A stretch of 64,000 nucleotides of DNA, taken from the IMG/VR virus record IMGVR_UViG_3300027734_000034. The stretch is one strand, 5' to 3'. This stretch comes from a virus. Its lineage: Duplodnaviria; Heunggongvirae; Uroviricota; Caudoviricetes. Both the position numbers and the translations under genes were made by a program. Below are positions 1 to 64,000 of this stretch, piece by piece; position 1 is the stretch's first letter; each line of letters opens with the position of its first letter. The notes under the pieces are model-generated. The model worked only from the letters and a program-made list of their open reading frames with translations. It did no database searches and was not told the DNA's origin.

Positions 1-1599
1 TTTTTCTTCATCCATAGTTTGATTACCACTAGCTTGATCAATTCTGCGTTGTAAGTTAGCTTGCTCATCCGGGGTTGGAGCACCTGGATTACCTCCTGAC
101 ACTCTTAAGTTTGCAGGTTTTGGTTGTTTTGCATTACTTGGTGCTGCTGCTTGTTGACTTTGTTGTGCTAATTTACTAAATTCTTTAGCACCATAACTTA
201 CTGCCGCAGTTCTATTTCTTCTCTTTAAACTATTTAATCCATCTAGTACATCATCTATTGCATCTTTAGCATCATCGACCGTTCTAAAAGATGATGGTCC
301 AGATGATGGTGCGGCTGCTTGCCCTGCACCACCTGATGCTGCACCAGCTGATGGTGCGTATCCTCTACCGCCACTTGCTGCTGACATGCCTGAACCTATT
401 CTACTAGCTGGTACATTACTAGTTGTAGCTGCATTGCTTGTAGTTTGTGGTGCTGATGCTCTGGTTTCAGGATTGACTTCACCAGTGTGACCCACATGTT
501 GCATAGCTTGATTGGCTCTTGATGCGTCATAACCTGTCATTTTACCGCCACCGTATGCATCTTTCATTCCGGCATATGTTCCTTTTACACTACCAATTGC
601 ATCACCTACCCCACCCGCCATACGACCCAATAATCCTTGTTTGGGTTGTGCCGGCTGAACCGGTAACGGCTTTGCAGCAGGAAGTTTAAAGTTAGTAAAT
701 AAATTATTCAATGTCTCCTGTGGTACACCTGCTTTAATCATAATATCTGCAATTTGATCACTATCGGTTGGCTTATTTGCTTTATTCCATGCTTGCAATA
801 ATTTGTCAGCAGTAATCTTTGTTGTTAAGTTTTGCCCTTTGGTTTTAGCCCAATCTAGTATACCTTCATCAACTTGTTTTTTATGCTCATTAACTATTCT
901 ACCAATTAATCTATAAATTTGTGATTCAGATAGTTCAAATGATTCATTTCTCATTTGTAGACCATTGACTTCACCCGGCTTAGCAGGAACTCTTTTTGGT
1001 GCTATCGCTGATAGTGCAGAAGTAGCCGTAGTTGGTGGTTTAGGTTGTACTCTAGGAAATTTACTAAAATCACCTGTATCTGTTCTTGTACCATCTGATG
1101 GACGACCAACAAGTTCTGTACCTTTGTTTAATGCAGCAGTTGCAGCAGCTTGTCTTTGTTGTCTTGCTGCTTGTGCAGCTTGTCCTGCAGGAGTAGTTGG
1201 TTCTTCTGCTGCTGAAACTGATGGATCTGCACTTGTTGATTGTTTTAATCCTGAAGCTGCAACTGGATTAGGAGTGCTAAACATATCTTTAACTTTGCCA
1301 ATTGCTGTTCTATTGTTGCCGCCACCTACTAAGTTAGCAGCACCACCTGCTGATTGAATCTCTTGTGCGCTTTTGAAAATTTGTTGAATTTGTTGAGGGT
1401 CAACTGCAACTCCTTCTTTAATTTTTTTTGCATCATTATCAAATTGTTTTTTAGTAGCAGTATTGATACCTTTAAAACGTTTGTCGCCTTTTTTGAAGTC
1501 ACCTTCACTATCAGCTTTGCTAGCATTAGCCGCAGCAGCAGTTTTGTATTTTGCCAACTTGTCGTTAGATAGTTCTGCTAAAAATTCATTGGTTCTCAT
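1..1599 (-). CDS. Partial (3'-truncated by window edge) large low-complexity late protein, >533 aa, with capsid-targeting-like N-terminus MRTNEFLAE
   Basis: Absent from the ORF track. Translated by hand from ATG at 1599: MRTNEFLAELSNDKLAKYKTAAAANASKADSEGDF...MRNESFELSE...QTMDEEK, with no stop found in the stretches translated down to position 1. Starts 2 nt after the stop of the 701-aa gene. Confidence 0.75.
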   Translation of the reverse strand, partial: MRTNEFLAELSNDKLAKYKTAAAANASKADSEGDFKKGDKRFKGINTATKKQFDNDAKKIKEGVAVDPQQIQQIFKSAQEIQSAGGAANLVGGGNNRTAIGKVKDMFSTPNPVAASGLKQSTSADPSVSAAEEPTTPAGQAAQAARQQRQAAATAALNKGTELVGRPSDGTRTDTGDFSKFPRVQPKPPTTATSALSAIAPKRVPAKPGEVNGLQMRNESFELSESQIYRLIGRIVNEHKKQVDEGILDWAKTKGQNLTTKITADKLLQAWNKANKPTDSDQIADIMIKAGVPQETLNNLFTNFKLPAAKPLPVQPAQPKQGLLGRMAGGVGDAIGSVKGTYAGMKDAYGGGKMTGYDASRANQAMQHVGHTGEVNPETRASAPQTTSNAATTSNVPASRIGSGMSAASGGRGYAPSAGAASGGAGQAAAPSSGPSSFRTVDDAKDAIDDVLDGLNSLKRRNRTAAVSYGAKEFSKLAQQSQQAAAPSNAKQPKPANLRVSGGNPGAPTPDEQANLQRRIDQASGNQTMDEEK

Positions 1600-1601
1600 A
1601 A

Positions 1602-3707
1602 TTATGCTTTCTTATTTTTGATAGATTTTTTGCTTTCGTATGCTATAGAAGCACCGGGTCTAGAAGAAGATGTATATCCTCTATCTTGTAATCTTGCTGG
1701 TTCATCACCAGTAGCTGAATATGGAGTGTTACTTAGATTGTTTGAATCATGTTGTCTCTGATATTCTTGGTTAGATGCATCCATTTCATCTTTACTAACT
1801 AATGGAGGTTGAACATCTGCACGATGTAATTTGAAATTATAAAACTTGATACCTTTTGATTTCATAAAATCTTTAACTGCTTCTGAAGCCTGTCCCGGGG
1901 AGTTATATTCTGTTCCAAGATTGATATCTTTTGTAATTGATTTACCATCTACTTGAAAAGTAATTTGAGCAACAATAGGTTGTATTTCATGTGCATGTGC
2001 TCCTGCCCCGCCCAATGCAGCAGCACCTGCTAGTGCAGCACCTGCTAAATTACTTTTCCAACCTTCTTCTACTTTTTTCTTAGCAGCATCCCATGCAGCA
2101 TCAGTCTTTACATTGTATTCTTTGCCACCAGCGCCAATGTCAGCAACTCTGCTACCAATATCTTTTTTAGTTTTTACAACAGCTTTATTGTGTTTGTTCA
2201 CACTCTTTTGCATTAATTTACCGAAGTCTGGATTGCGTTTAAGGGCCCGTTCATCTTCTGGACTTCTTGAACTTGCTGCTGCTGTTCTCAAATCACCTAA
2301 GTCAAATGCTTCCCTCATTCCTGCTACTTTGCTACCTTGAGTGTTAGCTGCGGTACCGGTACGGCTGGCTTTCATCTTATCTCCACCGCCACCAATGTGT
2401 CTACTACCATAATCGGTCTTGTCTGCCTTGCGTGGCTTTTTATATGGTAATTGTTGAACATTACCACCTTTACTTAAAAATGCTTGTAATGCAGAATCAT
2501 CTTCCGCTACACCTTCAGCACTATCAGTAGCTAATACATCTGCAACTGTGCCAATATGATCGTTTGCTACTGTGATATAACTGTATTCCCATGCATCTAA
2601 TTGATTACCTTGCTTCAACATCTGATGTATCTGCTTGCAATTCTTTGCAATATTACGCAACTCTCCCATAGCCATTTGTGGAATCTGTTCTCCACCATCA
2701 CTATCTTCGTATGCAAGTCCACCGGCGATAACACCAGCACCTTCCGTTACCCCTTGCTCTGCTTGATCCATGTACCATTTAAGAATTTTTAGTAATTCAG
2801 TAAGTGATTCTTGCCCTTCAGGATTACAGTAGTTCTTAGCCATTCTAGCTAAGTCGTACATTGTTCGTAAGTTGCTGGTGCTTACATCACCTTCATTCAT
2901 ACCTATCTTACGCATCACCGCTGGAGAAGCGATTTTTTTTATCGCTTCTTTTTTTCCTACTTGTGCTGCCCTATTGCTTATTTTTTGTGATACATCATCA
3001 TAATGTTTTGCCAATGGATTCATATAGCCGCCACCTAATGCATTATGCACCTCAGGCTTCATTGCTTGATTACTTTTGTTTTTAGCTAATTGTGCGGATC
3101 TTTGTAACAGATCAGAACTGAGTTCATTGATAGCATCACTATCAGGTTGCATCTCTTGACTGCTGATTAGATAATCCATCACATTAACCATCATACCTTT
3201 TGCTGCGCCAATCTTCTCTGATACCCACTCGGGGAATTCAGATTGAACGGATAATCTCTTATCTAAATCACTAGCAGCACGGGCGATAGTGTGTAGACTG
3301 TTCTTTAATGTGTGACCTTCGTGTTCACCATGGTCTAAGTCATGCTTAACAAATCCAGTTCTTCTTAGTCTACCTTGACCCGGGATAACGATTAAGTCTT
3401 GTTCTGCAATTTCCTCTTCGTTGACTTTTGTCATGCTTGCTTTGATTTCAGCTTTTGTTTTTCCATATTTCTTTTGAAATTCAGCAGTAGTTAACTCTGT
3501 TAAATCTATTGATAGTTCTTTAACTTTGCTTTCTGTAATGCTATTAGCGTAAGGCCCTTTCTTTTTAGCCTTCCCTTTCATTACTTGTTGTACAGGTTTC
3601 AGTCCCGGAACATTAACATTTTCACGGGTTTGAGTCATCATAGGCTTTGCTACGGTTGCGACTGACCCTGCTGTGGTTGAATTTTCTACTATTTGCTTAA
3701 ATCTCAT
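1602..3707 (-). CDS. 701-aa modular phage protein, probable virion/internal head protein
   Basis: N-terminus MRFKQIVE; short modules separated by hydrophobic-x-E motifs (ITE, VNE, IAE, INE, MNE, VTE, VAE, MRE, VEE); upstream TAAATA late promoter. Confidence 0.65.
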   Translation of the reverse strand: MRFKQIVENSTTAGSVATVAKPMMTQTRENVNVPGLKPVQQVMKGKAKKKGPYANSITESKVKELSIDLTELTTAEFQKKYGKTKAEIKASMTKVNEEEIAEQDLIVIPGQGRLRRTGFVKHDLDHGEHEGHTLKNSLHTIARAASDLDKRLSVQSEFPEWVSEKIGAAKGMMVNVMDYLISSQEMQPDSDAINELSSDLLQRSAQLAKNKSNQAMKPEVHNALGGGYMNPLAKHYDDVSQKISNRAAQVGKKEAIKKIASPAVMRKIGMNEGDVSTSNLRTMYDLARMAKNYCNPEGQESLTELLKILKWYMDQAEQGVTEGAGVIAGGLAYEDSDGGEQIPQMAMGELRNIAKNCKQIHQMLKQGNQLDAWEYSYITVANDHIGTVADVLATDSAEGVAEDDSALQAFLSKGGNVQQLPYKKPRKADKTDYGSRHIGGGGDKMKASRTGTAANTQGSKVAGMREAFDLGDLRTAAASSRSPEDERALKRNPDFGKLMQKSVNKHNKAVVKTKKDIGSRVADIGAGGKEYNVKTDAAWDAAKKKVEEGWKSNLAGAALAGAAALGGAGAHAHEIQPIVAQITFQVDGKSITKDINLGTEYNSPGQASEAVKDFMKSKGIKFYNFKLHRADVQPPLVSKDEMDASNQEYQRQHDSNNLSNTPYSATGDEPARLQDRGYTSSSRPGASIAYESKKSIKNKKA

Positions 3708-3730
3708 GACGGTTTCCCAAAGTTATAGAG

Positions 3731-3736
3731 TATTTA
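3731..3736 (-). promoter_or_regulatory. T4-type late promoter core TAAATA
   Basis: ttgaTAAATActc upstream of the 701-aa gene; the same hexamer precedes many late-type genes in the window. Confidence 0.6.
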
Positions 3737-3760
3737 TCAAAATACCATAATAAGGAAACT

Positions 3761-5167
3761 TTAGATTTTGCCGTTTGCTTTAGCTGTTGGGGGTATTCCA
3801 GCACGACTGGTGTTCCAGTAGAATGCTTTTGCGTTCTTTTTTATACTGTCAGGGTGTACATCTACAGTTAGTGCTGTCTTGAATCGCGGGTCATTCTTTT
3901 GTTTTTCGCTTGGAATATATCCACTTGCTTCACTTATTCCACCACGATATTGATTATCTTTAACGCCAGCATAAGGACTTACTGGTGGAGTTTTTTCTGC
4001 TGCAAATTGCATGGTGTTGTATTCTTCCGCCACACCTTTTACTTTTGGATCTAAATCTTTCAAGCTATTCACATCACCTTGCTTGCGCCACTTTGACCAC
4101 ATTTTTTGTCCAGCGGTAGTTTGTGTTTCAGAAGGCAATACATTGACACCTAACATGCGAATCAAAGCATACATATTTGCGGCTATACCTTGTCCTTGAT
4201 ATTTAGGATCGACTCTGGTCTTCATGCTTGTTACACCTTGCACTTCACCTGTATATAGATTTCGTGCTTTGGCAAATTGTGCATCTCCAATTGGATTGAG
4301 ATTTTTTTTATCATATGCTTTGATAGATAAGAAATCATTTTTCTTCCCTGCATTTGTAACATGATAAAGTATTCCGTTTATGTCTTGTTTGAAATCTAAT
4401 CCTGGTTTCCATAACTCATTGTTGAATTGTTCTTCTTCATCTATGTTCTGATACATAGTCTCAAACGATAACTTCTCACTATGTAACTTGTCTCTTAAAT
4501 CATATAATTTTGTAATATATCCTTGACTACGCAACATCTTATATGCTAAATTTTCAGGACCAAACTCACCACCTTTATCTAATCCTGCTTGTCTATATCG
4601 TTTGATCGTGTCTATTATATGTTTTACTTTACTATATTTTCTTGACTGTAGTGCTATCTCTATCAAACCTAATAACTTTTCATACTTGCTTTTAGTAGAA
4701 GTTTGGTCAAAATCACTTCTACGCTTAGTGGGTATTCTTATCCACTGATCATTCATTACACTGTATTCACCTAAACTTACAACAGGTTGTCTACTGTCTT
4801 GTACATATAATTCTACTGGAATTTTATGAATTGTTATATCATGTGTATCATTGTATATTGTTTTCTTTGCTGTAAATAACTCTTTATATACTTCATTGGT
4901 AGGTAAATTACCCATGTCTACTAATATATGTAAATCTAAATCACTGTGCTTTGTGTAGCTAAATGCAGCATTACTACCTGAGATTGTTATGTCTTTTACA
5001 TCTAAATCATGTACACCTAATTCTTCTAAAAAATCTGCTGCTATCAGCATAAGCTGGTCTCTAACATCTGGTCGCAATTTAGTTTCATTCCATAACTTAG
5101 GATTAAGTTTATCGTGGAATGTTACCGCATCACTTAGTTTAAAGCTATTAAGTTCTTTTTGATTCAT
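3761..5167 (-). CDS. Pol-beta-superfamily nucleotidyltransferase fused to a GNAT-like acetyltransferase domain
   Basis: N-terminal ISGSNAAFSYTKHSDLDLHILVD (GS...DxD); C-terminal half RVDPKYQGQGIAANMY...SETQTTAGQKMW (GNAT acetyl-CoA motif A, Q/RxxGxA). Confidence 0.7.
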   Translation of the reverse strand: MNQKELNSFKLSDAVTFHDKLNPKLWNETKLRPDVRDQLMLIAADFLEELGVHDLDVKDITISGSNAAFSYTKHSDLDLHILVDMGNLPTNEVYKELFTAKKTIYNDTHDITIHKIPVELYVQDSRQPVVSLGEYSVMNDQWIRIPTKRRSDFDQTSTKSKYEKLLGLIEIALQSRKYSKVKHIIDTIKRYRQAGLDKGGEFGPENLAYKMLRSQGYITKLYDLRDKLHSEKLSFETMYQNIDEEEQFNNELWKPGLDFKQDINGILYHVTNAGKKNDFLSIKAYDKKNLNPIGDAQFAKARNLYTGEVQGVTSMKTRVDPKYQGQGIAANMYALIRMLGVNVLPSETQTTAGQKMWSKWRKQGDVNSLKDLDPKVKGVAEEYNTMQFAAEKTPPVSPYAGVKDNQYRGGISEASGYIPSEKQKNDPRFKTALTVDVHPDSIKKNAKAFYWNTSRAGIPPTAKANGKI

Positions 5168-5229
5168 TTTTTTGGGTCAGGTGGAACGGGAGGGAATTTC
5201 TTTGGAGTTTTATGTCTAAACCAACTCAT
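5164..5229 (-). CDS. Putative 21-aa leaderless peptide (MSWFRHKTPKKFPPVPPDPKK), coupled to the nucleotidyltransferase gene
   Basis: ATG 5 nt after TAAATA (5235-5240); its TGA overlaps the next ATG (ATGA). Confidence 0.4.
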   Translation of the reverse strand: MSWFRHKTPKKFPPVPPDPKK

Positions 5230-5248
5230 ATATGTATTTATTACTATA

Positions 5249-5785
5249 TTATAAATCTAGTATTTGACGAGGTAACCAAAGTTCATATATATTTTTATCG
5301 ATCGGAGTATCTACGCATTTAGATAAAGATTCAACTGCTTTTCCGTCAATAATATCTTCTAAAGATATTAAATTTTTGACTTGTGTATTAACAAATTCAG
5401 AATATTTGATTATATTTTTTGCATATTCTTCTGTAGAATTGAAACCTATATCATTTTTATACCAATCTTTATGCTGGTTAAGTTTGCTAAATCTACCTGC
5501 TGCCCATAATGCAATTTTAAAATCAAAGGTTATTATAGATATAATTTTATGTTTTTTTTCAATATGATATTCCATTTGATGACTTGGCAAACTTAGATAT
5601 TTATTTTTCATGTTATTAATGTAAATATCTTTTTCTTGGTCTGTTTTAAATAATATAGGACATTTTAATTTGTCTCTTTCATCTTGAATTACTATATAAT
5701 CATTTTCTAAAATAACGCCGGTTGGATCAATCATCGCGGTAATTAAATCCCCGCAGCATCCACCCATAAAAGAAACAATATTCAT
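5249..5785 (-). CDS. Hypothetical protein, 178 aa, very AT-rich
   Basis: Intact ORF co-oriented with its neighbours; no motif I can assign. Confidence 0.6.
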   Translation of the reverse strand: MNIVSFMGGCCGDLITAMIDPTGVILENDYIVIQDERDKLKCPILFKTDQEKDIYINNMKNKYLSLPSHQMEYHIEKKHKIISIITFDFKIALWAAGRFSKLNQHKDWYKNDIGFNSTEEYAKNIIKYSEFVNTQVKNLISLEDIIDGKAVESLSKCVDTPIDKNIYELWLPRQILDL

Positions 5786-5793
5786 TGTATTAG

Positions 5794-5816
5794 AAAAGCC
5801 CCTTTCGGGGCTTTTT
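5794..5816 (-). terminator. Rho-independent terminator
   Basis: aaaagcccc-GAAA-ggggctttt hairpin with A/T tracts on both sides, right after the glycosyltransferase stop. Confidence 0.85.
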
Positions 5817-6745
5817 TATGCTGCTTTTACTGACTTGATTTCGTTGCCATCTTTGTCAGTTAATTTCATTCCCAGACTTTGTTGTTGTTCTAAGAACATT
5901 GGTCCCACTGTCTTAAGTAGATGTTCTTGATTTTCCATACAGAAAACATAACTACCGCTGTGACGCAATAGAACACGCTTGTCCATCCAGATACGACCAC
6001 CTAAGTCACGCCAATTTTCGCAGAATGTCCAATCTTCGCTGTAGTAGCGATTCTGACGAACTGCTGTGTCAAAATATGTTTTCAAGTATTGATCATACAT
6101 TGGATCTAATCCAATGTCGTTCTTGTATTGCTTAACAGCAGGGTGAGTATTCAATTTCTCAAATACATGTTTCTTCATTAACAAGAAACCTGTACCTGCT
6201 TTAGATACTTCTTGCAATCCATCTGGTCCTTCTTCTGCACCTTCAAATCCGTTAACTACCCACTTGATAGGCATAGTTTTCATTGGGTACAATCCACCGA
6301 TAACGTCTACGTCACGGTTCAATAGAACTAATAGATGCCATGGCTCCCAACCAATGTCAGCGTCAACAAAGAACAAGTGTGTTGCATCTGGCATAGCTAA
6401 GAACTTAGCAGTTAGTGTGTTACGGGCACGACTGATAAGACTTTCGTTGACCATTGTTTCCAATGTCCAGTCAATGTTCAATTGACGGGCTGTGTTAGCC
6501 CACTTGATGAAACTCATAAATGTTGATTCAGTCAACATACCACCATAGCAAGGCATAGCGATATGCACTTTGGTTGTACGCAAGAAATCTACATTTACTT
6601 GTACTTGGCCTGCTACTGGGGTTTGATCTGCTGGAGCATCTGCTTTTTGTGCTTGCTCTGCTGCCGCTTGTTCAGCGATTTCTTGTACCTTTTCTACTGG
6701 TACTGTTTTTTCTTCTTTAGTTGCTTTGGGTTTTCTTGTTGCCAT
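5816..6745 (-). CDS. GT-A fold glycosyltransferase
   Basis: HIAMPCYGG...ESLISRARN...FFVDADIGW (DxD)...GTGFLLMK...SEDWTFC; SD gagga; late promoter at 6770-6775. Confidence 0.75.
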   Translation of the reverse strand: MATRKPKATKEEKTVPVEKVQEIAEQAAAEQAQKADAPADQTPVAGQVQVNVDFLRTTKVHIAMPCYGGMLTESTFMSFIKWANTARQLNIDWTLETMVNESLISRARNTLTAKFLAMPDATHLFFVDADIGWEPWHLLVLLNRDVDVIGGLYPMKTMPIKWVVNGFEGAEEGPDGLQEVSKAGTGFLLMKKHVFEKLNTHPAVKQYKNDIGLDPMYDQYLKTYFDTAVRQNRYYSEDWTFCENWRDLGGRIWMDKRVLLRHSGSYVFCMENQEHLLKTVGPMFLEQQQSLGMKLTDKDGNEIKSVKAA

Positions 6746-6802
6746 ATGGTCCTCTTGTTAAGATATAATTATTTACATCCTACAGAGGGGTACGAAATAT
6801 TT

Positions 6803-8521
6803 TTATTTTTCGTCTAGGTAATCAAATTTAGGTTCAACAGGTAATCCGTCGCTACGCTCACGCTTTTTCATTTGTTCGCTGTCTCGTGCGGCTCTTAGTT
6901 TAGCGATAGGTGCCCCATCACCTGCTAAGTCTTTTGCCACATGAGCCATAACATCACTTTCTTTTTCCATTACAGTTGCTATACCAACACCAACGCCTAA
7001 GCTAGCTAGTGTATATTTGAGTGTGTCTACCCAATTCTTGCCGTTCATTCTTGCACCCACTGCAGGGACGATTGAGTTCAATATACCTTGCATCATTAGA
7101 TTAGTTTGATAGGGTGTTAGTTGTATATTATTAGCAAGATTTATTGCGCCACCGCCTAGTAGTGCTGCTATAGCTGTAATGATTCCACCTTGTAAGTATG
7201 GATTGTGTTTACCTTCTTTAAATATATCAATCAACTTTTTGCGAACAACTGGGTCATCAGTCTTTTGTAATAAGTGTCGTGCTTTCTCTACATAGTTTTC
7301 TACTTCTTGTTCTTGTGCTTTTTGCATTACAGGTGTATAGAACTTCATAGTAGCATCAACTATTGGATCAGTTTCTTTATCTTCTTCAATAGGTTCAGTA
7401 GTAGCACCCATCTTCATTTTTTCTTGCACCGGCATTGCCTTCTTAACTTTTTTAGTATTGTACACTCCAAATTCTCCACCACCGTTGGTTTGGCTTGTCC
7501 AACCTGGTAATGACGGTAATACTCTTTTAATCATTCTAGCATACAACGCTCTACGACCGGGTTCTGCGGCTTGGAAATATAACAATGAAGGTTTAAATTT
7601 TTTCACATACTGAACTATAGCATTGACTACAATTCCAAACACTTCTGCGGCTGCCCCTGTACCTTCGATACCCTGTTTAACAACTGGAAATCCGCCTTTC
7701 ATATCCTGTGTAATTTGTTCAAAACTAACAAATTTGCTATTTTCATATACTTCGTCTGAATCAACATAATCATATGGACTCATGTTCTCTGGTCCAATAT
7801 ATGGTTCTAAGAAATCCAATTGATATTCTACTCCATTGCTAGCAGTGAAGTTAAATTTAATCATATCAGGATTACTAGTGTCCCATTGTGAAGTAGCTGT
7901 AGATGCTTTAGTATCAAAAACTTCTTGTAAATTAACATCAACACCCATGCCAGCATCTAATAGCTTAACGACATTTGCTGCTAATGCGGGGTTACTTTGT
8001 GTAGCTGGATACAAACTCATTACCATTGCAGTCTTGCGTTTCTCGTTTAGTTTAGGCCACATTGCACGAATCTCACTTGCACTGGTAATGCCAGGACCAA
8101 ACTCTACTGTTGGTAGATATTCAATGTAAGCATGTTGTCCAAATGGTTTTAAATCTTTGCCTGTGTATGGTTGAAAGTATGCAGGACTTCCATCTTTCTT
8201 TGTGCCACCTGGTTTAGGTTGCTCATTCTTATCTTTTTCACTACGCACAAATATTAATACATCACTGTCAGGATTATACTTGCTTGTTATTTCTTGTGGT
8301 CTGAATGGACTACGAACTTGTACAAATTGTCCTTTCTTTACACCTGCTACTTTAGCAAGTTTTTCTTTGATTGCAAAAGGAAAAGGTCTTTCACTAGTAT
8401 CGTCTGATGCCGCAACATATACATCAGCACCCGGAAAGGTTTGTAATGCTGATTGATATAGTGAGGCATGACCCGCATGAAACGGGTGAAAGCCTCCGGG
8501 CATTACGACTATTGTACTCAT
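6803..8521 (-). CDS. HIGH-motif cytidylyltransferase-like domain fused to further phage modules, 572 aa
   Basis: N-terminal VVMPGGFHPFHAGHA (HIGH-type) and SASEIR (KMSKS-like). The central module (EVFDTK...GTGAAAEVFGIVVNAI...RRALYARMIKR) resembles the N-terminal module of the kinase at 22739-23836. Confidence 0.7.
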   Translation of the reverse strand: MSTIVVMPGGFHPFHAGHASLYQSALQTFPGADVYVAASDDTSERPFPFAIKEKLAKVAGVKKGQFVQVRSPFRPQEITSKYNPDSDVLIFVRSEKDKNEQPKPGGTKKDGSPAYFQPYTGKDLKPFGQHAYIEYLPTVEFGPGITSASEIRAMWPKLNEKRKTAMVMSLYPATQSNPALAANVVKLLDAGMGVDVNLQEVFDTKASTATSQWDTSNPDMIKFNFTASNGVEYQLDFLEPYIGPENMSPYDYVDSDEVYENSKFVSFEQITQDMKGGFPVVKQGIEGTGAAAEVFGIVVNAIVQYVKKFKPSLLYFQAAEPGRRALYARMIKRVLPSLPGWTSQTNGGGEFGVYNTKKVKKAMPVQEKMKMGATTEPIEEDKETDPIVDATMKFYTPVMQKAQEQEVENYVEKARHLLQKTDDPVVRKKLIDIFKEGKHNPYLQGGIITAIAALLGGGAINLANNIQLTPYQTNLMMQGILNSIVPAVGARMNGKNWVDTLKYTLASLGVGVGIATVMEKESDVMAHVAKDLAGDGAPIAKLRAARDSEQMKKRERSDGLPVEPKFDYLDEK

Positions 8522-8961
8522 TGTTGATTGCCTGTTATTGCCTGTAATAAGGCTCTGGCTACTACACGGTCTTTTTCTTGTTCTTCATCTGATAGTTGAG
8601 CATATGGAATGTTCATCAACTTTTCGCGCTGCTGAAGTTTTGCTTCTAATTTACCGGCAGCTTTTAGTTTCTCTGTGTCATCAAATTGTTCTGGGTGTGC
8701 TACAAACGCTTTAGCAGTTACATTCCATCCTTGATGTATCGCATCACTAATCTTTTCAATATCTTTTTCACCTGCTGTAATTGCTTTCAAAGCAAATTCA
8801 GCCGACTTCATATTAGCTTTCCATCCAAATGTATTGCCAGGACTACTGCGACCATAGTGGTATGCATCATCCAATGCTTTGTCACTTATTTGTGCTAGTT
8901 GACCAATGTCCATGCTTTCGTTTAGCATGTCAATATATTTTCTAAAAAGTTCTGTACTCAT
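8518..8961 (-). CDS. Standalone RyR (ryanodine receptor repeat) domain protein
   Basis: AIHQGW...LMNIPYAQLSDEEQEKDRVVARAL matches the RyR pattern (HxxW...PYxxLxxxEKxKDR); N-terminus ends in LNE. Confidence 0.65.
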   Translation of the reverse strand: MSTELFRKYIDMLNESMDIGQLAQISDKALDDAYHYGRSSPGNTFGWKANMKSAEFALKAITAGEKDIEKISDAIHQGWNVTAKAFVAHPEQFDDTEKLKAAGKLEAKLQQREKLMNIPYAQLSDEEQEKDRVVARALLQAITGNQQ

Positions 8962-8962
8962 T

Positions 8963-9322
8963 TTAATAACTCAACTTTACAAAATTAACTACACCTTGTT
9001 GGAAATCTACAATCTTTGCTCTCATGTACACAAAGTTACCGGTAACATTTGTATATTGACTTGCGTTTGGATTATCACTTCCATTGAATTCATACACATC
9101 AAACCATTGATTTTCAAGTGATGCTGGATTTGCTAGTGTAGCTTGGATAACGATGTTACCTACAATGTTTGACACACTAAGGTTAACTGTCTGTAAATCT
9201 CTATTACCTAAGTAATAAGCAGCAGCAGGTTGAGCATTACCTACAACCGTGTAGGGTGCTGCATTACCTGGATTTACATAGGCTGTCTGCGGTAGCAGAA
9301 TAAGTGTAGTAGATTGGCTCAT
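8963..9322 (-). CDS. Hypothetical late (probably structural) beta-rich protein
   Basis: ORF in a late operon; no catalytic motifs. Confidence 0.6.
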   Translation of the reverse strand: MSQSTTLILLPQTAYVNPGNAAPYTVVGNAQPAAAYYLGNRDLQTVNLSVSNIVGNIVIQATLANPASLENQWFDVYEFNGSDNPNASQYTNVTGNFVYMRAKIVDFQQGVVNFVKLSY

Positions 9323-9489
9323 TATGCTCGTACCACTTCTACTACAATACTTTCACCGACTAATTCTTGTGCAACTTGTTCTAACGCAGCTTGAACATCT
9401 GCACCTACAAGTCCACCATTGTCGGTGTCTGAATCTTTAACGATTTTACTAAATTTGATGACTACTACATCTTCTACAATCTTTGCCAT
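9322..9489 (-). CDS. Hypothetical 55-aa protein (MAKIVEDVVVIKFSKIVKDSD...EVVRA)
   Basis: Below the track cut-off; SD ggag, TAAATA at 9515-9520, TAATG overlap with the next gene. Confidence 0.75.
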   Translation of the reverse strand: MAKIVEDVVVIKFSKIVKDSDTDNGGLVGADVQAALEQVAQELVGESIVVEVVRA

Positions 9490-9525
9490 GGTAAATACTC
9501 CATTATTAATAGAGTATTTATCATT

Positions 9526-10254
9526 TCAGACAGGTACGGGTCGCTTTTCTAATTTATAGCGTTTTCCAAGCATATGTCCATACATTAATATCAAATAGCT
9601 TAGTGTACTTTCATTGTCATAGTCAATAGAATGATTTCCGCTAGTATAGCGATATTGCCAACTATTAATTGAAGCAATTGGGCGTCTAATATAGTCATTT
9701 AACCATATTTTCAATGCATTACTTGGAACCAATTCTTTACTTTTCTTGATGGTATCGTGCAAATCTTTAATAAAATCTCTTTCTTCAATATACTTAGATT
9801 TTAAATAAATTCTATACTTGTGCTTTGGCTCATTGACATAATACTTTGTACCAGCAAACTGCTCCAATTGCACTTCTGTGATTTTTACGGTAACTAGTCC
9901 AAGATCCTTCAATGTAAGCAACAAATCTAAATTGTTGCTGTACACTGACATAGTATCCATCTCAAGTCTGAAAGTTACTAATCCGGGATTTTTGTTACTG
10001 TTACGCCAATCAATGAAGTTATTAAGTTCATTGATTTTCTCCATCGTTACTGCTTTTCTATCTGCTCGTACCTTGCGATATCCGGTCTCATTCAATCTCC
10101 TAATCAACTCACCCGGAGATTTAACATAATTAGTGAATGCTAATCCATCGATAGTAAATTTAGCCCGATATCTATAGTTGTTGTAATAATTAGTTTCCTT
10201 ATATTCATAAAAATCAATATTAGGAATGTTTTCAACTGACCTCAATAATCCCAT
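9526..10254 (-). CDS. Hypothetical protein, 242 aa
   Basis: Intact ORF overlapping the end of clpA. Confidence 0.65.
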   Translation of the reverse strand: MGLLRSVENIPNIDFYEYKETNYYNNYRYRAKFTIDGLAFTNYVKSPGELIRRLNETGYRKVRADRKAVTMEKINELNNFIDWRNSNKNPGLVTFRLEMDTMSVYSNNLDLLLTLKDLGLVTVKITEVQLEQFAGTKYYVNEPKHKYRIYLKSKYIEERDFIKDLHDTIKKSKELVPSNALKIWLNDYIRRPIASINSWQYRYTSGNHSIDYDNESTLSYLILMYGHMLGKRYKLEKRPVPV

Positions 10255-12493
10255 CTTCGTTCACCTTGGCTGTTAGTTTATGTGTTACTGCAAAATCAAT
10301 TGCACCTTCGTTCATCACTACATTGATTGTAGCAGATTTAATACGTTCAAACAAGACTTTTTTACTTAGAGGTACCCGAATCAATTCATCAATCTTGCGA
10401 CTTAATGGTCGTGCGCCCATCTTCTTATCGTATCCTTGCTCTGCCAAATACTCAACTACTGGTTCACTTAGATTCAATACAATATCATGCTTGTCAACCA
10501 AACTCTTTTTCAAGTCATCGGTAAACTTGATAACAATCTTCTTAATCGCAAGTGTATCCAATTTGTTAAACTTGCAAATCAAGTCAACACGATTTCTAAA
10601 CTCGGGCTTGAAGAATTCTTTCAATGCTTTGTCATCTTCACCGGTCTTCTCTTGTGTGCCGAAGCCGATGTTGTTGCGTTCGCTATCACTACTACCTAAA
10701 TTACTGGTCATGATAATGATACTGTTCTTACAGTTAACTTGCTTACCATTACTTCCAGTGATATGACCTTCGTCCAACATCTGCAAGAAGATGTTAAAGA
10801 TATCTGGATGTGCTTTCTCAACTTCATCAAACAACATGATCGAATGTGGGTTCTTGCTCAAGTCATTGATCAATCGTCCACCTGACACTTGACTATCACC
10901 AAACCCAACATAACCCGGGGGAGGTCCAATCAAACTACTTACGCTATGTTTTTCTGAGTATTCGCTCATGTCATACTTAAGCAACGGCATGTCTAAATTC
11001 TTGCTTAGTAGTTTAGCAAGTTCAGTCTTACCGGTACCAGTTGGTCCCAAGAACAAGAAACTACCTGTTGGCTTAGTGTCATTACCAATACCAGCAAAGT
11101 TAACATAGACTCGCTCAAGTACCTGTTGTACAGTTTCATCTTGTCCGTATAGTTTGTCTTTGATGTTTGATTCTAAATTTTGAATCAATTCAAAGTTATC
11201 ACCCTTCATTTTATCAGCAGGTACTCCAGTGAATCGTTCAACTTGGTCAAACACAAGTTCTTTAGTAATGATTGCACCTTTGTTTTCTGCTACACGCTGT
11301 TTAGCACAAGCAGCATCAAGCAAATCAATAGATTTATCTGGGTTCTTACGGTCATGAATATAGCGGTCAGCACTTTCAACTGCTGCTTTGATTGCCTCAT
11401 CAGTAATTTCAACATTGTGAAAATCATTTAGTCTAAGACTCAATCCATTAAGAATGCGAATTGTTGTATCGTGGTTAGGTTCATCAACTGAGATACGATA
11501 GAACCTACGCATCAACGCACGGTCCTTCTCAAAGCTATCATAGTATTCTTCCCATGTTGTACTAGCAATAACTTTAAGAGTACCTTTAGTAATTGCAGGT
11601 TTAATCATGTTACTGAAATCAACCGACCCATTGTTAGCACCACCTGCGCCTTGCATAGTATGTGCCTCGTCAATAAAAAGAATAGTCTTTTTCTTTGTGT
11701 TCAATGCCTCAAGTACTTGCTTAACCTTTTCCTCAAAGTCACCGCGATACTTACTACCTGCAAGTAGTGACCCAATCTCTAAACTGTATAGTTGATGGTC
11801 TTGCAAGAATTCAGGCACTTCTTTATTAATCATCATCTGTGCTAGACCTTCAGCAATTGCTGTTTTACCAACACCAGGATCACCGACCATCAATACATTA
11901 CTCTTAAACCGTTTAGCAAGTACGTTAATGATATCATCAAGTTCTTTGCTACGACCAATCAATGGCTCAAGTTTACCTTGTGCTGCTAGTTGTGTCAGGT
12001 TGATTGTGTATTCTTCTAGTATCTCATCAGCTTGGTTCTCTGTTAGATTTCCAGTCTCACCATGCTTATAATGTTTTTGCCAATGTGATACAAATTCGTT
12101 TTTGTTAATTCCGTATTTCAACAAGAAATAATGTGCATGGCTATTGCCTTCTGACGCAATGCTTAAGTATAAGTCAACAGTAGTAACCTGTCTACGACCA
12201 CTAAACAATACTTGTGTGACGCAACGATTCATAACACGCTCTAAACTATTTGTTTTGCGTGGAACTACATCGTCATCTTTGCTTACGATAGCATGTAAAC
12301 TATCTAAGTATGCATTAATCTCTTGATCCATTGTTTCAACGTCTGCACCAAAACTATGCAAACATTTTTTGAATGAATTATGATTTATCAGTCCAAGTAG
12401 TAAATGTTCCACGGTTACATATTGATGTTTTCTTTCTTTAGCATAATGAATCGCTTGTTCAATAATACTATCTATTTCGGGTGAATGGTTCAT
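10232..12493 (-). CDS. clpA: ATP-dependent Clp protease ATP-binding subunit ClpA
   Basis: Clp N-domain ([13 protein letters not shown]); Walker A GDPGVGKT and GPTGTGKT; [28 protein letters not shown]; IGFG ClpP-docking loop; no ClpB coiled-coil M domain. Confidence 0.92.
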
Positions 12494-13293
12494 TTTTGAT
12501 TCCTTTGTTGTTTGTATGCTGCAATAGTATTTACTAATTGTTCGTCTATGATATCAGGTATGAATGGCTTAAACAATATAATTTGGTCTCCGTAAACTGT
12601 TGAGTTAGGTATAGGCATCCCATGCCCTGCTAATTTTAATTGCATATATGGTTGTGTTTTTGGTTTAACTGTAACCTCTAATGTCTTTCCAGACAATGTT
12701 GTGAATTCAAAAGTTGTTCCAACAATTAAATCTAATACTGATATCGGGTGATTACATGATAAATCATTACCTTGTCTATCATATTTAAGATGGTTCTCCA
12801 CTCTGAAATCTACCATTAAACTAGCACCATCTATGACATTATCAATACGCATCTGATTGCCGTTGTTAATTCCTTTAGGTACTTGGATAGTAATAGCATG
12901 AGTGTTAGTGGGTGTTTGTAATTTTAATATTTGCTCTCCACCATAATATGCTTGTTCAAGTGTGATTCCTACTGTGGTTCTAAATGTTTGTGGTTGTTTG
13001 CGCTGTTGGCTAAACGGGTCAAACGGGTTGCCTCCGCCAAACATCTGACTAAAGATATGTTCAAACCCTGGGGGAACACCAGCTTGCTGATGAAATCCTT
13101 GGGGAGCAGGATTGTCGTATTGTTGTCGTTTGTTTGTATCGCTTAGTGTATCATAAGCGGCTTGAATATCTTGGAATTTAGCCTTGTCTCCGCCCTTGTC
13201 AGGATGATGCTGACTGGCTAGTTTCCTATATGCTTTTTTAATTTCGTCAGGTGATGCGTTTTTAGCTACACCTAATGTAGTATAATGATCCAT
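12490..13293 (-). CDS. dnaJ: DnaJ/CbpA-type co-chaperone (J domain + G/F region + C-terminal domain, no Zn finger)
   Basis: MDHYTTLGV...[18 protein letters not shown] (HPD motif). Confidence 0.9.
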
Positions 13294-13299
13294 TCAATT

Positions 13300-13328
13300 A
13301 TTATAGCACAACATTATGCTAATGTCAA
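13300..13328 (-). promoter_or_regulatory. sigma70 promoter giving a probably leaderless dnaJ-clpA mRNA
   Basis: TTGACA-17 nt-TATAAT, then 6 nt (aattga) and the ATG of dnaJ. Confidence 0.85.
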
Positions 13329-13333
13329 CACCT

Positions 13334-13933
13334 TTAGTTAGCGCCGGCAACCTTTTCTTTAGTACGACCGTATGCTGCAATACCCAAAACAGCACCCATA
13401 GCGATATGATATAGTCCTGCACCTTGTAGTGTCAATGGTTGCCATTGACTAGTTACTGCACCTTTACTGAGTGCTTGTAGTAGACTCCAAAGAATTGGGA
13501 ACACAATGAAATCAGTAAGGCATGTAGCCATATATAGCCATCCCATTGCGGGACGCCATTTTGAATTTATCCAATGTTCACTTTCTTTATCATTTGCAAC
13601 TAATACATCAGCACCGCTTGCTGCATTAGTGGGTGCTGCACCAGTTAGTACTGGTTGTTGTCCACTTGATTGATTGATGTTTTGAGTACTTCCAAATCCT
13701 GTGTTTGGTTGTTGGTTGAAGCTAGGGGAGTTAAAACTGTTTTGATTGAATCCAGACGCTCCCGTTCCAAACGTTGAATTTCCACCAAAGCCTGTTGTAG
13801 TATTTGTTGTTCCATAAGTACTTCCTTGTGGAAATTGCGGAATTGTTGGATCCGCTGCTAACAAATCATGTTGATCATCACTCTTTGCTACTGCTAAATC
13901 TGTTGACGCTTTTTGTGCTAGAATAGTTGCCAT
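13334..13933 (-). CDS. Holin-like membrane protein (GTA 3TM holin-like) with a low-complexity N-terminus
   Basis: C-terminal KWRPAMGWLY...TM...MGAVLGIAAYGRTKEK resembles the 3TM holin signature (WRP...G...RTxEK). Confidence 0.55.
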   Translation of the reverse strand: MATILAQKASTDLAVAKSDDQHDLLAADPTIPQFPQGSTYGTTNTTTGFGGNSTFGTGASGFNQNSFNSPSFNQQPNTGFGSTQNINQSSGQQPVLTGAAPTNAASGADVLVANDKESEHWINSKWRPAMGWLYMATCLTDFIVFPILWSLLQALSKGAVTSQWQPLTLQGAGLYHIAMGAVLGIAAYGRTKEKVAGAN

Positions 13934-13934
13934 T

Positions 13935-14483
13935 TTATAATCCTGCCATTGCTATGTATGCTTGTATCTCACTATCTGGTTTACCATATAATTTTACAGT
14001 TTCTAGTCCGGCGCGTCTACGCATCTCATTTAAATCTTCTTGGTTTTCTTCTTCAACACGATATTCGTGTGGACTAATAGTAATTACTTGCTTCAATACT
14101 TCCGGGTCAGCATCGTATTCTTCTTCATCAATAGAAATAGTCCAATCATTTATTGTTAACTCGGTAAGTGTTTCTAAATCATCAATCAATTCTACAATGC
14201 GTTCTGGAACTTTTGTTCTACGCTTCATCTCAACAAATACTAGATACTTACCAGGACTTAATTCACCTTCGCTTAAGCTAGAATCTAGTATCCAATCATA
14301 TCCACGCTCAAACCAGTCAACCAAATCATTTCCTGCTGCTTCGCTTTTAACAACAAATGCCAATGTAACAATGTCACTGTCTTTGCCCATCTTAGCAGCA
14401 TACTCATCTACAGAAACGGTAGGTTCTATTTGATCTACCATATCCAAATAATCTAAGCCTTCATTAATGATTCTTCTTGTCAT
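13935..14483 (-). CDS. Hypothetical acidic phage protein
   Basis: Intact ORF in a late operon; N-terminus MTRRIINE. Confidence 0.65.
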   Translation of the reverse strand: MTRRIINEGLDYLDMVDQIEPTVSVDEYAAKMGKDSDIVTLAFVVKSEAAGNDLVDWFERGYDWILDSSLSEGELSPGKYLVFVEMKRRTKVPERIVELIDDLETLTELTINDWTISIDEEEYDADPEVLKQVITISPHEYRVEEENQEDLNEMRRRAGLETVKLYGKPDSEIQAYIAMAGL

Positions 14484-14491
14484 GTTATACC

Positions 14492-15106
14492 TTACATTGG
14501 GGCTGCGGTTCCGGCGGCGGGCGGAGCACCTGGTGGCATACCGCCCATTCCTGCATCGCCTGCCTCTTGTTCTTCTGTGTCTTGCCCATCGTCTTTATCT
14601 AAATCTTCATCGTATGAATTATCTAATTCTTCCAGATCAATTGTCTGTCCAGCTAAGTCAATAGAACCTTCTTTGATATCATCTAGTAATTCTTTAGGAA
14701 TCTCAATGTAAACAAACCAAACCTTCTTTGGTTTCATCTTTGGATATCTACCACCAGGAACAAAATCTTCGTAATCTTTAACTTCTACTGGAACTTCTAT
14801 CTCGCTTTTAGCAAACTTAACTTTACACCCAATTGCTACTAATCGTCTAGCACCCTTTGGATTTGGCATTAAATCATATGGCCACATGAATATGCAGTTG
14901 ACAGAATAGCGTTTTACCATTGGACCTTGGACTAATTCACCTAGTTCCCAGTTTCTGTATGCATATAAATCAGATTCATCTAGTACTCTTTCAAAGTCTA
15001 GCAGGGTATTCATTGAACCATCGCTGGTAAATATGCCCTTTACGGTGTCAATAATGCTGACGTAATCAACATTGTCAAAGAAATTGTCGGCGGTTTCGTG
15101 CTTCAT
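14492..15106 (-). CDS. Hypothetical phage protein with an acidic/Gly-Pro-Ala tail
   Basis: Intact ORF; TAAATA 5 nt upstream of the ATG. Confidence 0.65.
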   Translation of the reverse strand: MKHETADNFFDNVDYVSIIDTVKGIFTSDGSMNTLLDFERVLDESDLYAYRNWELGELVQGPMVKRYSVNCIFMWPYDLMPNPKGARRLVAIGCKVKFAKSEIEVPVEVKDYEDFVPGGRYPKMKPKKVWFVYIEIPKELLDDIKEGSIDLAGQTIDLEELDNSYDEDLDKDDGQDTEEQEAGDAGMGGMPPGAPPAAGTAAPM

Positions 15107-15111
15107 TAATA

Positions 15112-15117
15112 TATTTA
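15112..15117 (-). promoter_or_regulatory. Late promoter TAAATA, probably leaderless
   Basis: TAAATA-tatta-ATG with no SD. Confidence 0.6.
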
Positions 15118-15276
15118 TCTTTTATTGATTATTAGCACTAATAAGAAATACTTGACCGTAGCCTTATATTTAGTCTACAGAATTGTGTTAAAAGTATGTT
15201 ACTTTACATCATCAAAATTCATTTAAATAATAATGAGTATTATGAGTACTCACGCTCTTATGAAGGAGAATTTACA

Positions 15277-16059
15277 TTGAGCAAACGGAAAACCAGTGCT
15301 TTACGCACTACCCAGCAAGATCCTCGCTTTACAAGCAAAAAAACAAATCAAACTTTTTACATGAAAGAATCAAAAACAATAGACTTTTCACAGGCTCAGA
15401 AATCTGTACGTATCAATAAAAGACCCGTACAGTTAGTTCCCAAATCACTGAATCAAGAAAATTACATTATCGCACTATTAGATGAGAACACCGATATCGT
15501 TGTTGTCACTGGTCCTGCGGGCACAGGTAAAACTTATTTGGCGATGCAAGCAGCTATTAAAGCAATGCGTGATGGTGAATGTGATAGAATCATATTATCC
15601 AGACCGGCAGTAGGGGTAGATGATGAAAAACACGGGTTCTTGCCCGGTGATATCAATCAAAAGATGGAACCGTGGACAAGACCATTAATGGATGTATTAC
15701 GTGAGTACTACACACAGTCAGAAATTACTCATATGTTAGAAGAACAAATCATAGAGATTGCCCCATTGGCATTCTGTCGTGGTCGTAACTTCAAACATAG
15801 TTGGGTAGTGTTAGATGAAGCGCAAAATGCAACACCTGGTCAACTCAAAATGATTATGACTAGAATCGGCGTTGGCAGTAAGATTGTAATTACTGGCGAT
15901 ATTGAACAAGCCGATAGAAAATCAGCCGACAATGGGCTACTAGACTTACAAAATCGATTGAGGAAGGGGGTGATACCAGGGTTGCAATTATGTACCTTTG
16001 ACATTAAAGATGTTCAGAGGCACCGCATCATTGAACATGTACTAAACTTGTACAGTTAA
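15277..16059 (+). CDS. phoH: PhoH-like ATPase
   Basis: GPAGTGKT, SRPAV, GFLPGDINQKMEPW, PLAFCRGR, DEAQN, TGDIEQ; probable TTG start after SD aaggag. Confidence 0.92.
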   Translation: MSKRKTSALRTTQQDPRFTSKKTNQTFYMKESKTIDFSQAQKSVRINKRPVQLVPKSLNQENYIIALLDENTDIVVVTGPAGTGKTYLAMQAAIKAMRDGECDRIILSRPAVGVDDEKHGFLPGDINQKMEPWTRPLMDVLREYYTQSEITHMLEEQIIEIAPLAFCRGRNFKHSWVVLDEAQNATPGQLKMIMTRIGVGSKIVITGDIEQADRKSADNGLLDLQNRLRKGVIPGLQLCTFDIKDVQRHRIIEHVLNLYS

Positions 16060-16083
16060 AAAGAGGGGCATTGCCCCTCTTTT
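16059..16083. terminator. Bidirectional terminator between convergent genes
   Basis: Perfect inverted repeat aaaagaggggca-t-tgcccctctttt. Confidence 0.85.
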
Positions 16084-16351
16084 ACTTCTTCTGAACTTCA
16101 CTTTCAGTATTGCTTTTTTCTAACTGGTCAATCAATGTAGGATAGACTTTTTTGTAATATTCATTTAGTTTCTCCCAACCAGTATCTACTACGTTACCTT
16201 CAATTACACATTTCTGTACTTTCTGTTTACCATAATCTAATATGACATTGCAGGTTTGAAGGTCAGATGTGCGTAGTCTTTTACTAATACTAACTTGTTC
16301 ATCAATTTGTCCGTTTGGCTTACGAACAAATATAATCAATAAATATCTCAC
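16082..16351 (-). CDS. Hypothetical protein, 89 aa
   Basis: ATGA-coupled to the clamp loader gene. Confidence 0.65.
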   Translation of the reverse strand: MRYLLIIFVRKPNGQIDEQVSISKRLRTSDLQTCNVILDYGKQKVQKCVIEGNVVDTGWEKLNEYYKKVYPTLIDQLEKSNTESEVQKK

Positions 16352-17274
16352 GATGTTAACTCCACTAAGGTTGCTGCTAGACTAATTTCAGGGATTCCTA
16401 CTAACGGCAATTGTGCAAGACCATTGCGAATGAATATGATACTTGCATCACGCTTTTCTTGCTGTGTGCCCCACAAGTCTAAGTTATCGTACATCCATTT
16501 ATATGTATCTTCGATACGTGTTGGATATAATGCAATGTATTGCATCAGTTGCTGACGACCTTCAATAATCTTTCCGGCTTTAAACAAAGTTGTTGCTTCT
16601 AACAATAACTCATGTTCGCTGTTACCCTGTGATTGCGGGGGCAATAGTTTACCTGTGCTGCTATTGACTTGTAGTTGATTCAGACATTTACGTAAGTCTG
16701 GGTATGCCACACGCACATAGCTGTCCAATGTATCTAAATCAAACTCTACTCCCTCAGTTACAAGAACCGTTGCGGCTCTTGCTGTATATTCTGTGCGATC
16801 GGGTTTAGCGATATGAAACTTGTGGCAACGACTCTCACGCAATGCTGGAATGATTTTGTGTTCATAGTTACAAGTAAGAATGAACCTCACTGTATCAGCA
16901 TATGCTTCCATATCGTTACGCAATGCTGCTTGAAACTCTGGGCTTGTATAGTCAGCCTCGTCAAGTAATATCACTTTGAACTTACCAAACGGCATTGTCT
17001 GTGCGAATCCATTGATCTTATCACGCACAATTGCAACACCATTCTCACGACTTGCATTGATTTCTAGTACATCATAATCTTCTACACCTAACTCATTTAT
17101 CAATACTTTAGCTAATGTAGTCTTACCAGTACCGGGGTCACCACTCAACAATAAATGAGGGATACTACCATTAGTGATCCAACCTTCTACTTGTTGTTTT
17201 TGTCGTTCGTCTACGAATACATAATCTGTTACAGATTTTGGACGATACTTTTCTACCCAAAGTTGATTCTTCAT
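16348..17274 (-). CDS. Sliding-clamp loader AAA+ subunit (T4 gp44/RFC small subunit-like)
   Basis: LWVEKYRP, GDPGTGKT, EINAS, ILLDEAD, Q.ALR, ESRC (SRC motif), DLRKCLNQLQ. Confidence 0.9.
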   Translation of the reverse strand: MKNQLWVEKYRPKSVTDYVFVDERQKQQVEGWITNGSIPHLLLSGDPGTGKTTLAKVLINELGVEDYDVLEINASRENGVAIVRDKINGFAQTMPFGKFKVILLDEADYTSPEFQAALRNDMEAYADTVRFILTCNYEHKIIPALRESRCHKFHIAKPDRTEYTARAATVLVTEGVEFDLDTLDSYVRVAYPDLRKCLNQLQVNSSTGKLLPPQSQGNSEHELLLEATTLFKAGKIIEGRQQLMQYIALYPTRIEDTYKWMYDNLDLWGTQQEKRDASIIFIRNGLAQLPLVGIPEISLAATLVELTS

Positions 17275-17579
17275 TTTCTAAGCATTTCAAAAGTTATGAT
17301 GTGTGCGATACTTTGACCTAAGTCTTGGTCACTAGTGATGATATGCAATGCTGTACTGCGTTCATCTGTTCTAGGGTCATACGTACTATATTCCATTACA
17401 TATCCACCGTTTGCTGAATAGATTGTGAAGTTCATACCATTATGATCTAATCTACGACCTTTACTAGAAGTAACAATGTGTCGGTCCATGGGAATCAACC
17501 CATTATCACCATCACTTCGAACTTTATCCCAATCTTCTCTAACCCAGCTAATAACTTTTTTCTTAAACCAATTTATCAT
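17271..17579 (-). CDS. Hypothetical protein, 102 aa
   Basis: Coupled ORF within the operon. Confidence 0.65.
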   Translation of the reverse strand: MINWFKKKVISWVREDWDKVRSDGDNGLIPMDRHIVTSSKGRRLDHNGMNFTIYSANGGYVMEYSTYDPRTDERSTALHIITSDQDLGQSIAHIITFEMLRK

Positions 17580-17989
17580 TAATACACCTTGTCGCTAAAT
17601 GTTTCGTCATATACTTGTTCATCTGACGCTAATAGTATATCACTAGGATCAACTCTACGCAATGTTTTCTTACCCGTTTCATCTTCAATATCGATTCCAC
17701 GTGTCCAGCGACCATGACTTACCATGACCCATAGTTCTTCATACAAATCAGGGTCTTTATTCTCTGCGCCAATCTTGTATATCTTTCCCCAGCGAGGTCT
17801 GATACCAGCACTTTTCATATCATCATTGGGTAGTAGTATACCGCTAGTGGTAATACGAACATCAAAACTCATATCATAAACAATGATATGTGCGCCGATT
17901 GGTTTGAATTGACTTTTCTTAAACTTATGCGGTTCAAACGCTAATTTCTTTTCGTCAGTGGTTTCAAAGTCTAGTGTAATTTCTTCCAT
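17579..17989 (-). CDS. groES: GroES/Cpn10-like co-chaperonin
   Basis: FKPIGAHIIV...TTSGILLP...GKIYKIG...SDILLA follows the GroES pattern (kPLgDrvlV, T.gGI.lP, g.VvaVG, .dIla). Confidence 0.75.
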   Translation of the reverse strand: MEEITLDFETTDEKKLAFEPHKFKKSQFKPIGAHIIVYDMSFDVRITTSGILLPNDDMKSAGIRPRWGKIYKIGAENKDPDLYEELWVMVSHGRWTRGIDIEDETGKKTLRRVDPSDILLASDEQVYDETFSDKVY

Positions 17990-17990
17990 A

Positions 17991-18371
17991 TTATTTCTTC
18001 TTGGTTGCTTTCTTTACTTCTTCTTCTTTTATTTTTTCAACTTCAATATCATCTTCTAAAAATTCATCCAACTCACGCTCATGCTCTGTTAGTTCTGGAA
18101 TTTCTACTGGTGATGCTACTTTAGCATCTGGTTGTATTTTTGATTGGGGCTTTGGTATATTTTTTGTTGCTTGTGCAGAACGATTACCTACTGTTTTCCC
18201 ATATGCTTCATTAACTTTGGCAGTTACTGGTTTGATAATTCTTCCGTATGCATCAATCGTATCTCCACGTGCATTTACGCCCATGTTACCAACTGCTCTA
18301 GTTTTTTCATTCTTAGCTAGAATCGCAGACATATCAACTGTTTTGCCCATTGCTGTTCTATGTGTAGCCAT
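17991..18371 (-). CDS. Hypothetical protein, 126 aa
   Basis: SD ggag; intact ORF. Confidence 0.65.
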   Translation of the reverse strand: MATHRTAMGKTVDMSAILAKNEKTRAVGNMGVNARGDTIDAYGRIIKPVTAKVNEAYGKTVGNRSAQATKNIPKPQSKIQPDAKVASPVEIPELTEHERELDEFLEDDIEVEKIKEEEVKKATKKK

Positions 18372-18381
18372 TTTAATCTCC

Positions 18382-18891
18382 TTATTTTAAAAATTCATCT
18401 ACCGACAATTGGTAGTACAAGCTATTTATTCTGTGAATTCCTATCAAATACAATACATAGCTTGCCACACTACTACCACGACCCACTCCCCATACGATAT
18501 TGTTTCTACGCATTGTGTCCACAAGGTACTTCAAGTACTGTAGTAGTGGGAACATACTCCTATCATGGAATTTTATCAGTTCATCACCTGCACGTTGTAG
18601 TTCTTCTTCGTTTTTACATTGATCCAATACCCATTTAGCAATATCCATTTCATAGTATTCAATGGGCATGTGCCATTGTGATTGATTGTGATTATCAAAT
18701 TGTTCCAATGATAACTTACTGTCAACATATTCTACTAGTATGGGTAGATTTTCGTTAGACAGAAAAATATCATCTAAGTTGATTTTCTTATCTACAAAAC
18801 ACCCTTTGATAGTTCGTATTGGATCACGCATATATAAATCACAGAGATCATTTTCTGTGAGAATAATCTGCCCATACATATCTGTTTTCAT
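18382..18891 (-). CDS. Standalone fragment of DNA polymerase III alpha (DnaE-like), ending before the catalytic DxD
   Basis: RRNNIVWGVGRGSSVASYVLYLIGIHRINSLYYQLSVDEFLK* aligns by eye to DnaE GPGRGSxAGSLVAYALxITxxDP...FERFL; probable start MKTDMYG at 18891. Confidence 0.75.
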   Translation of the reverse strand: MKTDMYGQIILTENDLCDLYMRDPIRTIKGCFVDKKINLDDIFLSNENLPILVEYVDSKLSLEQFDNHNQSQWHMPIEYYEMDIAKWVLDQCKNEEELQRAGDELIKFHDRSMFPLLQYLKYLVDTMRRNNIVWGVGRGSSVASYVLYLIGIHRINSLYYQLSVDEFLK

Positions 18892-18897
18892 CCATGA

Positions 18898-18926
18898 ATG
18901 ATAACATAGACTGTTGAGCAAATCAA
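18898..18926 (-). promoter_or_regulatory. sigma70 promoter, leaderless for the DnaE fragment
   Basis: TTGATT-17 nt-TATCAT, then 6 nt and ATG. Confidence 0.65.
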
Positions 18927-18929
18927 CAG

Positions 18930-19523
18930 TTATGGTTGTTTATCCTGAAAAATAATTTCAGTAGTTTTGTATTCTTTTTGTTCCCAATCTAAACCAACGC
19001 TTGCCCAATCGCAATGTTGTTTAATTAGTTTAACTATTTTTTCTTTTTTATTAGTTTTAGCTACATCAGACATAACGGTGCTGCATTCTGACCACCACGA
19101 TTTATTACCAAAAGGATGGTTGCTAGCAGTATCTATATCATATATAAATTTAACATCATCACTTAATCCAGATCGTAGTGAGATAGTATTTACATGAAGT
19201 TTACCTTCAGTGATAGCATTAAGTTTTAATAATAATAGAATGGTTATAATTTGATCGTATGGTTCTTCTGGAAGAGTGCATACTTTAATATCTGCTTGTA
19301 GATATTTTTCTATAGCCTTTTTGTCTGTGTGTTCTACGAATACACTATTTTCTAAACACTCAGTTAAGAAATAAGTTATTCTATCCATTGCTATATTTTG
19401 CTCTTTAATAGATGCTGTATCAACTTCCATTCCTAATGAAAGTTCATATACAGTCATTAAGAAGTATCCTTCAAAATGAACCGCTGCTTGGAATGCGAAT
19501 TCACGTTCTATTTTTGTTGCCAC
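18930..19523 (-). CDS. Hypothetical protein
   Basis: Probable GTG start at 19523 after gaggg; the track's longer N-terminus overlaps the upstream gene. Confidence 0.6.
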   Translation of the reverse strand: MATKIEREFAFQAAVHFEGYFLMTVYELSLGMEVDTASIKEQNIAMDRITYFLTECLENSVFVEHTDKKAIEKYLQADIKVCTLPEEPYDQIITILLLLKLNAITEGKLHVNTISLRSGLSDDVKFIYDIDTASNHPFGNKSWWSECSTVMSDVAKTNKKEKIVKLIKQHCDWASVGLDWEQKEYKTTEIIFQDKQP

Positions 19524-19764
19524 TTTCACCCTCTTTTTGTATGTAGACTTGATTCTTGAGGTTTTGTTTTTCCATAACCTGATCAAGTTTCTCGCCAGCT
19601 TCTCTGCGATAGCTTTCGATTACCATAGTAAGCTGATTGATTAATGGACGATTACCCATTTTATAGGCAAAGTTTAGCTTATTCATTAAACCGGTGATAT
19701 CGGTCTGAATTTCTTCAAGTGTCTTTTCAGACAATTGTTTTCTGTCTAAGAATGGATGTTCCAT
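19501..19764 (-). CDS. Hypothetical protein, 87 aa
   Basis: TAAATA (19770-19775) 5 nt before the ATG. Confidence 0.65.
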   Translation of the reverse strand: MEHPFLDRKQLSEKTLEEIQTDITGLMNKLNFAYKMGNRPLINQLTMVIESYRREAGEKLDQVMEKQNLKNQVYIQKEGESGNKNRT

Positions 19765-19801
19765 TCAAATATTTAGTTAGGTTTTAAGTACCCATTATAT
19801 T

Positions 19802-22348
19802 TTAAGCGTTGGCGCCTCTAAGTATTGCAAAATTAATTATTGGAGTATCACTTGGGATAGCAGATTGATTGTATATCTGTATGGTAAATGTATTAGCGCC
19901 AACCGATAAAATGCTAGGAATATAACTGGTAGCAGTAGCACCGGAACGGAAATTTATTATAACTATATCAGATACTGTACAAACTACATTAGATACAGCA
20001 AAGCTATTCCATGTATTAGCAGTAGATGTTGTAGTAAACAATGTAATTGATCCAGTAACACATGGTGCTGCCATTGCGACTGCTGTACTACGACTTGTTG
20101 CTTGAGTTCCTGCACTACCAGCACCTGATGCATATCCAACACCTTGAGTTTTACTATTAGAAAGTATAAAACCAGTACCGGTTAAATTACCACTAGTTAA
20201 AGTTGTTAATGTACCAACACTAGTAATATTACCTTGTGCTGCTGTTGTTACGGTTCCTGCTGTAGTTGCGCTTGTTGCTGCTCCGGACAAAGCACCAACA
20301 AACGTTGTTGCTGTAATAGATGCATTGCCCAAGTTAGCACTAATGCTTGTATTAATTACCGCAGATGAATTCCCATTTGATGATGATGTAGAGAACGTAG
20401 GGTATACCGTTGTTGATGTAGATGTATTTTGTAATAATGCCGACGCATTTGTTGCACTAGCTACAGTTCCAGTTACATTAGCACCTACCAATGAACTCAA
20501 CCCATTTCCGTTACCAGTAAATACACCTGTGTTAGCAGTAAATGCTACTGCGGTTACTGTACCATTAACTCCCAATGATGTTAGTGTGCCAACACTAGTA
20601 ATATTACCTTGTGCTGCTGTTGTTACAGTACCTGCTGTTGTAGCACTACCTGCTGTTGTAGCACTACCTGCTGTTGCTACACTTAAATTAGCTACCTGTG
20701 TTGTACTTGTAACTACAAAAGGTGCAGTACCGCCTGCAACATTAGATATAAATTGCGGACTGGTTACATTAGCACTTGCTAGTACTTGCGCTGTGCCTAA
20801 ATTAAGTACATTAGCATTACCGGATACATTTGCTGTGCCTGTGATATTAGCACCAGTACTAGTTAATACTAATCTGTTAGCACCTGTTACTGCAATAGAT
20901 ACATTTGCATTAGCAGTAATAGAAATGTTACTATTACCATTTTGTAATAGTCCACTATTGATAGTAGTGATGTTACCAGTTGTAATAACTGATGTAGTTG
21001 TAGTTGAATTGCCTGAAATTAAGTTACCAACAACGTTAGCAGTACCTGCTATGTTAGCGCCGGTCGATGTAACAACAAATTGAGCAGTTACATTGCCCGC
21101 GATAAACGTAGAAACATTACCACCAGATGTAAGTGTGATATTGCTAGTACCACTATTGATTAATGGAATGTTAGCACTCGTACTAAATACACCTGTTGTA
21201 CCACTTACATTACCCAACCAAGTTAATCCTCGTGCATTACCTAATGTATTATAAGTTACTACTTCGCTAGCAATAGTTACATTACTACCAAATGCAAATT
21301 CACTATTACCAGTATCCCATCCCATAAACGCAGTTACGGGCGCACTTGTATAATACTGTAATGCAGTTCCTCTATCTTTCCCATCATTACTTGTTAATGC
21401 ATTGCCGTTTGGTCCGCCGCCCAATGAAATGATTGGATCTTGAACATTAAATGAAGTTACATTGTAATAGATTGTATTTCCTGTAACTGTTAAGTTTCCC
21501 GTAACGGTTGTATTTCCAGTTACTGTTAAATTATTACCAACAGTTAAATTACCCACTATAGAAGTGTTAGTAGGTAAATCTACTGTCATTGTACCAGTTG
21601 ATGTTATAGGACTATTTGTTACATCTAATGAAGTACTAGATAGACCTACACTAGTGACACCTGCCGCCGCTGCTGAGGTAGAAACTGTAATGTTTCCATT
21701 ACTACTACTAAGTGATATTCCAGAGCCAGCATTTAATCTTGTTACACCAGTATTAATGATACTGATGTTTCCTGCGGTAGTAATAGGACTACCAGATATT
21801 TGTATACCTGCACCAGTTGTTGTCACACCTACACTAGTTACAGTACCAGTGGAAGCAGCATTTGCTATACTAGTAACACGACCATATTGGTCTACTGTAA
21901 CGGTTGGATAAGTATACGTACCAGCAACAACACCACTGGTAGCTAAATCCAATGTGATGATACCACTACTAATAATAGGTCCGCCCACTGAGGTGATCCT
22001 AGCTCCTGCTGCTGCGCCTACCACATCAATGTTTGATACACCACCGCCACCATTACCGCCTCCAGGCGCAGTAATTGTTATGTTCCCGTTACTTTGAGTT
22101 AAAACAATACTATCATCACCGGCAACTAAATTAGTTACACCGGTGTTTGTGATAGTCAAATATGTGTTGCTATTACTATATTCTACATATATTCCATTGC
22201 CAGAAACAAAAGTTGTAGTTGGACTAGCACAAGAAAATAGTGTAGTGAAATTGTTCTTAGATTTATTAAAGGCCGTATATAACGAATCACTGCCCGCAGC
22301 TTCGTTCTGTAACCCAATATTGATGTTTTCTATGCCTGAAATTGCCAT
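19802..22348 (-). CDS. Tail fibre/baseplate-associated structural protein, 848 aa
   Basis: N-terminal INIGLQNEAAGSDSLYTAFNKSKNNF resembles the T4 gp9/gp10-type N-terminus; Gly/Thr/Asn-rich; the segment SATTAGTVTTAAQGNITSVGTLT occurs twice; late promoter 22366-22371 plus SD. Confidence 0.75.
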   Translation of the reverse strand: MAISGIENINIGLQNEAAGSDSLYTAFNKSKNNFTTLFSCASPTTTFVSGNGIYVEYSNSNTYLTITNTGVTNLVAGDDSIVLTQSNGNITITAPGGGNGGGGVSNIDVVGAAAGARITSVGGPIISSGIITLDLATSGVVAGTYTYPTVTVDQYGRVTSIANAASTGTVTSVGVTTTGAGIQISGSPITTAGNISIINTGVTRLNAGSGISLSSSNGNITVSTSAAAAGVTSVGLSSTSLDVTNSPITSTGTMTVDLPTNTSIVGNLTVGNNLTVTGNTTVTGNLTVTGNTIYYNVTSFNVQDPIISLGGGPNGNALTSNDGKDRGTALQYYTSAPVTAFMGWDTGNSEFAFGSNVTIASEVVTYNTLGNARGLTWLGNVSGTTGVFSTSANIPLINSGTSNITLTSGGNVSTFIAGNVTAQFVVTSTGANIAGTANVVGNLISGNSTTTTSVITTGNITTINSGLLQNGNSNISITANANVSIAVTGANRLVLTSTGANITGTANVSGNANVLNLGTAQVLASANVTSPQFISNVAGGTAPFVVTSTTQVANLSVATAGSATTAGSATTAGTVTTAAQGNITSVGTLTSLGVNGTVTAVAFTANTGVFTGNGNGLSSLVGANVTGTVASATNASALLQNTSTSTTVYPTFSTSSSNGNSSAVINTSISANLGNASITATTFVGALSGAATSATTAGTVTTAAQGNITSVGTLTTLTSGNLTGTGFILSNSKTQGVGYASGAGSAGTQATSRSTAVAMAAPCVTGSITLFTTTSTANTWNSFAVSNVVCTVSDIVIINFRSGATATSYIPSILSVGANTFTIQIYNQSAIPSDTPIINFAILRGANA

Positions 22349-22392
22349 GGTTAGTCCTTATTATGTATTTATCAATAGGGATTAAATCAGTA

Positions 22393-22737
22393 TCACTCCA
22401 TCATGTCATAGCTTGGCTGAAAACTGCTTCCACAACCGCAAGTTGTCTGTGCATTTGGGTTACTAATAGTGAATTGACTACCGGATAAGTCATCTTTAAA
22501 ATCAACTTCTGCTCCGGCAACATATTGCATACTCATACTATCTACTAAAATCGTAGTAGATCCAGCTGGAATAGCCCAATCATCTTCGTTTTGTACTTCA
22601 TCTAGTGTGAATCCATAACTCATTCCTGAGCATCCTCCACCTTGTACATACATGCGTAATCTTAATGCAGGATTTCCCTCTTCTGCTATTACTTCTAATA
22701 TCTTTGCTCTTGCGTTTTCTGTAACTGTTAAGTTCAT
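22393..22737 (-). CDS. erpA: A-type Fe-S cluster carrier (ErpA/IscA/HesB family)
   Basis: [11 protein letters not shown]...[14 protein letters not shown]; probable start MNLTVTENA at 22737. Confidence 0.9.
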
Positions 22738-22738
22738 A

Positions 22739-23836
22739 TTATGATGTTCCTTCGCTAAACCACGGATCAATGATAACCGGTTGTCCGTTACTTCGTTGCA
22801 TGACATTTGCCGTATGCAAATCCCATCCAAATTTATTGATATTTCCTGTACTATATAATAACTGCATCACAGTATATAGCTGTTTATACATACTGTAAGT
22901 TTTTTTACTTGCAGGATTTTCTAGTATACTTTGCCATGTTCTAGCAAAAGTACCAGAATAGTTTGGACTAAAAAAATACCACGGGTGTCCATTTGTTAAT
23001 TCGCTTTCCACAGTTGACCATGGTTTATTTCCACTAACATAATCACTTAATAACCAAACCATACCTTGTAAGAAACCACCTTTTTCTATAGGGGATAATC
23101 TCTCCATCTCAATCTGAGTGTAGTCTTTGCCATTGATATCGATGGTGTTCACTTCATTGAATCTAGGAACGCATGGTAAATCTTGATGACTCATTGAAAA
23201 CTCATAAAACTTACGAAATACTTGTTCAGCTTTGCTACCCGCATCCTCTGGCATCAATATCTTGATCACATGACTATCATCTTTGGCAAAAACAGTAGCA
23301 TCAGCACCGCTGCCAACATGATGATATCCAGCCGCTCTTAGTTGTTTCCAAATCTCATTGCTATTCTTAGTAGCTACTTCAGCTTCATCCAAATTATCTT
23401 TGACAATCTTGAAGTAGTCATCATACTCACCTGAATCAATAGGTGCCGCATGGTAACCGGGTACTTTGATTCTATTCAACATACGCTGGTATAATTTAGT
23501 TCTATTGTCATCTGCTTTGTGTGAAGTGAATGTAAGTTGATCAGGATGATAGCTAGAAATCAAATCTTTGATTGACTCAATGACAAATGAGAATACTTGT
23601 AATTCATTACCAGAACCAGTCTTTCTAAAAGTTGTACCAGTTCCGTCCTTTTCATATTCAGTAAAGTCTATTTCCCATACTGATTTACCTTCATCATCGT
23701 CATACTGTGAAGCATTAAAAACAATAACACGACCACCTATCGTAGCCTTAGTGGTGTATAAGTCTGGAGTTGCTCTAACTACTTCACTAGAGACATTGCT
23801 AGTAAATACTTCGGTTATAAATTCTGTGGCTCTCAT
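22739..23836 (-). CDS. Protein-kinase-like (PKL/APH fold) domain fused to an N-terminal phage module
   Basis: [11 protein letters not shown] (Gly loop), VIKIL (Lys), WDLHTANVM (catalytic loop), IIDP; N-terminus MRATEFITE. Confidence 0.7.
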
Positions 23837-24387
23837 AGACTCTTACCCCAACGGGTATTAATCACATTCCAGTTTATGATTTTCCACTGTTCTTTGATGT
23901 ACTTTTTCTTATCACTGCCGTAATCTAATATGAAAGCATGTTCCCACCAGTCAATCAATAACAATATGTCATTGCGTACTTGATGATTTACTATCGTTTT
24001 AATCTTGCCGTCTGTAGCTAAGTATATCCAACCACTACCCTGTATCTTCATGGCCTCAATCTCAAACTCAGACTTCATGTTATCATAATCACCGTAATGT
24101 TTATTAACGAATCCCATCATAGGGCCGTTGGGCTTGTTATTGTTTCTCACTTCACGGAACTGCGGGAATAATGTATTATGCAGGAAAGCGCCTGCATAGT
24201 TGAAATCTCTATCACCCTCTTTATTATTGTATCGTTCAGCATACCCGTGGGCTAGTTTCCCATAGTGCAAATCCAATGTGTCTTTGGATAGTACAGGACT
24301 GACTTCAGCCGGAGTGAAGTTTAAGGGTATGATTTCTATGTCTTGAGGCTTACTCTTTTCCTCAAGCAATGTAATAATGTCACGCAT
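23833..24387 (-). CDS. sod: Fe/Mn superoxide dismutase
   Basis: Metal ligands present: LHYGKLAHGY, FLHNTLF, GSGW, DWWEHAF; extra N-terminal MRDIITLLEE. Confidence 0.88.
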   Translation of the reverse strand: MRDIITLLEEKSKPQDIEIIPLNFTPAEVSPVLSKDTLDLHYGKLAHGYAERYNNKEGDRDFNYAGAFLHNTLFPQFREVRNNNKPNGPMMGFVNKHYGDYDNMKSEFEIEAMKIQGSGWIYLATDGKIKTIVNHQVRNDILLLIDWWEHAFILDYGSDKKKYIKEQWKIINWNVINTRWGKSL

Positions 24388-24408
24388 AACATGTATTTAT
24401 GCGTATTG

Positions 24409-24624
24409 TTACCTGCGCCGAGTAATGCGTCCTTTAGATAGGTCGTAGGGTGAGAATTCTACTTCCACCGTGTCTCCGAGCAATATTTTAATGTCGTTCT
24501 TACGCATACGACCACTGATGTAACCAGTAATCACATTACTTGGATTCATCTGTACTTTGAACATAGCATTGGGTAATACATCGATCACCTTACCGTCCAT
24601 CTTGATTCCCTCTTCTTTTGCCAT
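24409..24624 (-). CDS. infA: Translation initiation factor IF-1
   Basis: MAKEEGIKMDGKVIDVLPNAMFKV...ISGRMRKNDIKILLGDTVEVEFSPYDLSKGRITRR; SD aggag. Confidence 0.95.
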   Translation of the reverse strand: MAKEEGIKMDGKVIDVLPNAMFKVQMNPSNVITGYISGRMRKNDIKILLGDTVEVEFSPYDLSKGRITRRR

Positions 24625-24643
24625 TTTAGTTTATTAAACTCCT

Positions 24644-25042
24644 TTAGTTGCGGCGCATTGTGCTGATATCTCTAGCTTCCTCATCGCTAAAGACAGGAAC
24701 AGCATTACTCTTGTGCATAGTACCAATACCAAGAATCTTTGTTCCTGTGTATTTTGGTGCTGGCTTGCTAGACACGGGACCAGAATGTCCAGTATCCAAA
24801 CTCTTGATGTGATGTGTGTTGGTACGACCGATCGGTGTACTAAGTGAATAGACCAATGGTTCTGCTGCCATCGCTCGTTTTTGTCTCTTTGTTTCCTGTT
24901 CAACTCCCCACTTTTTCTGTAGGTCGTGCCAGTCAGATTCTAGTTCACGGTGCTTCCGTGCTTCCTCTGCATTGCGAAACTTAATTTTGCCCTTGCGTTT
25001 ACCACCCATCGATAGGGAGGGATGTGCTAGATGCATAGTCAT
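24644..25042 (-). CDS. Hypothetical basic phage protein
   Basis: C-terminal YTGTKILGIGTMHKSNAVPVFS...ISTMRR, a pattern I associate with T4-like phage hypotheticals; own sigma70 promoter. Confidence 0.65.
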   Translation of the reverse strand: MTMHLAHPSLSMGGKRKGKIKFRNAEEARKHRELESDWHDLQKKWGVEQETKRQKRAMAAEPLVYSLSTPIGRTNTHHIKSLDTGHSGPVSSKPAPKYTGTKILGIGTMHKSNAVPVFSDEEARDISTMRRN

Positions 25043-25071
25043 ACGGATATAAACATAGTTAATATGAGTAT

Positions 25072-25100
25072 ATTATAATACAAAAATCATTTATTGTCAA
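25072..25100 (-). promoter_or_regulatory. sigma70 promoter (member of the repeated early promoter family)
   Basis: cggTTGACA-ataaatgatttttgtat-TATAAT. Confidence 0.85.
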
Positions 25101-25103
25101 CCG

Positions 25104-25499
25104 TCATCTTTTCAGTATTTCAACAATCTTTTCTTTTTCCAGAATGTCGGCTTCTAATTCCATATATTGCTTACGCAATTCTCGCAATTTTTTCCACTTT
25201 ACCTCTAGTTTTTCGTTGGGATGTAGTATCGCTAACCGTTCTTCTATCTTAGTCAAGGTCTTATCTAGGCTTTTGCCCTTGACTTTAATATCACCCTCAA
25301 AAACAGCATCACCTTTAACTTGTAAAGTACCAGTAGGTTGATGACTAATAGTGTCAGTCCAGACTGGACTTGTGCCATTATTAACTAGAAATTGTCCGCC
25401 AGTTCCTGTAGTTATTGGATTTATTGGATTTATATTTATACTAGTACCTGTGGTTGTATAAACTTGTTGTGTTGGTGGATAGATTGAACTATTATTCAT
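25104..25499 (-). CDS. Hypothetical protein with a C-terminal coiled coil
   Basis: Intact ORF; ATGA overlap with the upstream gene. Confidence 0.65.
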   Translation of the reverse strand: MNNSSIYPPTQQVYTTTGTSININPINPITTGTGGQFLVNNGTSPVWTDTISHQPTGTLQVKGDAVFEGDIKVKGKSLDKTLTKIEERLAILHPNEKLEVKWKKLRELRKQYMELEADILEKEKIVEILKR

Positions 25500-25684
25500 G
25501 TTTTCTTTAATATATAACGGCCTTCTTCATCTAATCCAACTTCAATATTATCTCCCTCTTTCCAGCCCATTTGGTCAAGCAATGCTTGTGGGATAGGTAA
25601 TAATAAGTCATCGTCATTGTCAGGATTTGGTTGCGTTATTACTTCATAACGCATTCTTTCTTGTCCAGGATTAGGTCTAGCCAT
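25496..25684 (-). CDS. AbrB/MazE/SpoVT-like DNA-binding protein
   Basis: LLLPIPQALLDQMGWKEGDNIEVGLDEEGRYILKK fits the swapped-hairpin pattern (.IP..l...lg...GD.v); start uncertain (25684 or 25720). Confidence 0.65.
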   Translation of the reverse strand: MARPNPGQERMRYEVITQPNPDNDDDLLLPIPQALLDQMGWKEGDNIEVGLDEEGRYILKKT

Positions 25685-25716
25685 GTGTCTAGTATAATGT
25701 ATTTGTTGATTACTAA

Positions 25717-26289
25717 TCAAGTTTTATGGATGAATGGTCCGTAAATCTTTTCAAGTTCTTGGATAGTTTGAGCAACAGTACTATCTTCATGCTTTACTGC
25801 AATGCCACCTGCACTACTCCATGCATCTAAATATTTGCCATAATCATCTACTAGTACATTTGGGATGCCACCATTTAATGCATGTTTGTACTTTGCACCA
25901 GTGAATATTGCACTACCACTAGTTCCCGGGTTATATTGGTCTAGCCAATCTTTTTTAGCTTCTATGCTAGCCTTCGCATACGGACCGCGCAACGGAGCAG
26001 ACAATACGGTGAACGGGATTTTATTATCATTTAGCCACATTACAATACGCATACCACCTGTTAGTGGCTTTAAGTCTCTAAAAAACTGATAAACTTGTTC
26101 CGGGCTACTTGTTGCTAATGCTTGTATATCTTCTTCTCGTCTTGGAATCTCTTTGTAACTAGAAACCCCATGCTTTCCAGCCCAGGCGCCAAAGAAATCT
26201 GCTTGAACTCCATCCATATCTAGGTATAGATGTGGCATCTTTGCTTCTGGTTCAGACTCAATTTCTTCTAATAATTCTCGTATACGCAT
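25717..26289 (-). CDS. HAD-family 5'(3')-deoxyribonucleotidase (NT5C-like)
   Basis: LYLDMDGVQADF (motif I), VLSAP, KKDWL, LVDDY; start MRIRELLEE 5 nt after TAAATA (26295-26300). Confidence 0.8.
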   Translation of the reverse strand: MRIRELLEEIESEPEAKMPHLYLDMDGVQADFFGAWAGKHGVSSYKEIPRREEDIQALATSSPEQVYQFFRDLKPLTGGMRIVMWLNDNKIPFTVLSAPLRGPYAKASIEAKKDWLDQYNPGTSGSAIFTGAKYKHALNGGIPNVLVDDYGKYLDAWSSAGGIAVKHEDSTVAQTIQELEKIYGPFIHKT

Positions 26290-26374
26290 CATTATATTTA
26301 TCTGTACAGTATAGGAACGATTTTATAGCTAAATACATAGTACAACAATAATAACAATAATAAGGAGTACAAAA

Positions 26375-26542
26375 ATGGTAACAAAAAAAGTTACTACTAG
26401 GCGAAAAGTAGTCGAGCCGCCTCCCCCTCCATCAGTAAAGAGTTTCCCGACCGCTGCCTTAGGTGTAGGTATGGTTATCCTAACTAATTACCAAGCAGAA
26501 GTAAAGCAAGCACTAGGATTAATAATGAAAGCATTAACATGA
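26375..26542 (+). CDS. Hypothetical 55-aa protein (MVTKKVTTRRKVVEPPPPPSVKSFPTAALGVGMVIL...)
   Basis: SD taaggag; late promoter 26330-26335; ATGA overlap with the next gene. Confidence 0.7.
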   Translation: MVTKKVTTRRKVVEPPPPPSVKSFPTAALGVGMVILTNYQAEVKQALGLIMKALT

Positions 26543-27282
26543 AAATATTAGATAAAATTTTAGAATTTAAGAGAACTCCATATGTTATTGCAGGGGTTAT
26601 ATTTGTAAGCAGTTTGGCTGTTCTTAGTTGTTTCAAAAGTGCAGAAACGCAACTAACCACACTAAATCATGCTGCTTCTCTCACTCGCACTATGGCTAAA
26701 TCGTCAGATGATTTGACTAATTATGCTAGATTTTTCGTGACGACCAAGAATGAACAATGGAGAACAGAATTCAATAATGTGCTTAAAATCCGAAACGGAG
26801 AAGTAGCGGATGATAAGGGTGTGACAAAATCATTCAAAGACAGAGTAAAAGAAGTACCGTTTTTACAGACCGAATTAGATCAGTTATTAAAAGCAGAACA
26901 ACTAAGCAACAATCTCGCTAAACTAGAAGTTGAAGCGTTCGCATGGATAGATAAGGGTAAGCCTGAATTGAATTTTGACATAATGATGCACCATTACACA
27001 GAAGCACAGATGTTGATGTTTGGAGATGATTACAAAAAATACAAGAAAGAGATCGTTGTCACTACGGATGAATTCTATGTGATGGTGGTAAGCAGATTAC
27101 AATCAGAATATATGTTCTATATGACAGCAGCATGGACGATGATCATTGTCATAAATCTAAGTTTGATTTTATTAGTGATGGTTATCAAGCATAAAGAAGT
27201 AGTTGATAAAAAACCGGTTAGAAAAGTTATTAAAAAGATACCGGTAAAAAAGCCAGCAGTTAAAAAAATTATTAAGGAGTAA
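26539..27282 (+). CDS. Two-TM membrane protein with a chemoreceptor/sensor-kinase-like periplasmic domain and no signalling domain
   Basis: TM1 YVIAGVIFVSSLAVL; helical domain with SSDDLTNYARFFVTT...IRNGE...SNNLAKLE; TM2 AAWTMIIVINLSLILLVMVI; short Lys-rich tail. Confidence 0.55.
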   Translation: MKILDKILEFKRTPYVIAGVIFVSSLAVLSCFKSAETQLTTLNHAASLTRTMAKSSDDLTNYARFFVTTKNEQWRTEFNNVLKIRNGEVADDKGVTKSFKDRVKEVPFLQTELDQLLKAEQLSNNLAKLEVEAFAWIDKGKPELNFDIMMHHYTEAQMLMFGDDYKKYKKEIVVTTDEFYVMVVSRLQSEYMFYMTAAWTMIIVINLSLILLVMVIKHKEVVDKKPVRKVIKKIPVKKPAVKKIIKE

Positions 27283-27285
27283 AAA

Positions 27286-27807
27286 ATGGCAGAATCACGC
27301 AGCGAGAGAGAGGCACACATCAAAGATAGAGCCGGATGGACTATCACAGTAATAGCAGCATTATTAGCAGTTAACACATATATTGCTAATGGAATCAGTG
27401 GTAGTGTATTGACTAACACTATCAAAGCTAACGATACTTGGAACTTTTATCAAGCAAAAAGCATCAAACAGACTATAGCAGAAAATGCTAGAGATGATGC
27501 TATCGCCCGCAAAGATACTAAGAAAGTTGAACAATTGACTGCTAAGATCGACCGTTATGAGAGCGATCCAGTCAAGAATGAAGGTAAGAAAGAACTCATG
27601 GAAAAAGCTAGAAAGTTAGAAGCTGAAAGAGATGAGGCAAAACAACATAGTCCATGGTTAACATTTGCTGGATCAACATTACAACTTAGTATCGTATTAT
27701 TATCTGCTAGTATTTTAGCAGTTAGTATGGGAATGTTTTACTCTAGCATTGGTGTAGGATTGATTGGTGCAATATTGATGAGCCAAGGCATTTGGATGTG
27801 GATGTAA
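27286..27807 (+). CDS. DUF4337-like membrane protein
   Basis: ANDTWNFYQAKSIKQ motif, N-terminal TM, coiled coil, two C-terminal TMs; SD aggag. Confidence 0.7.
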   Translation: MAESRSEREAHIKDRAGWTITVIAALLAVNTYIANGISGSVLTNTIKANDTWNFYQAKSIKQTIAENARDDAIARKDTKKVEQLTAKIDRYESDPVKNEGKKELMEKARKLEAERDEAKQHSPWLTFAGSTLQLSIVLLSASILAVSMGMFYSSIGVGLIGAILMSQGIWMWM

Positions 27808-27817
27808 GGCCATACTT

Positions 27818-28060
27818 ATGGCTAACATGGTATGGTCTATCGCAATAATCAGTGCAGGGATTGTATCGCCGGTTATACAGCAGATTGGATATTTTCAAGA
27901 TGAGGCTACTTGTCAAAGAAGCCTAACCGACCTTAAATCACAGATACCTGTACAACATAAAATGGTATGTGTACAATACCCAGAACCTCCGCCACCTCCA
28001 CCGCCTCCTCCACCAACCCCTAAGTCACAATCACTTAATTCTAAGGATGCACGAAAATGA
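27818..28060 (+). CDS. Small exported protein with a poly-proline tail
   Basis: Hydrophobic N-terminus, CxxxL...C, PEPPPPPPPPPPTP. Confidence 0.6.
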   Translation: MANMVWSIAIISAGIVSPVIQQIGYFQDEATCQRSLTDLKSQIPVQHKMVCVQYPEPPPPPPPPPPTPKSQSLNSKDARK

Positions 28061-28548
28061 TCGATCCGTTCACCGCATTTGCGATAGCACAAGCAACAGT
28101 GGCCGGAATAAAGAAAGCAGTTGCATTGGGAAAAGATATAAACGGCCTCATAAACGAATTTAGCAAATTCTATAATTCTGCTGATGAGGTACATAATGCT
28201 AGTGTCAAATTAAAAGTACAAAGCATCAGGATGAGTGATGCTCAAATTAATTCCCAAGCGTTACAAATGGCTATGCACTCCCGAGCATTGAGGCAATATG
28301 AGAAAGAACTGAAAGATATACTATTCTGGTCTGGCAACGCAGAAGTCTATTATGAGATGCAAGCTGAACGCAGGAGATTGATGGAAGAACGCCAAGCAGA
28401 AGATAGACGCATAGAAGAACAGAAGCAAAAAGACCGTGAAGCCAAAGCAAGAGCCATCATGGGAACATTATGGATCATGGGTTCTCTATGCATCATCGCA
28501 CCACTAATAACTATTACATTCCAAGTGATAACTAATAAAGGTTTTTAA
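28057..28548 (+). CDS. Hypothetical coiled-coil protein with a C-terminal TM
   Basis: MIDPFTAFAIAQATVAGIKKAV...; ATGA overlap. Confidence 0.65.
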   Translation: MIDPFTAFAIAQATVAGIKKAVALGKDINGLINEFSKFYNSADEVHNASVKLKVQSIRMSDAQINSQALQMAMHSRALRQYEKELKDILFWSGNAEVYYEMQAERRRLMEERQAEDRRIEEQKQKDREAKARAIMGTLWIMGSLCIIAPLITITFQVITNKGF

Positions 28549-28585
28549 CTTAACATAAATATTAGAGTATTAAAGAGGAATAATA

Positions 28586-31500
28586 ATGGCAAATAGATTT
28601 TGGGTAGGAGGGTCAGGAACTTGGAGTACAACTGCTACTACTAACTGGTCAGCAACTTCGGGCGGAACGGCTGGCGCAAGCGTTCCGACAGCCGCAGATA
28701 GTGTTTTCTTTGACCAAGCTGCTACTTATAATGTCACAATGACAGGTGCATTAACATGCTTAGATATTACCATTAGTGCCGGTGTGGTTTTACTTATTAC
28801 TGGTACTGCGCCCACATTGACAGTATCCGGTTCTATGACATTATCTAACACTACTGCTTGGTCTATCACTGGTCTTCTAACATTTAACTCTACAAGTGCA
28901 GGTAGAACAATAACTACCAATAACACAACGATATCTTCCCCAATAACATTTTCTGGTGTAGGTGGTGTATGGAGTTTAGGCGGTAATTTAACTACTACTA
29001 GTACTATTACCACAACATTGACTAACGGTACAATAAACTTAAATGGGTTTGATTTAACTACTGGTATATTTAATAGTCAAAATGCTAACACTCGTGCAAT
29101 AACATTTGGTAGTAATTTTATTTACCTAGTACATCCTACCGCAGCAACAACTGTATTAAATATAGGAAATACTGGTATTACTTATACAGGAACTGGTGGT
29201 TTTAGCACAGCAATGACAGTTACCAGGACATTTACTGCTACAACTACCCCGACTGTTACGGGAGGTGTTCCACTTTATATTACATCTGGCACCTCAGCAG
29301 TTACATTTACAGCGAGTTCTTGGTTTACACTTTTAAATTTTAATGGCTATACTGGTACTGCCTCAGGAACGATATTTGCTAAAGACCTTACATTAAGTTC
29401 TGGCGGAACTTACACAGGTATCGTATTAACTACGTACGGTACAGGATCATTAAATGCTAACGGAAGCACAACTGGTATAGGTGCCCTAACACTTGGCGTA
29501 GCTACTCCTAACCCAACTGTAACTACACTGGCAACTAATTTTAATTGCTCTACTTATACCCAATCAGTAGCGACTGCAACATTTAATATAAATGGATTTA
29601 CTTTAACTTGTTCAACTACAGCTAATTATAATGCTGGTACTTTATCAATAAATGCAGGTACTATAAATTGCACAACATTCCAAACTGGTGATAGTTTTAC
29701 TCTTAACAGTGGTACTATAAATCCATCTGTTTCTTTTGTTGCGAACTTTGGTGCACCTAGTGCAACATTCACTTATTCACCAGGCGGCACTTTAACAGCA
29801 GTTCCTACTTTTACTCAGCAAAATGGTACTGTTGTTTTAAATCAAAATCTTACATTGGCTCAAAATGGAACTTATACTTTTTCTCTAGTCGCTGCAAGTG
29901 GTGTACTAACACTAAACAATAACACATTATCAACCGGTGGATTTGTTCGTACAGTATCTGGTGCAAATACTATAAATTTTGGAACTAGTGGACAAATATT
30001 GTTAACCGGAAACAACATGACTGTTTGGGGAGTTACTGGTGCGTTGATAACCACAACAGGTACGGTGTCCATAAACAGCACATACACTGGTAGTGTTGGC
30101 ACTAGAACTTTTAGTTTTTACCTAGTTTCGCAGTTCAACGTTGCTATAGGGTCTGGAACTGGCAATACCATGTATTTAGCGTCTGGTGCAACAGATACGG
30201 TAACATTACTTGGCGGCATGAACTCAGTTGATTTAACTGGAATGACCTTTACACTATCTCAATCCAGTGCATGTACAATAGCGGGACCTTCTTTTATTAT
30301 ACCTGCAACAGGGGGTACAGTAAGTCCAGGCACAGGTCTGATTGAATTTAATGGCGCTGCTGTTGGTATATCTGTAAACAGAGCAATTGATAATCCTTTG
30401 TCTTTTACTAGTGGTTCTGTATGCACATTACTTGCTAACTTAACAACTGGTAGTACTAGATCATCAACGATGAACAGTGCCACATTACGTCTTAACGGGT
30501 ATCAATTGACAACTGGCACATTTGCAGCCACAATTGCTAGTACAAGAACAATAGCGTTTGGTACCACTGGAGTAATCAATGTAACTGGTACTGGTACTGT
30601 TTGGAACACAGGAACTATTACTCTTTTAACTATTACTGGTATTCCCGTTGTCAATGTGACTAGTACTGGTAGCACTGCAATTACTGTTGCATCTGGGGCA
30701 TTGCCAGAAGCACAAGCAATAAGTTTCAACTTTACTGGTGGAACATATGCATTAACTTTCTTAGGTACAGCAGGTTATACTGCAAAAAATGTAGACTTTA
30801 CCGGGTTTGCAGGATCATGGACCTTAAGTACAGACAACACCATATATGGAAATTGGAAATATTCTACTGGAATGACCGTTACAACTGCACCAAATAGTTT
30901 AGTATTTGGCGCTACAATTGGTAATACACAAATAATGACCAGTAATGGCAAAACAACAAATACAATAAAACTTACAGGTGGCGGGATTGTTGGTTTGGCA
31001 GACCCATTGACATTAAGTTCTGACATACTAGTAGAAGCTGGTACATTTAATTCAAACAATTATGATATATCTACTGTTAGAATTAGTTCGTATACTACTA
31101 CTACAACTAGAGCAATAAATTTAGGTAGTTCTATAGTTACAATGAGTGGTTTATTTCGTGTAAACACAATTGGATTAACATTTAATGCCGGTACAAGTAC
31201 AATAGCTTATACAGGCACAAATAGTTTGACTGTAGAAAATGGATCAGTCATTGGTTTAACTTTTTACAATTTTACTAATACTACTATGGGTCCTAGTAAC
31301 ATTGGTATTACAGGAAAAAATACATTTAATAATTTAACATTACCTACATCTACTTCTACTTCTGCTATATATACATTTGCTAATGATATAATAGTCAATG
31401 GTAATTTGACTATCCCTACTCCACAATCTAATGTAAATGATGATAATAAATTAGTCGTAGCATCTGCTACCATTGGAAATCAAGTTAAAATAACTGTTAA

Positions 31501-34500
31501 TGGTCAAATATCATCACTTACTAAAATCTTTTTTAGAGACATTAATGCACAAGGCAAATGGTTACCATGGGTTGGTGATCGCTTAGGCAATATAAGCAAT
31601 AATAATAATATTTCATTTACTCCCGGTAGAAATAAGTATTGGAGTTTAGCTGGTGGTGGTAATGCCACACAAGTTGCTTGGGCATTAACTTCAGGCGGAA
31701 CACCGGCTGCTGCTAATTATCCTTTACCACAAGATACTATTATCATAGATAATAATGGGTTGAATACAAGTGCATCAATAACTTTTAATTCGGCTATATA
31801 TTTTACTAGTATAAACATGGCAAGTAGAACCAATGCTTTTACACTTGGTATTACTAATGGCGAGAATGTCTATGTTTCAGGAGATTGGACAAATGGTTCA
31901 GGGTTAACAAGTGTAACTAATGTGGGCGGAAAAATAAATTTTAATAACAGTCTACCGGGTTATGTTCAAAGTATAACAAGTGCAGGTAAATTGTTTAGTT
32001 CACAAATTTATATTAACACAGTTGGAATAGTTCGACTACTAGACAATTTTGATCAAGACTCGTTAGTTGGAGTTCAAGGATTTGAACTTACGAAAGGCAC
32101 ACTTACTCTTAACGGGTTTAGTTTAAATACTGCACAATTTAACTCAAGTTTTACAAATGTCCGTACTATTAATTTTGGTTCAACTTTTATAAATGTTACT
32201 CATCCTACAGCAGGAACTTCCGTAATAGCTATGTCCAATGCCACTAACTTTAGTGCAACTGGTACCGGTGGCTTTAGAGCAAACATGTCAGTAACTAGAA
32301 CATTTAATTGTGGCACAGGTGGTGCACCTACAGTAGCACCAAACTTGTTTATATTTACTGGTGCAAGTATACCTACTATTAGTAGTGGTAGTTATTTTAA
32401 TACAATAGACTTCACCGGTAGTACTTGCTCACCAGCAACATCAACAGTTAATGTTGTCAATGCAACATTAGCAACTGGAGTTGGAGTTTTTACTGGACTA
32501 ACATTGAATTGTAGCAGTAGTGGAACAATAACAACTAATGCAAAAACAATAGCAGCAGTTACTTTATTGTCAGGAAGTCCACAAATATCTGGAACATGTA
32601 CTTGTACGACATTCACAGTTAATGGTGGAACGCTTACTGCTTGGGGCGGTACAATTGTACCAACTGGTAGTTTTATTGTTACTACTGGTAATGTATACTT
32701 AAGCAATGGCGGTACATTAACCGTGACTACGATTACTCAAAACGGTGGTGGTGTATATCTAACTGCAAGTTTTACGATGACTGCTGGAACTAGTACATAC
32801 ACATTCAATGCAGGTACATTAAGTATATACAATACACAAAGTAATCAAACATTATCAGTTGGTAGATTTATTTCTAACGGCACTGGCGTTCGTTTTTTAC
32901 AAATTTATGGATATATAAGATTAACAAACACAACGGCAGCAGCAACAGCAGTTGATATGGCAAATACAACTAACTTGATAGTTGATTATGGTACATTCTA
33001 TAGTCCATCTGCTGGATTCTTAACATCTGGTACAGTAGCACAAACATATACAATAGGAACGACTGGCGGTAACGTAAACAATGCAATAAGTATACAATGG
33101 GATAGTGGTGGAACAGCAGTACCTACGATAACGACTGGTAGCTGGTTCGCTAACTTTAATCCAAGCGCAGCAGGCGCATTCACGATACTTGCTACTACTA
33201 TTAACATAGCAAACTCAGTGACATTAAGTAGTGCTGGAACTTGGACAAACTGTTCGTTCAACTTGCGCGGCACTGGGACTTTCAATAGTAATACTAAAAG
33301 CTGTGCTACACTAACTCTTAATAGTGTTGGAGCATATAGTTTAGCTGGTTCAGGTCTACTATGTGTAACCTATCAACAGACAGCAGGTTCATTCTTCTGT
33401 GGTAATAATTTGACTTGTAGTGGCACTGCTACTTTCAGTGGTGGTAGTTTTGGTATATCAAATGGCACATTAGCCTGTACAACATTTACAGTTAACGGTG
33501 GAACTCATGTTTGGGCAGGTGGTAATGGAACATTAACAGCGTCGGTTGGTATTGTTGTGTCAGCAGGTTCATTCACATACAGTACCGGTACGATAACTGC
33601 GACACCAGCGTGGACTATATCGGGTACTGGTTCAGTAACATTTAACAATAGTTACTCGTTGACTGCGACTGGTACCTTCACTTTAACAGCTGGTACTTTA
33701 ATACTTGCCCCAGGAGTAACTTTAACAGTTGGTATTTTTACTAGTAATGCTTCTGGTACACGTAATATTCAATTTGGTGATTCATTCACCGCAGGTAATA
33801 TCTCACTAGCACATACGACAGCAGGACAAACTTGCATAGGTATGACCAATCTTACTGGTTTTACTTGGTCTGGAGCAGGTGGATTTGTTTCTGCGATGAC
33901 TGTCGCTAGAACTTTTGGTGCAGGTGGAACGGGTGGAGCTACCGCAACTAATGCTCCCCCATTAACTATTACGGGAGGTTCGGCTGTAATAACATTTAAT
34001 TTTCCTAGTTATTGGTCAAGACTCAATTTAACTGGTTTTGCCGGCGTGGGTGCCGCTTCACTTCAAGGTGGCGCGCAAAACGTGACCGGTGATGTCGTTG
34101 TTGGAGCCAGTGGAAGTTATGTTCCAGGTTTTGAGTTTTTTGGAGGAAATAATACACTTACCACAAATGGTAAAATAATGGGTTCCTTGACAATATCGGG
34201 CGGTAATACTACATTGAAGGATGCATACACAGGTAATGCAACTTCAGGTTTGAGTCTCACCGGTGGAAATCTGTATACGCAGGGATTTCCTATAACAACG
34301 AATACATTTGGTGGTACCGGGGCAAATGTTAGAGGTATATTTGGAACTGGTCAAATATTTAATATTACCGGATCAGGTCTTAATCAACCTAGTCAATTTA
34401 GTGGTTCAAATTTAACAGTAAGTGGATTGATTCTTAATTATAGTAATGCTAGTGCAAAATTTGTTTCAGTTGGAAACGTCGGAAACCTTACTTTTGACTC

Positions 34501-34936
34501 AACAATTAATATAGGTGCAGGTCAATTGACTATTACTGGTAACAGTACCGCTACTTTTAATAACATAACAAATTCAGTTCAACCATGCACTCTTACAATT
34601 GCTACCGGTCTCGGAACCCCAACATTTATTAATTTCAATTTGCGTGGCACAGCAGGAAATTTAGTAACTATCAACTCAAATGTTGCGGGCACTCGTGCAA
34701 CAATTCGTAAAGCTAGCGGCACAGTATATGGAGATTATCTATCTATCCAAGATATAAATGCGACCGGTGTAACCGGTCAGACCAATAGTGCTCCTACTTG
34801 GTATGCAGGACCCACTTCAACCAATGTAAGTAACAATACAGGTTGGATATTCACGCGACTACCCATCATCTCAATGGGTAATGTATCCATCGATGCAAGC
34901 AATGGCGGCATTACTTTTGGCGACCAACCCGTTTAA
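28586..34936 (+). CDS. Giant Gly/Thr/Asn/Ser-rich repeat protein, probable beta-solenoid tail fibre/adhesin, 2116 aa
   Basis: N-terminal RFWVGGSGTW...WSATSGG...VPTAADSVFFD recurs internally (KYWSLAGGG...WALTSGG...PLPQDTIIID); the unit LNGxxLxTxxFxS...R.I.FG...HPTA.T...GGF...MxVTRTF occurs 3-4 times; late promoter 28556-28561 plus SD gagga. Confidence 0.75.
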   Translation: MANRFWVGGSGTWSTTATTNWSATSGGTAGASVPTAADSVFFDQAATYNVTMTGALTCLDITISAGVVLLITGTAPTLTVSGSMTLSNTTAWSITGLLTFNSTSAGRTITTNNTTISSPITFSGVGGVWSLGGNLTTTSTITTTLTNGTINLNGFDLTTGIFNSQNANTRAITFGSNFIYLVHPTAATTVLNIGNTGITYTGTGGFSTAMTVTRTFTATTTPTVTGGVPLYITSGTSAVTFTASSWFTLLNFNGYTGTASGTIFAKDLTLSSGGTYTGIVLTTYGTGSLNANGSTTGIGALTLGVATPNPTVTTLATNFNCSTYTQSVATATFNINGFTLTCSTTANYNAGTLSINAGTINCTTFQTGDSFTLNSGTINPSVSFVANFGAPSATFTYSPGGTLTAVPTFTQQNGTVVLNQNLTLAQNGTYTFSLVAASGVLTLNNNTLSTGGFVRTVSGANTINFGTSGQILLTGNNMTVWGVTGALITTTGTVSINSTYTGSVGTRTFSFYLVSQFNVAIGSGTGNTMYLASGATDTVTLLGGMNSVDLTGMTFTLSQSSACTIAGPSFIIPATGGTVSPGTGLIEFNGAAVGISVNRAIDNPLSFTSGSVCTLLANLTTGSTRSSTMNSATLRLNGYQLTTGTFAATIASTRTIAFGTTGVINVTGTGTVWNTGTITLLTITGIPVVNVTSTGSTAITVASGALPEAQAISFNFTGGTYALTFLGTAGYTAKNVDFTGFAGSWTLSTDNTIYGNWKYSTGMTVTTAPNSLVFGATIGNTQIMTSNGKTTNTIKLTGGGIVGLADPLTLSSDILVEAGTFNSNNYDISTVRISSYTTTTTRAINLGSSIVTMSGLFRVNTIGLTFNAGTSTIAYTGTNSLTVENGSVIGLTFYNFTNTTMGPSNIGITGKNTFNNLTLPTSTSTSAIYTFANDIIVNGNLTIPTPQSNVNDDNKLVVASATIGNQVKITVNGQISSLTKIFFRDINAQGKWLPWVGDRLGNISNNNNISFTPGRNKYWSLAGGGNATQVAWALTSGGTPAAANYPLPQDTIIIDNNGLNTSASITFNSAIYFTSINMASRTNAFTLGITNGENVYVSGDWTNGSGLTSVTNVGGKINFNNSLPGYVQSITSAGKLFSSQIYINTVGIVRLLDNFDQDSLVGVQGFELTKGTLTLNGFSLNTAQFNSSFTNVRTINFGSTFINVTHPTAGTSVIAMSNATNFSATGTGGFRANMSVTRTFNCGTGGAPTVAPNLFIFTGASIPTISSGSYFNTIDFTGSTCSPATSTVNVVNATLATGVGVFTGLTLNCSSSGTITTNAKTIAAVTLLSGSPQISGTCTCTTFTVNGGTLTAWGGTIVPTGSFIVTTGNVYLSNGGTLTVTTITQNGGGVYLTASFTMTAGTSTYTFNAGTLSIYNTQSNQTLSVGRFISNGTGVRFLQIYGYIRLTNTTAAATAVDMANTTNLIVDYGTFYSPSAGFLTSGTVAQTYTIGTTGGNVNNAISIQWDSGGTAVPTITTGSWFANFNPSAAGAFTILATTINIANSVTLSSAGTWTNCSFNLRGTGTFNSNTKSCATLTLNSVGAYSLAGSGLLCVTYQQTAGSFFCGNNLTCSGTATFSGGSFGISNGTLACTTFTVNGGTHVWAGGNGTLTASVGIVVSAGSFTYSTGTITATPAWTISGTGSVTFNNSYSLTATGTFTLTAGTLILAPGVTLTVGIFTSNASGTRNIQFGDSFTAGNISLAHTTAGQTCIGMTNLTGFTWSGAGGFVSAMTVARTFGAGGTGGATATNAPPLTITGGSAVITFNFPSYWSRLNLTGFAGVGAASLQGGAQNVTGDVVVGASGSYVPGFEFFGGNNTLTTNGKIMGSLTISGGNTTLKDAYTGNATSGLSLTGGNLYTQGFPITTNTFGGTGANVRGIFGTGQIFNITGSGLNQPSQFSGSNLTVSGLILNYSNASAKFVSVGNVGNLTFDSTINIGAGQLTITGNSTATFNNITNSVQPCTLTIATGLGTPTFINFNLRGTAGNLVTINSNVAGTRATIRKASGTVYGDYLSIQDINATGVTGQTNSAPTWYAGPTSTNVSNNTGWIFTRLPIISMGNVSIDASNGGITFGDQPV

Positions 34937-34948
34937 CATAAATAAAAT

Positions 34949-35275
34949 ATGAAATACTTAACCATCACCTTACTATGCCTGTCCTTCCTACCCGTTTATG
35001 CACAAGATAAACCCGATGAAGTTGTAAATGTCAAAATAGAATGTTACAATACTATGAAGATATTCACAGAGTTACAGAAAACTTATAAAGAAATTCCTGT
35101 TATCCTAGGTAAGACTAGTGATGAAGCAGGTTCTACTATGACATTATGGATGAGTCCAAAAGAGAAAACTTGGACAATCATAGCAACTAAAGATAAACTT
35201 AGTTGTATTGTTGGAGCCGGCACTGAAGCTGAGTTCTCTCCTATCTTTATGAAAAAGAAAGATTTATTTAATTGA
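34949..35275 (+). CDS. Hypothetical exported protein
   Basis: Signal peptide MKYLTITLLCLSFLPVYA; similar architecture to 59981-60277 (C...WTxx...CxxxxG). Confidence 0.6.
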   Translation: MKYLTITLLCLSFLPVYAQDKPDEVVNVKIECYNTMKIFTELQKTYKEIPVILGKTSDEAGSTMTLWMSPKEKTWTIIATKDKLSCIVGAGTEAEFSPIFMKKKDLFN

Positions 35276-36006
35276 AAAAATGTATCACAGCCTTACTGCT
35301 ATGTGCTTCTTTTTGTGCTAATGCTTACCCCGCATTGACTGCACAAGCATGGTTAGTTGCTGATGACAATGGACTTATATTAGATGGTTCACACACTAAA
35401 GACGTTCGTTCTATTGCTAGCATAACTAAACTGATGACTAGCATAGTTGTATTGGATAGTGGACAATCATTAACTGAAACAATACCAAAGAAACTATACA
35501 ATAGAACATTCACTCGACAAGAGTTACTCAATCTAGCCATTATCAAATCAGATAACAATGCTGCTAGAATGCTTTGCGAATACTATCCGGGCGGTATGTT
35601 TAGATGCATTCAAGCAATGAATAATAAAGCTACTGAATTAAAAATGCACAGTAGCAATTTCACTGACCCAACCGGGTTGCTTACTACCAATGTAAGCACC
35701 GCAGAAGATTTAGTTAAGTTGGTAATGGCAGCAAAGAATTACCCAACTATTACTAACGCAAGCAATACCTCAACCATTCAATGGCAAATTAACAAAAAGA
35801 CTCGTGCTATCTTTCACAATACCAATGACCTAGTTGGCAAAGGCGTTGACTTTATAGTAAGTAAAACAGGATGGATAACCGCTAGCGGTGGCTGCATTGT
35901 TATGATGCTACACGGAGAGCAGGGAGTTAGGACAGTTGTATTACTAGGTAGTAAGAATACAAAGACCCGTATACCAGAAGCGTATATGGTATCTAAATTA
36001 CATTAA
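35272..36006 (+). CDS. Serine D-Ala-D-Ala peptidase, peptidase S11 (PBP7/PbpG-like)
   Basis: Signal peptide; SIASITKLM (SxxK), KSDNNAA (SxN), SKTGWI (KTG), F.DPTGL. Confidence 0.85.
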   Translation: MKKCITALLLCASFCANAYPALTAQAWLVADDNGLILDGSHTKDVRSIASITKLMTSIVVLDSGQSLTETIPKKLYNRTFTRQELLNLAIIKSDNNAARMLCEYYPGGMFRCIQAMNNKATELKMHSSNFTDPTGLLTTNVSTAEDLVKLVMAAKNYPTITNASNTSTIQWQINKKTRAIFHNTNDLVGKGVDFIVSKTGWITASGGCIVMMLHGEQGVRTVVLLGSKNTKTRIPEAYMVSKLH

Positions 36007-36257
36007 CGCTTTTTAGGCATGTAATCTACTCCTGCAATGGGAGTAAAGTCTTTGGTAAGATTGTTAATCATATCTTCACCGTACTTTAGTGTAATGAGGC
36101 TGAAATTTTGCTCATTACCTTCTTTGTGTATACCGATCATTAAATGTCGATGCCATTTAATTTTTGTGGCAATGATTTTTTTGACAGAATTATCATTTAA
36201 GATATCATCAAAGTTATTATTTTCACGGAAAAAAGTATAGTATTTCATTGTTTCCAC
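36003..36257 (-). CDS. Hypothetical protein
   Basis: Small ORF at the end of a minus-strand operon. Confidence 0.55.
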   Translation of the reverse strand: METMKYYTFFRENNNFDDILNDNSVKKIIATKIKWHRHLMIGIHKEGNEQNFSLITLKYGEDMINNLTKDFTPIAGVDYMPKKR

Positions 36258-36445
36258 AACACAAAGGCTGTATAGTCTCGTTCTTCTTCAAAGTAAAATT
36301 CGTACATGCCACCATCACTACCAGCTGGTACTACACAATTGTAACCCCATTCGCCAATACAGTTTCTCTCTAACCAGCCTATCATTGGTCTTAGTTTGCC
36401 ATAATCAATAATGATTTCAGCTTTGAGTTTCGTATTTAGTGACAA
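36245..36445 (-). CDS. Hypothetical protein
   Basis: Small ORF in the operon. Confidence 0.55.
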   Translation of the reverse strand: MSLNTKLKAEIIIDYGKLRPMIGWLERNCIGEWGYNCVVPAGSDGGMYEFYFEEERDYTAFVLWKQ

Positions 36446-36866
36446 CTAACCCACTACTTTCTAGGAATTGTATTCCTGACGTATCTCTATATGTATCTCG
36501 GTAGTATAAGCTATTGATACCACTCTGATATATTAGTTTAGCACAATTGATGCATGGCGCATGTGTGCAGAACATAGTCGCACCCTCGCTAGATTCTGTG
36601 CTTGCGGACACTTTAGCAATTGCGTTTGTTTCTGCATGTAATACTTCTTGCTTGGTTACAAGCCGCTTTACAAACTTCTCATCCAATTCAACTACCTCAA
36701 CTGTCTCACAAGTATTATCCCATCCACTTGGCATACCATTGTAACCTGTAGCAAGTATCTTGTTACCCTTGACAATGACAGAACCAACTTGCAATCGTTT
36801 AGCATAACTCAATGTGCTAGTGAGTTCTGCTACCTTCATGTAATAATCAATAAATTTTTGTTTCAT
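36417..36866 (-). CDS. dCMP deaminase
   Basis: QVGSVIV...GYNGMPSG...LHAETNAI...THAPCINCAKLI (HAE and PCxxC zinc motifs). Confidence 0.92.
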   Translation of the reverse strand: MKQKFIDYYMKVAELTSTLSYAKRLQVGSVIVKGNKILATGYNGMPSGWDNTCETVEVVELDEKFVKRLVTKQEVLHAETNAIAKVSASTESSEGATMFCTHAPCINCAKLIYQSGINSLYYRDTYRDTSGIQFLESSGLVVTKYETQS

Positions 36867-37327
36867 TCTGATTCAACCTCAATCCAAGTATGATCTCCTA
36901 ACCATTTAACAGCAGCAATATATTCATAACTTTCTGGAGCACTAGCACTCCAACCATTTGGTCCTGTTTTAGCTAATATCGTTTTCTTCTTTTCTCTTTC
37001 AAATACTAACCAATATGTTTGCCCATGGTAAGTTTGGAACTGATATTCAGCAGCGTGTACTGCGTCGGTTATTTCTAATCTGCGTTTAATCTGTCGTGCT
37101 TGTTTTTCTAATACACTAACCAATTCCATAATACGATTGTATTCTTGCTCGGCATGCATTCTGCCAACGTTGAGCATTATATCTTTTTGTTTTTCAACCG
37201 GGACTAAATCAAATTTAACACCGCCTGCTTCAGTTGGGTATGGGGTAATGTTTCTATTAAAGAAGGGCACAAGCGTATTGCCTGTGGTTATATCAAAACT
37301 ATTTCTTCCTTTAAGTTTGTTACTCAT
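36863..37327 (-). CDS. Hypothetical phage protein (DUF2452-like)
   Basis: TPYPTEAGG...QEYNRIMELV..L..Q...AEYQF...GQTYWL pattern. Confidence 0.55.
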   Translation of the reverse strand: MSNKLKGRNSFDITTGNTLVPFFNRNITPYPTEAGGVKFDLVPVEKQKDIMLNVGRMHAEQEYNRIMELVSVLEKQARQIKRRLEITDAVHAAEYQFQTYHGQTYWLVFEREKKKTILAKTGPNGWSASAPESYEYIAAVKWLGDHTWIEVESE

Positions 37328-37560
37328 TTTACATAGAATGTTTTGATATGTTCTCTAGCTGACCTGTTGTTTAATATACTTAGTACATAATTTGTCTGAT
37401 TATATTTTTCACAAAATGCTTCACCTAATTTAGTATTACCTTTGAGTTCTTCAAATAGAAAATTCTTACAAAAATCATCAAATTCTTCTTGGGTGATATA
37501 GAAGCCTTCAGCTTTGCCCGGAAAATACGATACTAATTCTTTTGCCATCTGTTCAAACAT
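37324..37560 (-). CDS. Hypothetical protein
   Basis: Probable start MFEQMAK at 37560, 1 nt after the upstream stop. Confidence 0.55.
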   Translation of the reverse strand: MFEQMAKELVSYFPGKAEGFYITQEEFDDFCKNFLFEELKGNTKLGEAFCEKYNQTNYVLSILNNRSAREHIKTFYVK

Positions 37561-37561
37561 A

Positions 37562-38095
37562 TCAATCCCACATGCTACGAAAATACTTACCGAACAGTTC
37601 CAAACCTTCTTGTATCCGTTCATCGTGTTTCATGTGCCCGACATGGTCATACCAGTGTGCATCAGGATTCTTATCTACCATTTTGTATGTTGCTTCCAAC
37701 ACACCAGTAACTGGATTAGGATATTGTTTATCGGTCTTTACCCAATCATATTTAGGTTCGCCATGATGATATTGATCATCATAATCAGCTTTGAGTAGTT
37801 GCTCAAAAGACCATATCATCTTGTCTAGTGTTTCATCCCATTTTTCTAGTCCTGCTTTCCAAGCATCATCGTATGACTCTTGGTAAAACTCAAAACTATC
37901 TTGACTGCTAGAGGATCCATCATCAGCAAATTCATTTGGTACACCTTGCTTAGTTGCTTTAAGTTGCAGTAATGCTGGGTATATGATTAGTGCTAGAGTA
38001 TGGTCCAATCCCCAAGTATCGTATGTATCAATTTGTACATCAATCTTTCTACGGGTCTTGTTATTCTTTGGATATTTGCCTATGTTTATTTTCAT
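37562..38095 (-). CDS. Hypothetical phage protein
   Basis: DTWGLDHTLALIIYPALLQLKATKQGVP...W...LDKMIWSFE...RIQEGLELFGKYFRSMWD, a motif set typical of myophage hypotheticals. Confidence 0.65.
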   Translation of the reverse strand: MKINIGKYPKNNKTRRKIDVQIDTYDTWGLDHTLALIIYPALLQLKATKQGVPNEFADDGSSSSQDSFEFYQESYDDAWKAGLEKWDETLDKMIWSFEQLLKADYDDQYHHGEPKYDWVKTDKQYPNPVTGVLEATYKMVDKNPDAHWYDHVGHMKHDERIQEGLELFGKYFRSMWD

Positions 38096-38097
38096 GT

Positions 38098-38292
38098 TTA
38101 GCAGTCAATATCTACATTACGACCTTTTGGTAAACTCAATCTCTTATTGCGTTGGATGCGTGTTTCTTCCATAGCAGCAGTTTCAAGTGCTTTTAAATGA
38201 TGCTTGTGATTTTCTTGTTGATATTGTTTGATAGCCGCAAGGTGACGAACTTGAAAAGCCTTTTCTTGTTCCGTTACCTTGTTTACCTTCAT
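38098..38292 (-). CDS. Hypothetical protein
   Basis: Probable start MKVNKV at 38292 (ATGA overlap). Confidence 0.55.
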   Translation of the reverse strand: MKVNKVTEQEKAFQVRHLAAIKQYQQENHKHHLKALETAAMEETRIQRNKRLSLPKGRNVDIDC

Positions 38293-38639
38293 AATGTTGT
38301 TTTTACTTCCCCGTCGACAAACCAAACTATTTCTTCATCATAAGTAACACCTGCAATCTCTGTTTTGCCTTTTGCAATTAATGCAAGTTCTTCCAATGAT
38401 TTACCTTGACCAATAAATTGATTACTGGTATGCTCATATAGATAAAGTAATTCATTAATATTTTCAATGAAATATTTCTTAACTTGGATTACTTCAACCT
38501 TTTCCTCTTCCTCAAAATCTACCCCGGCTTCTTCTAATGCTTTCTGTAGACGATATAGTGTATATCTTGTACCAAAAAAAGCTCCTGCTAAAAATATAGA
38601 CAATGACTGGAGTAGATAAATGATTGTAGAGTATTCCAT
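38289..38639 (-). CDS. Hypothetical protein with an N-terminal TM helix
   Basis: TIIYLLQSLSIFLAGAFFG hydrophobic segment. Confidence 0.6.
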   Translation of the reverse strand: MEYSTIIYLLQSLSIFLAGAFFGTRYTLYRLQKALEEAGVDFEEEEKVEVIQVKKYFIENINELLYLYEHTSNQFIGQGKSLEELALIAKGKTEIAGVTYDEEIVWFVDGEVKTTL

Positions 38640-38643
38640 AGTA

Positions 38644-38937
38644 TTATTTATTAATAGTTAAATTAGACCATTTTTTCAACTTGTGAAACTTATTTAGTTT
38701 AGCTTCTTTAATTCCTTCAACAGTGACACCAACATTCATATCTGTCAACAGTTCTACCATTGCAAACAAGTCACCAATTTCTTCTTCAAGCATATTTATG
38801 TTAGTTCTGTTTTTACCCGGTTTCATTTGATCGGGTCCAAAACGCATACACTTACTAACTGCTTGTGTGACCTCTGCACATTCCTCTTGTAATATTAGTA
38901 ATAATTCTTTTGTTTGTTCGTTCATTACTTGTTCCAT
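38644..38937 (-). CDS. MazG-like NTP pyrophosphohydrolase
   Basis: ILQEECAEVTQAVSK...LEEEIGDLFAM (EExxE...EExxD). Confidence 0.75.
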   Translation of the reverse strand: MEQVMNEQTKELLLILQEECAEVTQAVSKCMRFGPDQMKPGKNRTNINMLEEEIGDLFAMVELLTDMNVGVTVEGIKEAKLNKFHKLKKWSNLTINK

Positions 38938-39143
38938 TGTGTATTCAGTATAGAAACAACATAATCAGTTGATTCAGATACTTCCCATGTTCCATGTGGT
39001 GGACAGAAAACAAAAGTAACATTCTCTGTTTCTCCAGTTTCTCTGAGTACAGGTGATGTATGAATTGATTGAATCAAATCACTATTAAGTGCTATCTGCG
39101 TTCCACGATAAGCTGGGTTTGCGTTTGTTAGTATAATGTACAT
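38925..39143 (-). CDS. Hypothetical protein
   Basis: SD aagga; small ORF. Confidence 0.6.
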   Translation of the reverse strand: MYIILTNANPAYRGTQIALNSDLIQSIHTSPVLRETGETENVTFVFCPPHGTWEVSESTDYVVSILNTQWNK

Positions 39144-39152
39144 TTTGTTTCC

Positions 39153-39611
39153 TTAGTTTGTTTTTGCGTTTTTTAAATATGTCTCGTTATGTATCCATTT
39201 GTTATTCGTAAAGAATCCCCAATCTCGTTGCTGAGGTCCCATAAAGAATAACGTAGTAGCAGGTTTGTTGTTATCCAGTTCAAGCCAATGATATTCATTT
39301 GACTTACGCATGATAATGCTTCCCGGGCCGCGCCATCTAATAAATTCAGCGAATTGCTCACCTTTACTATTAAATTGAGGGGTATGCTCATAGTAACCGC
39401 CACTAAGAATGATTGTCATAAAAGACCATGGATGATCATGCATAATTGGATCATCAGACCTTACAATCTTATGTAGTGTGACATTGAAGGGGAACCATTT
39501 GCGGTCTTTGAGAAAGACATAGTAACGGTGCATATAGTCTGCGCCAGTTCTACGATCTGGAATTAACCTGTATCGACCTAGTTTGTTCATAACCTTATGA
39601 AATATGTTCAT
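39153..39611 (-). CDS. Cupin-fold protein
   Basis: LHKIVRSD...HDHPWSFMTIILSGGYYE...HWLEL...TLFFMGP. Confidence 0.7.
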   Translation of the reverse strand: MNIFHKVMNKLGRYRLIPDRRTGADYMHRYYVFLKDRKWFPFNVTLHKIVRSDDPIMHDHPWSFMTIILSGGYYEHTPQFNSKGEQFAEFIRWRGPGSIIMRKSNEYHWLELDNNKPATTLFFMGPQQRDWGFFTNNKWIHNETYLKNAKTN

Positions 39612-39634
39612 GTAACTCCTAGTATAAAATAATT

Positions 39635-39655
39635 AACGGGCTTGAGGTGCCCGTT
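39635..39655 (-). terminator. Probable terminator
   Basis: aacgggc-7 nt-gcccgtt hairpin followed on the minus strand by aattatttt. Confidence 0.6.
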
Positions 39656-39673
39656 GAACCTAGCTAGTCAATA

Positions 39674-39931
39674 TTAGACTAGACCAAGAGCCAAAGCCTT
39701 GTAACCAGCAGCTACAACTTCACGGCTAGGACGACCCAAACGGTACTTAGTAGAAGTACGACCTTTAGTGTCGGTGTGCTTGTTAGCATATACAGCAAAA
39801 CCTGCATAACGCAAATCGCTAACAGTAGCGGTTGGGTTCTTCACGCCAAAACGTGCAGCAATTTGTTTTGCGGTGAGTTGCTCACCTTTTTGTAGTGCCT
39901 CTAAGACACGGGCTTGTTTAGTTAAAGTCAT
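39674..39931 (-). CDS. Small winged-helix/HTH DNA-binding protein
   Basis: MTLTKQARVLEALQKGEQLTAKQIAARFGVKNPTATVSDLRYAGFAVY; strong SD aaggaaa; followed by a terminator. Confidence 0.7.
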   Translation of the reverse strand: MTLTKQARVLEALQKGEQLTAKQIAARFGVKNPTATVSDLRYAGFAVYANKHTDTKGRTSTKYRLGRPSREVVAAGYKALALGLV

Positions 39932-40032
39932 TTTGTTTTCCTTATTAAATGATTCATCGTTGTTACGATGTACTACAATTATACGATAATATCTATTCTT
40001 ATACAAGAAGTATTGGACATATTGTTGCATAT

Positions 40033-40875
40033 TTAAATGTCCAAAAACAATGTCTGAAACACATCGGCTTGACTATCATGTCCTGCATAACCTCGAGGAT
40101 TGCAAACCACGCGGGTCGTACCAACCATGTAGTCACTAGGATCATGCATATGACCGTGAGTCCAAAGAACAATCTGTGGATGATCCAAGATAAATTCGCT
40201 CAAGTCGCTAGCATATCCACCGTTCATCAATTGATCATTGCGATAGCGTTCATGTATGCTATTCAATGTAGGTGCATGATGCCCTACAACAACAACTTTG
40301 TTATCTTTTCTATCAGCCAATACTGTTTTAAAATAAGCTACTGTTCTTTGATGGCGATGCATTGCGTGAGCAGGACGCAACTTAGTAAAGCCGAGTTCAT
40401 CATTACGAATGATTCTAAAGTCATTCATCATATCACCCAATGCATGTAATGTAAGAGGATCACCTTTGTTACAGTCAGTCCACAATGTTGCACCAATGAA
40501 TGTTACATCATCAATGACCTTAAGTTCTTGCTCAAGGAAATAGATGTTTGGAAACTTACTATATTCATCACGCAGGTACTGGATACTGGCTTTCCAATTA
40601 CCATGATAAAATTCGTGATTGCCTGCAATTACCACAACATGCGGGAATTGAAAACTACAACGTTTCATAAAGTCACGGAATCGTTGTGCTGATGCTTGTC
40701 TGCGACCTAAGTTAGGGATGTTCACCGGGTCCATTGGATGCACCTCAGGATGGTTGTGCAGGTCCTCAGCGACAAGAATATCGCCGGACAATATCAATAC
40801 ATCAGCATTCTCTGTATTCTGAATGTTGATATCTTGGAACTCTAAGTGCAGGTCACTGCACAATGCTATTTTCAT
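40033..40875 (-). CDS. Calcineurin-like metallophosphoesterase
   Basis: SDLHLE, SGDI, AGNHEFY, GATLWTD, GHHAP, WTHGHMH, NPRGY. Confidence 0.9.
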   Translation of the reverse strand: MKIALCSDLHLEFQDINIQNTENADVLILSGDILVAEDLHNHPEVHPMDPVNIPNLGRRQASAQRFRDFMKRCSFQFPHVVVIAGNHEFYHGNWKASIQYLRDEYSKFPNIYFLEQELKVIDDVTFIGATLWTDCNKGDPLTLHALGDMMNDFRIIRNDELGFTKLRPAHAMHRHQRTVAYFKTVLADRKDNKVVVVGHHAPTLNSIHERYRNDQLMNGGYASDLSEFILDHPQIVLWTHGHMHDPSDYMVGTTRVVCNPRGYAGHDSQADVFQTLFLDI

Positions 40876-41240
40876 TTTAATGCTTTTTTCATTTGTTTAT
40901 CGTTCATATAAACATCATATGTGTTTGGCCCAGTTTGATGTAATGCTAACAAGTCTGATTGACTTATTGATGTTCCCACAACGCTAGCCTTTTTCCCTAC
41001 GGGAACATTTTCATTTTCCTCGTGTGTAATATTTAGTTCCATAGGCTCACCTGTTTCATCTACTGCCATAGAATTCAGTAGATAGTCATCTTCATCTAGT
41101 TCCATGATTAACCCACTCATGTACTTTTTATCATGCGGGTTATGAACATCAAAAATTTCTAGCCCGTAGTATTCTGGGAAGCGAGAAATCAATGTTGCGC
41201 CATTCCGTTTCAATTCTAGTATGCGATCAAATCCGTTCAT
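40872..41240 (-). CDS. Hypothetical protein
   Basis: SD aggaa; sigma70 promoter upstream. Confidence 0.6.
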   Translation of the reverse strand: MNGFDRILELKRNGATLISRFPEYYGLEIFDVHNPHDKKYMSGLIMELDEDDYLLNSMAVDETGEPMELNITHEENENVPVGKKASVVGTSISQSDLLALHQTGPNTYDVYMNDKQMKKALK

Positions 41241-41267
41241 AATCTATTCCTAAGTAATTAAAATAGT

Positions 41268-41296
41268 AGTATACACTAAGTTTGATTTATAGTCAA
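41268..41296 (-). promoter_or_regulatory. sigma70 promoter
   Basis: TTGACT-17 nt-TATACT. Confidence 0.75.
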
Positions 41297-41298
41297 TC

Positions 41299-41565
41299 TT
41301 ATTTTGTTAACAATTCTATTAATTTCTTTTGGGTGATAACCTCGTGAACACCCTTTACTTCTTTTACTATCATTTCCATCTCAACGATTTCCCAATCAGA
41401 TATTTTGTGACTCTGATGTTGGTTTGACATAACAACTGTCAGGAATGATCGTAAGCCTCCAATCTTTTGAAAGATTCGTCCAATATTATCATAGTGATTA
41501 TGATATGGAGTACCACTTACAAACATCGCTGGGTTGTCTTTACTTCTAATCTTGTAATAAATCAT
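41299..41565 (-). CDS. Hypothetical early protein
   Basis: Probable start MIYYKIRSK. Confidence 0.55.
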   Translation of the reverse strand: MIYYKIRSKDNPAMFVSGTPYHNHYDNIGRIFQKIGGLRSFLTVVMSNQHQSHKISDWEIVEMEMIVKEVKGVHEVITQKKLIELLTK

Positions 41566-41570
41566 TACAT

Positions 41571-41816
41571 TTAACCGTGTTTTAAAACAAACCATACCTC
41601 ATCACTATTAGTATTAATTCGTATTTCAGTCAAAGTACGGTATTCACCACTAAATATGAATTCTGTATCGTAATTAAATTTGCTCTTTAAAAATTTTTTG
41701 ATATTGGTATGATACTCAACTGTACTTTCAGGGTTTGTTACTGGTCCGATTAATTTATAAAATGCATTTGTAACATTTTCATTTTTGGTAGGCCTAACCA
41801 TGTCAATTATAATCAT
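41571..41816 (-). CDS. Hypothetical early protein
   Basis: Probable start at 41816 (ATGA overlap). Confidence 0.5.
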   Translation of the reverse strand: MIIIDMVRPTKNENVTNAFYKLIGPVTNPESTVEYHTNIKKFLKSKFNYDTEFIFSGEYRTLTEIRINTNSDEVWFVLKHG

Positions 41817-42145
41817 ACTAATTCTGCTATATGTTTGCAAGTGCCACGGAATGTATATCCAGGGCAGGTGCATGACTTTTCTTCTGTGTCAATAGAGTAC
41901 ACCTGACCCTTGCTACCGGACACTTTGATAATTGTACTCTTTTCTTTAACCTTTTTAAAGGGATTTGGGTTAAGTGCTACAAACTTACGACCACGCTTGT
42001 CAATAGTCAGTGGTGTTTTGAAATAGAGTGGCGTAGTAGAACCCTGCTTGATGTATGCAAGCACCTTGGTACCATCAAGCAAATATTTATGATTGGGCTG
42101 AACATCTCCCGACCATACTGTTGTTTCTACTACTGCTTCCATCAT
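41813..42145 (-). CDS. SWIM zinc-finger protein
   Basis: VYSIDTEEKSCTCPGYTFRGTCKHI (CxC...CxH). Confidence 0.75.
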   Translation of the reverse strand: MMEAVVETTVWSGDVQPNHKYLLDGTKVLAYIKQGSTTPLYFKTPLTIDKRGRKFVALNPNPFKKVKEKSTIIKVSGSKGQVYSIDTEEKSCTCPGYTFRGTCKHIAELV

Positions 42146-42348
42146 TAAACCTTAAACAAATCGTTGAGTGAAGTCCACGGAACAGTGGAATAGTTACTAT
42201 CATAACTATCATTCACCAGTCGATACTTACGGCCCATGGATTTTATATACTCGCCCTGACCGTCAGTATAAACCCGTCGCATTTCTGTATAGGTGTTTTT
42301 CACAACTCCGTCCAGTAGCGCACGACAGGTAATTTTACGCTTGTTCAT
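42145..42348 (-). CDS. Hypothetical early protein
   Basis: Coupled overlaps at both ends. Confidence 0.55.
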   Translation of the reverse strand: MNKRKITCRALLDGVVKNTYTEMRRVYTDGQGEYIKSMGRKYRLVNDSYDSNYSTVPWTSLNDLFKV

Positions 42349-42494
42349 TTTTCAACTCCGTACTTGGCAAGTTCCTCGAAGGTGTTGATGGTGCCATCTT
42401 CAATCAATGCAATCAAACAATCAAACTCGTCACGATCACTAGAGCCAAACTCGTCTTCCTGCTCGTAAGCTAGGGCTAGTAGTTGTTCTTTCAT
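42345..42494 (-). CDS. Hypothetical 49-aa acidic protein (MKEQLLALAYEQEDEF...YGVEK)
   Basis: Below the track cut-off; TAATG and ATGA overlaps on either side. Confidence 0.65.
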   Translation of the reverse strand: MKEQLLALAYEQEDEFGSSDRDEFDCLIALIEDGTINTFEELAKYGVEK

Positions 42495-42961
42495 TATGCA
42501 GTCACCTTAGCCAATTGCTCAGCCAATACATACAATTGTCCAGGCACCATTGAATCATGGCTACGATTAACACCAACATACCACACACCATCACACATAA
42601 TGTAATAGTATTCGCAATCATATTCCTTGCTCAAAAATTCGGCATACGATTGGTCCACTGTGAATTCAACATTTTTATCGCCGCGATCACGACCATAGAA
42701 TGTAGTCATCTTGCCGTACAATTCGGCATACTTTTCATGGGAGATGTTAGGGATAACATCGCAACCGCTGAAGGGATGTTTTTCACCGATTTCTTCTTTA
42801 AGACTAGAGATAAAACCAAGAGCAACCAGATGATTTGCCTTAGCACTATCATAGTGGTCCTGCAGGATACGACCATTGTGTTCCAGATAACCATCCCAGT
42901 GACAGTAAACGCTTTTCAGTTTCTCACCATGCATGACACCGATTCGTGAACGTGTACCCAT
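42494..42961 (-). CDS. Hypothetical early phage protein (GTRS...YCHWDGY family)
   Basis: MGTRSRIG...SVYCHWDGYLEHNGRILQDHY; SD aggag; own promoter. Confidence 0.7.
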   Translation of the reverse strand: MGTRSRIGVMHGEKLKSVYCHWDGYLEHNGRILQDHYDSAKANHLVALGFISSLKEEIGEKHPFSGCDVIPNISHEKYAELYGKMTTFYGRDRGDKNVEFTVDQSYAEFLSKEYDCEYYYIMCDGVWYVGVNRSHDSMVPGQLYVLAEQLAKVTA

Positions 42962-42974
42962 TTGAAACTCCTGT

Positions 42975-43023
42975 TGTTAACTGATTAAGACTCTATTATA
43001 TACCCGAATCCATTTATTGTCAA
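42975..43023 (-). promoter_or_regulatory. Repeated early promoter cassette, copy 1
   Basis: TTGACA-ataaatggattcgggta-TATAAT-agagtcttaatcagttaac. Confidence 0.85.
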
Positions 43024-43026
43024 CTA

Positions 43027-43350
43027 TTAAGATCCAGTGTGCAACATTAGGACTTCAGGGTTAGCAGTATTTTGCTCAAAAGCCTCGATAAAATTGTGAT
43101 GTGTTTTGGACCGATTGAGCACCGCATTTGCTGCAACAAACAAAGCCGCATAAGTAAGACCATTAATTTCCACAGTAATATCTTTGCCAAAGAAGTCTTT
43201 GTATGTCAAGAATTTGACACCTTCGTAGGGATGACGGTCGCTAAGATTGTCAATCTCATAGATGGACCAAATAGCACTCAATCCCAACTCCTCACGAACG
43301 GTCTCGTAGTAGTCAAATTTAGTGTCAAATTCTGTATCTGTCATTTTCAA
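43027..43350 (-). CDS. Hypothetical early protein
   Basis: Own promoter cassette and SD aagga. Confidence 0.65.
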   Translation of the reverse strand: MKMTDTEFDTKFDYYETVREELGLSAIWSIYEIDNLSDRHPYEGVKFLTYKDFFGKDITVEINGLTYAALFVAANAVLNRSKTHHNFIEAFEQNTANPEVLMLHTGS

Positions 43351-43408
43351 GTCCTTTAATTAACTGTCTAAGTATGTATTATATACCCAAAACCATTTAA
43401 TGTCAACC
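43351..43408 (-). repeat. Repeated early promoter cassette, copy 2 (near-identical to copy 3)
   Basis: ggTTGACA-ttaaatggttttgggta-TATAAT-acatacttagacagttaattaaaggac. Confidence 0.9.
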
Positions 43409-43681
43409 TTAAACTAGGTCCACTTGAATCTGTTTACCGCGGATAGTAGTGCCAAGTCCAGTTGGGATAGCTTTGCGGTGTGCTTTAGCCAAGTATCGCT
43501 CAGCCGCTAGCATTTCCATCGCATCCCAGCACAATACGCGGGCGTTAGTGGTAGCAAACATTTCGGTCATTTGCTGGACTGTCATGTACATGCCAATGTC
43601 GTTCTCGGAGCCATCGCCCTTGAAAATCACACGGAATTTTTGAGAATTTTTCAAACCTTCAATGATAGTCTTTGTACGCAT
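43409..43681 (-). CDS. Hypothetical early protein
   Basis: Flanked by promoter cassettes. Confidence 0.65.
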   Translation of the reverse strand: MRTKTIIEGLKNSQKFRVIFKGDGSENDIGMYMTVQQMTEMFATTNARVLCWDAMEMLAAERYLAKAHRKAIPTGLGTTIRGKQIQVDLV

Positions 43682-43687
43682 TTTCTT

Positions 43688-43745
43688 GTCCTTTAATTAA
43701 CTGTCTAAGTATGTATTATATACCCAAAACCATTTGTTGTCAACC
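43688..43745 (-). repeat. Repeated early promoter cassette, copy 3
   Basis: ggTTGACA-acaaatggttttgggta-TATAAT-acatacttagacagttaattaaaggac. Confidence 0.9.
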
Positions 43746-43746
43746 T

Positions 43747-43842
43747 TTAGGGTTTCATCATAAACGCAAAGTAATAGAAAAACGGGCCAAACATCACCGA
43801 AGTGATGATGGCCGCTTGAAGTAGTTCAATTAAGTATTTCAT
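43747..43842 (-). CDS. 31-aa hydrophobic peptide (MKYLIELLQAAIITSVMFGPFFYYFAFMMKP), probably leaderless
   Basis: Fills the gap between two promoter cassettes exactly; ATG 6 nt after the -10 box. Confidence 0.6.
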   Translation of the reverse strand: MKYLIELLQAAIITSVMFGPFFYYFAFMMKP

Positions 43843-43848
43843 GTTGTA

Positions 43849-43877
43849 AGTATAGCACAAAACCCATTTATTGTCAA
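43849..43877 (-). promoter_or_regulatory. Repeated early promoter cassette, copy 4
   Basis: cggTTGACA-ataaatgggttttgtgc-TATACT. Confidence 0.85.
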
Positions 43878-44917
43878 CCGTAAGTTATATAGTCTCTTAT
43901 ATTGATTTTTCTTAAGGAATCTTGTTTTTTGACAAAATTATCAAAATCAGTTTGATTGTCATTCCCACTAGCAATTAAGTTAGAGTAATGATTCAAAGTT
44001 GAATTTTCTTCTTTGGTAAATTTTTCTCTAGCTGCCAAAGTAAATGAATTTACACTAGTTATCAAAAGTTCTTTTTTGTCAGCTATGTTATTGAAACTAT
44101 GACCTATATTATGTTCTTTCACAAAGTTTATAATATTATCAAAATCATAAATATTCAATGCAGTAAGTGTGGTATATAAATTGATACTAACTGCTTCATA
44201 ATTGCTTGCAAATTTTTTATATTTTTCTAATACATCACAAAAAATATTCCACTTAGTGGGCCATCTCATATATTCTTGAACTTTTCCTACTCCATCTAGA
44301 CTTATAGTAATTTGTATGGAGATACCTGTTTCAGCGATAGGAATTAACTCATCCATAAATGAGGTACAATTAGTATTAACTCTAATTGATTTTATATTTG
44401 GTGGCAAACTTTTTAATACTTCTTTTATATTTTTGCTATTGCTTGGTTCGCCACCAGTTAAGTCTAGTTGAGTTATTCTATCAATGGGCAATACTTTACT
44501 ATTATAATAAGGAGTAGCATCTCTTATTTCATAATTAGAAGATATTAAAGATGCTATCTTAGTACTAACATGCGGACTACAAAATTGACATGCAGTATTA
44601 CAAATATTATCTAACATTAAATCTACTGTTAGATAATCAATATCAGATTGCATTTTCATATCTTCGTTATAATACATCCTATCACTTTTTTGATTAATTT
44701 CTTCTTTTTCTTGGCACCGAACGCATTCTTTGGGAAATTTATTTTCTTTAAAAGTATTTTTTATATTTTTCATCCAGTTACTGTTTATCATTTCGCTATA
44801 ACTAGAAAAAAAAGGTATATCGTTCATAACGCAACACCCACTGATCACTGCATTTGATCCAAACTCAACATAAGGTGGTGTAAGTTTAGCATAGTGATCA
44901 AGTCTAGCACAGTACAT
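43874..44917 (-). CDS. Radical SAM protein with extra Cys clusters (Twitch/SPASM-like)
   Basis: LMLDNICNTACQFCSP (CxxxCxxC), LTGGEP, ISLDG; N-terminal GCC...C..C; coupled to clpP by TAATG. Confidence 0.85.
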   Translation of the reverse strand: MYCARLDHYAKLTPPYVEFGSNAVISGCCVMNDIPFFSSYSEMINSNWMKNIKNTFKENKFPKECVRCQEKEEINQKSDRMYYNEDMKMQSDIDYLTVDLMLDNICNTACQFCSPHVSTKIASLISSNYEIRDATPYYNSKVLPIDRITQLDLTGGEPSNSKNIKEVLKSLPPNIKSIRVNTNCTSFMDELIPIAETGISIQITISLDGVGKVQEYMRWPTKWNIFCDVLEKYKKFASNYEAVSINLYTTLTALNIYDFDNIINFVKEHNIGHSFNNIADKKELLITSVNSFTLAAREKFTKEENSTLNHYSNLIASGNDNQTDFDNFVKKQDSLRKINIRDYITYG

Positions 44918-45504
44918 TACGGACGCTTTTTCAGTACAGAATCAGCTAATCCGTATGCTACTGCTTCGGTAGCACTCATAAAAAAGTCTCGTTCCATATC
45001 TTTAGCTAGTTCCTCGTATGTCTTACCAACACTATTGTGGTCAACATAGATTTGTGTAAGACATTTTTTCATAGTTATAATTTCTCTGACTTGAATTTCC
45101 ATGTCGGTAGCTTGACCTCGTGCGCCACCACTGGGCTGATGAATCATATGCCTTGCGTTGGGCAACATATAACGCTTACCTTTTGCTCCCGCTTGTGCAA
45201 GCAAACTACCCATACTACATGCTTGACCCATGACGATGGTCATAACATCAGGCTTAATGAATTGCATACAATCGTAGATTGCCATACCAGCAGTTACACT
45301 ACCACCTGGGCTATTGATGTAAACACTAATATCCTTCTCGCCTTCGCTTTCTAAGTAAAGCAATTGGGCAACGACTAGATTTGCCATTTGATCGTGTACT
45401 TCGCCCTCAAGCAAAATAACACGGTCACGCAACATGCGGCTGTATATATCATAACTACGCTCACCTTTGCTTGTTTGTTCTAAAACCATTGGGACTAAAC
45501 TCAT
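44917..45504 (-). CDS. clpP: ATP-dependent Clp protease proteolytic subunit ClpP
   Basis: [17 protein letters not shown] (Ser), MIHQPSGG (His), DMERDFFM (Asp); start MSLVPMV at 45504 with SD aaggaag. Confidence 0.95.
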
Positions 45505-45523
45505 ATACTTCCTTAAAATTAAA

Positions 45524-45552
45524 AGTATAACAGAAAGATTAGCTAGTTGCAA
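45524..45552 (-). promoter_or_regulatory. sigma70 promoter of clpP
   Basis: TTGCAA-17 nt-TATACT. Confidence 0.65.
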
Positions 45553-45561
45553 CTATATTGG

Positions 45562-47091
45562 TTACCGTTTGCGTTTTTCTCTTGTACCTACTTCTTTGGG
45601 TTTTGATACTGGGTTGACGATATTTTTAGATGCAGTTGCTAATTGATCAATGCCTGCACTTTTTTCTCGTTTGGCTCTAGGTGTAGTTGTTGTCTGTTCA
45701 TCATCTTTTGGCGCACCAGAACCTTTGTCAATTTTAAATGTGTAATTACCTTTTATACCAGTACTATAATATGTTTTACCTGCTGATAGATAAACGCCTT
45801 TGATGCTTGTACCTGGATAAATTGTATTGAATTCTTGCAGTGTCCATTTACCTTTGCCTTCACTTGCTTTGGTATACATCTGTACTAATGCACCATTGTT
45901 TAATATATCAGCAGCAGCTTTACTAAAATTTGTTTTTTCATTTACTTCTTGTGCTGCTTTATGCGCTACTGCTGCCATCAAGTGATAATACAAATTAACA
46001 TTATCTGGGTCATCTGTGTTACGTTCTTCTGCTAACTTTGTTAAATTATCACTAAGTCCAAGTTGTCCAAGATTATCTAAACTAACAGGACCTATTTTCT
46101 TAAATGCTCTGATCATTTCAACATCGTCTGGACTAATGATACCATAACGTACACCCAGCATCAATGGAGAACCTGCTTGTCCTGCATCTTGTATCTCACG
46201 TAATATATCAACTACTTCTTTATGTTTGTTTAAGAATTTTCCACCATCCGGGGTTTCTGCTATCTTATCAATCTGATCAATCAAATTACTTGCGCTAGCT
46301 GTAGCACCTTTGCCACCTTTTGTACTAACTAATACGCTACCACCTTGACTATTAGTTATAACGCTATCACTAAGTCCTGCTGTTTTACTATCATCAAAAC
46401 TAATCAATGTCTTTTGAAATGTTCCACCTAAAAACTTATTTGCAGCTTCACCGGCATTACCGGTGTATTGACCTTTTTGCAATGCTATTGGTTGTAGTAT
46501 CTCACAGAAGTAATCACGAAAAGCCGAAAAGCTAACTCCCTCAGGTGCTTCAAATGATATTGGTAATGGTTGTCCTATTGCGATATTATGTGCTAGTGCA
46601 TACAATGGACTATCTGTTCCTAAACTGCTAGCAAGTTGATTCATTATCTTTGAGATAGTTAAATCAAGTTTGTCAGTTAATAAATCTTGTGGACTTAAGC
46701 CAGCATCTGCTTTTGCTGCTGCTTTACCGCCAAACTTATATGTTGAACCATCTACTGTGAATGTGTTTGATACTTTGTTATCAGTAAGTGAGGGCTTAAC
46801 TTCTTGTAGATATTGTCCAATAACAAAAGTACCAAATGAGATTATTGCAAACCCACCTGTACGTCCAGAACGACTATTTTGCCATTGAATATCTGGAACT
46901 TGTTGTTCAATTTGAATTAATGCTTGATCTAATTCTTCGGGTGTAAATTTGCCACCACCTTCCGGGAAGAATTTAATATCGTTAAATATTGCTTCATCAC
47001 CGTTTTCATTTTTGAAAACGTCGCCTGGTTTGCGACCTGCTAATCCTGTACTTTCGTTCAGTTGGTCTAATAATGTTATAAATTCACGCAT
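45562..47091 (-). CDS. Hypothetical late protein, 509 aa
   Basis: N-terminus MREFITLLDQLNE; TAAATA at 47099-47104; possible PD-(D/E)xK-like DSV...VSTKGG segment (weak). Confidence 0.65.
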   Translation of the reverse strand: MREFITLLDQLNESTGLAGRKPGDVFKNENGDEAIFNDIKFFPEGGGKFTPEELDQALIQIEQQVPDIQWQNSRSGRTGGFAIISFGTFVIGQYLQEVKPSLTDNKVSNTFTVDGSTYKFGGKAAAKADAGLSPQDLLTDKLDLTISKIMNQLASSLGTDSPLYALAHNIAIGQPLPISFEAPEGVSFSAFRDYFCEILQPIALQKGQYTGNAGEAANKFLGGTFQKTLISFDDSKTAGLSDSVITNSQGGSVLVSTKGGKGATASASNLIDQIDKIAETPDGGKFLNKHKEVVDILREIQDAGQAGSPLMLGVRYGIISPDDVEMIRAFKKIGPVSLDNLGQLGLSDNLTKLAEERNTDDPDNVNLYYHLMAAVAHKAAQEVNEKTNFSKAAADILNNGALVQMYTKASEGKGKWTLQEFNTIYPGTSIKGVYLSAGKTYYSTGIKGNYTFKIDKGSGAPKDDEQTTTTPRAKREKSAGIDQLATASKNIVNPVSKPKEVGTREKRKR

Positions 47092-47162
47092 AGTTTAGTA
47101 TTTATCTATAGGAAAAATTATAAATTTATTGCCCGATAGTAAATACAATGAAGGAGAAAATT

Positions 47163-47480
47163 ATGTTAAAATTTCTAAAAAGTCTGTTTGGTATGGGACC
47201 ATATAGCGAGAGTCGCCCGATTGATGCAGTTGCACCTGGTGCAGCACCTTATAAGGTACCAGAACCCGCTGCAACTACGCCGATTCCGTATGTTCCCGAA
47301 TCACCACTTGTGAAGTTAGGTCCTGAGCCTACCGCAGTGCCGGTCGTTGAAACTACACCTAAGCCAAAAGCAGTAGCTAAACCGAAAGCAACAAAGCCAG
47401 CTGTAAAGCCAGCAGCTAAAGCACCAGCTAAGCCAAAAGCACCAGCAACAAAAAAGCCTAAGATTAGCATTGCTAAGTAA
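47163..47480 (+). CDS. Pro/Ala/Lys-rich histone-H1-like basic protein
   Basis: KPKAVAKPKATKPAVKPAAKAPAKPKAPATKKPK; late promoter 47140-47145, SD aaggag. Confidence 0.6.
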   Translation: MLKFLKSLFGMGPYSESRPIDAVAPGAAPYKVPEPAATTPIPYVPESPLVKLGPEPTAVPVVETTPKPKAVAKPKATKPAVKPAAKAPAKPKAPATKKPKISIAK

Positions 47481-48185
47481 ATGAATACGATAGGGTTTGA
47501 CTTAATAAGTGACTTGAATCTAATCCCTGAGGATAGTTTCAATTGGGAAGGTAAAGCAACTAGTTTATACTGTATAATAGCAGGAAACATTAGTCAAGAT
47601 TTACGCACTATTAAGCAAACCTTATCTCATTTATCTAAATTCTATCAAGGTGTATTCTATACGTTAGGTTCACTAGAATATCATAACACTGATGTTGTAG
47701 CTAAACGCACAGACGAAATACACAAAGCCTGCAAAAGTATACGCAATTTAGCAATCATGCATCATCATGTAGTAGTGATTGATGGCATTGCTATCATAGG
47801 TGCTAATGGTTGGTATGGAAACACAGTAGAAACTGATGATGTTGTAGTCAATGCTATAGTTGAAGTACATCGCAATGAAGATTTGATCTATCTAAAGAGT
47901 ACCATTGAACGCTTACAAAAACATTTAGATGTTAAAAAAATTGTAGTAGTCTCTAACTCTGCGCCCAATGAAGAATTGTATTTTGGGGAACATCCAAAGC
48001 ATTTAGAAAATCAATTACACATGAGTATGAGTTTAATATCCGATACTGAAAACAAAGTATCGCACTGGTTATACGGCACATATGGAAAAGTAGTTGACAC
48101 CAATATCAATGGCATCAACTACATAAACAACGGGTGTTTTAAAAGAAACCCTTATTGGGCTAAAAGAATAGAAATTACTCTTTAA
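47481..48185 (+). CDS. Degenerate (probably inactive) metallophosphoesterase paralog
   Basis: MPE layout with altered ligands: SDLNL, AGNI, LGSLEY, SNSAP, WLYGTYG. Confidence 0.6.
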   Translation: MNTIGFDLISDLNLIPEDSFNWEGKATSLYCIIAGNISQDLRTIKQTLSHLSKFYQGVFYTLGSLEYHNTDVVAKRTDEIHKACKSIRNLAIMHHHVVVIDGIAIIGANGWYGNTVETDDVVVNAIVEVHRNEDLIYLKSTIERLQKHLDVKKIVVVSNSAPNEELYFGEHPKHLENQLHMSMSLISDTENKVSHWLYGTYGKVVDTNINGINYINNGCFKRNPYWAKRIEITL

Positions 48186-48487
48186 GCCTCTGCTTCAACT
48201 TTAATTTGAAGTGGATAACCTTGACTACGTGCTTCTAACGTAACCTCAATACCTTTTTGTTCTGCAATTTCATAAGGCAGTACAGCAACTACAGCACTAC
48301 CTTCTTCATGGATATTGTGTGTAATTGTACTAGCAGTATCTTGATTATAATTAAAGTAATCAATTAAACTACCTACGACAAACTCTATACTAGTTACATT
48401 ATCATTGATGTAAATGATTTTGTACAATGGAGGCTCAGCCAATGCTAGATTAGGTTTGATTTTGATTTTTGTTTCCGTTTTAGACAT
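48182..48487 (-). CDS. clpS: ClpS N-degron adaptor
   Basis: EPPLYKIIYINDNVTSIEFVV...IHEEGSAVVAVLPYEIAEQK...GYPLQIKVE. Confidence 0.85.
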   Translation of the reverse strand: MSKTETKIKIKPNLALAEPPLYKIIYINDNVTSIEFVVGSLIDYFNYNQDTASTITHNIHEEGSAVVAVLPYEIAEQKGIEVTLEARSQGYPLQIKVEAEA

Positions 48488-48514
48488 AGTTAGTTTATAT
48501 GTGTTAGTTATAAA

Positions 48515-48543
48515 AAGTGTGTAGTCACCATAACTACACACTT
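48515..48543 (-). terminator. Terminator after hsp20
   Basis: aagtgtgtagt-7 nt-actacacactt followed by a T run on the minus strand. Confidence 0.8.
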
Positions 48544-48554
48544 ATGCTATTATA

Positions 48555-49019
48555 CTATTTAGTATAGGTAATAGCAATAGACTTGGGCTTTTTCTCTTCA
48601 GGAATTTCACGTTTTAAGTGAACATTAAGAATACCCAATTCTAAATGAGCATTAGAAATTTCTACATAATCAGCAAGTTGAAATTCACGACGGAAGTTTC
48701 GTTCGCTGATTCCTTTGTGTAGATAATTAACCTCATTTGTCTCAACTGTATCCGCAGCATGATTACCTTCAATTATTAAGAAATTTTTGTCTTTTGTAAC
48801 TGACAGGTTATCGTGACCAAATCCCGCAACAGCAATACTAATCATATACTCGTCCTCATTTATTTGGATTACATTATACGGGGGATAGTGTGAATTGGAA
48901 TTTAGATGTTGAGAATGCATTCTGTTCAACTCGTCAAACATAGTATCAAAACCGATACCAAATTTGTGTAGTTGTGGAATGTCAATGGTGCGAAGGTGTA
49001 AAGTTTTTGTGTTTGTCAT
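48555..49019 (-). CDS. Small heat-shock protein Hsp20 (IbpA-like)
   Basis: GIGFDTMFD...YPPYNVI...IAVAGF...YLHKGISERNFRREFQLA...GILNVHLKREIPEEKKP. Confidence 0.93.
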   Translation of the reverse strand: MTNTKTLHLRTIDIPQLHKFGIGFDTMFDELNRMHSQHLNSNSHYPPYNVIQINEDEYMISIAVAGFGHDNLSVTKDKNFLIIEGNHAADTVETNEVNYLHKGISERNFRREFQLADYVEISNAHLELGILNVHLKREIPEEKKPKSIAITYTK

Positions 49020-49080
49020 TTGTTTTCTCCTTTATAAGCAAGATGACTATTAAGTAGACCCGATTATCGGCATCTACAAT
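49020..49080 (-). promoter_or_regulatory. ROSE-like RNA thermometer in the hsp20 5' UTR
   Basis: 5' hairpin GTAGA-tg-CCGA-TAA-TCGG-g-TCTAC, then CTTGCTT-ATA-AAGGAG, in which UUGCU can pair over the SD with a bulged G. Confidence 0.65.
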
Positions 49081-49126
49081 GAGTATTTATTATACTAAAA
49101 ATACGCAAAAAATTCTACTATTTAGG

Positions 49127-49348
49127 TCAAAATAGTTTTTTGGGAAGACTTTGGTCACGTAAGTATTTTTGCCATCTGCGTTTGGCTAGACCTTTATCTA
49201 CTTTACGCTGTATACTAGGCTTGACATATTGTTCCCGATCACGCAATTCCTGCAATAGGTTTTGGTCTGTAATCTTCTTTTTAAACTTCCGTAATGCTTT
49301 TTCAACATTTCCATCTGTTACAATAACTCGTCTTCCTTTAATACTCAT
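49127..49348 (-). CDS. rpsU: Ribosomal protein bS21
   Basis: [18 protein letters not shown]...[19 protein letters not shown]. Confidence 0.9.
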
Positions 49349-50553
49349 AAAATTGATTTTGGTTCTAAAACTTGCTCCCTTGTTATATTTATCTCAGTTA
49401 CGTTATTTTCTCTGTACTTTTTGGTGTTGAACATATGCGGCATGAGTACTTTTTCAATTTCCGTGTGTAATCCACGTGCCCCAGTCTTTAATTTCAAGCA
49501 ATTTTCAACAATTTGTTCTAGTGCCCCGGCATCAAATTCTAATTTGATATTGTCAATACTCAATAGATACTTGTACTGGTCAATATAGTTGTTTTTTACT
49601 TCCGTAAGTACACGCAGCAATTCTTGCTTATTTAATTCCCCGATGCTAACCGTAGTAGTAAAACGGCCGATAAATTCAGGAATCATCCCGTACTTAGTTA
49701 AGTCATCCGGAGAAACTTGTCCTAAATCACCTTCTTTTTTGTGGTCTTTGATCTCTGCACCAAATCCAATACTAGTTCCGTTCATGCGGTTATTGATTAT
49801 ATCTTTCAATCCAACAAAGGCTCCGCCTGATATGAATAATATATTTTTCGTATCAATCTCCAGCATTTCTCCACCAGGATGCTTTCTGCCACCTGCTGCT
49901 GGAATACGACAAACTGTACCTTCAACCAACTTAAGCAATGCTTGTTGCACACCTTCACCTGATACATCGCGTGTAATGTTTACGCTTTCTCCTTTACGTG
50001 CAATCTTGTCAATTTCATCAACGAACACAATGCCACGCTCTGCTAGTCTAGGATCACCTCCAGCAGCATTCACCAACATGCTAATCATTGATTCAACATC
50101 ATCACCAACATATCCTGCCTCAGTTAAACTTGTAGCATCAGCAACGACAAAGGGCACTTTGAGATATTTGGCTACAGTCTTAGCAAGCAAGGTTTTACCT
50201 GAACCAGTTGGTCCAATCAACAATACATTACCTTTTTGAATGTCTAAATCTTTAGGAGGATGTGTGATGCGCTTATAGTGATTAGCGATAGCCACACTCA
50301 GTACCTCCTTGGCACTATCTTGACCAATAACATGCTGGTCTAGATAATCTTTAATTGAAGAAGGATCGTTGTATGGTTCTTCTTCTTTGGGTTTAGGAGT
50401 TTCTGCTACTAGATTTTCATCTTCAATAAGTTGGGTACATAGTTCAATACATTCACTACATATAGCAACATCATCTCCAACGATTAGTTTTTTAACTTTA
50501 TCTTTATGTGTATTACAAAAAGAACAATATGTCAATTTTGATTCAGTGGTCAT
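49345..50553 (-). CDS. clpX: ATP-dependent Clp protease ATP-binding subunit ClpX
   Basis: C4 Zn domain CSFC...ICSEC; GPTGSGKT; [11 protein letters not shown]; DEIDKI; [14 protein letters not shown]; IGFGA loop; GARGL. Confidence 0.95.
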
Positions 50554-50592
50554 ATATTAATTTATCTTTTTGTCACGGTATTCATATTTTAC

Positions 50593-51579
50593 TTAAGTGC
50601 AACCACTAACACTTACAACAGACAATTCAATCTTACTTGTTTGTTGTAGTACTGGATTGTATCCAGGTGAAATTTTTAGTTGTAGGAACCCAGACTCTAT
50701 TCCATTACCAAATATAAAAATACCACGACGGTCATTCATATTATAGAATACTGGCTTTCTGTTTGCAATAGCATCCGGAGTATAGCATGTTTTATATAAT
50801 GATTTACCATTACCATCAAGCATATCTAATGCAATTCGTACTTCTTTTCTACCAGAGATTTCAGTTTTAACATTTTGTAAGGTAGGCATGTCATTAAACT
50901 TAAACCAATTTCTATCACCTTGCGTATTATTCTTATCAGTAATGATAATGTTTGCGGGAGCCATTGCACCTGTTTTATAAGTGTTGTCCTCTAACAATCC
51001 CATAGCCTCACGCATTGCAATAATAAAATCATTGTTCCATTGAATACTATACGGAATCTTTAAGATAGTATTACGATAGCTATCCACAGATAATACATAA
51101 GGCTGTTGATTGATTACAAAAGCATTCTTTGGATAACTACCCATTACAGTTTGTAGTAGTTGATCACCTTTTTGCTTTTGATTCAAAAATGAATTAAGAG
51201 TAGTAGCTACCTTCTCACCATCAAAGGACTTTTTATCTTTACCCTGTGATAGTTTTTGATTCATCAACTTACTATCAGCAACTAGTACATCTACTGTAAC
51301 TTCTACATTAGAGTTTTTTGGTACAATTGAGATTATTTTAAAATCATCAACATATCCAGCACTATAGACAGAAACATTGTCCTTTAATGTATTCTCAAAA
51401 CTTGATTCACGCTCACTAAGAACAATTGTACCTACTCGTATTTGAATGGCTTCACGAAAAGCAAGTTCTTTTGCTTGTTCAAGTGTGGGTGCTGTGCTAA
51501 CTACACGAATGTATTTGTTTTCAGCAACTGCACTACCAACAAACAATAAACATGCCACTAAACTTAGTAGCTTGTTCAT
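50593..51579 (-). CDS. Exported phage protein (LPP20/FlgT-N-like N-terminus)
   Basis: Signal peptide; TLEQAKELAFREAI...VTVDV. Confidence 0.55.
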   Translation of the reverse strand: MNKLLSLVACLLFVGSAVAENKYIRVVSTAPTLEQAKELAFREAIQIRVGTIVLSERESSFENTLKDNVSVYSAGYVDDFKIISIVPKNSNVEVTVDVLVADSKLMNQKLSQGKDKKSFDGEKVATTLNSFLNQKQKGDQLLQTVMGSYPKNAFVINQQPYVLSVDSYRNTILKIPYSIQWNNDFIIAMREAMGLLEDNTYKTGAMAPANIIITDKNNTQGDRNWFKFNDMPTLQNVKTEISGRKEVRIALDMLDGNGKSLYKTCYTPDAIANRKPVFYNMNDRRGIFIFGNGIESGFLQLKISPGYNPVLQQTSKIELSVVSVSGCT

Positions 51580-51581
51580 GT

Positions 51582-52262
51582 TTATTTTCCGTCGAATTTT
51601 TTACGCAACATAGTTGCGGCAACATCGCTTTCAGTATCCCAGCGCAAAGTAACTGCTACTTCTTGTGGGCCAATCTTTTCTTGCTTGACCACACGGAAAC
51701 CACGCAAGATACCTTGTGCATTTACTGCAATGTTATCAGTAAGATTGTGTGCAGTGTCGTTGTAGTTGTTACGTTCCATGAAGTTGGTAGACTTATCGGC
51801 TGCATCTTCTTGCTTAGCCTTCAACACTTCTTCATCACTCAGTGCTACAGTATCGCCGCTAGGAGCACGTTGTTTCATCTTGTCCATTGCTTGCTCAATG
51901 TTCTTAGCAATAGTACGATTTACACGGCTGCTGCTAACATCTTCATTGATGAAGTGCCGAACATTAGCACGGGCTTTGTCGCCTGCACGAATCAATGCTA
52001 CACGGACATTGTTCTCAGTATTACCATTGGTAGCAGCAGTACCTACAGCCTCGATAGCCGTAATGTCACAATTTTTCTTGCTAGTGAACCAGCTGCATTC
52101 AGATTCAATTGTAATTGCCTCTGCTTTAAAACTAGTAGCCAATTTCTGAGAACGAATCGGCTCAATTTTATTATCAGCGGCCTCATCTTTTTTACCAGAT
52201 GATGCACATCCGACAAGGGCCACAGCAAATGCTAACGCAGTAAGTTTAAGTTTCATTTTCAT
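51582..52262 (-). CDS. Phage lipoprotein (LPP20-like)
   Basis: Lipobox ALVGC; AxxxAxxxV...GILRGFRVV; SD ggaga. Confidence 0.65.
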   Translation of the reverse strand: MKMKLKLTALAFAVALVGCASSGKKDEAADNKIEPIRSQKLATSFKAEAITIESECSWFTSKKNCDITAIEAVGTAATNGNTENNVRVALIRAGDKARANVRHFINEDVSSSRVNRTIAKNIEQAMDKMKQRAPSGDTVALSDEEVLKAKQEDAADKSTNFMERNNYNDTAHNLTDNIAVNAQGILRGFRVVKQEKIGPQEVAVTLRWDTESDVAATMLRKKFDGK

Positions 52263-52292
52263 TGGATTTCTCCAGTAGTTAAAGATATATGT

Positions 52293-52321
52293 ATTGTATA
52301 CTAGAATGGATTAAAGTTCAA
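52293..52321 (-). promoter_or_regulatory. sigma70 promoter
   Basis: TTGAAC-17 nt-TACAAT. Confidence 0.55.
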
Positions 52322-53841
52322 GAGTTTTTGGTCAAATAATCTTCAATTTGTTGTTTCTCTATTTCGGACAACAATTCAATGTCATATTCACCTTCTTCAA
52401 TCTTTTGAACCAAATACTTAATGTATTCTTGGTCGTGTAGATAGGTATTGGATTGGTCCTTGTTGACCATAATCCATCTTGCGCCGTCAAATTTGTAAAC
52501 CTTATTTGGTAAGGAATCTACCCGAACAAAGGTGTCACCTTTGCCAGCTATAGTTGGAAACGATGTTCCAAAATTTGTTTTAGTTTGTTTACCCGAATCT
52601 GCAACTAATTTTAATATATCTGGGCGCATGCCAGTCAATACATCTTTGTGCATATGCTTGTTGTCAAACATTACATAACCACCATCTAATTCTTGGTATG
52701 GAATAGTATTAGATTCTATCACTTCTGGCAATTCAACTATCTTGATAGGTTCTTCAATTACAACCGGCTCTATATCTTGCAGATAAGGACTATCAAAAAC
52801 ATCACACTCTTTATTTGGGCAGAATGGACCGATGCCAGGAGCATCAACTAATGGGGTGCCACACTTATAGCAAGGCTCTAATATAGGGTCACTTGGTTCA
52901 CTCTTGTAGACTTGGATAGGTACGGGTTCTATTCCAGGTGGTGTTTGACTACCAGCCGGTGTAAACAAGTATGGATGGTCATTGATATCAAATTCTTCTA
53001 TAGGTTCTTCTTCTATAGGTTCTTCTATAGGTTCTTCTATGACTTCTTCTATGACTTCTTCTATGGGTTCTTCATCGTCCCAGTCTTTACTCTGATTAGC
53101 AGCTAATACTAACATCAACGCTAATGGATCAAACACGATAACAAGCAAGATGATGACCCAGCGTACTGCTTTTTCTAAGATGTTTTGATCAGGGTTATCT
53201 CCATATATCAGTGCAGCGATATACTTGATAGGACCTACTTCAGCCTCTACTTTACGCAATTGACTAGCAATAGGTGCCCGTTCTTCATTGAATGTTTTAA
53301 TTGCAGACTGTGACGCAGCGATATCACGCTGTAATGCTACTCTTTCCTTTGCTTGATTACGGCGAATCTGTACTGCTTTCTCAGCACCTTTATCCGTATC
53401 AGTACGACTCAACATCTGGTCTACTTGAGCATCCATCTGTTGTAATGCTTTTTTACTTGTCTCTATGTTATCACGTTCGGTCTTTATTTTCTCATCAAGC
53501 AATGATACTTGGGCACCGATATCACCTGTGCCGATACCTTGATCAATGTGTGCTTTGCTTAAGAAACCAAAGATACCCATGCTTGTAATCAATGCAATAG
53601 CCATTACAGCAGGCACTAAGTATAGTTTGAGTAGTAATCCAGCACGATGCCAATACTTACGCAACCAAACAGTTGTGGTAATCTTAGCGAGTTCAAGTAC
53701 TGAACCCATGATGATAACTGGAACTACTGCTCCAGCAAAGATAGTAGTCAACCCGATAATACTATACCATGCGGCGATAGTACTAACTGTTAATGCTACT
53801 AATAAGGTGAAATTGGAAAAACTGAAAATTCTTTTGAGCAT
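52318..53841 (-). CDS. Multi-TM coiled-coil membrane protein with an acidic repeat and a Zn ribbon
   Basis: 3-4 N-terminal TMs, long coiled coil, TM VIVFDPLALMLVLAA, CYKC...CPNKEC; TAAATA 4 nt before the ATG. Confidence 0.7.
   Translation of the reverse strand: MLKRIFSFSNFTLLVALTVSTIAAWYSIIGLTTIFAGAVVPVIIMGSVLELAKITTTVWLRKYWHRAGLLLKLYLVPAVMAIALITSMGIFGFLSKAHIDQGIGTGDIGAQVSLLDEKIKTERDNIETSKKALQQMDAQVDQMLSRTDTDKGAEKAVQIRRNQAKERVALQRDIAASQSAIKTFNEERAPIASQLRKVEAEVGPIKYIAALIYGDNPDQNILEKAVRWVIILLVIVFDPLALMLVLAANQSKDWDDEEPIEEVIEEVIEEPIEEPIEEEPIEEFDINDHPYLFTPAGSQTPPGIEPVPIQVYKSEPSDPILEPCYKCGTPLVDAPGIGPFCPNKECDVFDSPYLQDIEPVVIEEPIKIVELPEVIESNTIPYQELDGGYVMFDNKHMHKDVLTGMRPDILKLVADSGKQTKTNFGTSFPTIAGKGDTFVRVDSLPNKVYKFDGARWIMVNKDQSNTYLHDQEYIKYLVQKIEEGEYDIELLSEIEKQQIEDYLTKNS
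52994..53073. repeat. Imperfect 12-bp tandem repeat encoding EEPI/EEVI
   Basis: tcttctataggt / tcttctatgact units. Confidence 0.8.
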
Positions 53842-53875
53842 TGTTTATTTAGTCTGAAACAGACTACCTAAATAG

Positions 53876-54073
53876 TCATTCAAATAGCTGACCGTAGATA
53901 TCAATGAATTGTTCTAAATTTAATACTAACTTTTGTGGAATGCCTGGACCTTGATAAGCCAAGTAAGTAACACTAGCACCACCGCGGTGTTCATCTTGTT
54001 CTCTTACTTGTATTATCTCCATGCGATTGCCATCCTCAAAGGTATATGATCTACCTACTAATGGATGTGTCAT
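53876..54073 (-). CDS. Hypothetical protein
   Basis: ATGA-coupled small ORF. Confidence 0.55.
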   Translation of the reverse strand: MTHPLVGRSYTFEDGNRMEIIQVREQDEHRGGASVTYLAYQGPGIPQKLVLNLEQFIDIYGQLFE

Positions 54074-54297
54074 ATTATATGACCAGTAACTTGATAGATT
54101 AGTTGATCCAATTCTGTTTGATAATCGTGATTACCTTGTCTACGCTTCAACCAGATTTTTTCTAACAATTCTTTACCTTGAAAATCTTCTTCCATTGGCA
54201 ACGAACTGCGACTGGCTAATTCGTCAAGTAAATCTTCGGTTTCAAAGTCACTCAAATCAACATCAACTTCTACTTCGGTATAAACTGTTTTGTACAT
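54070..54297 (-). CDS. Hypothetical acidic protein
   Basis: VEVDVDLSDFETEDLLDELASR. Confidence 0.6.
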   Translation of the reverse strand: MYKTVYTEVEVDVDLSDFETEDLLDELASRSSLPMEEDFQGKELLEKIWLKRRQGNHDYQTELDQLIYQVTGHII

Positions 54298-54299
54298 GA

Positions 54300-54833
54300 T
54301 TATGCCTCAGTTGATTCTTCATCTTCTGCACTAGTCCATGGCCATCGCGCTTTAGTTTCAGCATCTTTCTTTTCTTGTTCGACTCCAACTTCGGTCAATT
54401 CAGTAGCACTATCACACATTGGACAAATCTTAATGGCTTCATCTAACTCAACACCATTATCATCTTCCCATTTCCATTCTGCATCAAATTTTGAACCAGT
54501 CCATTTGCATTTAGTACATTTGTGGGTGATAGGTGATACATAATCTTCATGCACTTCCCATTCTTCTAAACTATAGGTAACTTCATATCCGCCCTTGCGG
54601 TCAGTCCACCAATCATCTTCATTGAGATAATCCCAATCAATATCTACATCATTGTCATAGGCATCACCTAGAATAGTATCAATATCTTCTTCACCTGATT
54701 CTAGTTCAGCAAGTTTTGCCTCAATCTCATCTTCATCCAATTCAGGATAAATCTCACTCAATAGATCGGTGTCTATCTCTAGACCATATCGTTTCTCTAC
54801 TTGATGCCATTCGCTCTTAACAACTGATACCAT
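54300..54833 (-). CDS. Highly acidic protein with a Zn ribbon
   Basis: KCTKCKW...ICPMCDS; D/E-rich. Confidence 0.65.
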   Translation of the reverse strand: MVSVVKSEWHQVEKRYGLEIDTDLLSEIYPELDEDEIEAKLAELESGEEDIDTILGDAYDNDVDIDWDYLNEDDWWTDRKGGYEVTYSLEEWEVHEDYVSPITHKCTKCKWTGSKFDAEWKWEDDNGVELDEAIKICPMCDSATELTEVGVEQEKKDAETKARWPWTSAEDEESTEA

Positions 54834-54836
54834 GAT

Positions 54837-55013
54837 TTACTCCACAGAACGTAAAATTTTCTCACTATAAACATGCAACACGCCGCGGTCATCTTCAACG
54901 ACCAAACGAATTGCGCCACTTAGTTTAGCAAAGACTGCTACAACATGACCTACAAAGGTATAGTCACCGCCGACCTTTTCTACCTTATCACCTACTTTAA
55001 ATTGTGCTTCCAT
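54837..55013 (-). CDS. Hypothetical 58-aa SH3-like protein (MEAQFKVGDKVEKVGGDYTFVGHV...)
   Basis: Below the track cut-off; SD aggag. Confidence 0.7.
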   Translation of the reverse strand: MEAQFKVGDKVEKVGGDYTFVGHVVAVFAKLSGAIRLVVEDDRGVLHVYSEKILRSVE

Positions 55014-55042
55014 ATCTTAACTCCTGGTTAAGATATATTATA

Positions 55043-56377
55043 TCACTTATCGTCTCGGAAGCGAAGGAATCTGGGAAAACGTAAACTGTAAGTTCCGTCT
55101 TTATTTTGTGTTATGGTATCACACAAGATTTCAGCAGTACGACCAATGACCATATCACTATTATCCCAATAGTCAGTTCTATCACTGTCAGTAAACCCGC
55201 TACCAACATTGACTGAAATATCGAACCCAAGGTCGACGCCGGCGCAAACAAGAGCTCCAAGTCGTCCTTTATTCTTACCAGTGCCTTCTTCAACATCAAT
55301 AACCTCCAAGTCTACAGTAACGGTGGGTTTCCATTTCATCCAAGCGGTAGTACGCTTGCATTCATAGAATGCGTCTAGGTCTTTAATCATAATACCTTCG
55401 AACCCATCTGCTACATTCTCTCTAGCATAGCGTTCAAGTTGATTGCGGCCTGCAGCAGTATCTAAATTGACTTTGATATGAGGCAAGTAATCAACATTGG
55501 GCATGAGTTCAATTACTTCTTTCATCTTATCTAATACTTTAAGTCTCTTAGTAAGAGGTTCTTCCCAACGACCTTTAAAGAATTCTTCTAATGGAATAAT
55601 ATCAAAGATATTAAATATGCTATCATCTGCTTTTACATCAGATTTTCTACGTGCTTGGCGCATTAGTTCTTGGAATGATGCTCCAATTACTTCTCCATCG
55701 AGTACAAAACCTTTCTTCAATAGCCTAGAATTTGTTTTCAACAATAAAGAATAATTAGTAGTAATCTGTTCTTCAATCAGTTTGAAATTTTCAAACTCTT
55801 TGCCATTGCGACTATAACATATAACTGCACATCCACCTGTATCATTTGGTGTTACTGTCATCAATACACGTACACCATCTAATTTAGGTTCAAGCCGTTT
55901 GATACCTTGCATCTCGGGTCTATCTTCACTAGTGGTTGCTAGTTGACAACCAAATATTGGTATCTCAAATTCAGTACCTTTGCATATTTTGTTAATTGTT
56001 TTTTCACTTATACCTGCACGAAGGTCTCTACGAATGATAGGTGCAACAAATCCATTCCATTCTTCACTATCAAATTTCCATGCCATTTGATGTACTGCTG
56101 TAATTGCTGCATTACCTGACAATTCACGCAAACTTAATTTGTACAACAAATCGCCAAATTCATCCCAAGGATTAGGGCAATGATTAACCCCTTTAGATTC
56201 TGGTACATCACGTACACCGAATGTTACATACGGATTATAACAGGCCTTTGCAAAGGTAAGGAAATTAATAGCACTTTCATTGCCTAGGACACTTGCGTCT
56301 AACGCTTCTTTGATGACCTCTTCCTTATGAATTCGGCTATCACTTTCATTCAACTTAGATATCCAACTAACTGACAT
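55043..56377 (-). CDS. lig: ATP-dependent DNA ligase
   Basis: EPKLDGVR (KxDG), SRNGK, LDGEV, FDII, EGIMIK, WMKWK, GSGF, SLRFPRFLRFRDDK. Confidence 0.95.
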   Translation of the reverse strand: MSVSWISKLNESDSRIHKEEVIKEALDASVLGNESAINFLTFAKACYNPYVTFGVRDVPESKGVNHCPNPWDEFGDLLYKLSLRELSGNAAITAVHQMAWKFDSEEWNGFVAPIIRRDLRAGISEKTINKICKGTEFEIPIFGCQLATTSEDRPEMQGIKRLEPKLDGVRVLMTVTPNDTGGCAVICYSRNGKEFENFKLIEEQITTNYSLLLKTNSRLLKKGFVLDGEVIGASFQELMRQARRKSDVKADDSIFNIFDIIPLEEFFKGRWEEPLTKRLKVLDKMKEVIELMPNVDYLPHIKVNLDTAAGRNQLERYARENVADGFEGIMIKDLDAFYECKRTTAWMKWKPTVTVDLEVIDVEEGTGKNKGRLGALVCAGVDLGFDISVNVGSGFTDSDRTDYWDNSDMVIGRTAEILCDTITQNKDGTYSLRFPRFLRFRDDK

Positions 56378-56423
56378 GGTTTCTCCTATATATACTCACA
56401 TTATATTTATTCAGAAATTGTTT

Positions 56424-56633
56424 CTACGATTTTTTGTTAGTGACTGTTTCGGCTTTAATGCGACATTCATCTACTACTTCCTCAGGAATATCCTCATATT
56501 CATCTAGTTCAGAACATTTATATTCAATTATCACACTGTCTGGATCCTCAGGCGCCATGCATTCTGGATCAACTTTGATCCAGCACATTATTACTGCTAC
56601 TCCTAGCACACCTATGATAACATTTTTAATCAT
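56424..56633 (-). CDS. Small membrane-anchored hypothetical protein
   Basis: N-terminal TM; late promoter 56404-56409 lies within it, serving lig. Confidence 0.55.
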   Translation of the reverse strand: MIKNVIIGVLGVAVIMCWIKVDPECMAPEDPDSVIIEYKCSELDEYEDIPEEVVDECRIKAETVTNKKS

Positions 56634-56979
56634 TTGGCACCAAACTTAGTTTTTCTTCTTTTAAGATTCTGACCATTTGAATATTGCGTTCATCTTGTTC
56701 TTTGCGTTCACGCTTTTTGTCAAGGTTCCTATCAGTGTTCATGCGGTCGTATTCTCGTGCCCACAATACACCTTGCATCCACTGACCAGCCCCTTCAAGT
56801 GAACCAGCAAACAATACTGCATCACGGGTATAGATGGGCAATGCGTCATTGTCTTTTGGGATTAATGCCACATTGTCACCGTAACGGGCATCATGCTTAT
56901 AGGGAGCCAACTTCATGCCCAGCAAGTCCGCCCGTTGTTCAATTGAACGAATTTGTGTGATTATGTTCCATCCACTCAT
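56626..56979 (-). CDS. Hypothetical protein
   Basis: Intact ORF in the operon. Confidence 0.6.
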   Translation of the reverse strand: MSGWNIITQIRSIEQRADLLGMKLAPYKHDARYGDNVALIPKDNDALPIYTRDAVLFAGSLEGAGQWMQGVLWAREYDRMNTDRNLDKKRERKEQDERNIQMVRILKEEKLSLVPND

Positions 56980-56980
56980 A

Positions 56981-57340
56981 TTATGCCTTTAATTCTTCCC
57001 AGATTAATAGTTTTTCCATCATGTCAACAAACTTGGTTCTGCGGTTGTCAACATCATGCAACCAACATTCTACTAGTTTTTCATGTCCCCAACTATTTTT
57101 AGGAACTATTGGTTCAAGAGTCAACCATTGTACAATCTCATAGATAACATGCTTGTTAGCATAGTCTGCACTTCTAACTGCACCGTATAGTTCGTTAGTA
57201 AGAATGCTCGTAAGGAACCCGCCCGGTTCCCAACCTCTGAGGAAATAATTATCCAATGCTTCCACAGTATGTTGAGGAATAGACAATTCGCCTAATAGGC
57301 GCTTAGTTTCTTCCCCGGGAAACAATGTTAGTTTAGCCAT
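56981..57340 (-). CDS. Hypothetical protein
   Basis: Probable start MAKLTLF at 57340; PGGFLTSILTNEL...AD..N motif. Confidence 0.6.
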   Translation of the reverse strand: MAKLTLFPGEETKRLLGELSIPQHTVEALDNYFLRGWEPGGFLTSILTNELYGAVRSADYANKHVIYEIVQWLTLEPIVPKNSWGHEKLVECWLHDVDNRRTKFVDMMEKLLIWEELKA

Positions 57341-57353
57341 GCTTACCAAAACA

Positions 57354-57485
57354 TTACTGATTAGCCTGCTCGTGTGCAACAGCTTTTATTTGATTCACAC
57401 CACTATCTAGCATTCTAGCTATAGGTGCTACACCTGTAGTAGATACTACGATACCAACTACCGCGCCTAAAAGAAAATTCATCAT
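57354..57485 (-). CDS. 43-aa hydrophobic peptide (MMNFLLGAVVGIVVSTTGVAPIARMLDSGVNQIK...)
   Basis: Below the track cut-off; SD ggag. Confidence 0.6.
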   Translation of the reverse strand: MMNFLLGAVVGIVVSTTGVAPIARMLDSGVNQIKAVAHEQANQ

Positions 57486-57486
57486 G

Positions 57487-57609
57487 TTATTTGCTCCGAA
57501 TCCATTCGCCTGCTTTAGTCAAGTCTGACCCAGCACCACTGACTGCACCACCAACAGTACCACATGCGGTAAGCATACTTAACAAGAATGCAATAACAAT
57601 AACTTTCAT
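57487..57609 (-). CDS. Entericidin EcnA/B-like small lipoprotein, 40 aa
   Basis: MKVIVIAFLLSMLTAC-GTVGGAVSGAGSDLTKAGEWIRSK: lipobox LTAC plus GAGxDxxxAG pattern; SD ggag. Confidence 0.65.
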   Translation of the reverse strand: MKVIVIAFLLSMLTACGTVGGAVSGAGSDLTKAGEWIRSK

Positions 57610-57639
57610 ATTAACTCCAAAATGATTTGAATGCGAACA

Positions 57640-58284
57640 TTATACTACAGAAAGGACTTTTACCCTATTTAATTGGGTAACATTGTCACGGTGAACTTTG
57701 ACAGTACCATAAAGGTCATACATCTTGCCCACTTCTAATGGTTGTTTGAATGCAAAGAATAGAACCTGATCATCACTAGTGATACCAGTGATGTAGTTTG
57801 TGTTCCAATTTTGCGAATAGAAAGATTTGAGTACCTCAATCGTAGGGGATACTTTGTTACCCACAACGCTAATGTACCCGCCCTTAGCGAAACTGATACG
57901 CTGATCCACAGTCTGGCGTTTCATGCCGCGCTCGTAGCCTGAGGGCAAACTAGTGATTACTGCAAGGTCGTAATTGGTATCAATGATTTCACGATTGGCA
58001 AGTAGCATTGCAGTGTTGTCAAATTCAGACAACTTAATACCTTTAAGAATTTTGAATGTAAATCCTTGATAGAATTTGCGAACCAATTTACCTTGTTCAC
58101 GATCCTCGTCGGTGATTTGAGTAGTGTCGGCAAGAAATTTTGTTACCAAATTGCGGTTTGTTTGCCCTGCAGGAGCATCTTCACTAACCTTGATGTAGCC
58201 TTGATTCAATCGTTGTGCCTGGCAAGCAGCGGCCCAAACATCATCGGCAGCAAGATTGAGGGGTACAGGTTTTTTATAAGCCAT
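57640..58284 (-). CDS. Hypothetical protein with a probable C-terminal OB fold
   Basis: EVLKSFYSQNW...GTVKVHRDNVTQLNRVKV. Confidence 0.6.
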   Translation of the reverse strand: MAYKKPVPLNLAADDVWAAACQAQRLNQGYIKVSEDAPAGQTNRNLVTKFLADTTQITDEDREQGKLVRKFYQGFTFKILKGIKLSEFDNTAMLLANREIIDTNYDLAVITSLPSGYERGMKRQTVDQRISFAKGGYISVVGNKVSPTIEVLKSFYSQNWNTNYITGITSDDQVLFFAFKQPLEVGKMYDLYGTVKVHRDNVTQLNRVKVLSVV

Positions 58285-58303
58285 TTTTATTCCTTAAACA
58301 GTT

Positions 58304-58639
58304 TTATACTTTACGAAACAGACGATAAGTAACACCCTGTGCAGTCTTGCACTTTTCAAAATCTTCGTTTGCATAGCAAGTTTCTAGCATTGTTAGGCCC
58401 TTGCGATCACGCACGGTGGGCTTCTCTACTTTGACGCTGATAAATGTTTTGCGAAATTCAATATAAACTCTATCAGCACTATAGACCATTTCTAGGCCCA
58501 ATTTGACTTGTTCAGCACGAATTTTTTGGATTTCAGTAAACAAAGAACTGTTCACTATACTACGCATTCTTGCATCACGTTCAGCAAACCACGCAAAATT
58601 GCCAGCAGATTTGTGTTTAGTTTCTTTTTCAATCATCAT
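58304..58639 (-). CDS. Hypothetical early protein
   Basis: Own promoter cassette, SD ggag. Confidence 0.65.
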   Translation of the reverse strand: MMIEKETKHKSAGNFAWFAERDARMRSIVNSSLFTEIQKIRAEQVKLGLEMVYSADRVYIEFRKTFISVKVEKPTVRDRKGLTMLETCYANEDFEKCKTAQGVTYRLFRKV

Positions 58640-58651
58640 ATAAACTCCGTT

Positions 58652-58703
58652 TGTTGACTGTCTAAGATTGTATTATATACCCAAAACCATTTAATGTCAA
58701 CCG
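58652..58703 (-). repeat. Repeated early promoter cassette, copy 5
   Basis: cggTTGACA-ttaaatggttttgggta-TATAAT-acaatcttagacagtcaa. Confidence 0.9.
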
Positions 58704-58948
58704 GGAAGATTCTCTCCAGTATCAGTGTCGATCTGTCCAGTGACAAAGGCAAAGCCTGTAGGAGTATCTGGGTAGTTGTAGAAGTGCTCACGGTTGTAAA
58801 CTGCCGCATATCCATATGCCTCATCTTGGGCTGCTCCTAGATATACTTCACCTTCAACCGCGAACTCTCGCTCGCTTAGGACCTTGTAGAAATCGGGTCG
58901 GGCAGTCTCGGGATTGACCCGGTATACTTGAACATTCCAAACGATCAT
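58697..58948 (-). CDS. Hypothetical early protein
   Basis: SD ggag before MIVWNV; its stop is the TGA within the next TTGACA. Confidence 0.6.
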   Translation of the reverse strand: MIVWNVQVYRVNPETARPDFYKVLSEREFAVEGEVYLGAAQDEAYGYAAVYNREHFYNYPDTPTGFAFVTGQIDTDTGENLPG

Positions 58949-58961
58949 AATTAACTCCAAT

Positions 58962-59013
58962 AATTGACTGTCTAAGATTGTATTATATACCCAAAACCAT
59001 TTATTGTCAACCG
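58962..59013 (-). repeat. Repeated early promoter cassette, copy 6
   Basis: cggTTGACA-ataaatggttttgggta-TATAAT-acaatcttagacagtcaa. Confidence 0.9.
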
Positions 59014-59014
59014 T

Positions 59015-59269
59015 TTATTTCATTAGTAGGCCCATCAGAATTAGCTTTTCCAAGTGGTCTATCGCTTTATTAATGTTGTCAACTTGAGTTTGGGTATAAT
59101 CTGTACTGCGAATTCTACGACCATTTACTTCAAGTTTGCTTAGTTCGGTCACCATAACTTGAATATTATCATACATCTTTTTCAAGTCTGGATTGTAACC
59201 CATGCGGTGTAGATCAGTCTTTAGTCTATCTGATACTTCTTGCCAATCTAGTGCTGTTTGGATTTTCAT
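59015..59269 (-). CDS. Hypothetical early protein, probably leaderless
   Basis: Start MKIQTALDW, 6 nt after TATAAT. Confidence 0.65.
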   Translation of the reverse strand: MKIQTALDWQEVSDRLKTDLHRMGYNPDLKKMYDNIQVMVTELSKLEVNGRRIRSTDYTQTQVDNINKAIDHLEKLILMGLLMK

Positions 59270-59275
59270 ATTGTT

Positions 59276-59304
59276 ATTATAATACCTTTTGGTATTTATG
59301 TCAA
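59276..59304 (-). promoter_or_regulatory. sigma70 promoter, leaderless
   Basis: TTGACA-17 nt-TATAAT-aacaat-ATG. Confidence 0.85.
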
Positions 59305-59331
59305 GGATGTTGTACAAACATAAATAAGATT

Positions 59332-59976
59332 GTGAAACCCACAATCGCATTATTCTTGTACGACCCGAAATGCTCCGTCCAATCAGGAAACGGGATGATG
59401 AAGGCTTTAAGTGAGTATTATAACTTCAAAATCTTTAGTAAAAATAAGTTAGAATACGATTTCTTTGACGGGGTAGATATGATTGCTGTTCCGGGAGGGA
59501 TCGGGGATAGTGATACATTCAAACAACTTTTCAAAAACAACGGAAAACGAGTAAAAGATTTCATCCATGGTGGCGGTAGATACTTAGGTATCTGTATGGG
59601 TGCATATTGGGCAGGTAGTCATTACTTGAATGTACTAGATGATGTTGATGCGGTACAGTATATCAAACAACCTGGTACTGATACACGTAGACCACATGCT
59701 AAAAACTTAGCAATAACATGGAAAGACGAACCCATGAACATGTTCTTCTATGATGGGTGTTCGCTAGTTGGCAATAGACACAAATTCAGAACGGTCGCTA
59801 CATACGCAAATGGTGATGCGATGGCTATCTATCAAAAACGCATAGGACTGATTGGTTGTCATCCTGAAAGTGAACAGTTTTGGTATGATAGCTACAGCTA
59901 CATGAAGGGCAAGTGGCACGGCGGCGAGCAGCACGAATTGTTGTTAGATTTCACTAACGATTTAATGAATAGGTAA
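59332..59976 (+). CDS. Class I glutamine amidotransferase-like (BPL_N-type) protein
   Basis: IAVPGG, GGRYLGICMGAY (nucleophile elbow Cys), GCHPES; probable GTG start 5 nt after TAAATA (59321-59326). Confidence 0.75.
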   Translation: MKPTIALFLYDPKCSVQSGNGMMKALSEYYNFKIFSKNKLEYDFFDGVDMIAVPGGIGDSDTFKQLFKNNGKRVKDFIHGGGRYLGICMGAYWAGSHYLNVLDDVDAVQYIKQPGTDTRRPHAKNLAITWKDEPMNMFFYDGCSLVGNRHKFRTVATYANGDAMAIYQKRIGLIGCHPESEQFWYDSYSYMKGKWHGGEQHELLLDFTNDLMNR

Positions 59977-59980
59977 TACC

Positions 59981-60277
59981 CTATTCTAGATCCTTGTCTC
60001 TGATCTTAAATCCTTCACCATTGTTCAATACACACGCCATAGTCTTGTCATATTGAACTACAGTCCAAGTGAGGGTCTCAGTATTGATCATCACAACGGT
60101 TTGAGTATCAGAGTATTTGCTATCTCCAACCCAGATTATTTTCTCTTTGGCCATCTTGGTTAGTGCCTCAAGAACAAATTTAGTTTTTCCGCAAGTTAAT
60201 TTTCTGTCATACTCTGCTAGTTGGGCAAATGAAATAGTGGTTGTTAGGCATAACAATGCCAATATTAGGTGACGCAT
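59981..60277 (-). CDS. Hypothetical exported protein
   Basis: Signal peptide; architecture like 34949-35275. Confidence 0.6.
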   Translation of the reverse strand: MRHLILALLCLTTTISFAQLAEYDRKLTCGKTKFVLEALTKMAKEKIIWVGDSKYSDTQTVVMINTETLTWTVVQYDKTMACVLNNGEGFKIRDKDLE

Positions 60278-60356
60278 GGATTCCCCCTTTGTTGTCTGTA
60301 TTTATTGTCATAATAGTGAAATAAAAATTTCACTAAATAGTAAAATGGGGTAAACT

Positions 60357-60968
60357 ATGAAAGAAATACTAGAGACATTAAGAGTGCAACGCTGGGACGA
60401 TCATCGCTATTATCATCACAGCAGGATAAATCAATTTTTGCATTTAATTAGTGCATTATCATTCATAGTAGCATATGCTTATCTATTCATTGATCCCGTA
60501 ATTAGTGCTTACATCGCGTGGTTTATCTCAATGACTACAAGACAAGCAGGACATTTCTTCTTTGAACCCAAAGATTACGACACATACAATCAGGCCACAC
60601 AAGATCATAAAGAGGCTATCAAGATTGGATACAATCTCAAACGCAAACGAGTATTGATCGCTTGCTGGTTGGCTGTGCCGTTGCTGGCATACTTTGATGC
60701 GGCATTGTTTAACTTTGTGATGCCAGACGCTGCACCAGACACACTAATAGATAGGATTGGTTGGGGTTGGTTATGGTTAGGATTAGCAGCAGTTGTGTTT
60801 AGAATGATACAACTTACTGCTATTCAAAGCCGCAAAGTAGCACTAGTATGGTGCTTAAAGATAATGACAGATCCATTCCATGATGCTGTCATCTATCGCA
60901 AGAGTCCATTATATCTGATGCGTGGGCAGTTGATTGATCCTGACTTGCGTCAAGATTATGAAGATTAA
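60357..60968 (+). CDS. Mpo1/DUF962-like membrane protein
   Basis: RWDDHRYYHHSRINQFLHLIS...RQAGHFFFEPK; His-rich membrane-bound metalloenzyme pattern. Confidence 0.6.
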   Translation: MKEILETLRVQRWDDHRYYHHSRINQFLHLISALSFIVAYAYLFIDPVISAYIAWFISMTTRQAGHFFFEPKDYDTYNQATQDHKEAIKIGYNLKRKRVLIACWLAVPLLAYFDAALFNFVMPDAAPDTLIDRIGWGWLWLGLAAVVFRMIQLTAIQSRKVALVWCLKIMTDPFHDAVIYRKSPLYLMRGQLIDPDLRQDYED

Positions 60969-61963
60969 AGCGGAGTAAGATTGTCGCGGAATATCTTCCA
61001 GGCTCTCTCCCAACTCCAACGCTGGCTACCTTCTAATACTCTATCTCTATCTAATTGTAGGCAACCAGTTATAGCATCAGCTAGGTTCTCATTCACAAAT
61101 CCAGTGACACCTTGCTCAACAACATCTAATGGTCCTAGCACAGGGTATGCTGCTACAGGAGTGCCGCAGGCCATGGCTTCAATCATCACAATGCCAAATG
61201 TTTCCCACCGTGAAGGAAACACAAACACATCAGCATCAGCATAGCATTGTGCTAGAGCGAAGCCGGTCTTGAATCCTTTGAACTCCACATCAGGATATAG
61301 TTTTTCCAGTCTAGCACGATCCGGCCCGTCACCTACTAATACTTTGCGAGCACCAGGATAATCCAAACTGCAAAACGCATCCAGATTCTTTTCTATGCTG
61401 AGTCTGCACACACACAACAGCACAGGACCGGTGCCTCTGCTGCCGCGATAACCGGGATTAAATATGCTTCGGTCAACGCCGCGGGTCCATGAGTTGATCT
61501 CGCCCCAGAAGCCATGTTCTTTCAGTTCCTTCACCATACTATCTGTAGTAGTCAATACACGACCACTATGTTTGTGAAACCATCTCACATATTTCCAAGT
61601 TATAGATTGTGGTATCCTTAGATACTTATGTAAGGCTTCAGGATACTTTGTATGATAAGCAGTATTATACCTACGATAGTGCCGGTCAAGATAAAATCTA
61701 GCGTAGAGACCAAGAGGACCCTCTGTGGCGATGTGTATATAATCCGGAGCCACCGCCCTAATCTTCTCCCCAATCTTCCAGGGAATCGAAATTTTAACTT
61801 CACTGTAGCCTGGGCAATCAAAAAATAGGAACTCCATGGGAGTAAGGAAAACAACACGATAGTCGTCCAGAACCGCACACGCCTCAATATTCTTATATGT
61901 AGTGACAACGCCATTTATTTGCTCTGGTAAGTTATCCGTTATTATCAGTATCGTCTTGATCAT
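60965..61963 (-). CDS. agt: GT4 glycosyltransferase, Agt-like diacylglycerol glycosyltransferase
   Basis: ITDNLPEQINGVVTT, HIATEGPLG, TAYHTKYPE, WTRGVD, FPSRWETFGIVMIEAMACGTPV; overlaps the plcP stop. Confidence 0.75.
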   Translation of the reverse strand: MIKTILIITDNLPEQINGVVTTYKNIEACAVLDDYRVVFLTPMEFLFFDCPGYSEVKISIPWKIGEKIRAVAPDYIHIATEGPLGLYARFYLDRHYRRYNTAYHTKYPEALHKYLRIPQSITWKYVRWFHKHSGRVLTTTDSMVKELKEHGFWGEINSWTRGVDRSIFNPGYRGSRGTGPVLLCVCRLSIEKNLDAFCSLDYPGARKVLVGDGPDRARLEKLYPDVEFKGFKTGFALAQCYADADVFVFPSRWETFGIVMIEAMACGTPVAAYPVLGPLDVVEQGVTGFVNENLADAITGCLQLDRDRVLEGSQRWSWERAWKIFRDNLTPL

Positions 61964-62705
61964 TTTCTCTAGTCCATGTAACTATTTCCCACTTACCATC
62001 ATGATGCTCTACCAATGCTGTGCATGACTCTACCCAGTCACCGTCGTTCATGTAAGTGATTCCATCTATATCTTTGATTTCAGCATGGTGAATATGTCCA
62101 CATATAACCCCATCAAAGCCTCGCTTCTTACAGTACTTAGCGAGGTTGTGTTCAAAGTGAAAAATAAAATCAACAGCTTTTTTCACACGCTGTTTCAAAT
62201 ACTGACTAAGACTCCAATAACCAAATCCCATCTTATGTCTTATCCAATTGAATCTGCTATTCCATGCTAGGATAGTATCGTATGCATAATCTCCTAAGAA
62301 ACTTATCCAAGGTGCTAGTCTAGTTATACCATCAAACAAATCTCCATGCACTACAAGATAATGCTTGCCATCTGCACCTATATGTTCTATCTGATTGTGT
62401 ATCTCAACGAGTCCAAAACTGAATCCATATGGAATCATCGGGCGTAGAAATTCATCGTGATTACCAGCAACATATATAACTCTTGTTCCACGTTTAGCGT
62501 GACCAAGAACACGACGGACTACATTAGTGTGACTCTGCTTCCAACGCCATTTATTTTGTTGGATACGCCATGCATCAATTATATCCCCTACTAGATATAG
62601 TGTATCGCATGAGTTATGCTTTAGAAAGTTGTTGAGTTTGTCAGCTTGACAATCTTTGGTTCCTAAATGCACATCAGAGATAAAAATTGATCTATATGTT
62701 TTCAT
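61932..62705 (-). CDS. plcP: PlcP-like Mn-dependent phospholipase C (LpxH-like metallophosphoesterase family)
   Basis: FISDVHLG, LVGDIID, AGNHDEFLR (NH rather than the NR of LpxH), VHGDLFD, LGDYAYD, GYWSLS, CGHIHH, NDGDWVESCTALVEH. Confidence 0.8.
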   Translation of the reverse strand: MKTYRSIFISDVHLGTKDCQADKLNNFLKHNSCDTLYLVGDIIDAWRIQQNKWRWKQSHTNVVRRVLGHAKRGTRVIYVAGNHDEFLRPMIPYGFSFGLVEIHNQIEHIGADGKHYLVVHGDLFDGITRLAPWISFLGDYAYDTILAWNSRFNWIRHKMGFGYWSLSQYLKQRVKKAVDFIFHFEHNLAKYCKKRGFDGVICGHIHHAEIKDIDGITYMNDGDWVESCTALVEHHDGKWEIVTWTRENDQDDTDNNG

Positions 62706-62721
62706 TATTATTATTCTAATA

Positions 62722-62742
62722 AAAAAGAGCCTTTCGGCTCTT
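62722..62742 (-). terminator. Terminator between pstS and plcP
   Basis: aagagcc-GAAA-ggctctt followed by a T run. Confidence 0.8.
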
Positions 62743-62787
62743 AGTGCTGGTTACGAGTTCCAGCCTCCTCTCTATCTTGAGGTCGGT

Positions 62788-63783
62788 TTAAAATAATCCT
62801 AGTTGTTTCCAATCAGAACGAATCTTAGCTTTGACTGCTGCCGGTAATGCAACATAGTCTAACTCATCTGCGGCTTTGTCGCCATTATTGAAAGCCCAAT
62901 CAAAGAATGTTAGAGCAGTTTTAGATGCAGCAACATCACCTGGCTTTACATAAACAAGAATGAATGTAGCACCACTGATAGGCCATGCTTCTTTGCCTGC
63001 TTGATTAGTCAATATCTGATAGTAACTCTTGTTCCAGTCAGCGTTAGCAGCGGCTGCTTTGAATGCATCTTCTGTAGGTGCTACCCAATTGCCTGCTGCA
63101 TTCTGCACATTGACCCAGTTCATCTTGGCTTGTTTTACATAAGCATATTCAACATAGCCCAATGCCCCCGGAAGTTGGCGAACCATAGCAGAAACGCCTT
63201 CGTTACCCTTACCACCTGCTCCTGTTTTCCAACTAACAGCAGTGCCTTCACCGATTGTATCTTTGAACTCTTTGCTGACTTTGCTCAAGTAGTTGGTCCA
63301 GATGAATGTTGTGCCACTTCCATCTGCACGGCGAACCACTGTGATAGCTTGATCGGGCAATGCTAGTGACGGGTTCAATGATTTGATAGCAGCATCATCC
63401 CAACGGGTGATCTTGCCCAAGAAGATATCAGCCATGACTGCACCTGTCAAGCGTAGTTGTCCGGGCTCAATTCCTTTGAGGTTGATTACCGGAACAACTC
63501 CACCAATTGCTGTAGGAAACTGAAACAAGCCTGATGCTTGAAGTTTGTCATCGGTGAGTGGCATGTCACTTGCACCGAACGTGACGGTCTTTGCTTCAAT
63601 CTGCTTGATGCCTGCGCCTGAACCAACTGATTGATAGTTGATCTTGATGTTGGTAGACTTGTTATATTCACTCGCCCACTTTGCATATAACGGAGCCGGG
63701 AATGTTGCCCCGGCTCCTGTAATCTCTTGTGCTGATGCAGCGAATGCTATCACTGCCAATAATGTTGTAAACAGTTTTTTCAT
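62788..63783 (-). CDS. pstS: Phosphate ABC transporter periplasmic binding protein PstS
   Basis: Signal peptide, GAGATFPAPLYAKW, YQSVGSGAGI, FGASDMPL, RADGSGTT, GKGNEGV, WPISGATF; SD aaggag. Confidence 0.95.
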   Translation of the reverse strand: MKKLFTTLLAVIAFAASAQEITGAGATFPAPLYAKWASEYNKSTNIKINYQSVGSGAGIKQIEAKTVTFGASDMPLTDDKLQASGLFQFPTAIGGVVPVINLKGIEPGQLRLTGAVMADIFLGKITRWDDAAIKSLNPSLALPDQAITVVRRADGSGTTFIWTNYLSKVSKEFKDTIGEGTAVSWKTGAGGKGNEGVSAMVRQLPGALGYVEYAYVKQAKMNWVNVQNAAGNWVAPTEDAFKAAAANADWNKSYYQILTNQAGKEAWPISGATFILVYVKPGDVAASKTALTFFDWAFNNGDKAADELDYVALPAAVKAKIRSDWKQLGLF

Positions 63784-63814
63784 GTAATCTCCTTGTGTGT
63801 TACACAAATATTTA

Positions 63815-63843
63815 GTGACATAATTGTGACAGTAATATTACAT
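63815..63843 (-). promoter_or_regulatory. Pho box (three half-sites) directly followed by a TAAATA late promoter (63809-63814)
   Basis: Minus strand ATGTAAT-atta-CTGTCAC-aatt-ATGTCAC-TAAATA: 7-4-7-4-7 direct repeats resembling the PhoB consensus CTGTCAT. Confidence 0.8.
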
Positions 63844-63851
63844 CCATAAGA

Positions 63852-63872
63852 AAAGGGCAACTAGTGCCCTTT
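63852..63872 (-). terminator. Terminator after the porin-like gene
   Basis: aaagggca-5 nt-tgcccttt, T-rich tail on the minus strand. Confidence 0.75.
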
Positions 63873-63890
63873 GTTCTAATTTGAGTTAGA

Positions 63891-64000
63891 TTAGAAATTG
63901 AATTCTACGCCTACACCGTATTGATTAATATCAGTAGCAGCATCTAGGTAACTCCAACGAGCATTGAATGTCAATGCTTTGTTCATCGCATAGCTTACAC
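63891..64000 (-). CDS. C-terminal fragment of a probable outer-membrane beta-barrel (porin-like) protein
   Basis: Manual translation ...VSYAMNKALTFNARWSYLDAATDINQYGVGVEFNF*: alternating beta strands and a terminal Phe (BAM beta-signal). Confidence 0.65.
   Translation of the reverse strand, partial: VSYAMNKALTFNARWSYLDAATDINQYGVGVEFNF

Follow-up and report, generated by a model that had tools for sequence, protein, structure and literature searches.

A short N-terminal leader on late proteins of an uncultured Rak2/PA5oct-type jumbo phage as a probable capsid-targeting propeptide of T4 type

An uncultured freshwater phage of 231 kb, whose head is of T4 type, has several late proteins that begin with a shared leader of about ten residues. 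The leader is non-random, and on five of the eight starts proposed for it in an initial annotation of the 64,000-nucleotide stretch of DNA analysed here (the window) its presence far exceeds what chance would give. The best-supported reading of the sequence comparisons, and in our view the probable one, is that this leader is the lineage's T4-type capsid-targeting propeptide. The proteins that carry it, namely a superoxide dismutase (SOD), a nucleotidase, a kinase-like protein and several proteins of no assigned function, would probably be packed into the head and trimmed there.

In T4, the capsid-targeting sequence (CTS) is carried by IPI, IPII, IPIII and Alt and is removed by gp21 (Mullaney & Black 1996; PMC9026906). 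According to a review, residues 1-10 are enough for packaging, and processing depends on residues 8 and 10; the concept was established for T4, and reviews suggest generality among T4-like phages (PMC9026906). The T4 tag MKTYQEFIAE, quoted in the initial annotation, is indeed present in the T4 record, at ipII and ipIII. Changing the Glu to Asp in T4 prevents cleavage and leaves targeting intact. The phage studied here belongs to the Rak2/PA5oct-type jumbo phages and has gp23, gp20 and an S77 (gp21) prohead protease of T4 type. Pfam searches identified the capsid protein (Gp23, PF07068, E 1e-97), the protease (Peptidase_S77, PF03420, 99.4 bits) and the portal (Portal_T4, PF07230); the HP and GVSSRG motifs of the protease align with T4 gp21, with catalytic His and Ser kept. 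The capsid protein of the cultured phage PA5oct is 65% identical to the phage's own. A megablast search with 4 kb of the window against a phage collection gave zero matches and relatives were found at the protein level only, where hundreds of IMG/VR contigs bear these genes.

Definition and conservation of the leader

All eight N-termini quoted in the initial annotation translate exactly from minus-strand ATGs at 1599, 3707, 8961, 14483, 23836, 24387, 26289 and 47091, with a second ATG at 26292 beside the 26289 start. The proteins are unrelated outside the tag, as had been claimed: all-vs-all blastp found no paralogues apart from one internal domain common to the kinase-like protein and a 572-aa protein at 6803-8521. 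The definition of the tag had to be narrowed. The loose motif [LIVMF]-x-E occurs in the first 16 residues of 53/213 N-termini (25%) compared with 835/4270 internal windows (20%), so that a short tag ending in hydrophobic-x-Glu (h-x-E, with h for a hydrophobic residue) does not discriminate, and h-x-E alone would not withstand the refutation criterion of the initial annotation, namely that the motif is as common in early or non-late genes. The tighter motif E-h-h-x-E is found in 5/213 N-termini and 9/4270 internal windows. When N-termini were compared all-vs-all in an anchored, unbiased manner, the top pairs that were neither paralogues nor signal peptides were 47091/24387, 23836/g221 and 23836/1599.

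A position matrix was derived solely from the leaders found in metagenomic orthologues, with the family of the protein being scored left out. It gives 9.4-10.9 for 26289, g221, 1599 and 23836, 6.6 for 47091 and 5.6 for 24387; among 1283 internal Met controls, none reaches 6.6 and 0.08% reach 5.6. The starts at 3707, 8961 and 14483 obtained no score in this leave-family-out matrix. The count of "at least eight" tagged proteins is thus reduced to five solid members (1599, 23836, 24387, 26289 and 47091) and one probable member (3707), while 8961 and 14483, which have neither a matrix score nor the shared leader, are indistinguishable from chance as members of the shared-tag set; both keep a conserved h-x-E junction. 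A sixth strong member, g221, lies outside the window, which brings the strong-leader proteins to six in total, five of them inside it. Two sub-forms of the leader can be told apart, M-R-x-x-E-F-[IL]-x-E and the longer M-R-[DE]-h-h-x-h-h-[ED]...h-x-E.

Across hundreds of metagenomic orthologues the leaders drift by conservative replacements, Arg2 and the final L-x-E with its Glu staying fixed; some orthologues lack the leader. The conserved (L/I)-x-E end is L11/E13 in the family of a 509-aa protein and L-L-E in 120 SOD orthologues. Arg2 is encoded by AGA or by CGT, and further codons also differ among leaders; the use of both Arg codons implies that selection acts on the amino acid and not on the DNA. 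Judged from these alignments, the leader is under protein-level selection and separable from the folds behind it.

Leader genes also have features of late transcription, as the initial annotation had it. The late-promoter-like motif [GC]ATAAATA lies 1-23 nt upstream of the starts at 47091, 26292, 24387 and 3707, all on the minus strand: GATAAATA at 3731-3738 (23 nt upstream of the 3707 start), CATAAATA at 24394-24401 (6 nt upstream of the SOD start), and GATAAATA again at 26295-26302 (abutting the nucleotidase start) and at 47099-47106 (7 nt upstream of the 47091 start). Gene chains behind this motif include 5/6 strong-leader genes compared with 74/217 other genes (p=0.02).

Proteins with and without the shared leader

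All genes described in this section are on the minus strand. The Fe/Mn superoxide dismutase (184 aa, 23833-24387) carries the leader MRDIITLLE(E) at 24358-24387. It matches Pfam Sod_Fe_C (PF02777, E 3.7e-22), its N-terminal domain stays under the Pfam cut-off, and the metal ligands His, His, Asp and His are all present in an alignment to 1ues. Its residue 18 aligns with residue 4 of cellular SOD, which leaves a 14-residue N-terminal extension and bears out the view of the tag as an add-on ahead of the fold. The pattern MR[DE]-h-h-x-h-h-E is kept in 120 orthologues; the SOD of Vibrio phage 2.275.O is without leader. The same add-on character holds for the NT5C-type 5'-deoxynucleotidase (190/191 aa, 25717-26292), a member of the HAD superfamily with leader (M)MRIRELLEE at about 26263-26292 (matrix 10.9), where 17 residues precede an internal Met directly before PHLYLDMDGV. 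The DxDxV motif is present there as DMDGV, residues 21-159 match Pfam NT5C (30.4 bits, cut-off 24.8), and the protein also matches phrog_2643; a PDB sequence search gave zero matches. Leaders of nucleotidase orthologues comprise 0-22 residues, mostly M[RK]-h-x-[ED]-h-h-x-E. The kinase-like protein (365 aa, 22739-23836), whose start overlaps the SOD stop, carries MRATEFITE at 23810-23836 (matrix 9.4), and its orthologues start with MRA[TSN]EFITE, MKANEFVIE or MRYNEITKE. The kinase label (T7 gp0.7-like or polyvalent-protein kinase) is tentative and comes from phrog_15752 (E 3.4e-10) and from a Pfam match to PF18762 that, at 17.9 bits, stays below the cut-off of 27; zero matches were found in a PDB sequence search. 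Residues 55-123 resemble the PA5oct virion protein EST35_0349.

A conserved virus-only protein of 509 aa (45562-47091) has the leader MREFITLLDQLNE at 47053-47091, and its mature part begins with STGLAGRK. R2 and E13 do not vary in 32 homologues, the most distant of which share 41% identity, and L11 hardly varies; in some relatives the leader is variable or missing. The AF2 model places residues 1-14 outside the fold, as a helix predicted with low confidence. A Foldseek search against the PDB found nothing at E<=0.001, matches in VIA-align reach only Z ~4, many of them being PD-(D/E)xK nucleases, and the nearest named clusters in an Atlas feature search are restriction endonucleases (0.85-0.87); we take a PD-(D/E)xK-like nuclease as a lead only. 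Complex prediction for its first 45 residues with two scaffold-position proteins gave 0.00, a value below the mark that speaks neither for nor against binding. Directly downstream lies the phage ClpP (44917-45552; Pfam CLP_protease, E 2.3e-78), which is not in the tag system.

Two large proteins occupy the beginning of the window. A modular protein of 670 aa, whose 5' part (1-1599) lies in the window and whose remainder extends past it, carries MRTNEFLAE at 1573-1599 (matrix 9.6). The module that comes next, LS[TN]xKLxxYKTAA, has h-x-E ahead of it at N-termini as well as within polyproteins of relatives. The neighbouring 701-aa protein of no assigned function (1602-3707) has the probable leader MRFKQIVE at 3684-3707. 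Its orthologues start with MRFKQIIE, MKIKDICE, MKISDIFE or MKINQIIVE and continue with a conserved S/T-rich start, and it is counted as probable because this orthologue pattern, M[RK][FI]x[QD]I-h-x-E ahead of conserved S/T, rescues it despite the absent matrix score. For the 147-aa protein (8518-8961), the first 15 residues, MSTELFRKYIDMLNE, are a weak candidate for a leader, and close orthologues retain h-h-N-E. Its RyR label has a weak Pfam match behind it, restricted to residues 101-143 and below threshold (15 bits, cut-off 27.4). In other phages the RyR-like domain is preceded by MKITQILSE...QGVAEG, MRITEIITE or MKIAEILIE. The 182-aa core protein (13935-14483) belongs to a family annotated as virion structural protein (phrog_13138, E 4.5e-22) and has the second-highest h-x-E density in the genome; its short N-terminus ends in h-x-E and falls outside the shared leader set, and 80 orthologues show 3-9 variable residues, then h-x-E, then GLDY.

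Predicted protease sites and the virion proteome of PA5oct

The h-x-E signature is not restricted to the leaders and marks further predicted protease sites at the capsid propeptide junction, in the scaffold-position protein and between polyprotein modules. The capsid protein junction LLAE/SSAG, in which h-x-E stands just ahead of the predicted mature part, aligns with T4 FLTE/AEIGG. Within the genome, h-x-E density is highest in the scaffold-position protein (26 sites, 12.6 expected), and module boundaries of polyproteins carry QGVAE/G and QINE/LST.

Of the relatives in culture for which a virion proteome exists, the group of PA5oct is the closest, and the 93 virion proteins of PA5oct, defined here as those marked as ESI-MS/MS-detected in the notes of the GenBank record, include an SOD homologue and leader-like N-termini. 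With matrix and threshold set beforehand, leader-like N-termini were found in 6/93 detected compared with 4/331 undetected proteins, an enrichment of about 5-fold (p=0.009) that is based on ten proteins in all. The SOD homologue EST35_0261 is MS-detected with an N-terminus ...YISIAE and a leader that differs (MNDSIKKYISIAE); EST35_0349, homologue of the N-domain of the kinase-like protein, is likewise MS-detected. The SOD homologue and five leader-like proteins thus stand in an MS-detected list that also holds cytoplasmic enzymes (ribonucleotide reductase, thymidylate synthase, FtsH and ligase), so that detection there is not specific. The loose motif shows no enrichment in the PA5oct virion list (28/93 and 78/331, p=0.13), and a strict preset regular expression gave too few matches to decide (2/93 and 3/331). 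A second expression (5/93 and 2/331) was discounted as it was written after the data had been seen. Blastp found no PA5oct homologues of the 509-aa, 701-aa and 670-aa proteins and of the nucleotidase. In Lood et al. 2020 (PMC7318152), a word search found internal proteins, SOD and kinase absent and "cleav" in an unrelated sentence only; as far as this search goes, the paper describes neither a shared leader nor head-protein processing. Searches of the literature turned up nothing relevant on capsid-targeting sequences of jumbo or Rak2-like phages or on SOD carried in virions, and no paper describing the leader in the Rak2/PA5oct-type group was found. Since PA5oct is cultured and its proteome is published, the packaging idea is directly testable.

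Capsid targeting and alternative readings

The leader resembles the T4 CTS in being a segment of about ten residues on unrelated late proteins that ends in (L/I)-x-E and occurs together with gp21-, gp23- and gp20-type genes. An EF[IL]xE core is common to MKTYQEFIAE and to leaders of this phage such as MRFTEFISE, and in both systems the leader is separable from its cargo, the cargo genes differing among relatives. Unlike in T4, the leaders start with M-R rather than M-K, are one residue shorter and include the second, longer sub-form; they are moreover found in a Rak2/PA5oct-type jumbo phage and not in Straboviridae. Owing to a register offset of one residue, the matrix of this lineage misses the CTS of T4 itself and is unusable across lineages; with the shorter leader and the missed T4 tag, homology of the tags, as against convergence on the same protease site, is unproven. 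The predicted cargo differs as well, consisting of recognisable enzymes (SOD, NT5C, kinase-like) and not of small basic proteins. Most proteins packaged in T4 are small and basic; SOD and other folded, multimeric enzymes would be atypical cargo. A second parallel is offered by phiKZ-like giant phages (SPN3US, 201phi2-1), jumbo phages that likewise load many head proteins through N-terminal propeptides, their ejection proteins being cut by the prohead protease (PMC5694885). Their propeptides, in contrast, are mostly longer than 100 residues and have no shared short tag (PMC5694885). The heads of phiKZ-like phages belong to another lineage than the T4/Rak2-type head of the present phage. The cleavage motif of phiKZ-like propeptides is also different.

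Under capsid targeting, the genes would be transcribed late from T4-like late promoters, and the amphipathic leader would bring each protein into the scaffolding core during prohead formation. The gp21-type S77 protease would cut after the Glu of the terminal h-x-E and release a mature enzyme, which would be retained inside the head with the DNA. Likely cargo would be the Fe/Mn superoxide dismutase, the NT5C nucleotidase, the kinase-like protein, the 509-aa protein and two large modular proteins. That the proteins bind the core, are cleaved and stay in the virion is our inference; their delivery into the host, which the initial annotation had also suggested, is a further and weaker step that we put forward tentatively.

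An unlikely reading, the first of the alternatives to be weighed, is that the leader is nothing more than a propeptide taken off by the protease, or a feature of translation initiation on late mRNAs that are leaderless, and that the proteins act in the cytoplasm, where SOD, nucleotidase and kinase activities would be sensible. The late promoter motif lies 1-7 nt from the ATG in several leader genes, so that the first codons could be selected for initiation. However, other genes with an abutting promoter begin differently (MKHETAD, MPSYVGF, MEYSTI), the encoding of Arg2 by AGA and CGT speaks for selection on the amino acid, and a prohead protease can cut only what is in the prohead; the equivalent segment of T4 is moreover sufficient for targeting (PMC9026906).

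The presence in the window of ClpP (44917-45552), ClpX (49345-50553), a ClpA/B-type ATPase (10232-12493) and DnaJ gives some ground for regarding the leader as an N-degron or adaptor signal for the phage Clp machinery, which would time removal or unfolding instead of head loading. A Met-basic-hydrophobic N-terminus also resembles one class of ClpX N-terminal signals. We nevertheless consider this improbable, as an unchanging Arg2, together with a terminal L-x-E ahead of a mature N-terminus that is itself conserved, is the signature of a cleavage site and not of a degron, the same h-x-E recurs at internal module boundaries and at the capsid propeptide junction, and leader-bearing PA5oct proteins are detected in virions.

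Chance or compositional resemblance, arising from A/T-rich codons that make K, R, E, I and F more likely in the vicinity of starts, concerns 8961, 14483 and the borderline genes at 43409-43681 and 26539-27282, all of which score marginally or not at all in the matrix; the loose motif, as shown above, is nearly as frequent inside proteins. As an account of the leader it is very improbable, since the six strong members and the conservation among orthologues are left unexplained. Most improbable of all is a recognition sequence for a modifying enzyme such as a radical-SAM/SPASM paralogue, of which the genome has at least 15, one of them at 43874-44917, second in line downstream of the gene for the 509-aa protein. 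Virion proteins with leader-like N-termini occur in PA5oct, which, like T4, has no homologue of these radical-SAM proteins; leader genes do not adjoin such enzymes in the relatives examined, and the leader is without the Cys, Ser or Thr pattern typical of substrates.

If the leader works as a capsid-targeting propeptide as in T4, the internal and possibly injected proteins of abundant uncultured freshwater jumbo phages would become readable from genomes, with enzymes not known as virion cargo (SOD, NT5C and the kinase-like protein) in the set. The T4 capsid-targeting principle would be extended to Rak2/PA5oct-type phages, and short tags would be on offer for loading proteins into large capsids. 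A broader view, possible and more speculative still than host delivery, is that a freshwater Rak2-type clade pre-loads folded enzymes, namely superoxide dismutase, deoxynucleotidase, kinase and a possible PD-(D/E)xK-like nuclease, by a grammar of M-R leader and h-x-E, and that the cargo is swapped freely among relatives. If this is true, the proteins co-delivered with the DNA of never-cultured phages could be listed from sequence alone, and SOD packed into the head would represent a novel type of cargo for a virion, which may shield the particle from oxidation or blunt the oxidative response of the host at entry.

Head genes and membership of the leader set

The window is the minus strand of genome positions 141487–205486 on a single contig of 230,993 bp. 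Outside the window this contig encodes a Gp23-family major capsid protein (PF07068, E 1e-97), a prohead protease of the Peptidase_S77 or T4 gp21 family (PF03420), in which the catalytic His and Ser motifs are retained, and a T4-type portal. The capsid protein is 63–66% identical to those of Rak2-like jumbo phages (Pseudomonas PA5oct, Escherichia 121Q/PBECO4, Vibrio 2.275.O), a DNA-level search for relatives gave no match, and close homologues were found on hundreds of metagenomic contigs, freshwater by appearance. Based on the head genes, the capsid identity and these homologues, the source is an uncultured jumbo phage with head assembly of the T4 type. The predicted propeptide junction of its capsid protein, LLAE/SSAG (the slash marks a junction), is invariant in 75 relatives and aligns with the T4 gp23 site FLTE/AEIGG.

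The initial annotation had proposed that at least eight late proteins share an N-terminal tag ending in hydrophobic-x-Glu (h-x-E; h, hydrophobic), and all eight quoted N-termini were found at minus-strand starts 1599, 3707, 8961, 14483, 23836, 24387, 26289 and 47091. Outside the tag these proteins are mutually unrelated. The tag as worded proved too loose to survive the refutation rule set in that annotation, occurring in 53 of 213 N-termini vs 835 of 4270 internal 16-residue windows. A narrower leader stands out when N-termini are compared all-against-all, anchored at Met1: with paralogues and signal peptides set aside, the top pairs are members of the set, namely 47091 with 24387, and 23836 both with 1599 and with a protein outside the window (genome 228732–230414) that starts MRFTEFISE. 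All genome N-termini were also scored with a position matrix built from orthologue leaders in IMG/VR and a protein database, each protein's own family being left out. The NT5C nucleotidase (26289), the outside protein, the 670-aa protein (1599) and the kinase-like protein (23836) scored 9.4–10.9, the 509-aa protein (47091) 6.6 and SOD (24387) 5.6; among 1283 internal-Met controls none reached 6.6 and 0.08% reached 5.6. The starts at 3707, 8961 and 14483 gave no score in this matrix, so the core finding comprises five window proteins, to which orthologues add the 701-aa protein (3707) as a probable sixth, while 8961 and 14483 are doubtful. Chance resemblance is a fair explanation for the weak members only; it may also account for two borderline N-termini, MKILDKILEF of a probable membrane protein (window 26539–27282, plus strand; score 7.6) and MRTKTIIEG of a 90-aa protein in a small-gene region (43409–43681, minus strand; score 5.3).

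The late timing held up. A variant of T4's late promoter, [GC]ATAAATA, is present ahead of tail-fibre, baseplate and core genes. Four of the window's leader genes have this motif 1–23 nt before their start, and five of six strong-leader genes lie behind one, vs 74 of 217 among the remaining genes (p=0.02). The start of the kinase-like gene overlaps the SOD stop, and only 2 nt separate the 701-aa gene from the 670-aa gene downstream of it.

Leader form, junctions and predicted cargo

Two sub-forms can be distinguished, M-R-x-x-E-F-[IL]-x-E, which includes MRIRELLEE, and M-R-[DE]-h-h-x-h-h-[ED], at times prolonged to a later h-x-E, as in MRDIITLLEE and MREFITLLDQLNE. Since Arg2 is encoded by AGA or CGT depending on the gene and other leader codons differ too, the conserved unit is the peptide and no DNA cassette. 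The leader does not fit a role in translation start on leaderless late mRNAs, given that Arg2 comes from two codon families and other genes with abutting promoters have different starts.

Orthologues locate the junction. All 120 SOD homologues (79–94% identity) carry MR[DE]-h-h-x-h-h-E followed by a variable residue (E, D, A, G or S), which places the fixed Glu at residue 9. In 32 homologues of the 509-aa protein (window 45562–47091, minus strand), the most distant at 41% identity, R2 and E13 never vary and L11 hardly does; residues 3–10 drift, the following STGLAGRK is conserved, and a few relatives begin at or near STGLAG. Orthologues of the kinase-like protein start MRA[TSN]EFITE, MKANEFVIE or MRYNEITKE before divergent sequence, and in some relatives the kinase domain stands behind wholly different N-terminal regions. 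In nucleotidase orthologues the conserved (M)PHLYLDMDGV stands behind a stretch of 0 to 22 residues, in most cases M[RK]-h-x-[ED]-h-h-x-E, and orthologues of the 701-aa protein start M[RK][FI]x[QD]I-h-x-E. The first module of the 670-aa protein, LS[TN]xKLxxYKTAA, occurs directly after leaders and also within larger proteins, with h-x-E ahead of it in both settings (QINE/LST, VNE/LST, ILAE/LST). At 8961, h-h-N-E is kept in close relatives, and phages at greater distance have the domain behind MKITQILSE...QGVAEG, MRITEIITE or MKIAEILIE; it therefore seems to be a cargo module despite its atypical leader here. The 14483 product is a member of phrog_13138, a core family with the annotation virion structural; its h-x-E/GLDY junction is conserved after only 3–9 residues, and it may be a protease substrate outside the shared-leader set.

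As initially proposed, the tag is an add-on before the fold of both SOD and the nucleotidase. In an alignment of the phage SOD with a cellular one, residue 18 of the former pairs with residue 4 of the latter and the four metal ligands are in place, which points to about 14 residues added before an apparently active enzyme; the NT5C profile begins at nucleotidase residue 21, with an internal Met immediately before the HAD motif. In the AlphaFold model of the 509-aa protein (32 homologues, mean pLDDT 77.8), residues 1–14 lie outside the fold as a helix of low confidence. The SOD of Vibrio phage 2.275.O is without such a leader, and that of PA5oct has a different one, likewise ending in h-x-E (MNDSIKKYISIAE). 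In 2.275.O (L323:425–958), a KTSC-domain protein encoded two genes upstream of SOD starts MFTIRHFIDVMNE, which resembles the 8961 N-terminus ...IDMLNE.

Of the cargo identities first assigned, SOD and NT5C are secure, the kinase is moderately supported (PHROG E 3.4e-10, Pfam below cut-off) and RyR is weak. The 509-aa protein belongs to a conserved family found in viruses only. Over residues 170–460 its model, a confident one, matched many PD-(D/E)xK nucleases at Z ~4, the sole structural hints, and restriction endonucleases were nearest among named clusters in an Atlas feature search; these faint though mutually consistent hints suggest that it possibly has a PD-(D/E)xK nuclease-like domain and is a packaged nuclease-like protein. 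The 701-aa and 670-aa proteins are modular and without functional assignment.

Some neighbouring features were also observed. A domain of ~80 residues, weakly DUF6934-like, is common to the kinase-like protein (22739–23836, minus strand; residues 41–133), a 572-aa cytidylyltransferase-like protein (6803–8521, minus strand; residues 246–354) and PA5oct EST35_0349. A 71-aa gene directly upstream of SOD (24409–24624, minus strand), whose orthologue in a relative is annotated with an eIF-1a/IF-1 fold (PF01176), would encode a translation initiation factor 1-like protein. One relative (contig of 322 kb; L025:10552–12583), whose SOD is 80% identical, has different genes after SOD, again leader-bearing (MRAKEFSLPE, 173 aa; MRAFEFLKE, 444 aa), and the site looks like a hypervariable cargo locus.

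Leader-like proteins in the PA5oct virion

Among the relatives, only PA5oct has a virion proteome, reported as 93 virion-associated proteins (PMC7318152); its GenBank record flags exactly 93 CDS 'ESI-MS/MS'. With matrix and thresholds fixed from freshwater relatives, 6 of the 93 detected proteins had leader-like N-termini vs 4 of the 331 undetected (odds ratio 5.6, p=0.009), and five vs three at a stricter threshold (p=0.015). Detected starts are MKINDIITE, MKIKDILVE, MKILEFNLTE, MRLNEINLIE and MRLDEIQSK, and three undetected matches are ORFs of 57–64 residues. The loose hydrophobic-x-Glu motif showed no enrichment in this list. Also detected were the SOD homologue EST35_0261 and EST35_0349 (141 aa, start MHLFELFDQIE), which resembles the N-domain of the kinase-like protein. 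Presence in the list is no proof of specific packaging, because it also includes ribonucleotide reductase, thymidylate synthase, FtsH and ligase.

A 366-aa protein outside the window (genome 68300–69400, L001:3301–4401 in the head-gene stretch, minus strand) occupies the place of T4 gp22, between the genes for the protease and the capsid protein, and has the highest h-x-E density in the genome (26 sites vs 12.6 expected from composition). It is probably a gp22-like scaffold chopped by the protease; its PA5oct homologue is among the few head-module proteins undetected in virions, as expected if the scaffold is degraded and expelled. Leaders of the sub-form ending ...h-h-D-x-L-N-E resemble the N-termini of both scaffold-position proteins, MDNKKFEQLIDLIINE and MFDAIKPLLESGLINE, which hints that leaders may imitate a scaffold self-association helix. 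Adjoining the portal, a 75-aa basic protein outside the window (genome 70993–71220, L001:5994–6221) has the N-terminus M[KR]L-x-E-M-F in 67 relatives, and its homologue in PA5oct, with the start MKINDIITE, belongs to the virion proteins. The 75-aa product is likely to be a small protein, internal or of the core, that bears the leader in its shortest form.

Proposed packaging route and alternative explanations

Capsid targeting through a short leader that the protease removes is textbook for T4. The T4 tag MKTYQEFIAE, quoted in the initial annotation, was found twice in the T4 record, where it opens the internal protein genes of 100 and 193 aa, and a third small T4 ORF starts MKTFKEFIKE. The first ten residues of IPIII are enough to bring it into the head, targeting depends mostly on residues 4 and 7 and processing on residues 8 and 10, and Asp at position 10 blocks cutting without blocking targeting (PMC9026906). 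The leaders described here retain equivalents of F7, I8 and E10. Following late transcription, leader-bearing proteins would co-assemble with the scaffold core, the S77 protease would cut after the leader Glu, and the mature proteins would stay in the DNA-filled head; on the model of T4 IPs and Alt, they could plausibly be ejected into the host afterwards.

Another role to consider for the leader is that of a Clp degron, as the window encodes ClpP (44917–45552), ClpX (49345–50553), a ClpA/B-type ATPase (10232–12493) and DnaJ (12490–13293), all on the minus strand. However, a degron accounts neither for the invariance of the terminal L-x-E, nor for h-x-E at internal module junctions, nor for the detection in PA5oct virions. 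PA5oct carries the same set plus ClpS. A radical-SAM recognition tag is unlikely, since the radical-SAM paralogues of the phage have no homologues in PA5oct and T4.

Our literature search found no paper on such a leader in Rak2/PA5oct-type phages or on SOD as virion cargo. The authors of a review suggest that the tag may be a general means of loading varied proteins in T4-like phages (PMC9026906); the window adds candidate enzyme cargo, orthologues that support the junction, and the test against the PA5oct proteome.

Follow-up and report, generated by a model that had tools for sequence, protein, structure and literature searches.

A giant freshwater phage carries pstS followed by predicted PlcP-type and Agt-like lipid-renovation genes

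We examined the end of a 64,000-nt window (the whole stretch of DNA analysed) from a giant freshwater phage, in which a preliminary description had noticed a porin-like gene, a triple Pho box, pstS, a PlcP-type metallophosphoesterase and an overlapping Agt-type GT4 glycosyltransferase, with phoH elsewhere in the window. The named elements were all present on the minus strand, and phoH was found at 15196..16059 (+) (233 bits). The porin gene is cut by the window end, so that only its last 110 nt (64000..63891) lie within the window; the whole 299-aa gene is L004:14698-15597 (L004 being the sequence that holds it). This short protein of a jumbo-phage lineage has a signal peptide and a C-terminal Phe, its nearest Atlas clusters are Porin_4/OmpC-like and mostly viral, and its homologues at 63-92% identity carry PF13609 (Porin_4) and are named 'predicted porin', although the protein itself gave no Pfam or NCBIfam hit at E<=0.01. 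A hairpin with a stem of 8 pairs (63852..63872, -) follows the porin stop codon and is probably the porin terminator; the terminator scan flagged it on the + strand, but on the - strand it is followed by TTTTCTT. As the porin has this terminator and no Pho box, its membership of the module rests on adjacency alone.

Downstream of the hairpin lies a Pho-box-like promoter (63809..63843, -). The 'triple Pho box' of the preliminary description is in fact three 7-bp half-sites in 11-bp phase, ATGTAAT (63843-63837), CTGTCAC (63832-63826) and ATGTCAC (63821-63815), that is one and a half boxes, followed by TAAATA (63814-63809) as the likely -10 element. The next gene is pstS (62788..63783, -), which encodes a periplasmic phosphate-binding protein of 331 aa with a signal peptide. 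Its ATG at 63783 is preceded by an AAGGAG ribosome-binding site (63794-63789), and the alternative TTG at 63807 is probably too far upstream. The protein scored 427 bits with the PstS equivalog model NF008171 (cut-off 339) and 390 bits with TIGR00975 (cut-off 205), and it also matched PF12849 and the PHROG phosphate transporter subunit family. A 331-aa relative is 92% identical in L010/L011, two of the related sequences.

Between pstS and the phosphoesterase gene we found a structured spacer of three hairpins (62706..62787, -), the last of which is terminator-like (62742..62725, then a T-run), a feature that the preliminary description had not noted. The spacer folds with -25.9 kcal/mol (z = -4.6) and matches no Rfam family, but the same element occurs in 11 distinct contexts in related phages, where its first stem covaries. 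The phosphoesterase gene (61932..62705, -; 257 aa, no signal peptide) has no Pho box of its own in this window. The GT4 gene (60965..61963, -; 332 aa) overlaps the end of the phosphoesterase gene by 32 nt.

We first asked whether this region could be host DNA joined to the phage contig by misassembly, or a recently captured passenger with no role in the phage, as its G+C content (0.416-0.418) is slightly higher than in most of the window (about 0.38). The locus lies at 141-145 kb of a 231-kb viral contig with phage-type genes on both sides, and thus is not a chimeric end. Moreover, at least 595 IMG/VR contigs carry the plcP gene at 84-93% identity, with varied flanks, whereas no genome among about 185,000 species representatives exceeded 59% identity. 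The phage PlcP and GT4 also each form one clade. We therefore consider this explanation highly unlikely.

Next, we determined whether the phosphoesterase is a PlcP-type enzyme or LpxH. Public records name its homologues UDP-2,3-diacylglucosamine hydrolase or pyrophosphatase, which would suggest a lipid A enzyme paired with an LPS glycosyltransferase that together rewrite lipid A or LPS. The protein matched Pfam Metallophos but scored only 44 and 35 bits with the two LpxH models (cut-offs 134 and 190). Five bacterial genomes each hold a true LpxH (220-333 bits) plus a second paralogue scoring 41-57 bits, and it is this paralogue that is the homologue of the phage protein. In 29 of 31 genomes of a Pseudomonas genus there was exactly one match, at 54-58% identity; for comparison, characterised PlcPs share only 46-47% identity with each other (PMC8528852). 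The phage protein has the PlcP-clade motifs GNHDEF (GNHD at residues 81-84), CGHIHHA and NDGDWVE, where LpxH has GNRDFL and HGHTHRP. In the tree, LpxH was split off at 100% support and the phage proteins formed one clade (98%) nested among bacterial PlcP homologues, although this placement is anchored by orthology inferred at genus level plus synteny, as no experimentally characterised PlcP or Agt sequence could be placed in our trees. The predicted structure (pLDDT 88) has an LpxH-like core with a helical cap at residues 126-194, which fits a lipid substrate. LpxH (PDB 5B49, 5K8K, 6PH9), which shares the calcineurin-like fold with a helical lipid-binding cap inserted in the core and the binuclear metal site, is the nearest solved fold, but only at TM about 0.55 and 17-22% identity, and its gene context is different. 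In addition, the partner here is a GT4 and not the GT19 LpxB. An LpxH-type function is thus very unlikely.

We then asked whether the GT4 is related to the glycosyltransferase of bacterial plcP operons. The protein matched Glycos_transf_1 and Glyco_transf_4, and 57 of 80 bacterial homologues of the phosphoesterase are directly followed by a GT4 that is 38-46% identical to it. This is the 'type 2' plcP-agt arrangement (PMC4796936). The plcP-adjacent gene was the best genome-wide match of the phage GT4 in Azospirillum and Limnohabitans (E 1e-77 and 1e-67), and the reciprocal best match held in these two genomes. H103, WTRGVD and the R/E/K/N of the first UDP motif are kept. In contrast, the second motif is FPSRWETFG and not FPSxTDTFG, placing Glu where the Agt group has its catalytic Asp. 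As D256E removed over 90% of activity in the SAR11 enzyme (PMC8231724), the product of the phage GT4 may differ. Of the 88 related loci fetched, 84 showed a GT4 or GT2 gene directly downstream of plcP and 4 showed none; in about two thirds of related phages a 239-aa GT2 replaces the GT4. This replacement by a non-homologous enzyme at one position argues that the two genes are functionally coupled.

To assess the control site, we searched for the paired pattern TGT[CA]A[CT]-N5-TGT[CA]A[CT]. It occurred only twice in the 231-kb genome, both hits overlapping at this promoter, against 1.65 hits per shuffled genome. In related phages, the same box-N11-TAAATA layout preceded plcP in 26 of 64 and pstS in 6 of 7 distinct upstream regions, against a background of 12 hits in 1.69 Mb, so that the Pho-type repeat is enriched before plcP and pstS and otherwise almost absent. 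In L014, another of the related sequences, the same promoter feeds plcP directly through the hairpin element, with no pstS. The strict repeat was rare before bacterial plcP genes (1 of 80), although degenerate phased half-sites are evident in the loci of the Pseudomonas genus. However, TAAATA is also the T4-like late-promoter core of this phage group, and control could therefore be by infection stage rather than, or as well as, by phosphate.

Each check that could be run favoured the interpretation in the preliminary description that the phage mines the host membrane for phosphate while replacing phospholipids with glycolipids. We consider it likely that this is a phage-borne copy of the bacterial phosphate-starvation lipid-renovation pathway joined to a phage pstS, with enzyme activities and phosphate-dependent expression inferred from sequence. 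In the mechanism we propose, host PhoB in a phosphate-starved infected cell would bind the half-sites at 63843-63815 and activate the promoter, which would yield abundant pstS mRNA and, by read-through of the hairpin/terminator spacer, less plcP-GT4 mRNA. PstS would be exported and raise phosphate capture. PlcP, which has no signal peptide, would work at the cytoplasmic face of the inner membrane, cutting the phospho-head group off phospholipids and leaving diacylglycerol, and the translationally coupled GT4 would glycosylate the diacylglycerol from a UDP-sugar. The membrane would stay intact while its phosphorus is freed for the roughly 350-kb phage genome.

Could the pair instead serve the phage's own protection, with pstS as a separate phosphate gene? 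PlcP and the glycosyltransferase might alter surface or receptor properties (superinfection exclusion) or stabilise the envelope until lysis. The terminator between pstS and plcP allows separate control, pstS is often not adjacent to plcP in relatives, TAAATA before plcP resembles the late promoter of the phage, the GT4 departs from the Agt catalytic signature, and lipid renovation changes membrane proteins and possibly phage receptors in P. aeruginosa (PMC9804370). On the other hand, the Pho-type repeat precedes plcP itself in relatives, and PlcP-type enzymes act on inner-membrane phospholipids from the cytoplasm, not on surface receptors. This reading seems unlikely, but it is compatible with phosphorus recovery rather than exclusive of it. 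Even more doubtful is a supply of diacylglycerol or glycolipid for a phage-made structure, such as the membrane vesicles or compartments formed by some jumbo phages, or for controlled weakening of the membrane before lysis. The phage is very large, plcP is much more conserved (84-93%) than its neighbours, and a late-type promoter core lies before plcP in relatives. Nevertheless, nothing here points to a lipid-containing phage structure, the association with Pho-type sites and pstS would not be explained, and the bacterial homologues sit in phosphate-starvation operons.

Finally, we compared the locus with known systems. The bacterial 'type 2' plcP-agt operons (P. aeruginosa PA3219/PA3218, SAR11 HTCC7211, A. 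tumefaciens Agt, S. meliloti and Phaeobacter MED193 PlcP; PMC4796936, PMC8528852, PMC8231724) have the same order of a metallophosphoesterase followed by a GT4, the same PlcP-clade motifs, phased Pho-type half-sites upstream and a cytoplasmic enzyme without a signal peptide; identity to bacterial PlcP homologues is 50-59%. The phage genes differ in that they overlap, whereas the bacterial ones are separated by 50-100 nt, in that pstS and a structured spacer lie between the promoter and plcP, in the FPSxWETFG motif of the GT4, in the replacement of the GT4 by a GT2 in many relatives, and in a -10 element that coincides with the phage late-promoter core. The phosphate-stress auxiliary genes of cyanophages and pelagiphages (pstS, phoH, phoA behind Pho boxes) likewise include a phage pstS with a signal peptide behind a host-type Pho box, with phoH elsewhere in the genome. 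Those systems raise phosphate uptake or release, while this one would add an internal source, the host's own phospholipids. In our literature searches we found no paper describing such a module in phages, where these genes are annotated as LpxH. Pelagibacter phage Mosig has pstS next to a plcP homologue (48% identity) that is annotated as a lipid A hydrolase, with no glycosyltransferase annotated beside it.

Convergent to the GT4 gene lies a gene (60357..60968, +) for a 203-aa helical membrane protein (DUF962/Mpo1-like; conserved QRWDDHRYYHHS). The Mpo1-like hit was weak (E 8.5e-4, below the cut-off) and the structural model (pLDDT 82) gave no informative fold match, but its nearest Atlas clusters are DUF962/transmembrane. 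Interestingly, this gene travels with the GT4 form of the module: it is next to the GT4 in 10 related phage loci and in none of the GT2-type loci, and homologues lie within 5 kb of plcP in 4 bacterial loci.

We first asked where the locus lies in the phage genome. The window is the reverse strand of bases 141487-205486 of a 230,993-base IMG/VR viral contig that is estimated to be 66% complete, so that the locus is about 141 kb from one contig end and 86 kb from the other. On one side lie a phage ligase, ATPases, a ClpA-like protease, structural proteins and phoH (15196-16059), and on the other lie radical-SAM genes, a UDP-glucose dehydrogenase with a phage family match, a tmRNA and a porin. 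A host-derived chimeric end, which the preliminary description had named as an outcome that would refute it, is therefore excluded, and the rival reading of misassembly is largely excluded. The tmRNA gene (genome 139973-140343, just beyond window base 64000; positions 13974-14344 in L004, our handle for sequence of this genome that reaches past the window) is permuted, in two pieces and of the betaproteobacterial type (Rfam beta_tmRNA, 155.6 bits; tmRNA_permuted, 148.4 bits), and ARAGORN gives the tag peptide ANDELYSLAA. This hints at a betaproteobacterial host. Close to it, a 24-codon ORF (L004:14452-14526) reads MKWTTPQASDMRFGFEITMYIANR and lies a few kb from three radical-SAM/B12-binding genes (L004:586-1830, 3017-4939 and 11326-13533).

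Reading the minus strand from 64000 downwards, we found the last 110 nt of a 299-aa porin-like gene (the stop ends at 63891), a hairpin (63872-63852), three 7-bp half-sites in 11-bp phase, ATGTAAT, CTGTCAC and ATGTCAC (63843-63815), the hexamer TAAATA (63814-63809), the ribosome-binding site AAGGAG (63794-63789) and pstS (63783-62788). These are followed by an 82-nt spacer that folds into three hairpins (fold z-score -4.6), the last of which is a terminator-like stem with a T-run (62742-62725), and then by a 257-aa metallophosphoesterase (62705-61932) and a 332-aa GT4 glycosyltransferase that overlaps it by 32 nt (61963-60965). The observation made in the preliminary description, a co-oriented pstS, metallophosphoesterase and overlapping GT4 downstream of Pho-type repeats with a porin-like gene upstream and phoH elsewhere, is thus confirmed. 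PstS passes two equivalog models (NF008171, 427 bits against a cut-off of 339; TIGR00975, 390 bits against a cut-off of 205), and its N-terminus from the ATG at 63783 is a typical signal peptide. The porin itself has no family profile hit at E<=0.01, and its identity rests on a signal peptide, a terminal Phe, PF13609 (Porin_4) hits in homologues at 63-92% identity and nearest Atlas clusters that are Porin_4 and mostly viral. As the porin gene has its own probable hairpin terminator and no Pho-type site, its link to the other genes is adjacency only. A megablast search of the phage collection for near-identical sequences found nothing.

Next, we asked whether the metallophosphoesterase is of the PlcP type or is an LpxH, its closest named paralogue, as public phage and metagenome records list these genes. 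It matches PF00149 at E 4.7e-12, and D11, H13, D41, N82, H83, H120, H204 and H206 are invariant across 32 diverse homologues. On the two LpxH equivalog models it scores only 44 and 35 bits, whereas the cut-offs are 134 and 190. Five bacterial genomes each hold a true LpxH (220-333 bits) and a second gene scoring 41-57 bits, and that second gene is the homologue of the phage protein. In a Pseudomonas genus, 29 of 31 genomes have exactly one match, at 54-58% identity, and its promoter carries phased TGTCA half-sites. This matches the published description of PA3219, whose identity to the Phaeobacter and Sinorhizobium PlcPs is only 46-47% (PMC8528852), although this anchor to characterised PlcPs is an indirect one. 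A maximum-likelihood tree of 103 sequences splits LpxH off with 100% support on a very long branch and places 12 jumbo-phage proteins in one clade (98%), nested among gammaproteobacterial-type homologues (99%), with the Pelagibacter phage Mosig protein, one unclassified MAG contig and one Arcobacteraceae MAG as the nearest neighbours. The motifs separate the two families cleanly: all PlcP-clade members, the phage ones included, have GNHDE(F/M), CGHIH(H/K)A and NDGDWVE (GNHDEF and CGHIHHA in the protein studied here), while LpxH has GNRDFL and HGHTHRP. The GNHD motif that the preliminary description had taken as PlcP-type is therefore a real discriminator. The AlphaFold model (pLDDT 88) has the metallophosphoesterase core with a helical cap at residues 126-194, and the nearest solved structures are LpxH, at TM 0.53-0.58 and 17-22% identity. 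The predicted architecture is of the same lipid-enzyme type, but it is a different family. An LpxH/LPS role is largely excluded, and the LpxH annotation of these genes appears to be an error.

We then examined the GT4. It is 332 aa long, compared to 334 aa for the SAR11 enzyme GTcp, and matches PF00534 (1.3e-24), PF13439 (1.2e-11) and PF13692 (1.5e-23). In 57 of 80 bacterial loci the PlcP homologue is followed directly by a GT4 that is 38-46% identical to the phage GT4, which is the 'type 2' plcP-agt arrangement of Sebastián et al. (PMC4796936). In Azospirillum and Limnohabitans the best genome-wide match of the phage GT4 is that adjacent gene, at E 1e-77 and 1e-67, while the next GT4 scores 1e-9 and 1e-34. 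To compare it with the characterised enzyme, we looked for the features of GTcp (PMC8231724). The catalytic His (His104 in GTcp) is kept as H103 in YHTKYPE, and CRLSIEKN keeps the R, E, K and N of the first UDP-sugar motif, GRVAxEKN. WTRGVD (T160, R161), probably the diacylglycerol-binding Thr-Arg (Thr162 and Arg163 in GTcp), is also kept, and Trp residues are present at 316, 318 and 322 (Trp320 in GTcp), but these correspondences are inferred from motif context and not from an alignment to GTcp itself. In contrast, the second UDP-sugar motif differs. In 52 of 59 bacterial plcP-adjacent GT4s it is FPSxTDTFG, with the essential Asp256, whereas in 30 of 31 phage GT4s it is FPSxWETFG (FPSRWETFG in the window). 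Glu is the usual catalytic residue of other GT4 enzymes, so the enzyme is probably active. In GTcp, however, D256E removed over 90% of activity, and the phage enzyme may therefore differ in donor, acceptor or rate. Seven bacterial partners also have Glu, among them Limnohabitans, Curvibacter and Roseateles. The phage GT4s form one clade with 100% support.

We also asked how the module is organised in related phages. The plcP gene occurs on at least 595 viral contigs, and metagenome assemblies hold thousands more, on contigs of 260-520 kb. No bacterial species representative exceeds 59% identity. This is an old phage-lineage gene and not a recent capture. The closest 'bacterial' PlcP (58% identity) lies on contig JBCCBQ010000005.1 (348 kb, binned as a Pseudomonadota MAG), which has no adjacent GT4 and groups with the phage Mosig protein; its size and placement suggest that it may be a mis-binned jumbo phage. 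In 84 of the 88 loci examined a glycosyltransferase gene was detected directly downstream of plcP, and the other 4 show no glycosyltransferase hit. About 30 loci have the GT4, while about 55, or about two thirds of the related phages, have an unrelated 239-aa GT2 in its place (Glycos_transf_2 at 67 bits; Glyco_transf_21 at 27 bits, above its cut-off), as in the related locus L005 (6907-7626). Replacement by a non-homologous enzyme at a fixed position is good evidence that what is selected is PlcP plus a glycosyltransferase. We found no GT2, OmpR-type regulator or alkaline phosphatase in the 231 kb of this contig, although at about 66% completeness this does not show absence from the genome.

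To test whether the half-sites upstream of pstS could be a Pho box, we first searched with the strict consensus CTGTCATNNNNCTGTCAT, which gave no hit with up to 2 mismatches and, with up to 3 mismatches, 22 hits against 30 expected. The site has three mismatches, so the strict consensus alone does not support a Pho box. We therefore used the phased half-site pattern and comparison with relatives instead. The paired pattern TGT[CA]A[CT]-N5-TGT[CA]A[CT] occurs only twice in the 231-kb genome, and both hits overlap here. Across related loci it is present in 26 of 64 distinct plcP upstream regions and in 6 of 7 pstS upstream regions, against a background of 12 hits in 1.69 Mb. Although the loci are related, so that a P-value computed on them overstates their independence, the half-site sequences themselves differ between loci. 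Nearly every remaining hit precedes a third, unidentified gene (hits at L016:4455, L021:7629, L027:5107 and L037:7629 in four related loci), which encodes an Ala/Val/Glu-rich protein of roughly 150-220 aa starting MRLEDLAARL, with no family match and no homologue in this genome. The strict paired pattern was found before only 1 of 80 bacterial plcP genes, but inspection of the Pseudomonas-genus loci showed phased, degenerate half-sites. The layout in the phages is constant: an 18-bp box, about 11 nt (11 nt after the first pair in the window), TAAATA and then the start codon. This is the geometry of PhoB-dependent promoters. However, TAAATA is also the core of this phage group's late promoter, so control by infection stage cannot be separated from control by phosphate. 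No OmpR-type regulator was found in the contig. The reader of the box is presumably host PhoB.

In the window plcP has no box of its own and follows the terminator-like hairpin at 62742-62725. Interestingly, in the closest relative (L014) pstS is missing, and the same promoter is followed directly by the same hairpin element and then plcP. This argues that the promoter serves plcP-GT4 by read-through, with the hairpins setting the ratio of pstS to the downstream genes, a step that we infer. The hairpin element (62746-62787, minus strand) is a conserved RNA-like element that follows the stop codons of pstS, porin and other genes, and it is also present in the related loci L010, L014, L029, L034, L044, L046, L047, L058 and L070. 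It has a first hairpin whose stem covaries (CCTC/GAGG, CCAC/GTGG, CCGC/GCGG, GGTAC/GTACA with one unpaired end, GGATAC/GTATC) around the loop AAGATAGA, then an invariant hairpin, CTGG-AACTCGTAA-CCAG, and often a terminator. It occurs once in this genome and matches no Rfam family.

The proposal of the preliminary description, that this phage can mine the host membrane for phosphate while replacing phospholipids with glycolipids, is thus supported as far as sequence analysis can go. The most likely mechanism, in which the enzyme activities and phosphate-dependent expression are inferred, is phosphate-starvation-induced capture of phosphate (PstS) together with conversion of host phospholipids to diacylglycerol (PlcP) and then to glycolipid (GT4), which frees lipid phosphorus for phage DNA. 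Envelope remodelling for other ends and lipid supply for a phage structure are rival readings of the same genes. Phosphorus often limits phage production, and a genome of about 350 kb is costly in phosphorus. While the known phage answers are better uptake (pstS), phoH and phosphatases, a phage-encoded PlcP plus glycosyltransferase would add a different source, the host's own membrane phospholipids. The bacterial pathway and phage pstS/phoH are known, but our literature searches found no description of a phage plcP-agt module. The Asp-to-Glu and Thr-to-Trp change in the phage GT4 motif, the comparison with L014 that ties the Pho promoter to plcP, and the covarying hairpin element are added here. 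A further possibility, which we put forward only tentatively, is that a large, abundant lineage of freshwater jumbo phages uses the host's own phosphate-starvation regulator to switch on a phage-adapted lipid-renovation pathway that converts host phospholipid into phage DNA phosphorus. In this view the phages have diversified the second step, with a GT4 carrying a Trp-Glu catalytic motif or an unrelated GT2, and would therefore make glycolipids that differ from those of their hosts, and the combination of a Pho box with the late-promoter core would make expression need both starvation and the right stage of infection.

Finally, we looked at the genes that surround the module. pstS, the porin, a BPL_N/GATase-like gene and small secreted proteins come and go around the plcP-glycosyltransferase core in related phages. 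A 203-aa helical membrane protein (60357-60968, plus strand; DUF962/Mpo1-like) with the His-rich motif QRWDDHRYYHHS converges on the GT4, and their 3' ends overlap by 4 nt. It accompanies only the GT4 form of the module (10 loci), and its homologues lie within 5 kb of plcP in four unrelated bacteria. A fold search with this protein gave only its own family and chance hits. Next to the module also lie a BPL_N/class-I glutamine-amidotransferase-like protein (59251-59976, plus strand) and a 98-aa secreted protein (59981-60277, minus strand), and homologues of both recur beside plcP in many related phages.
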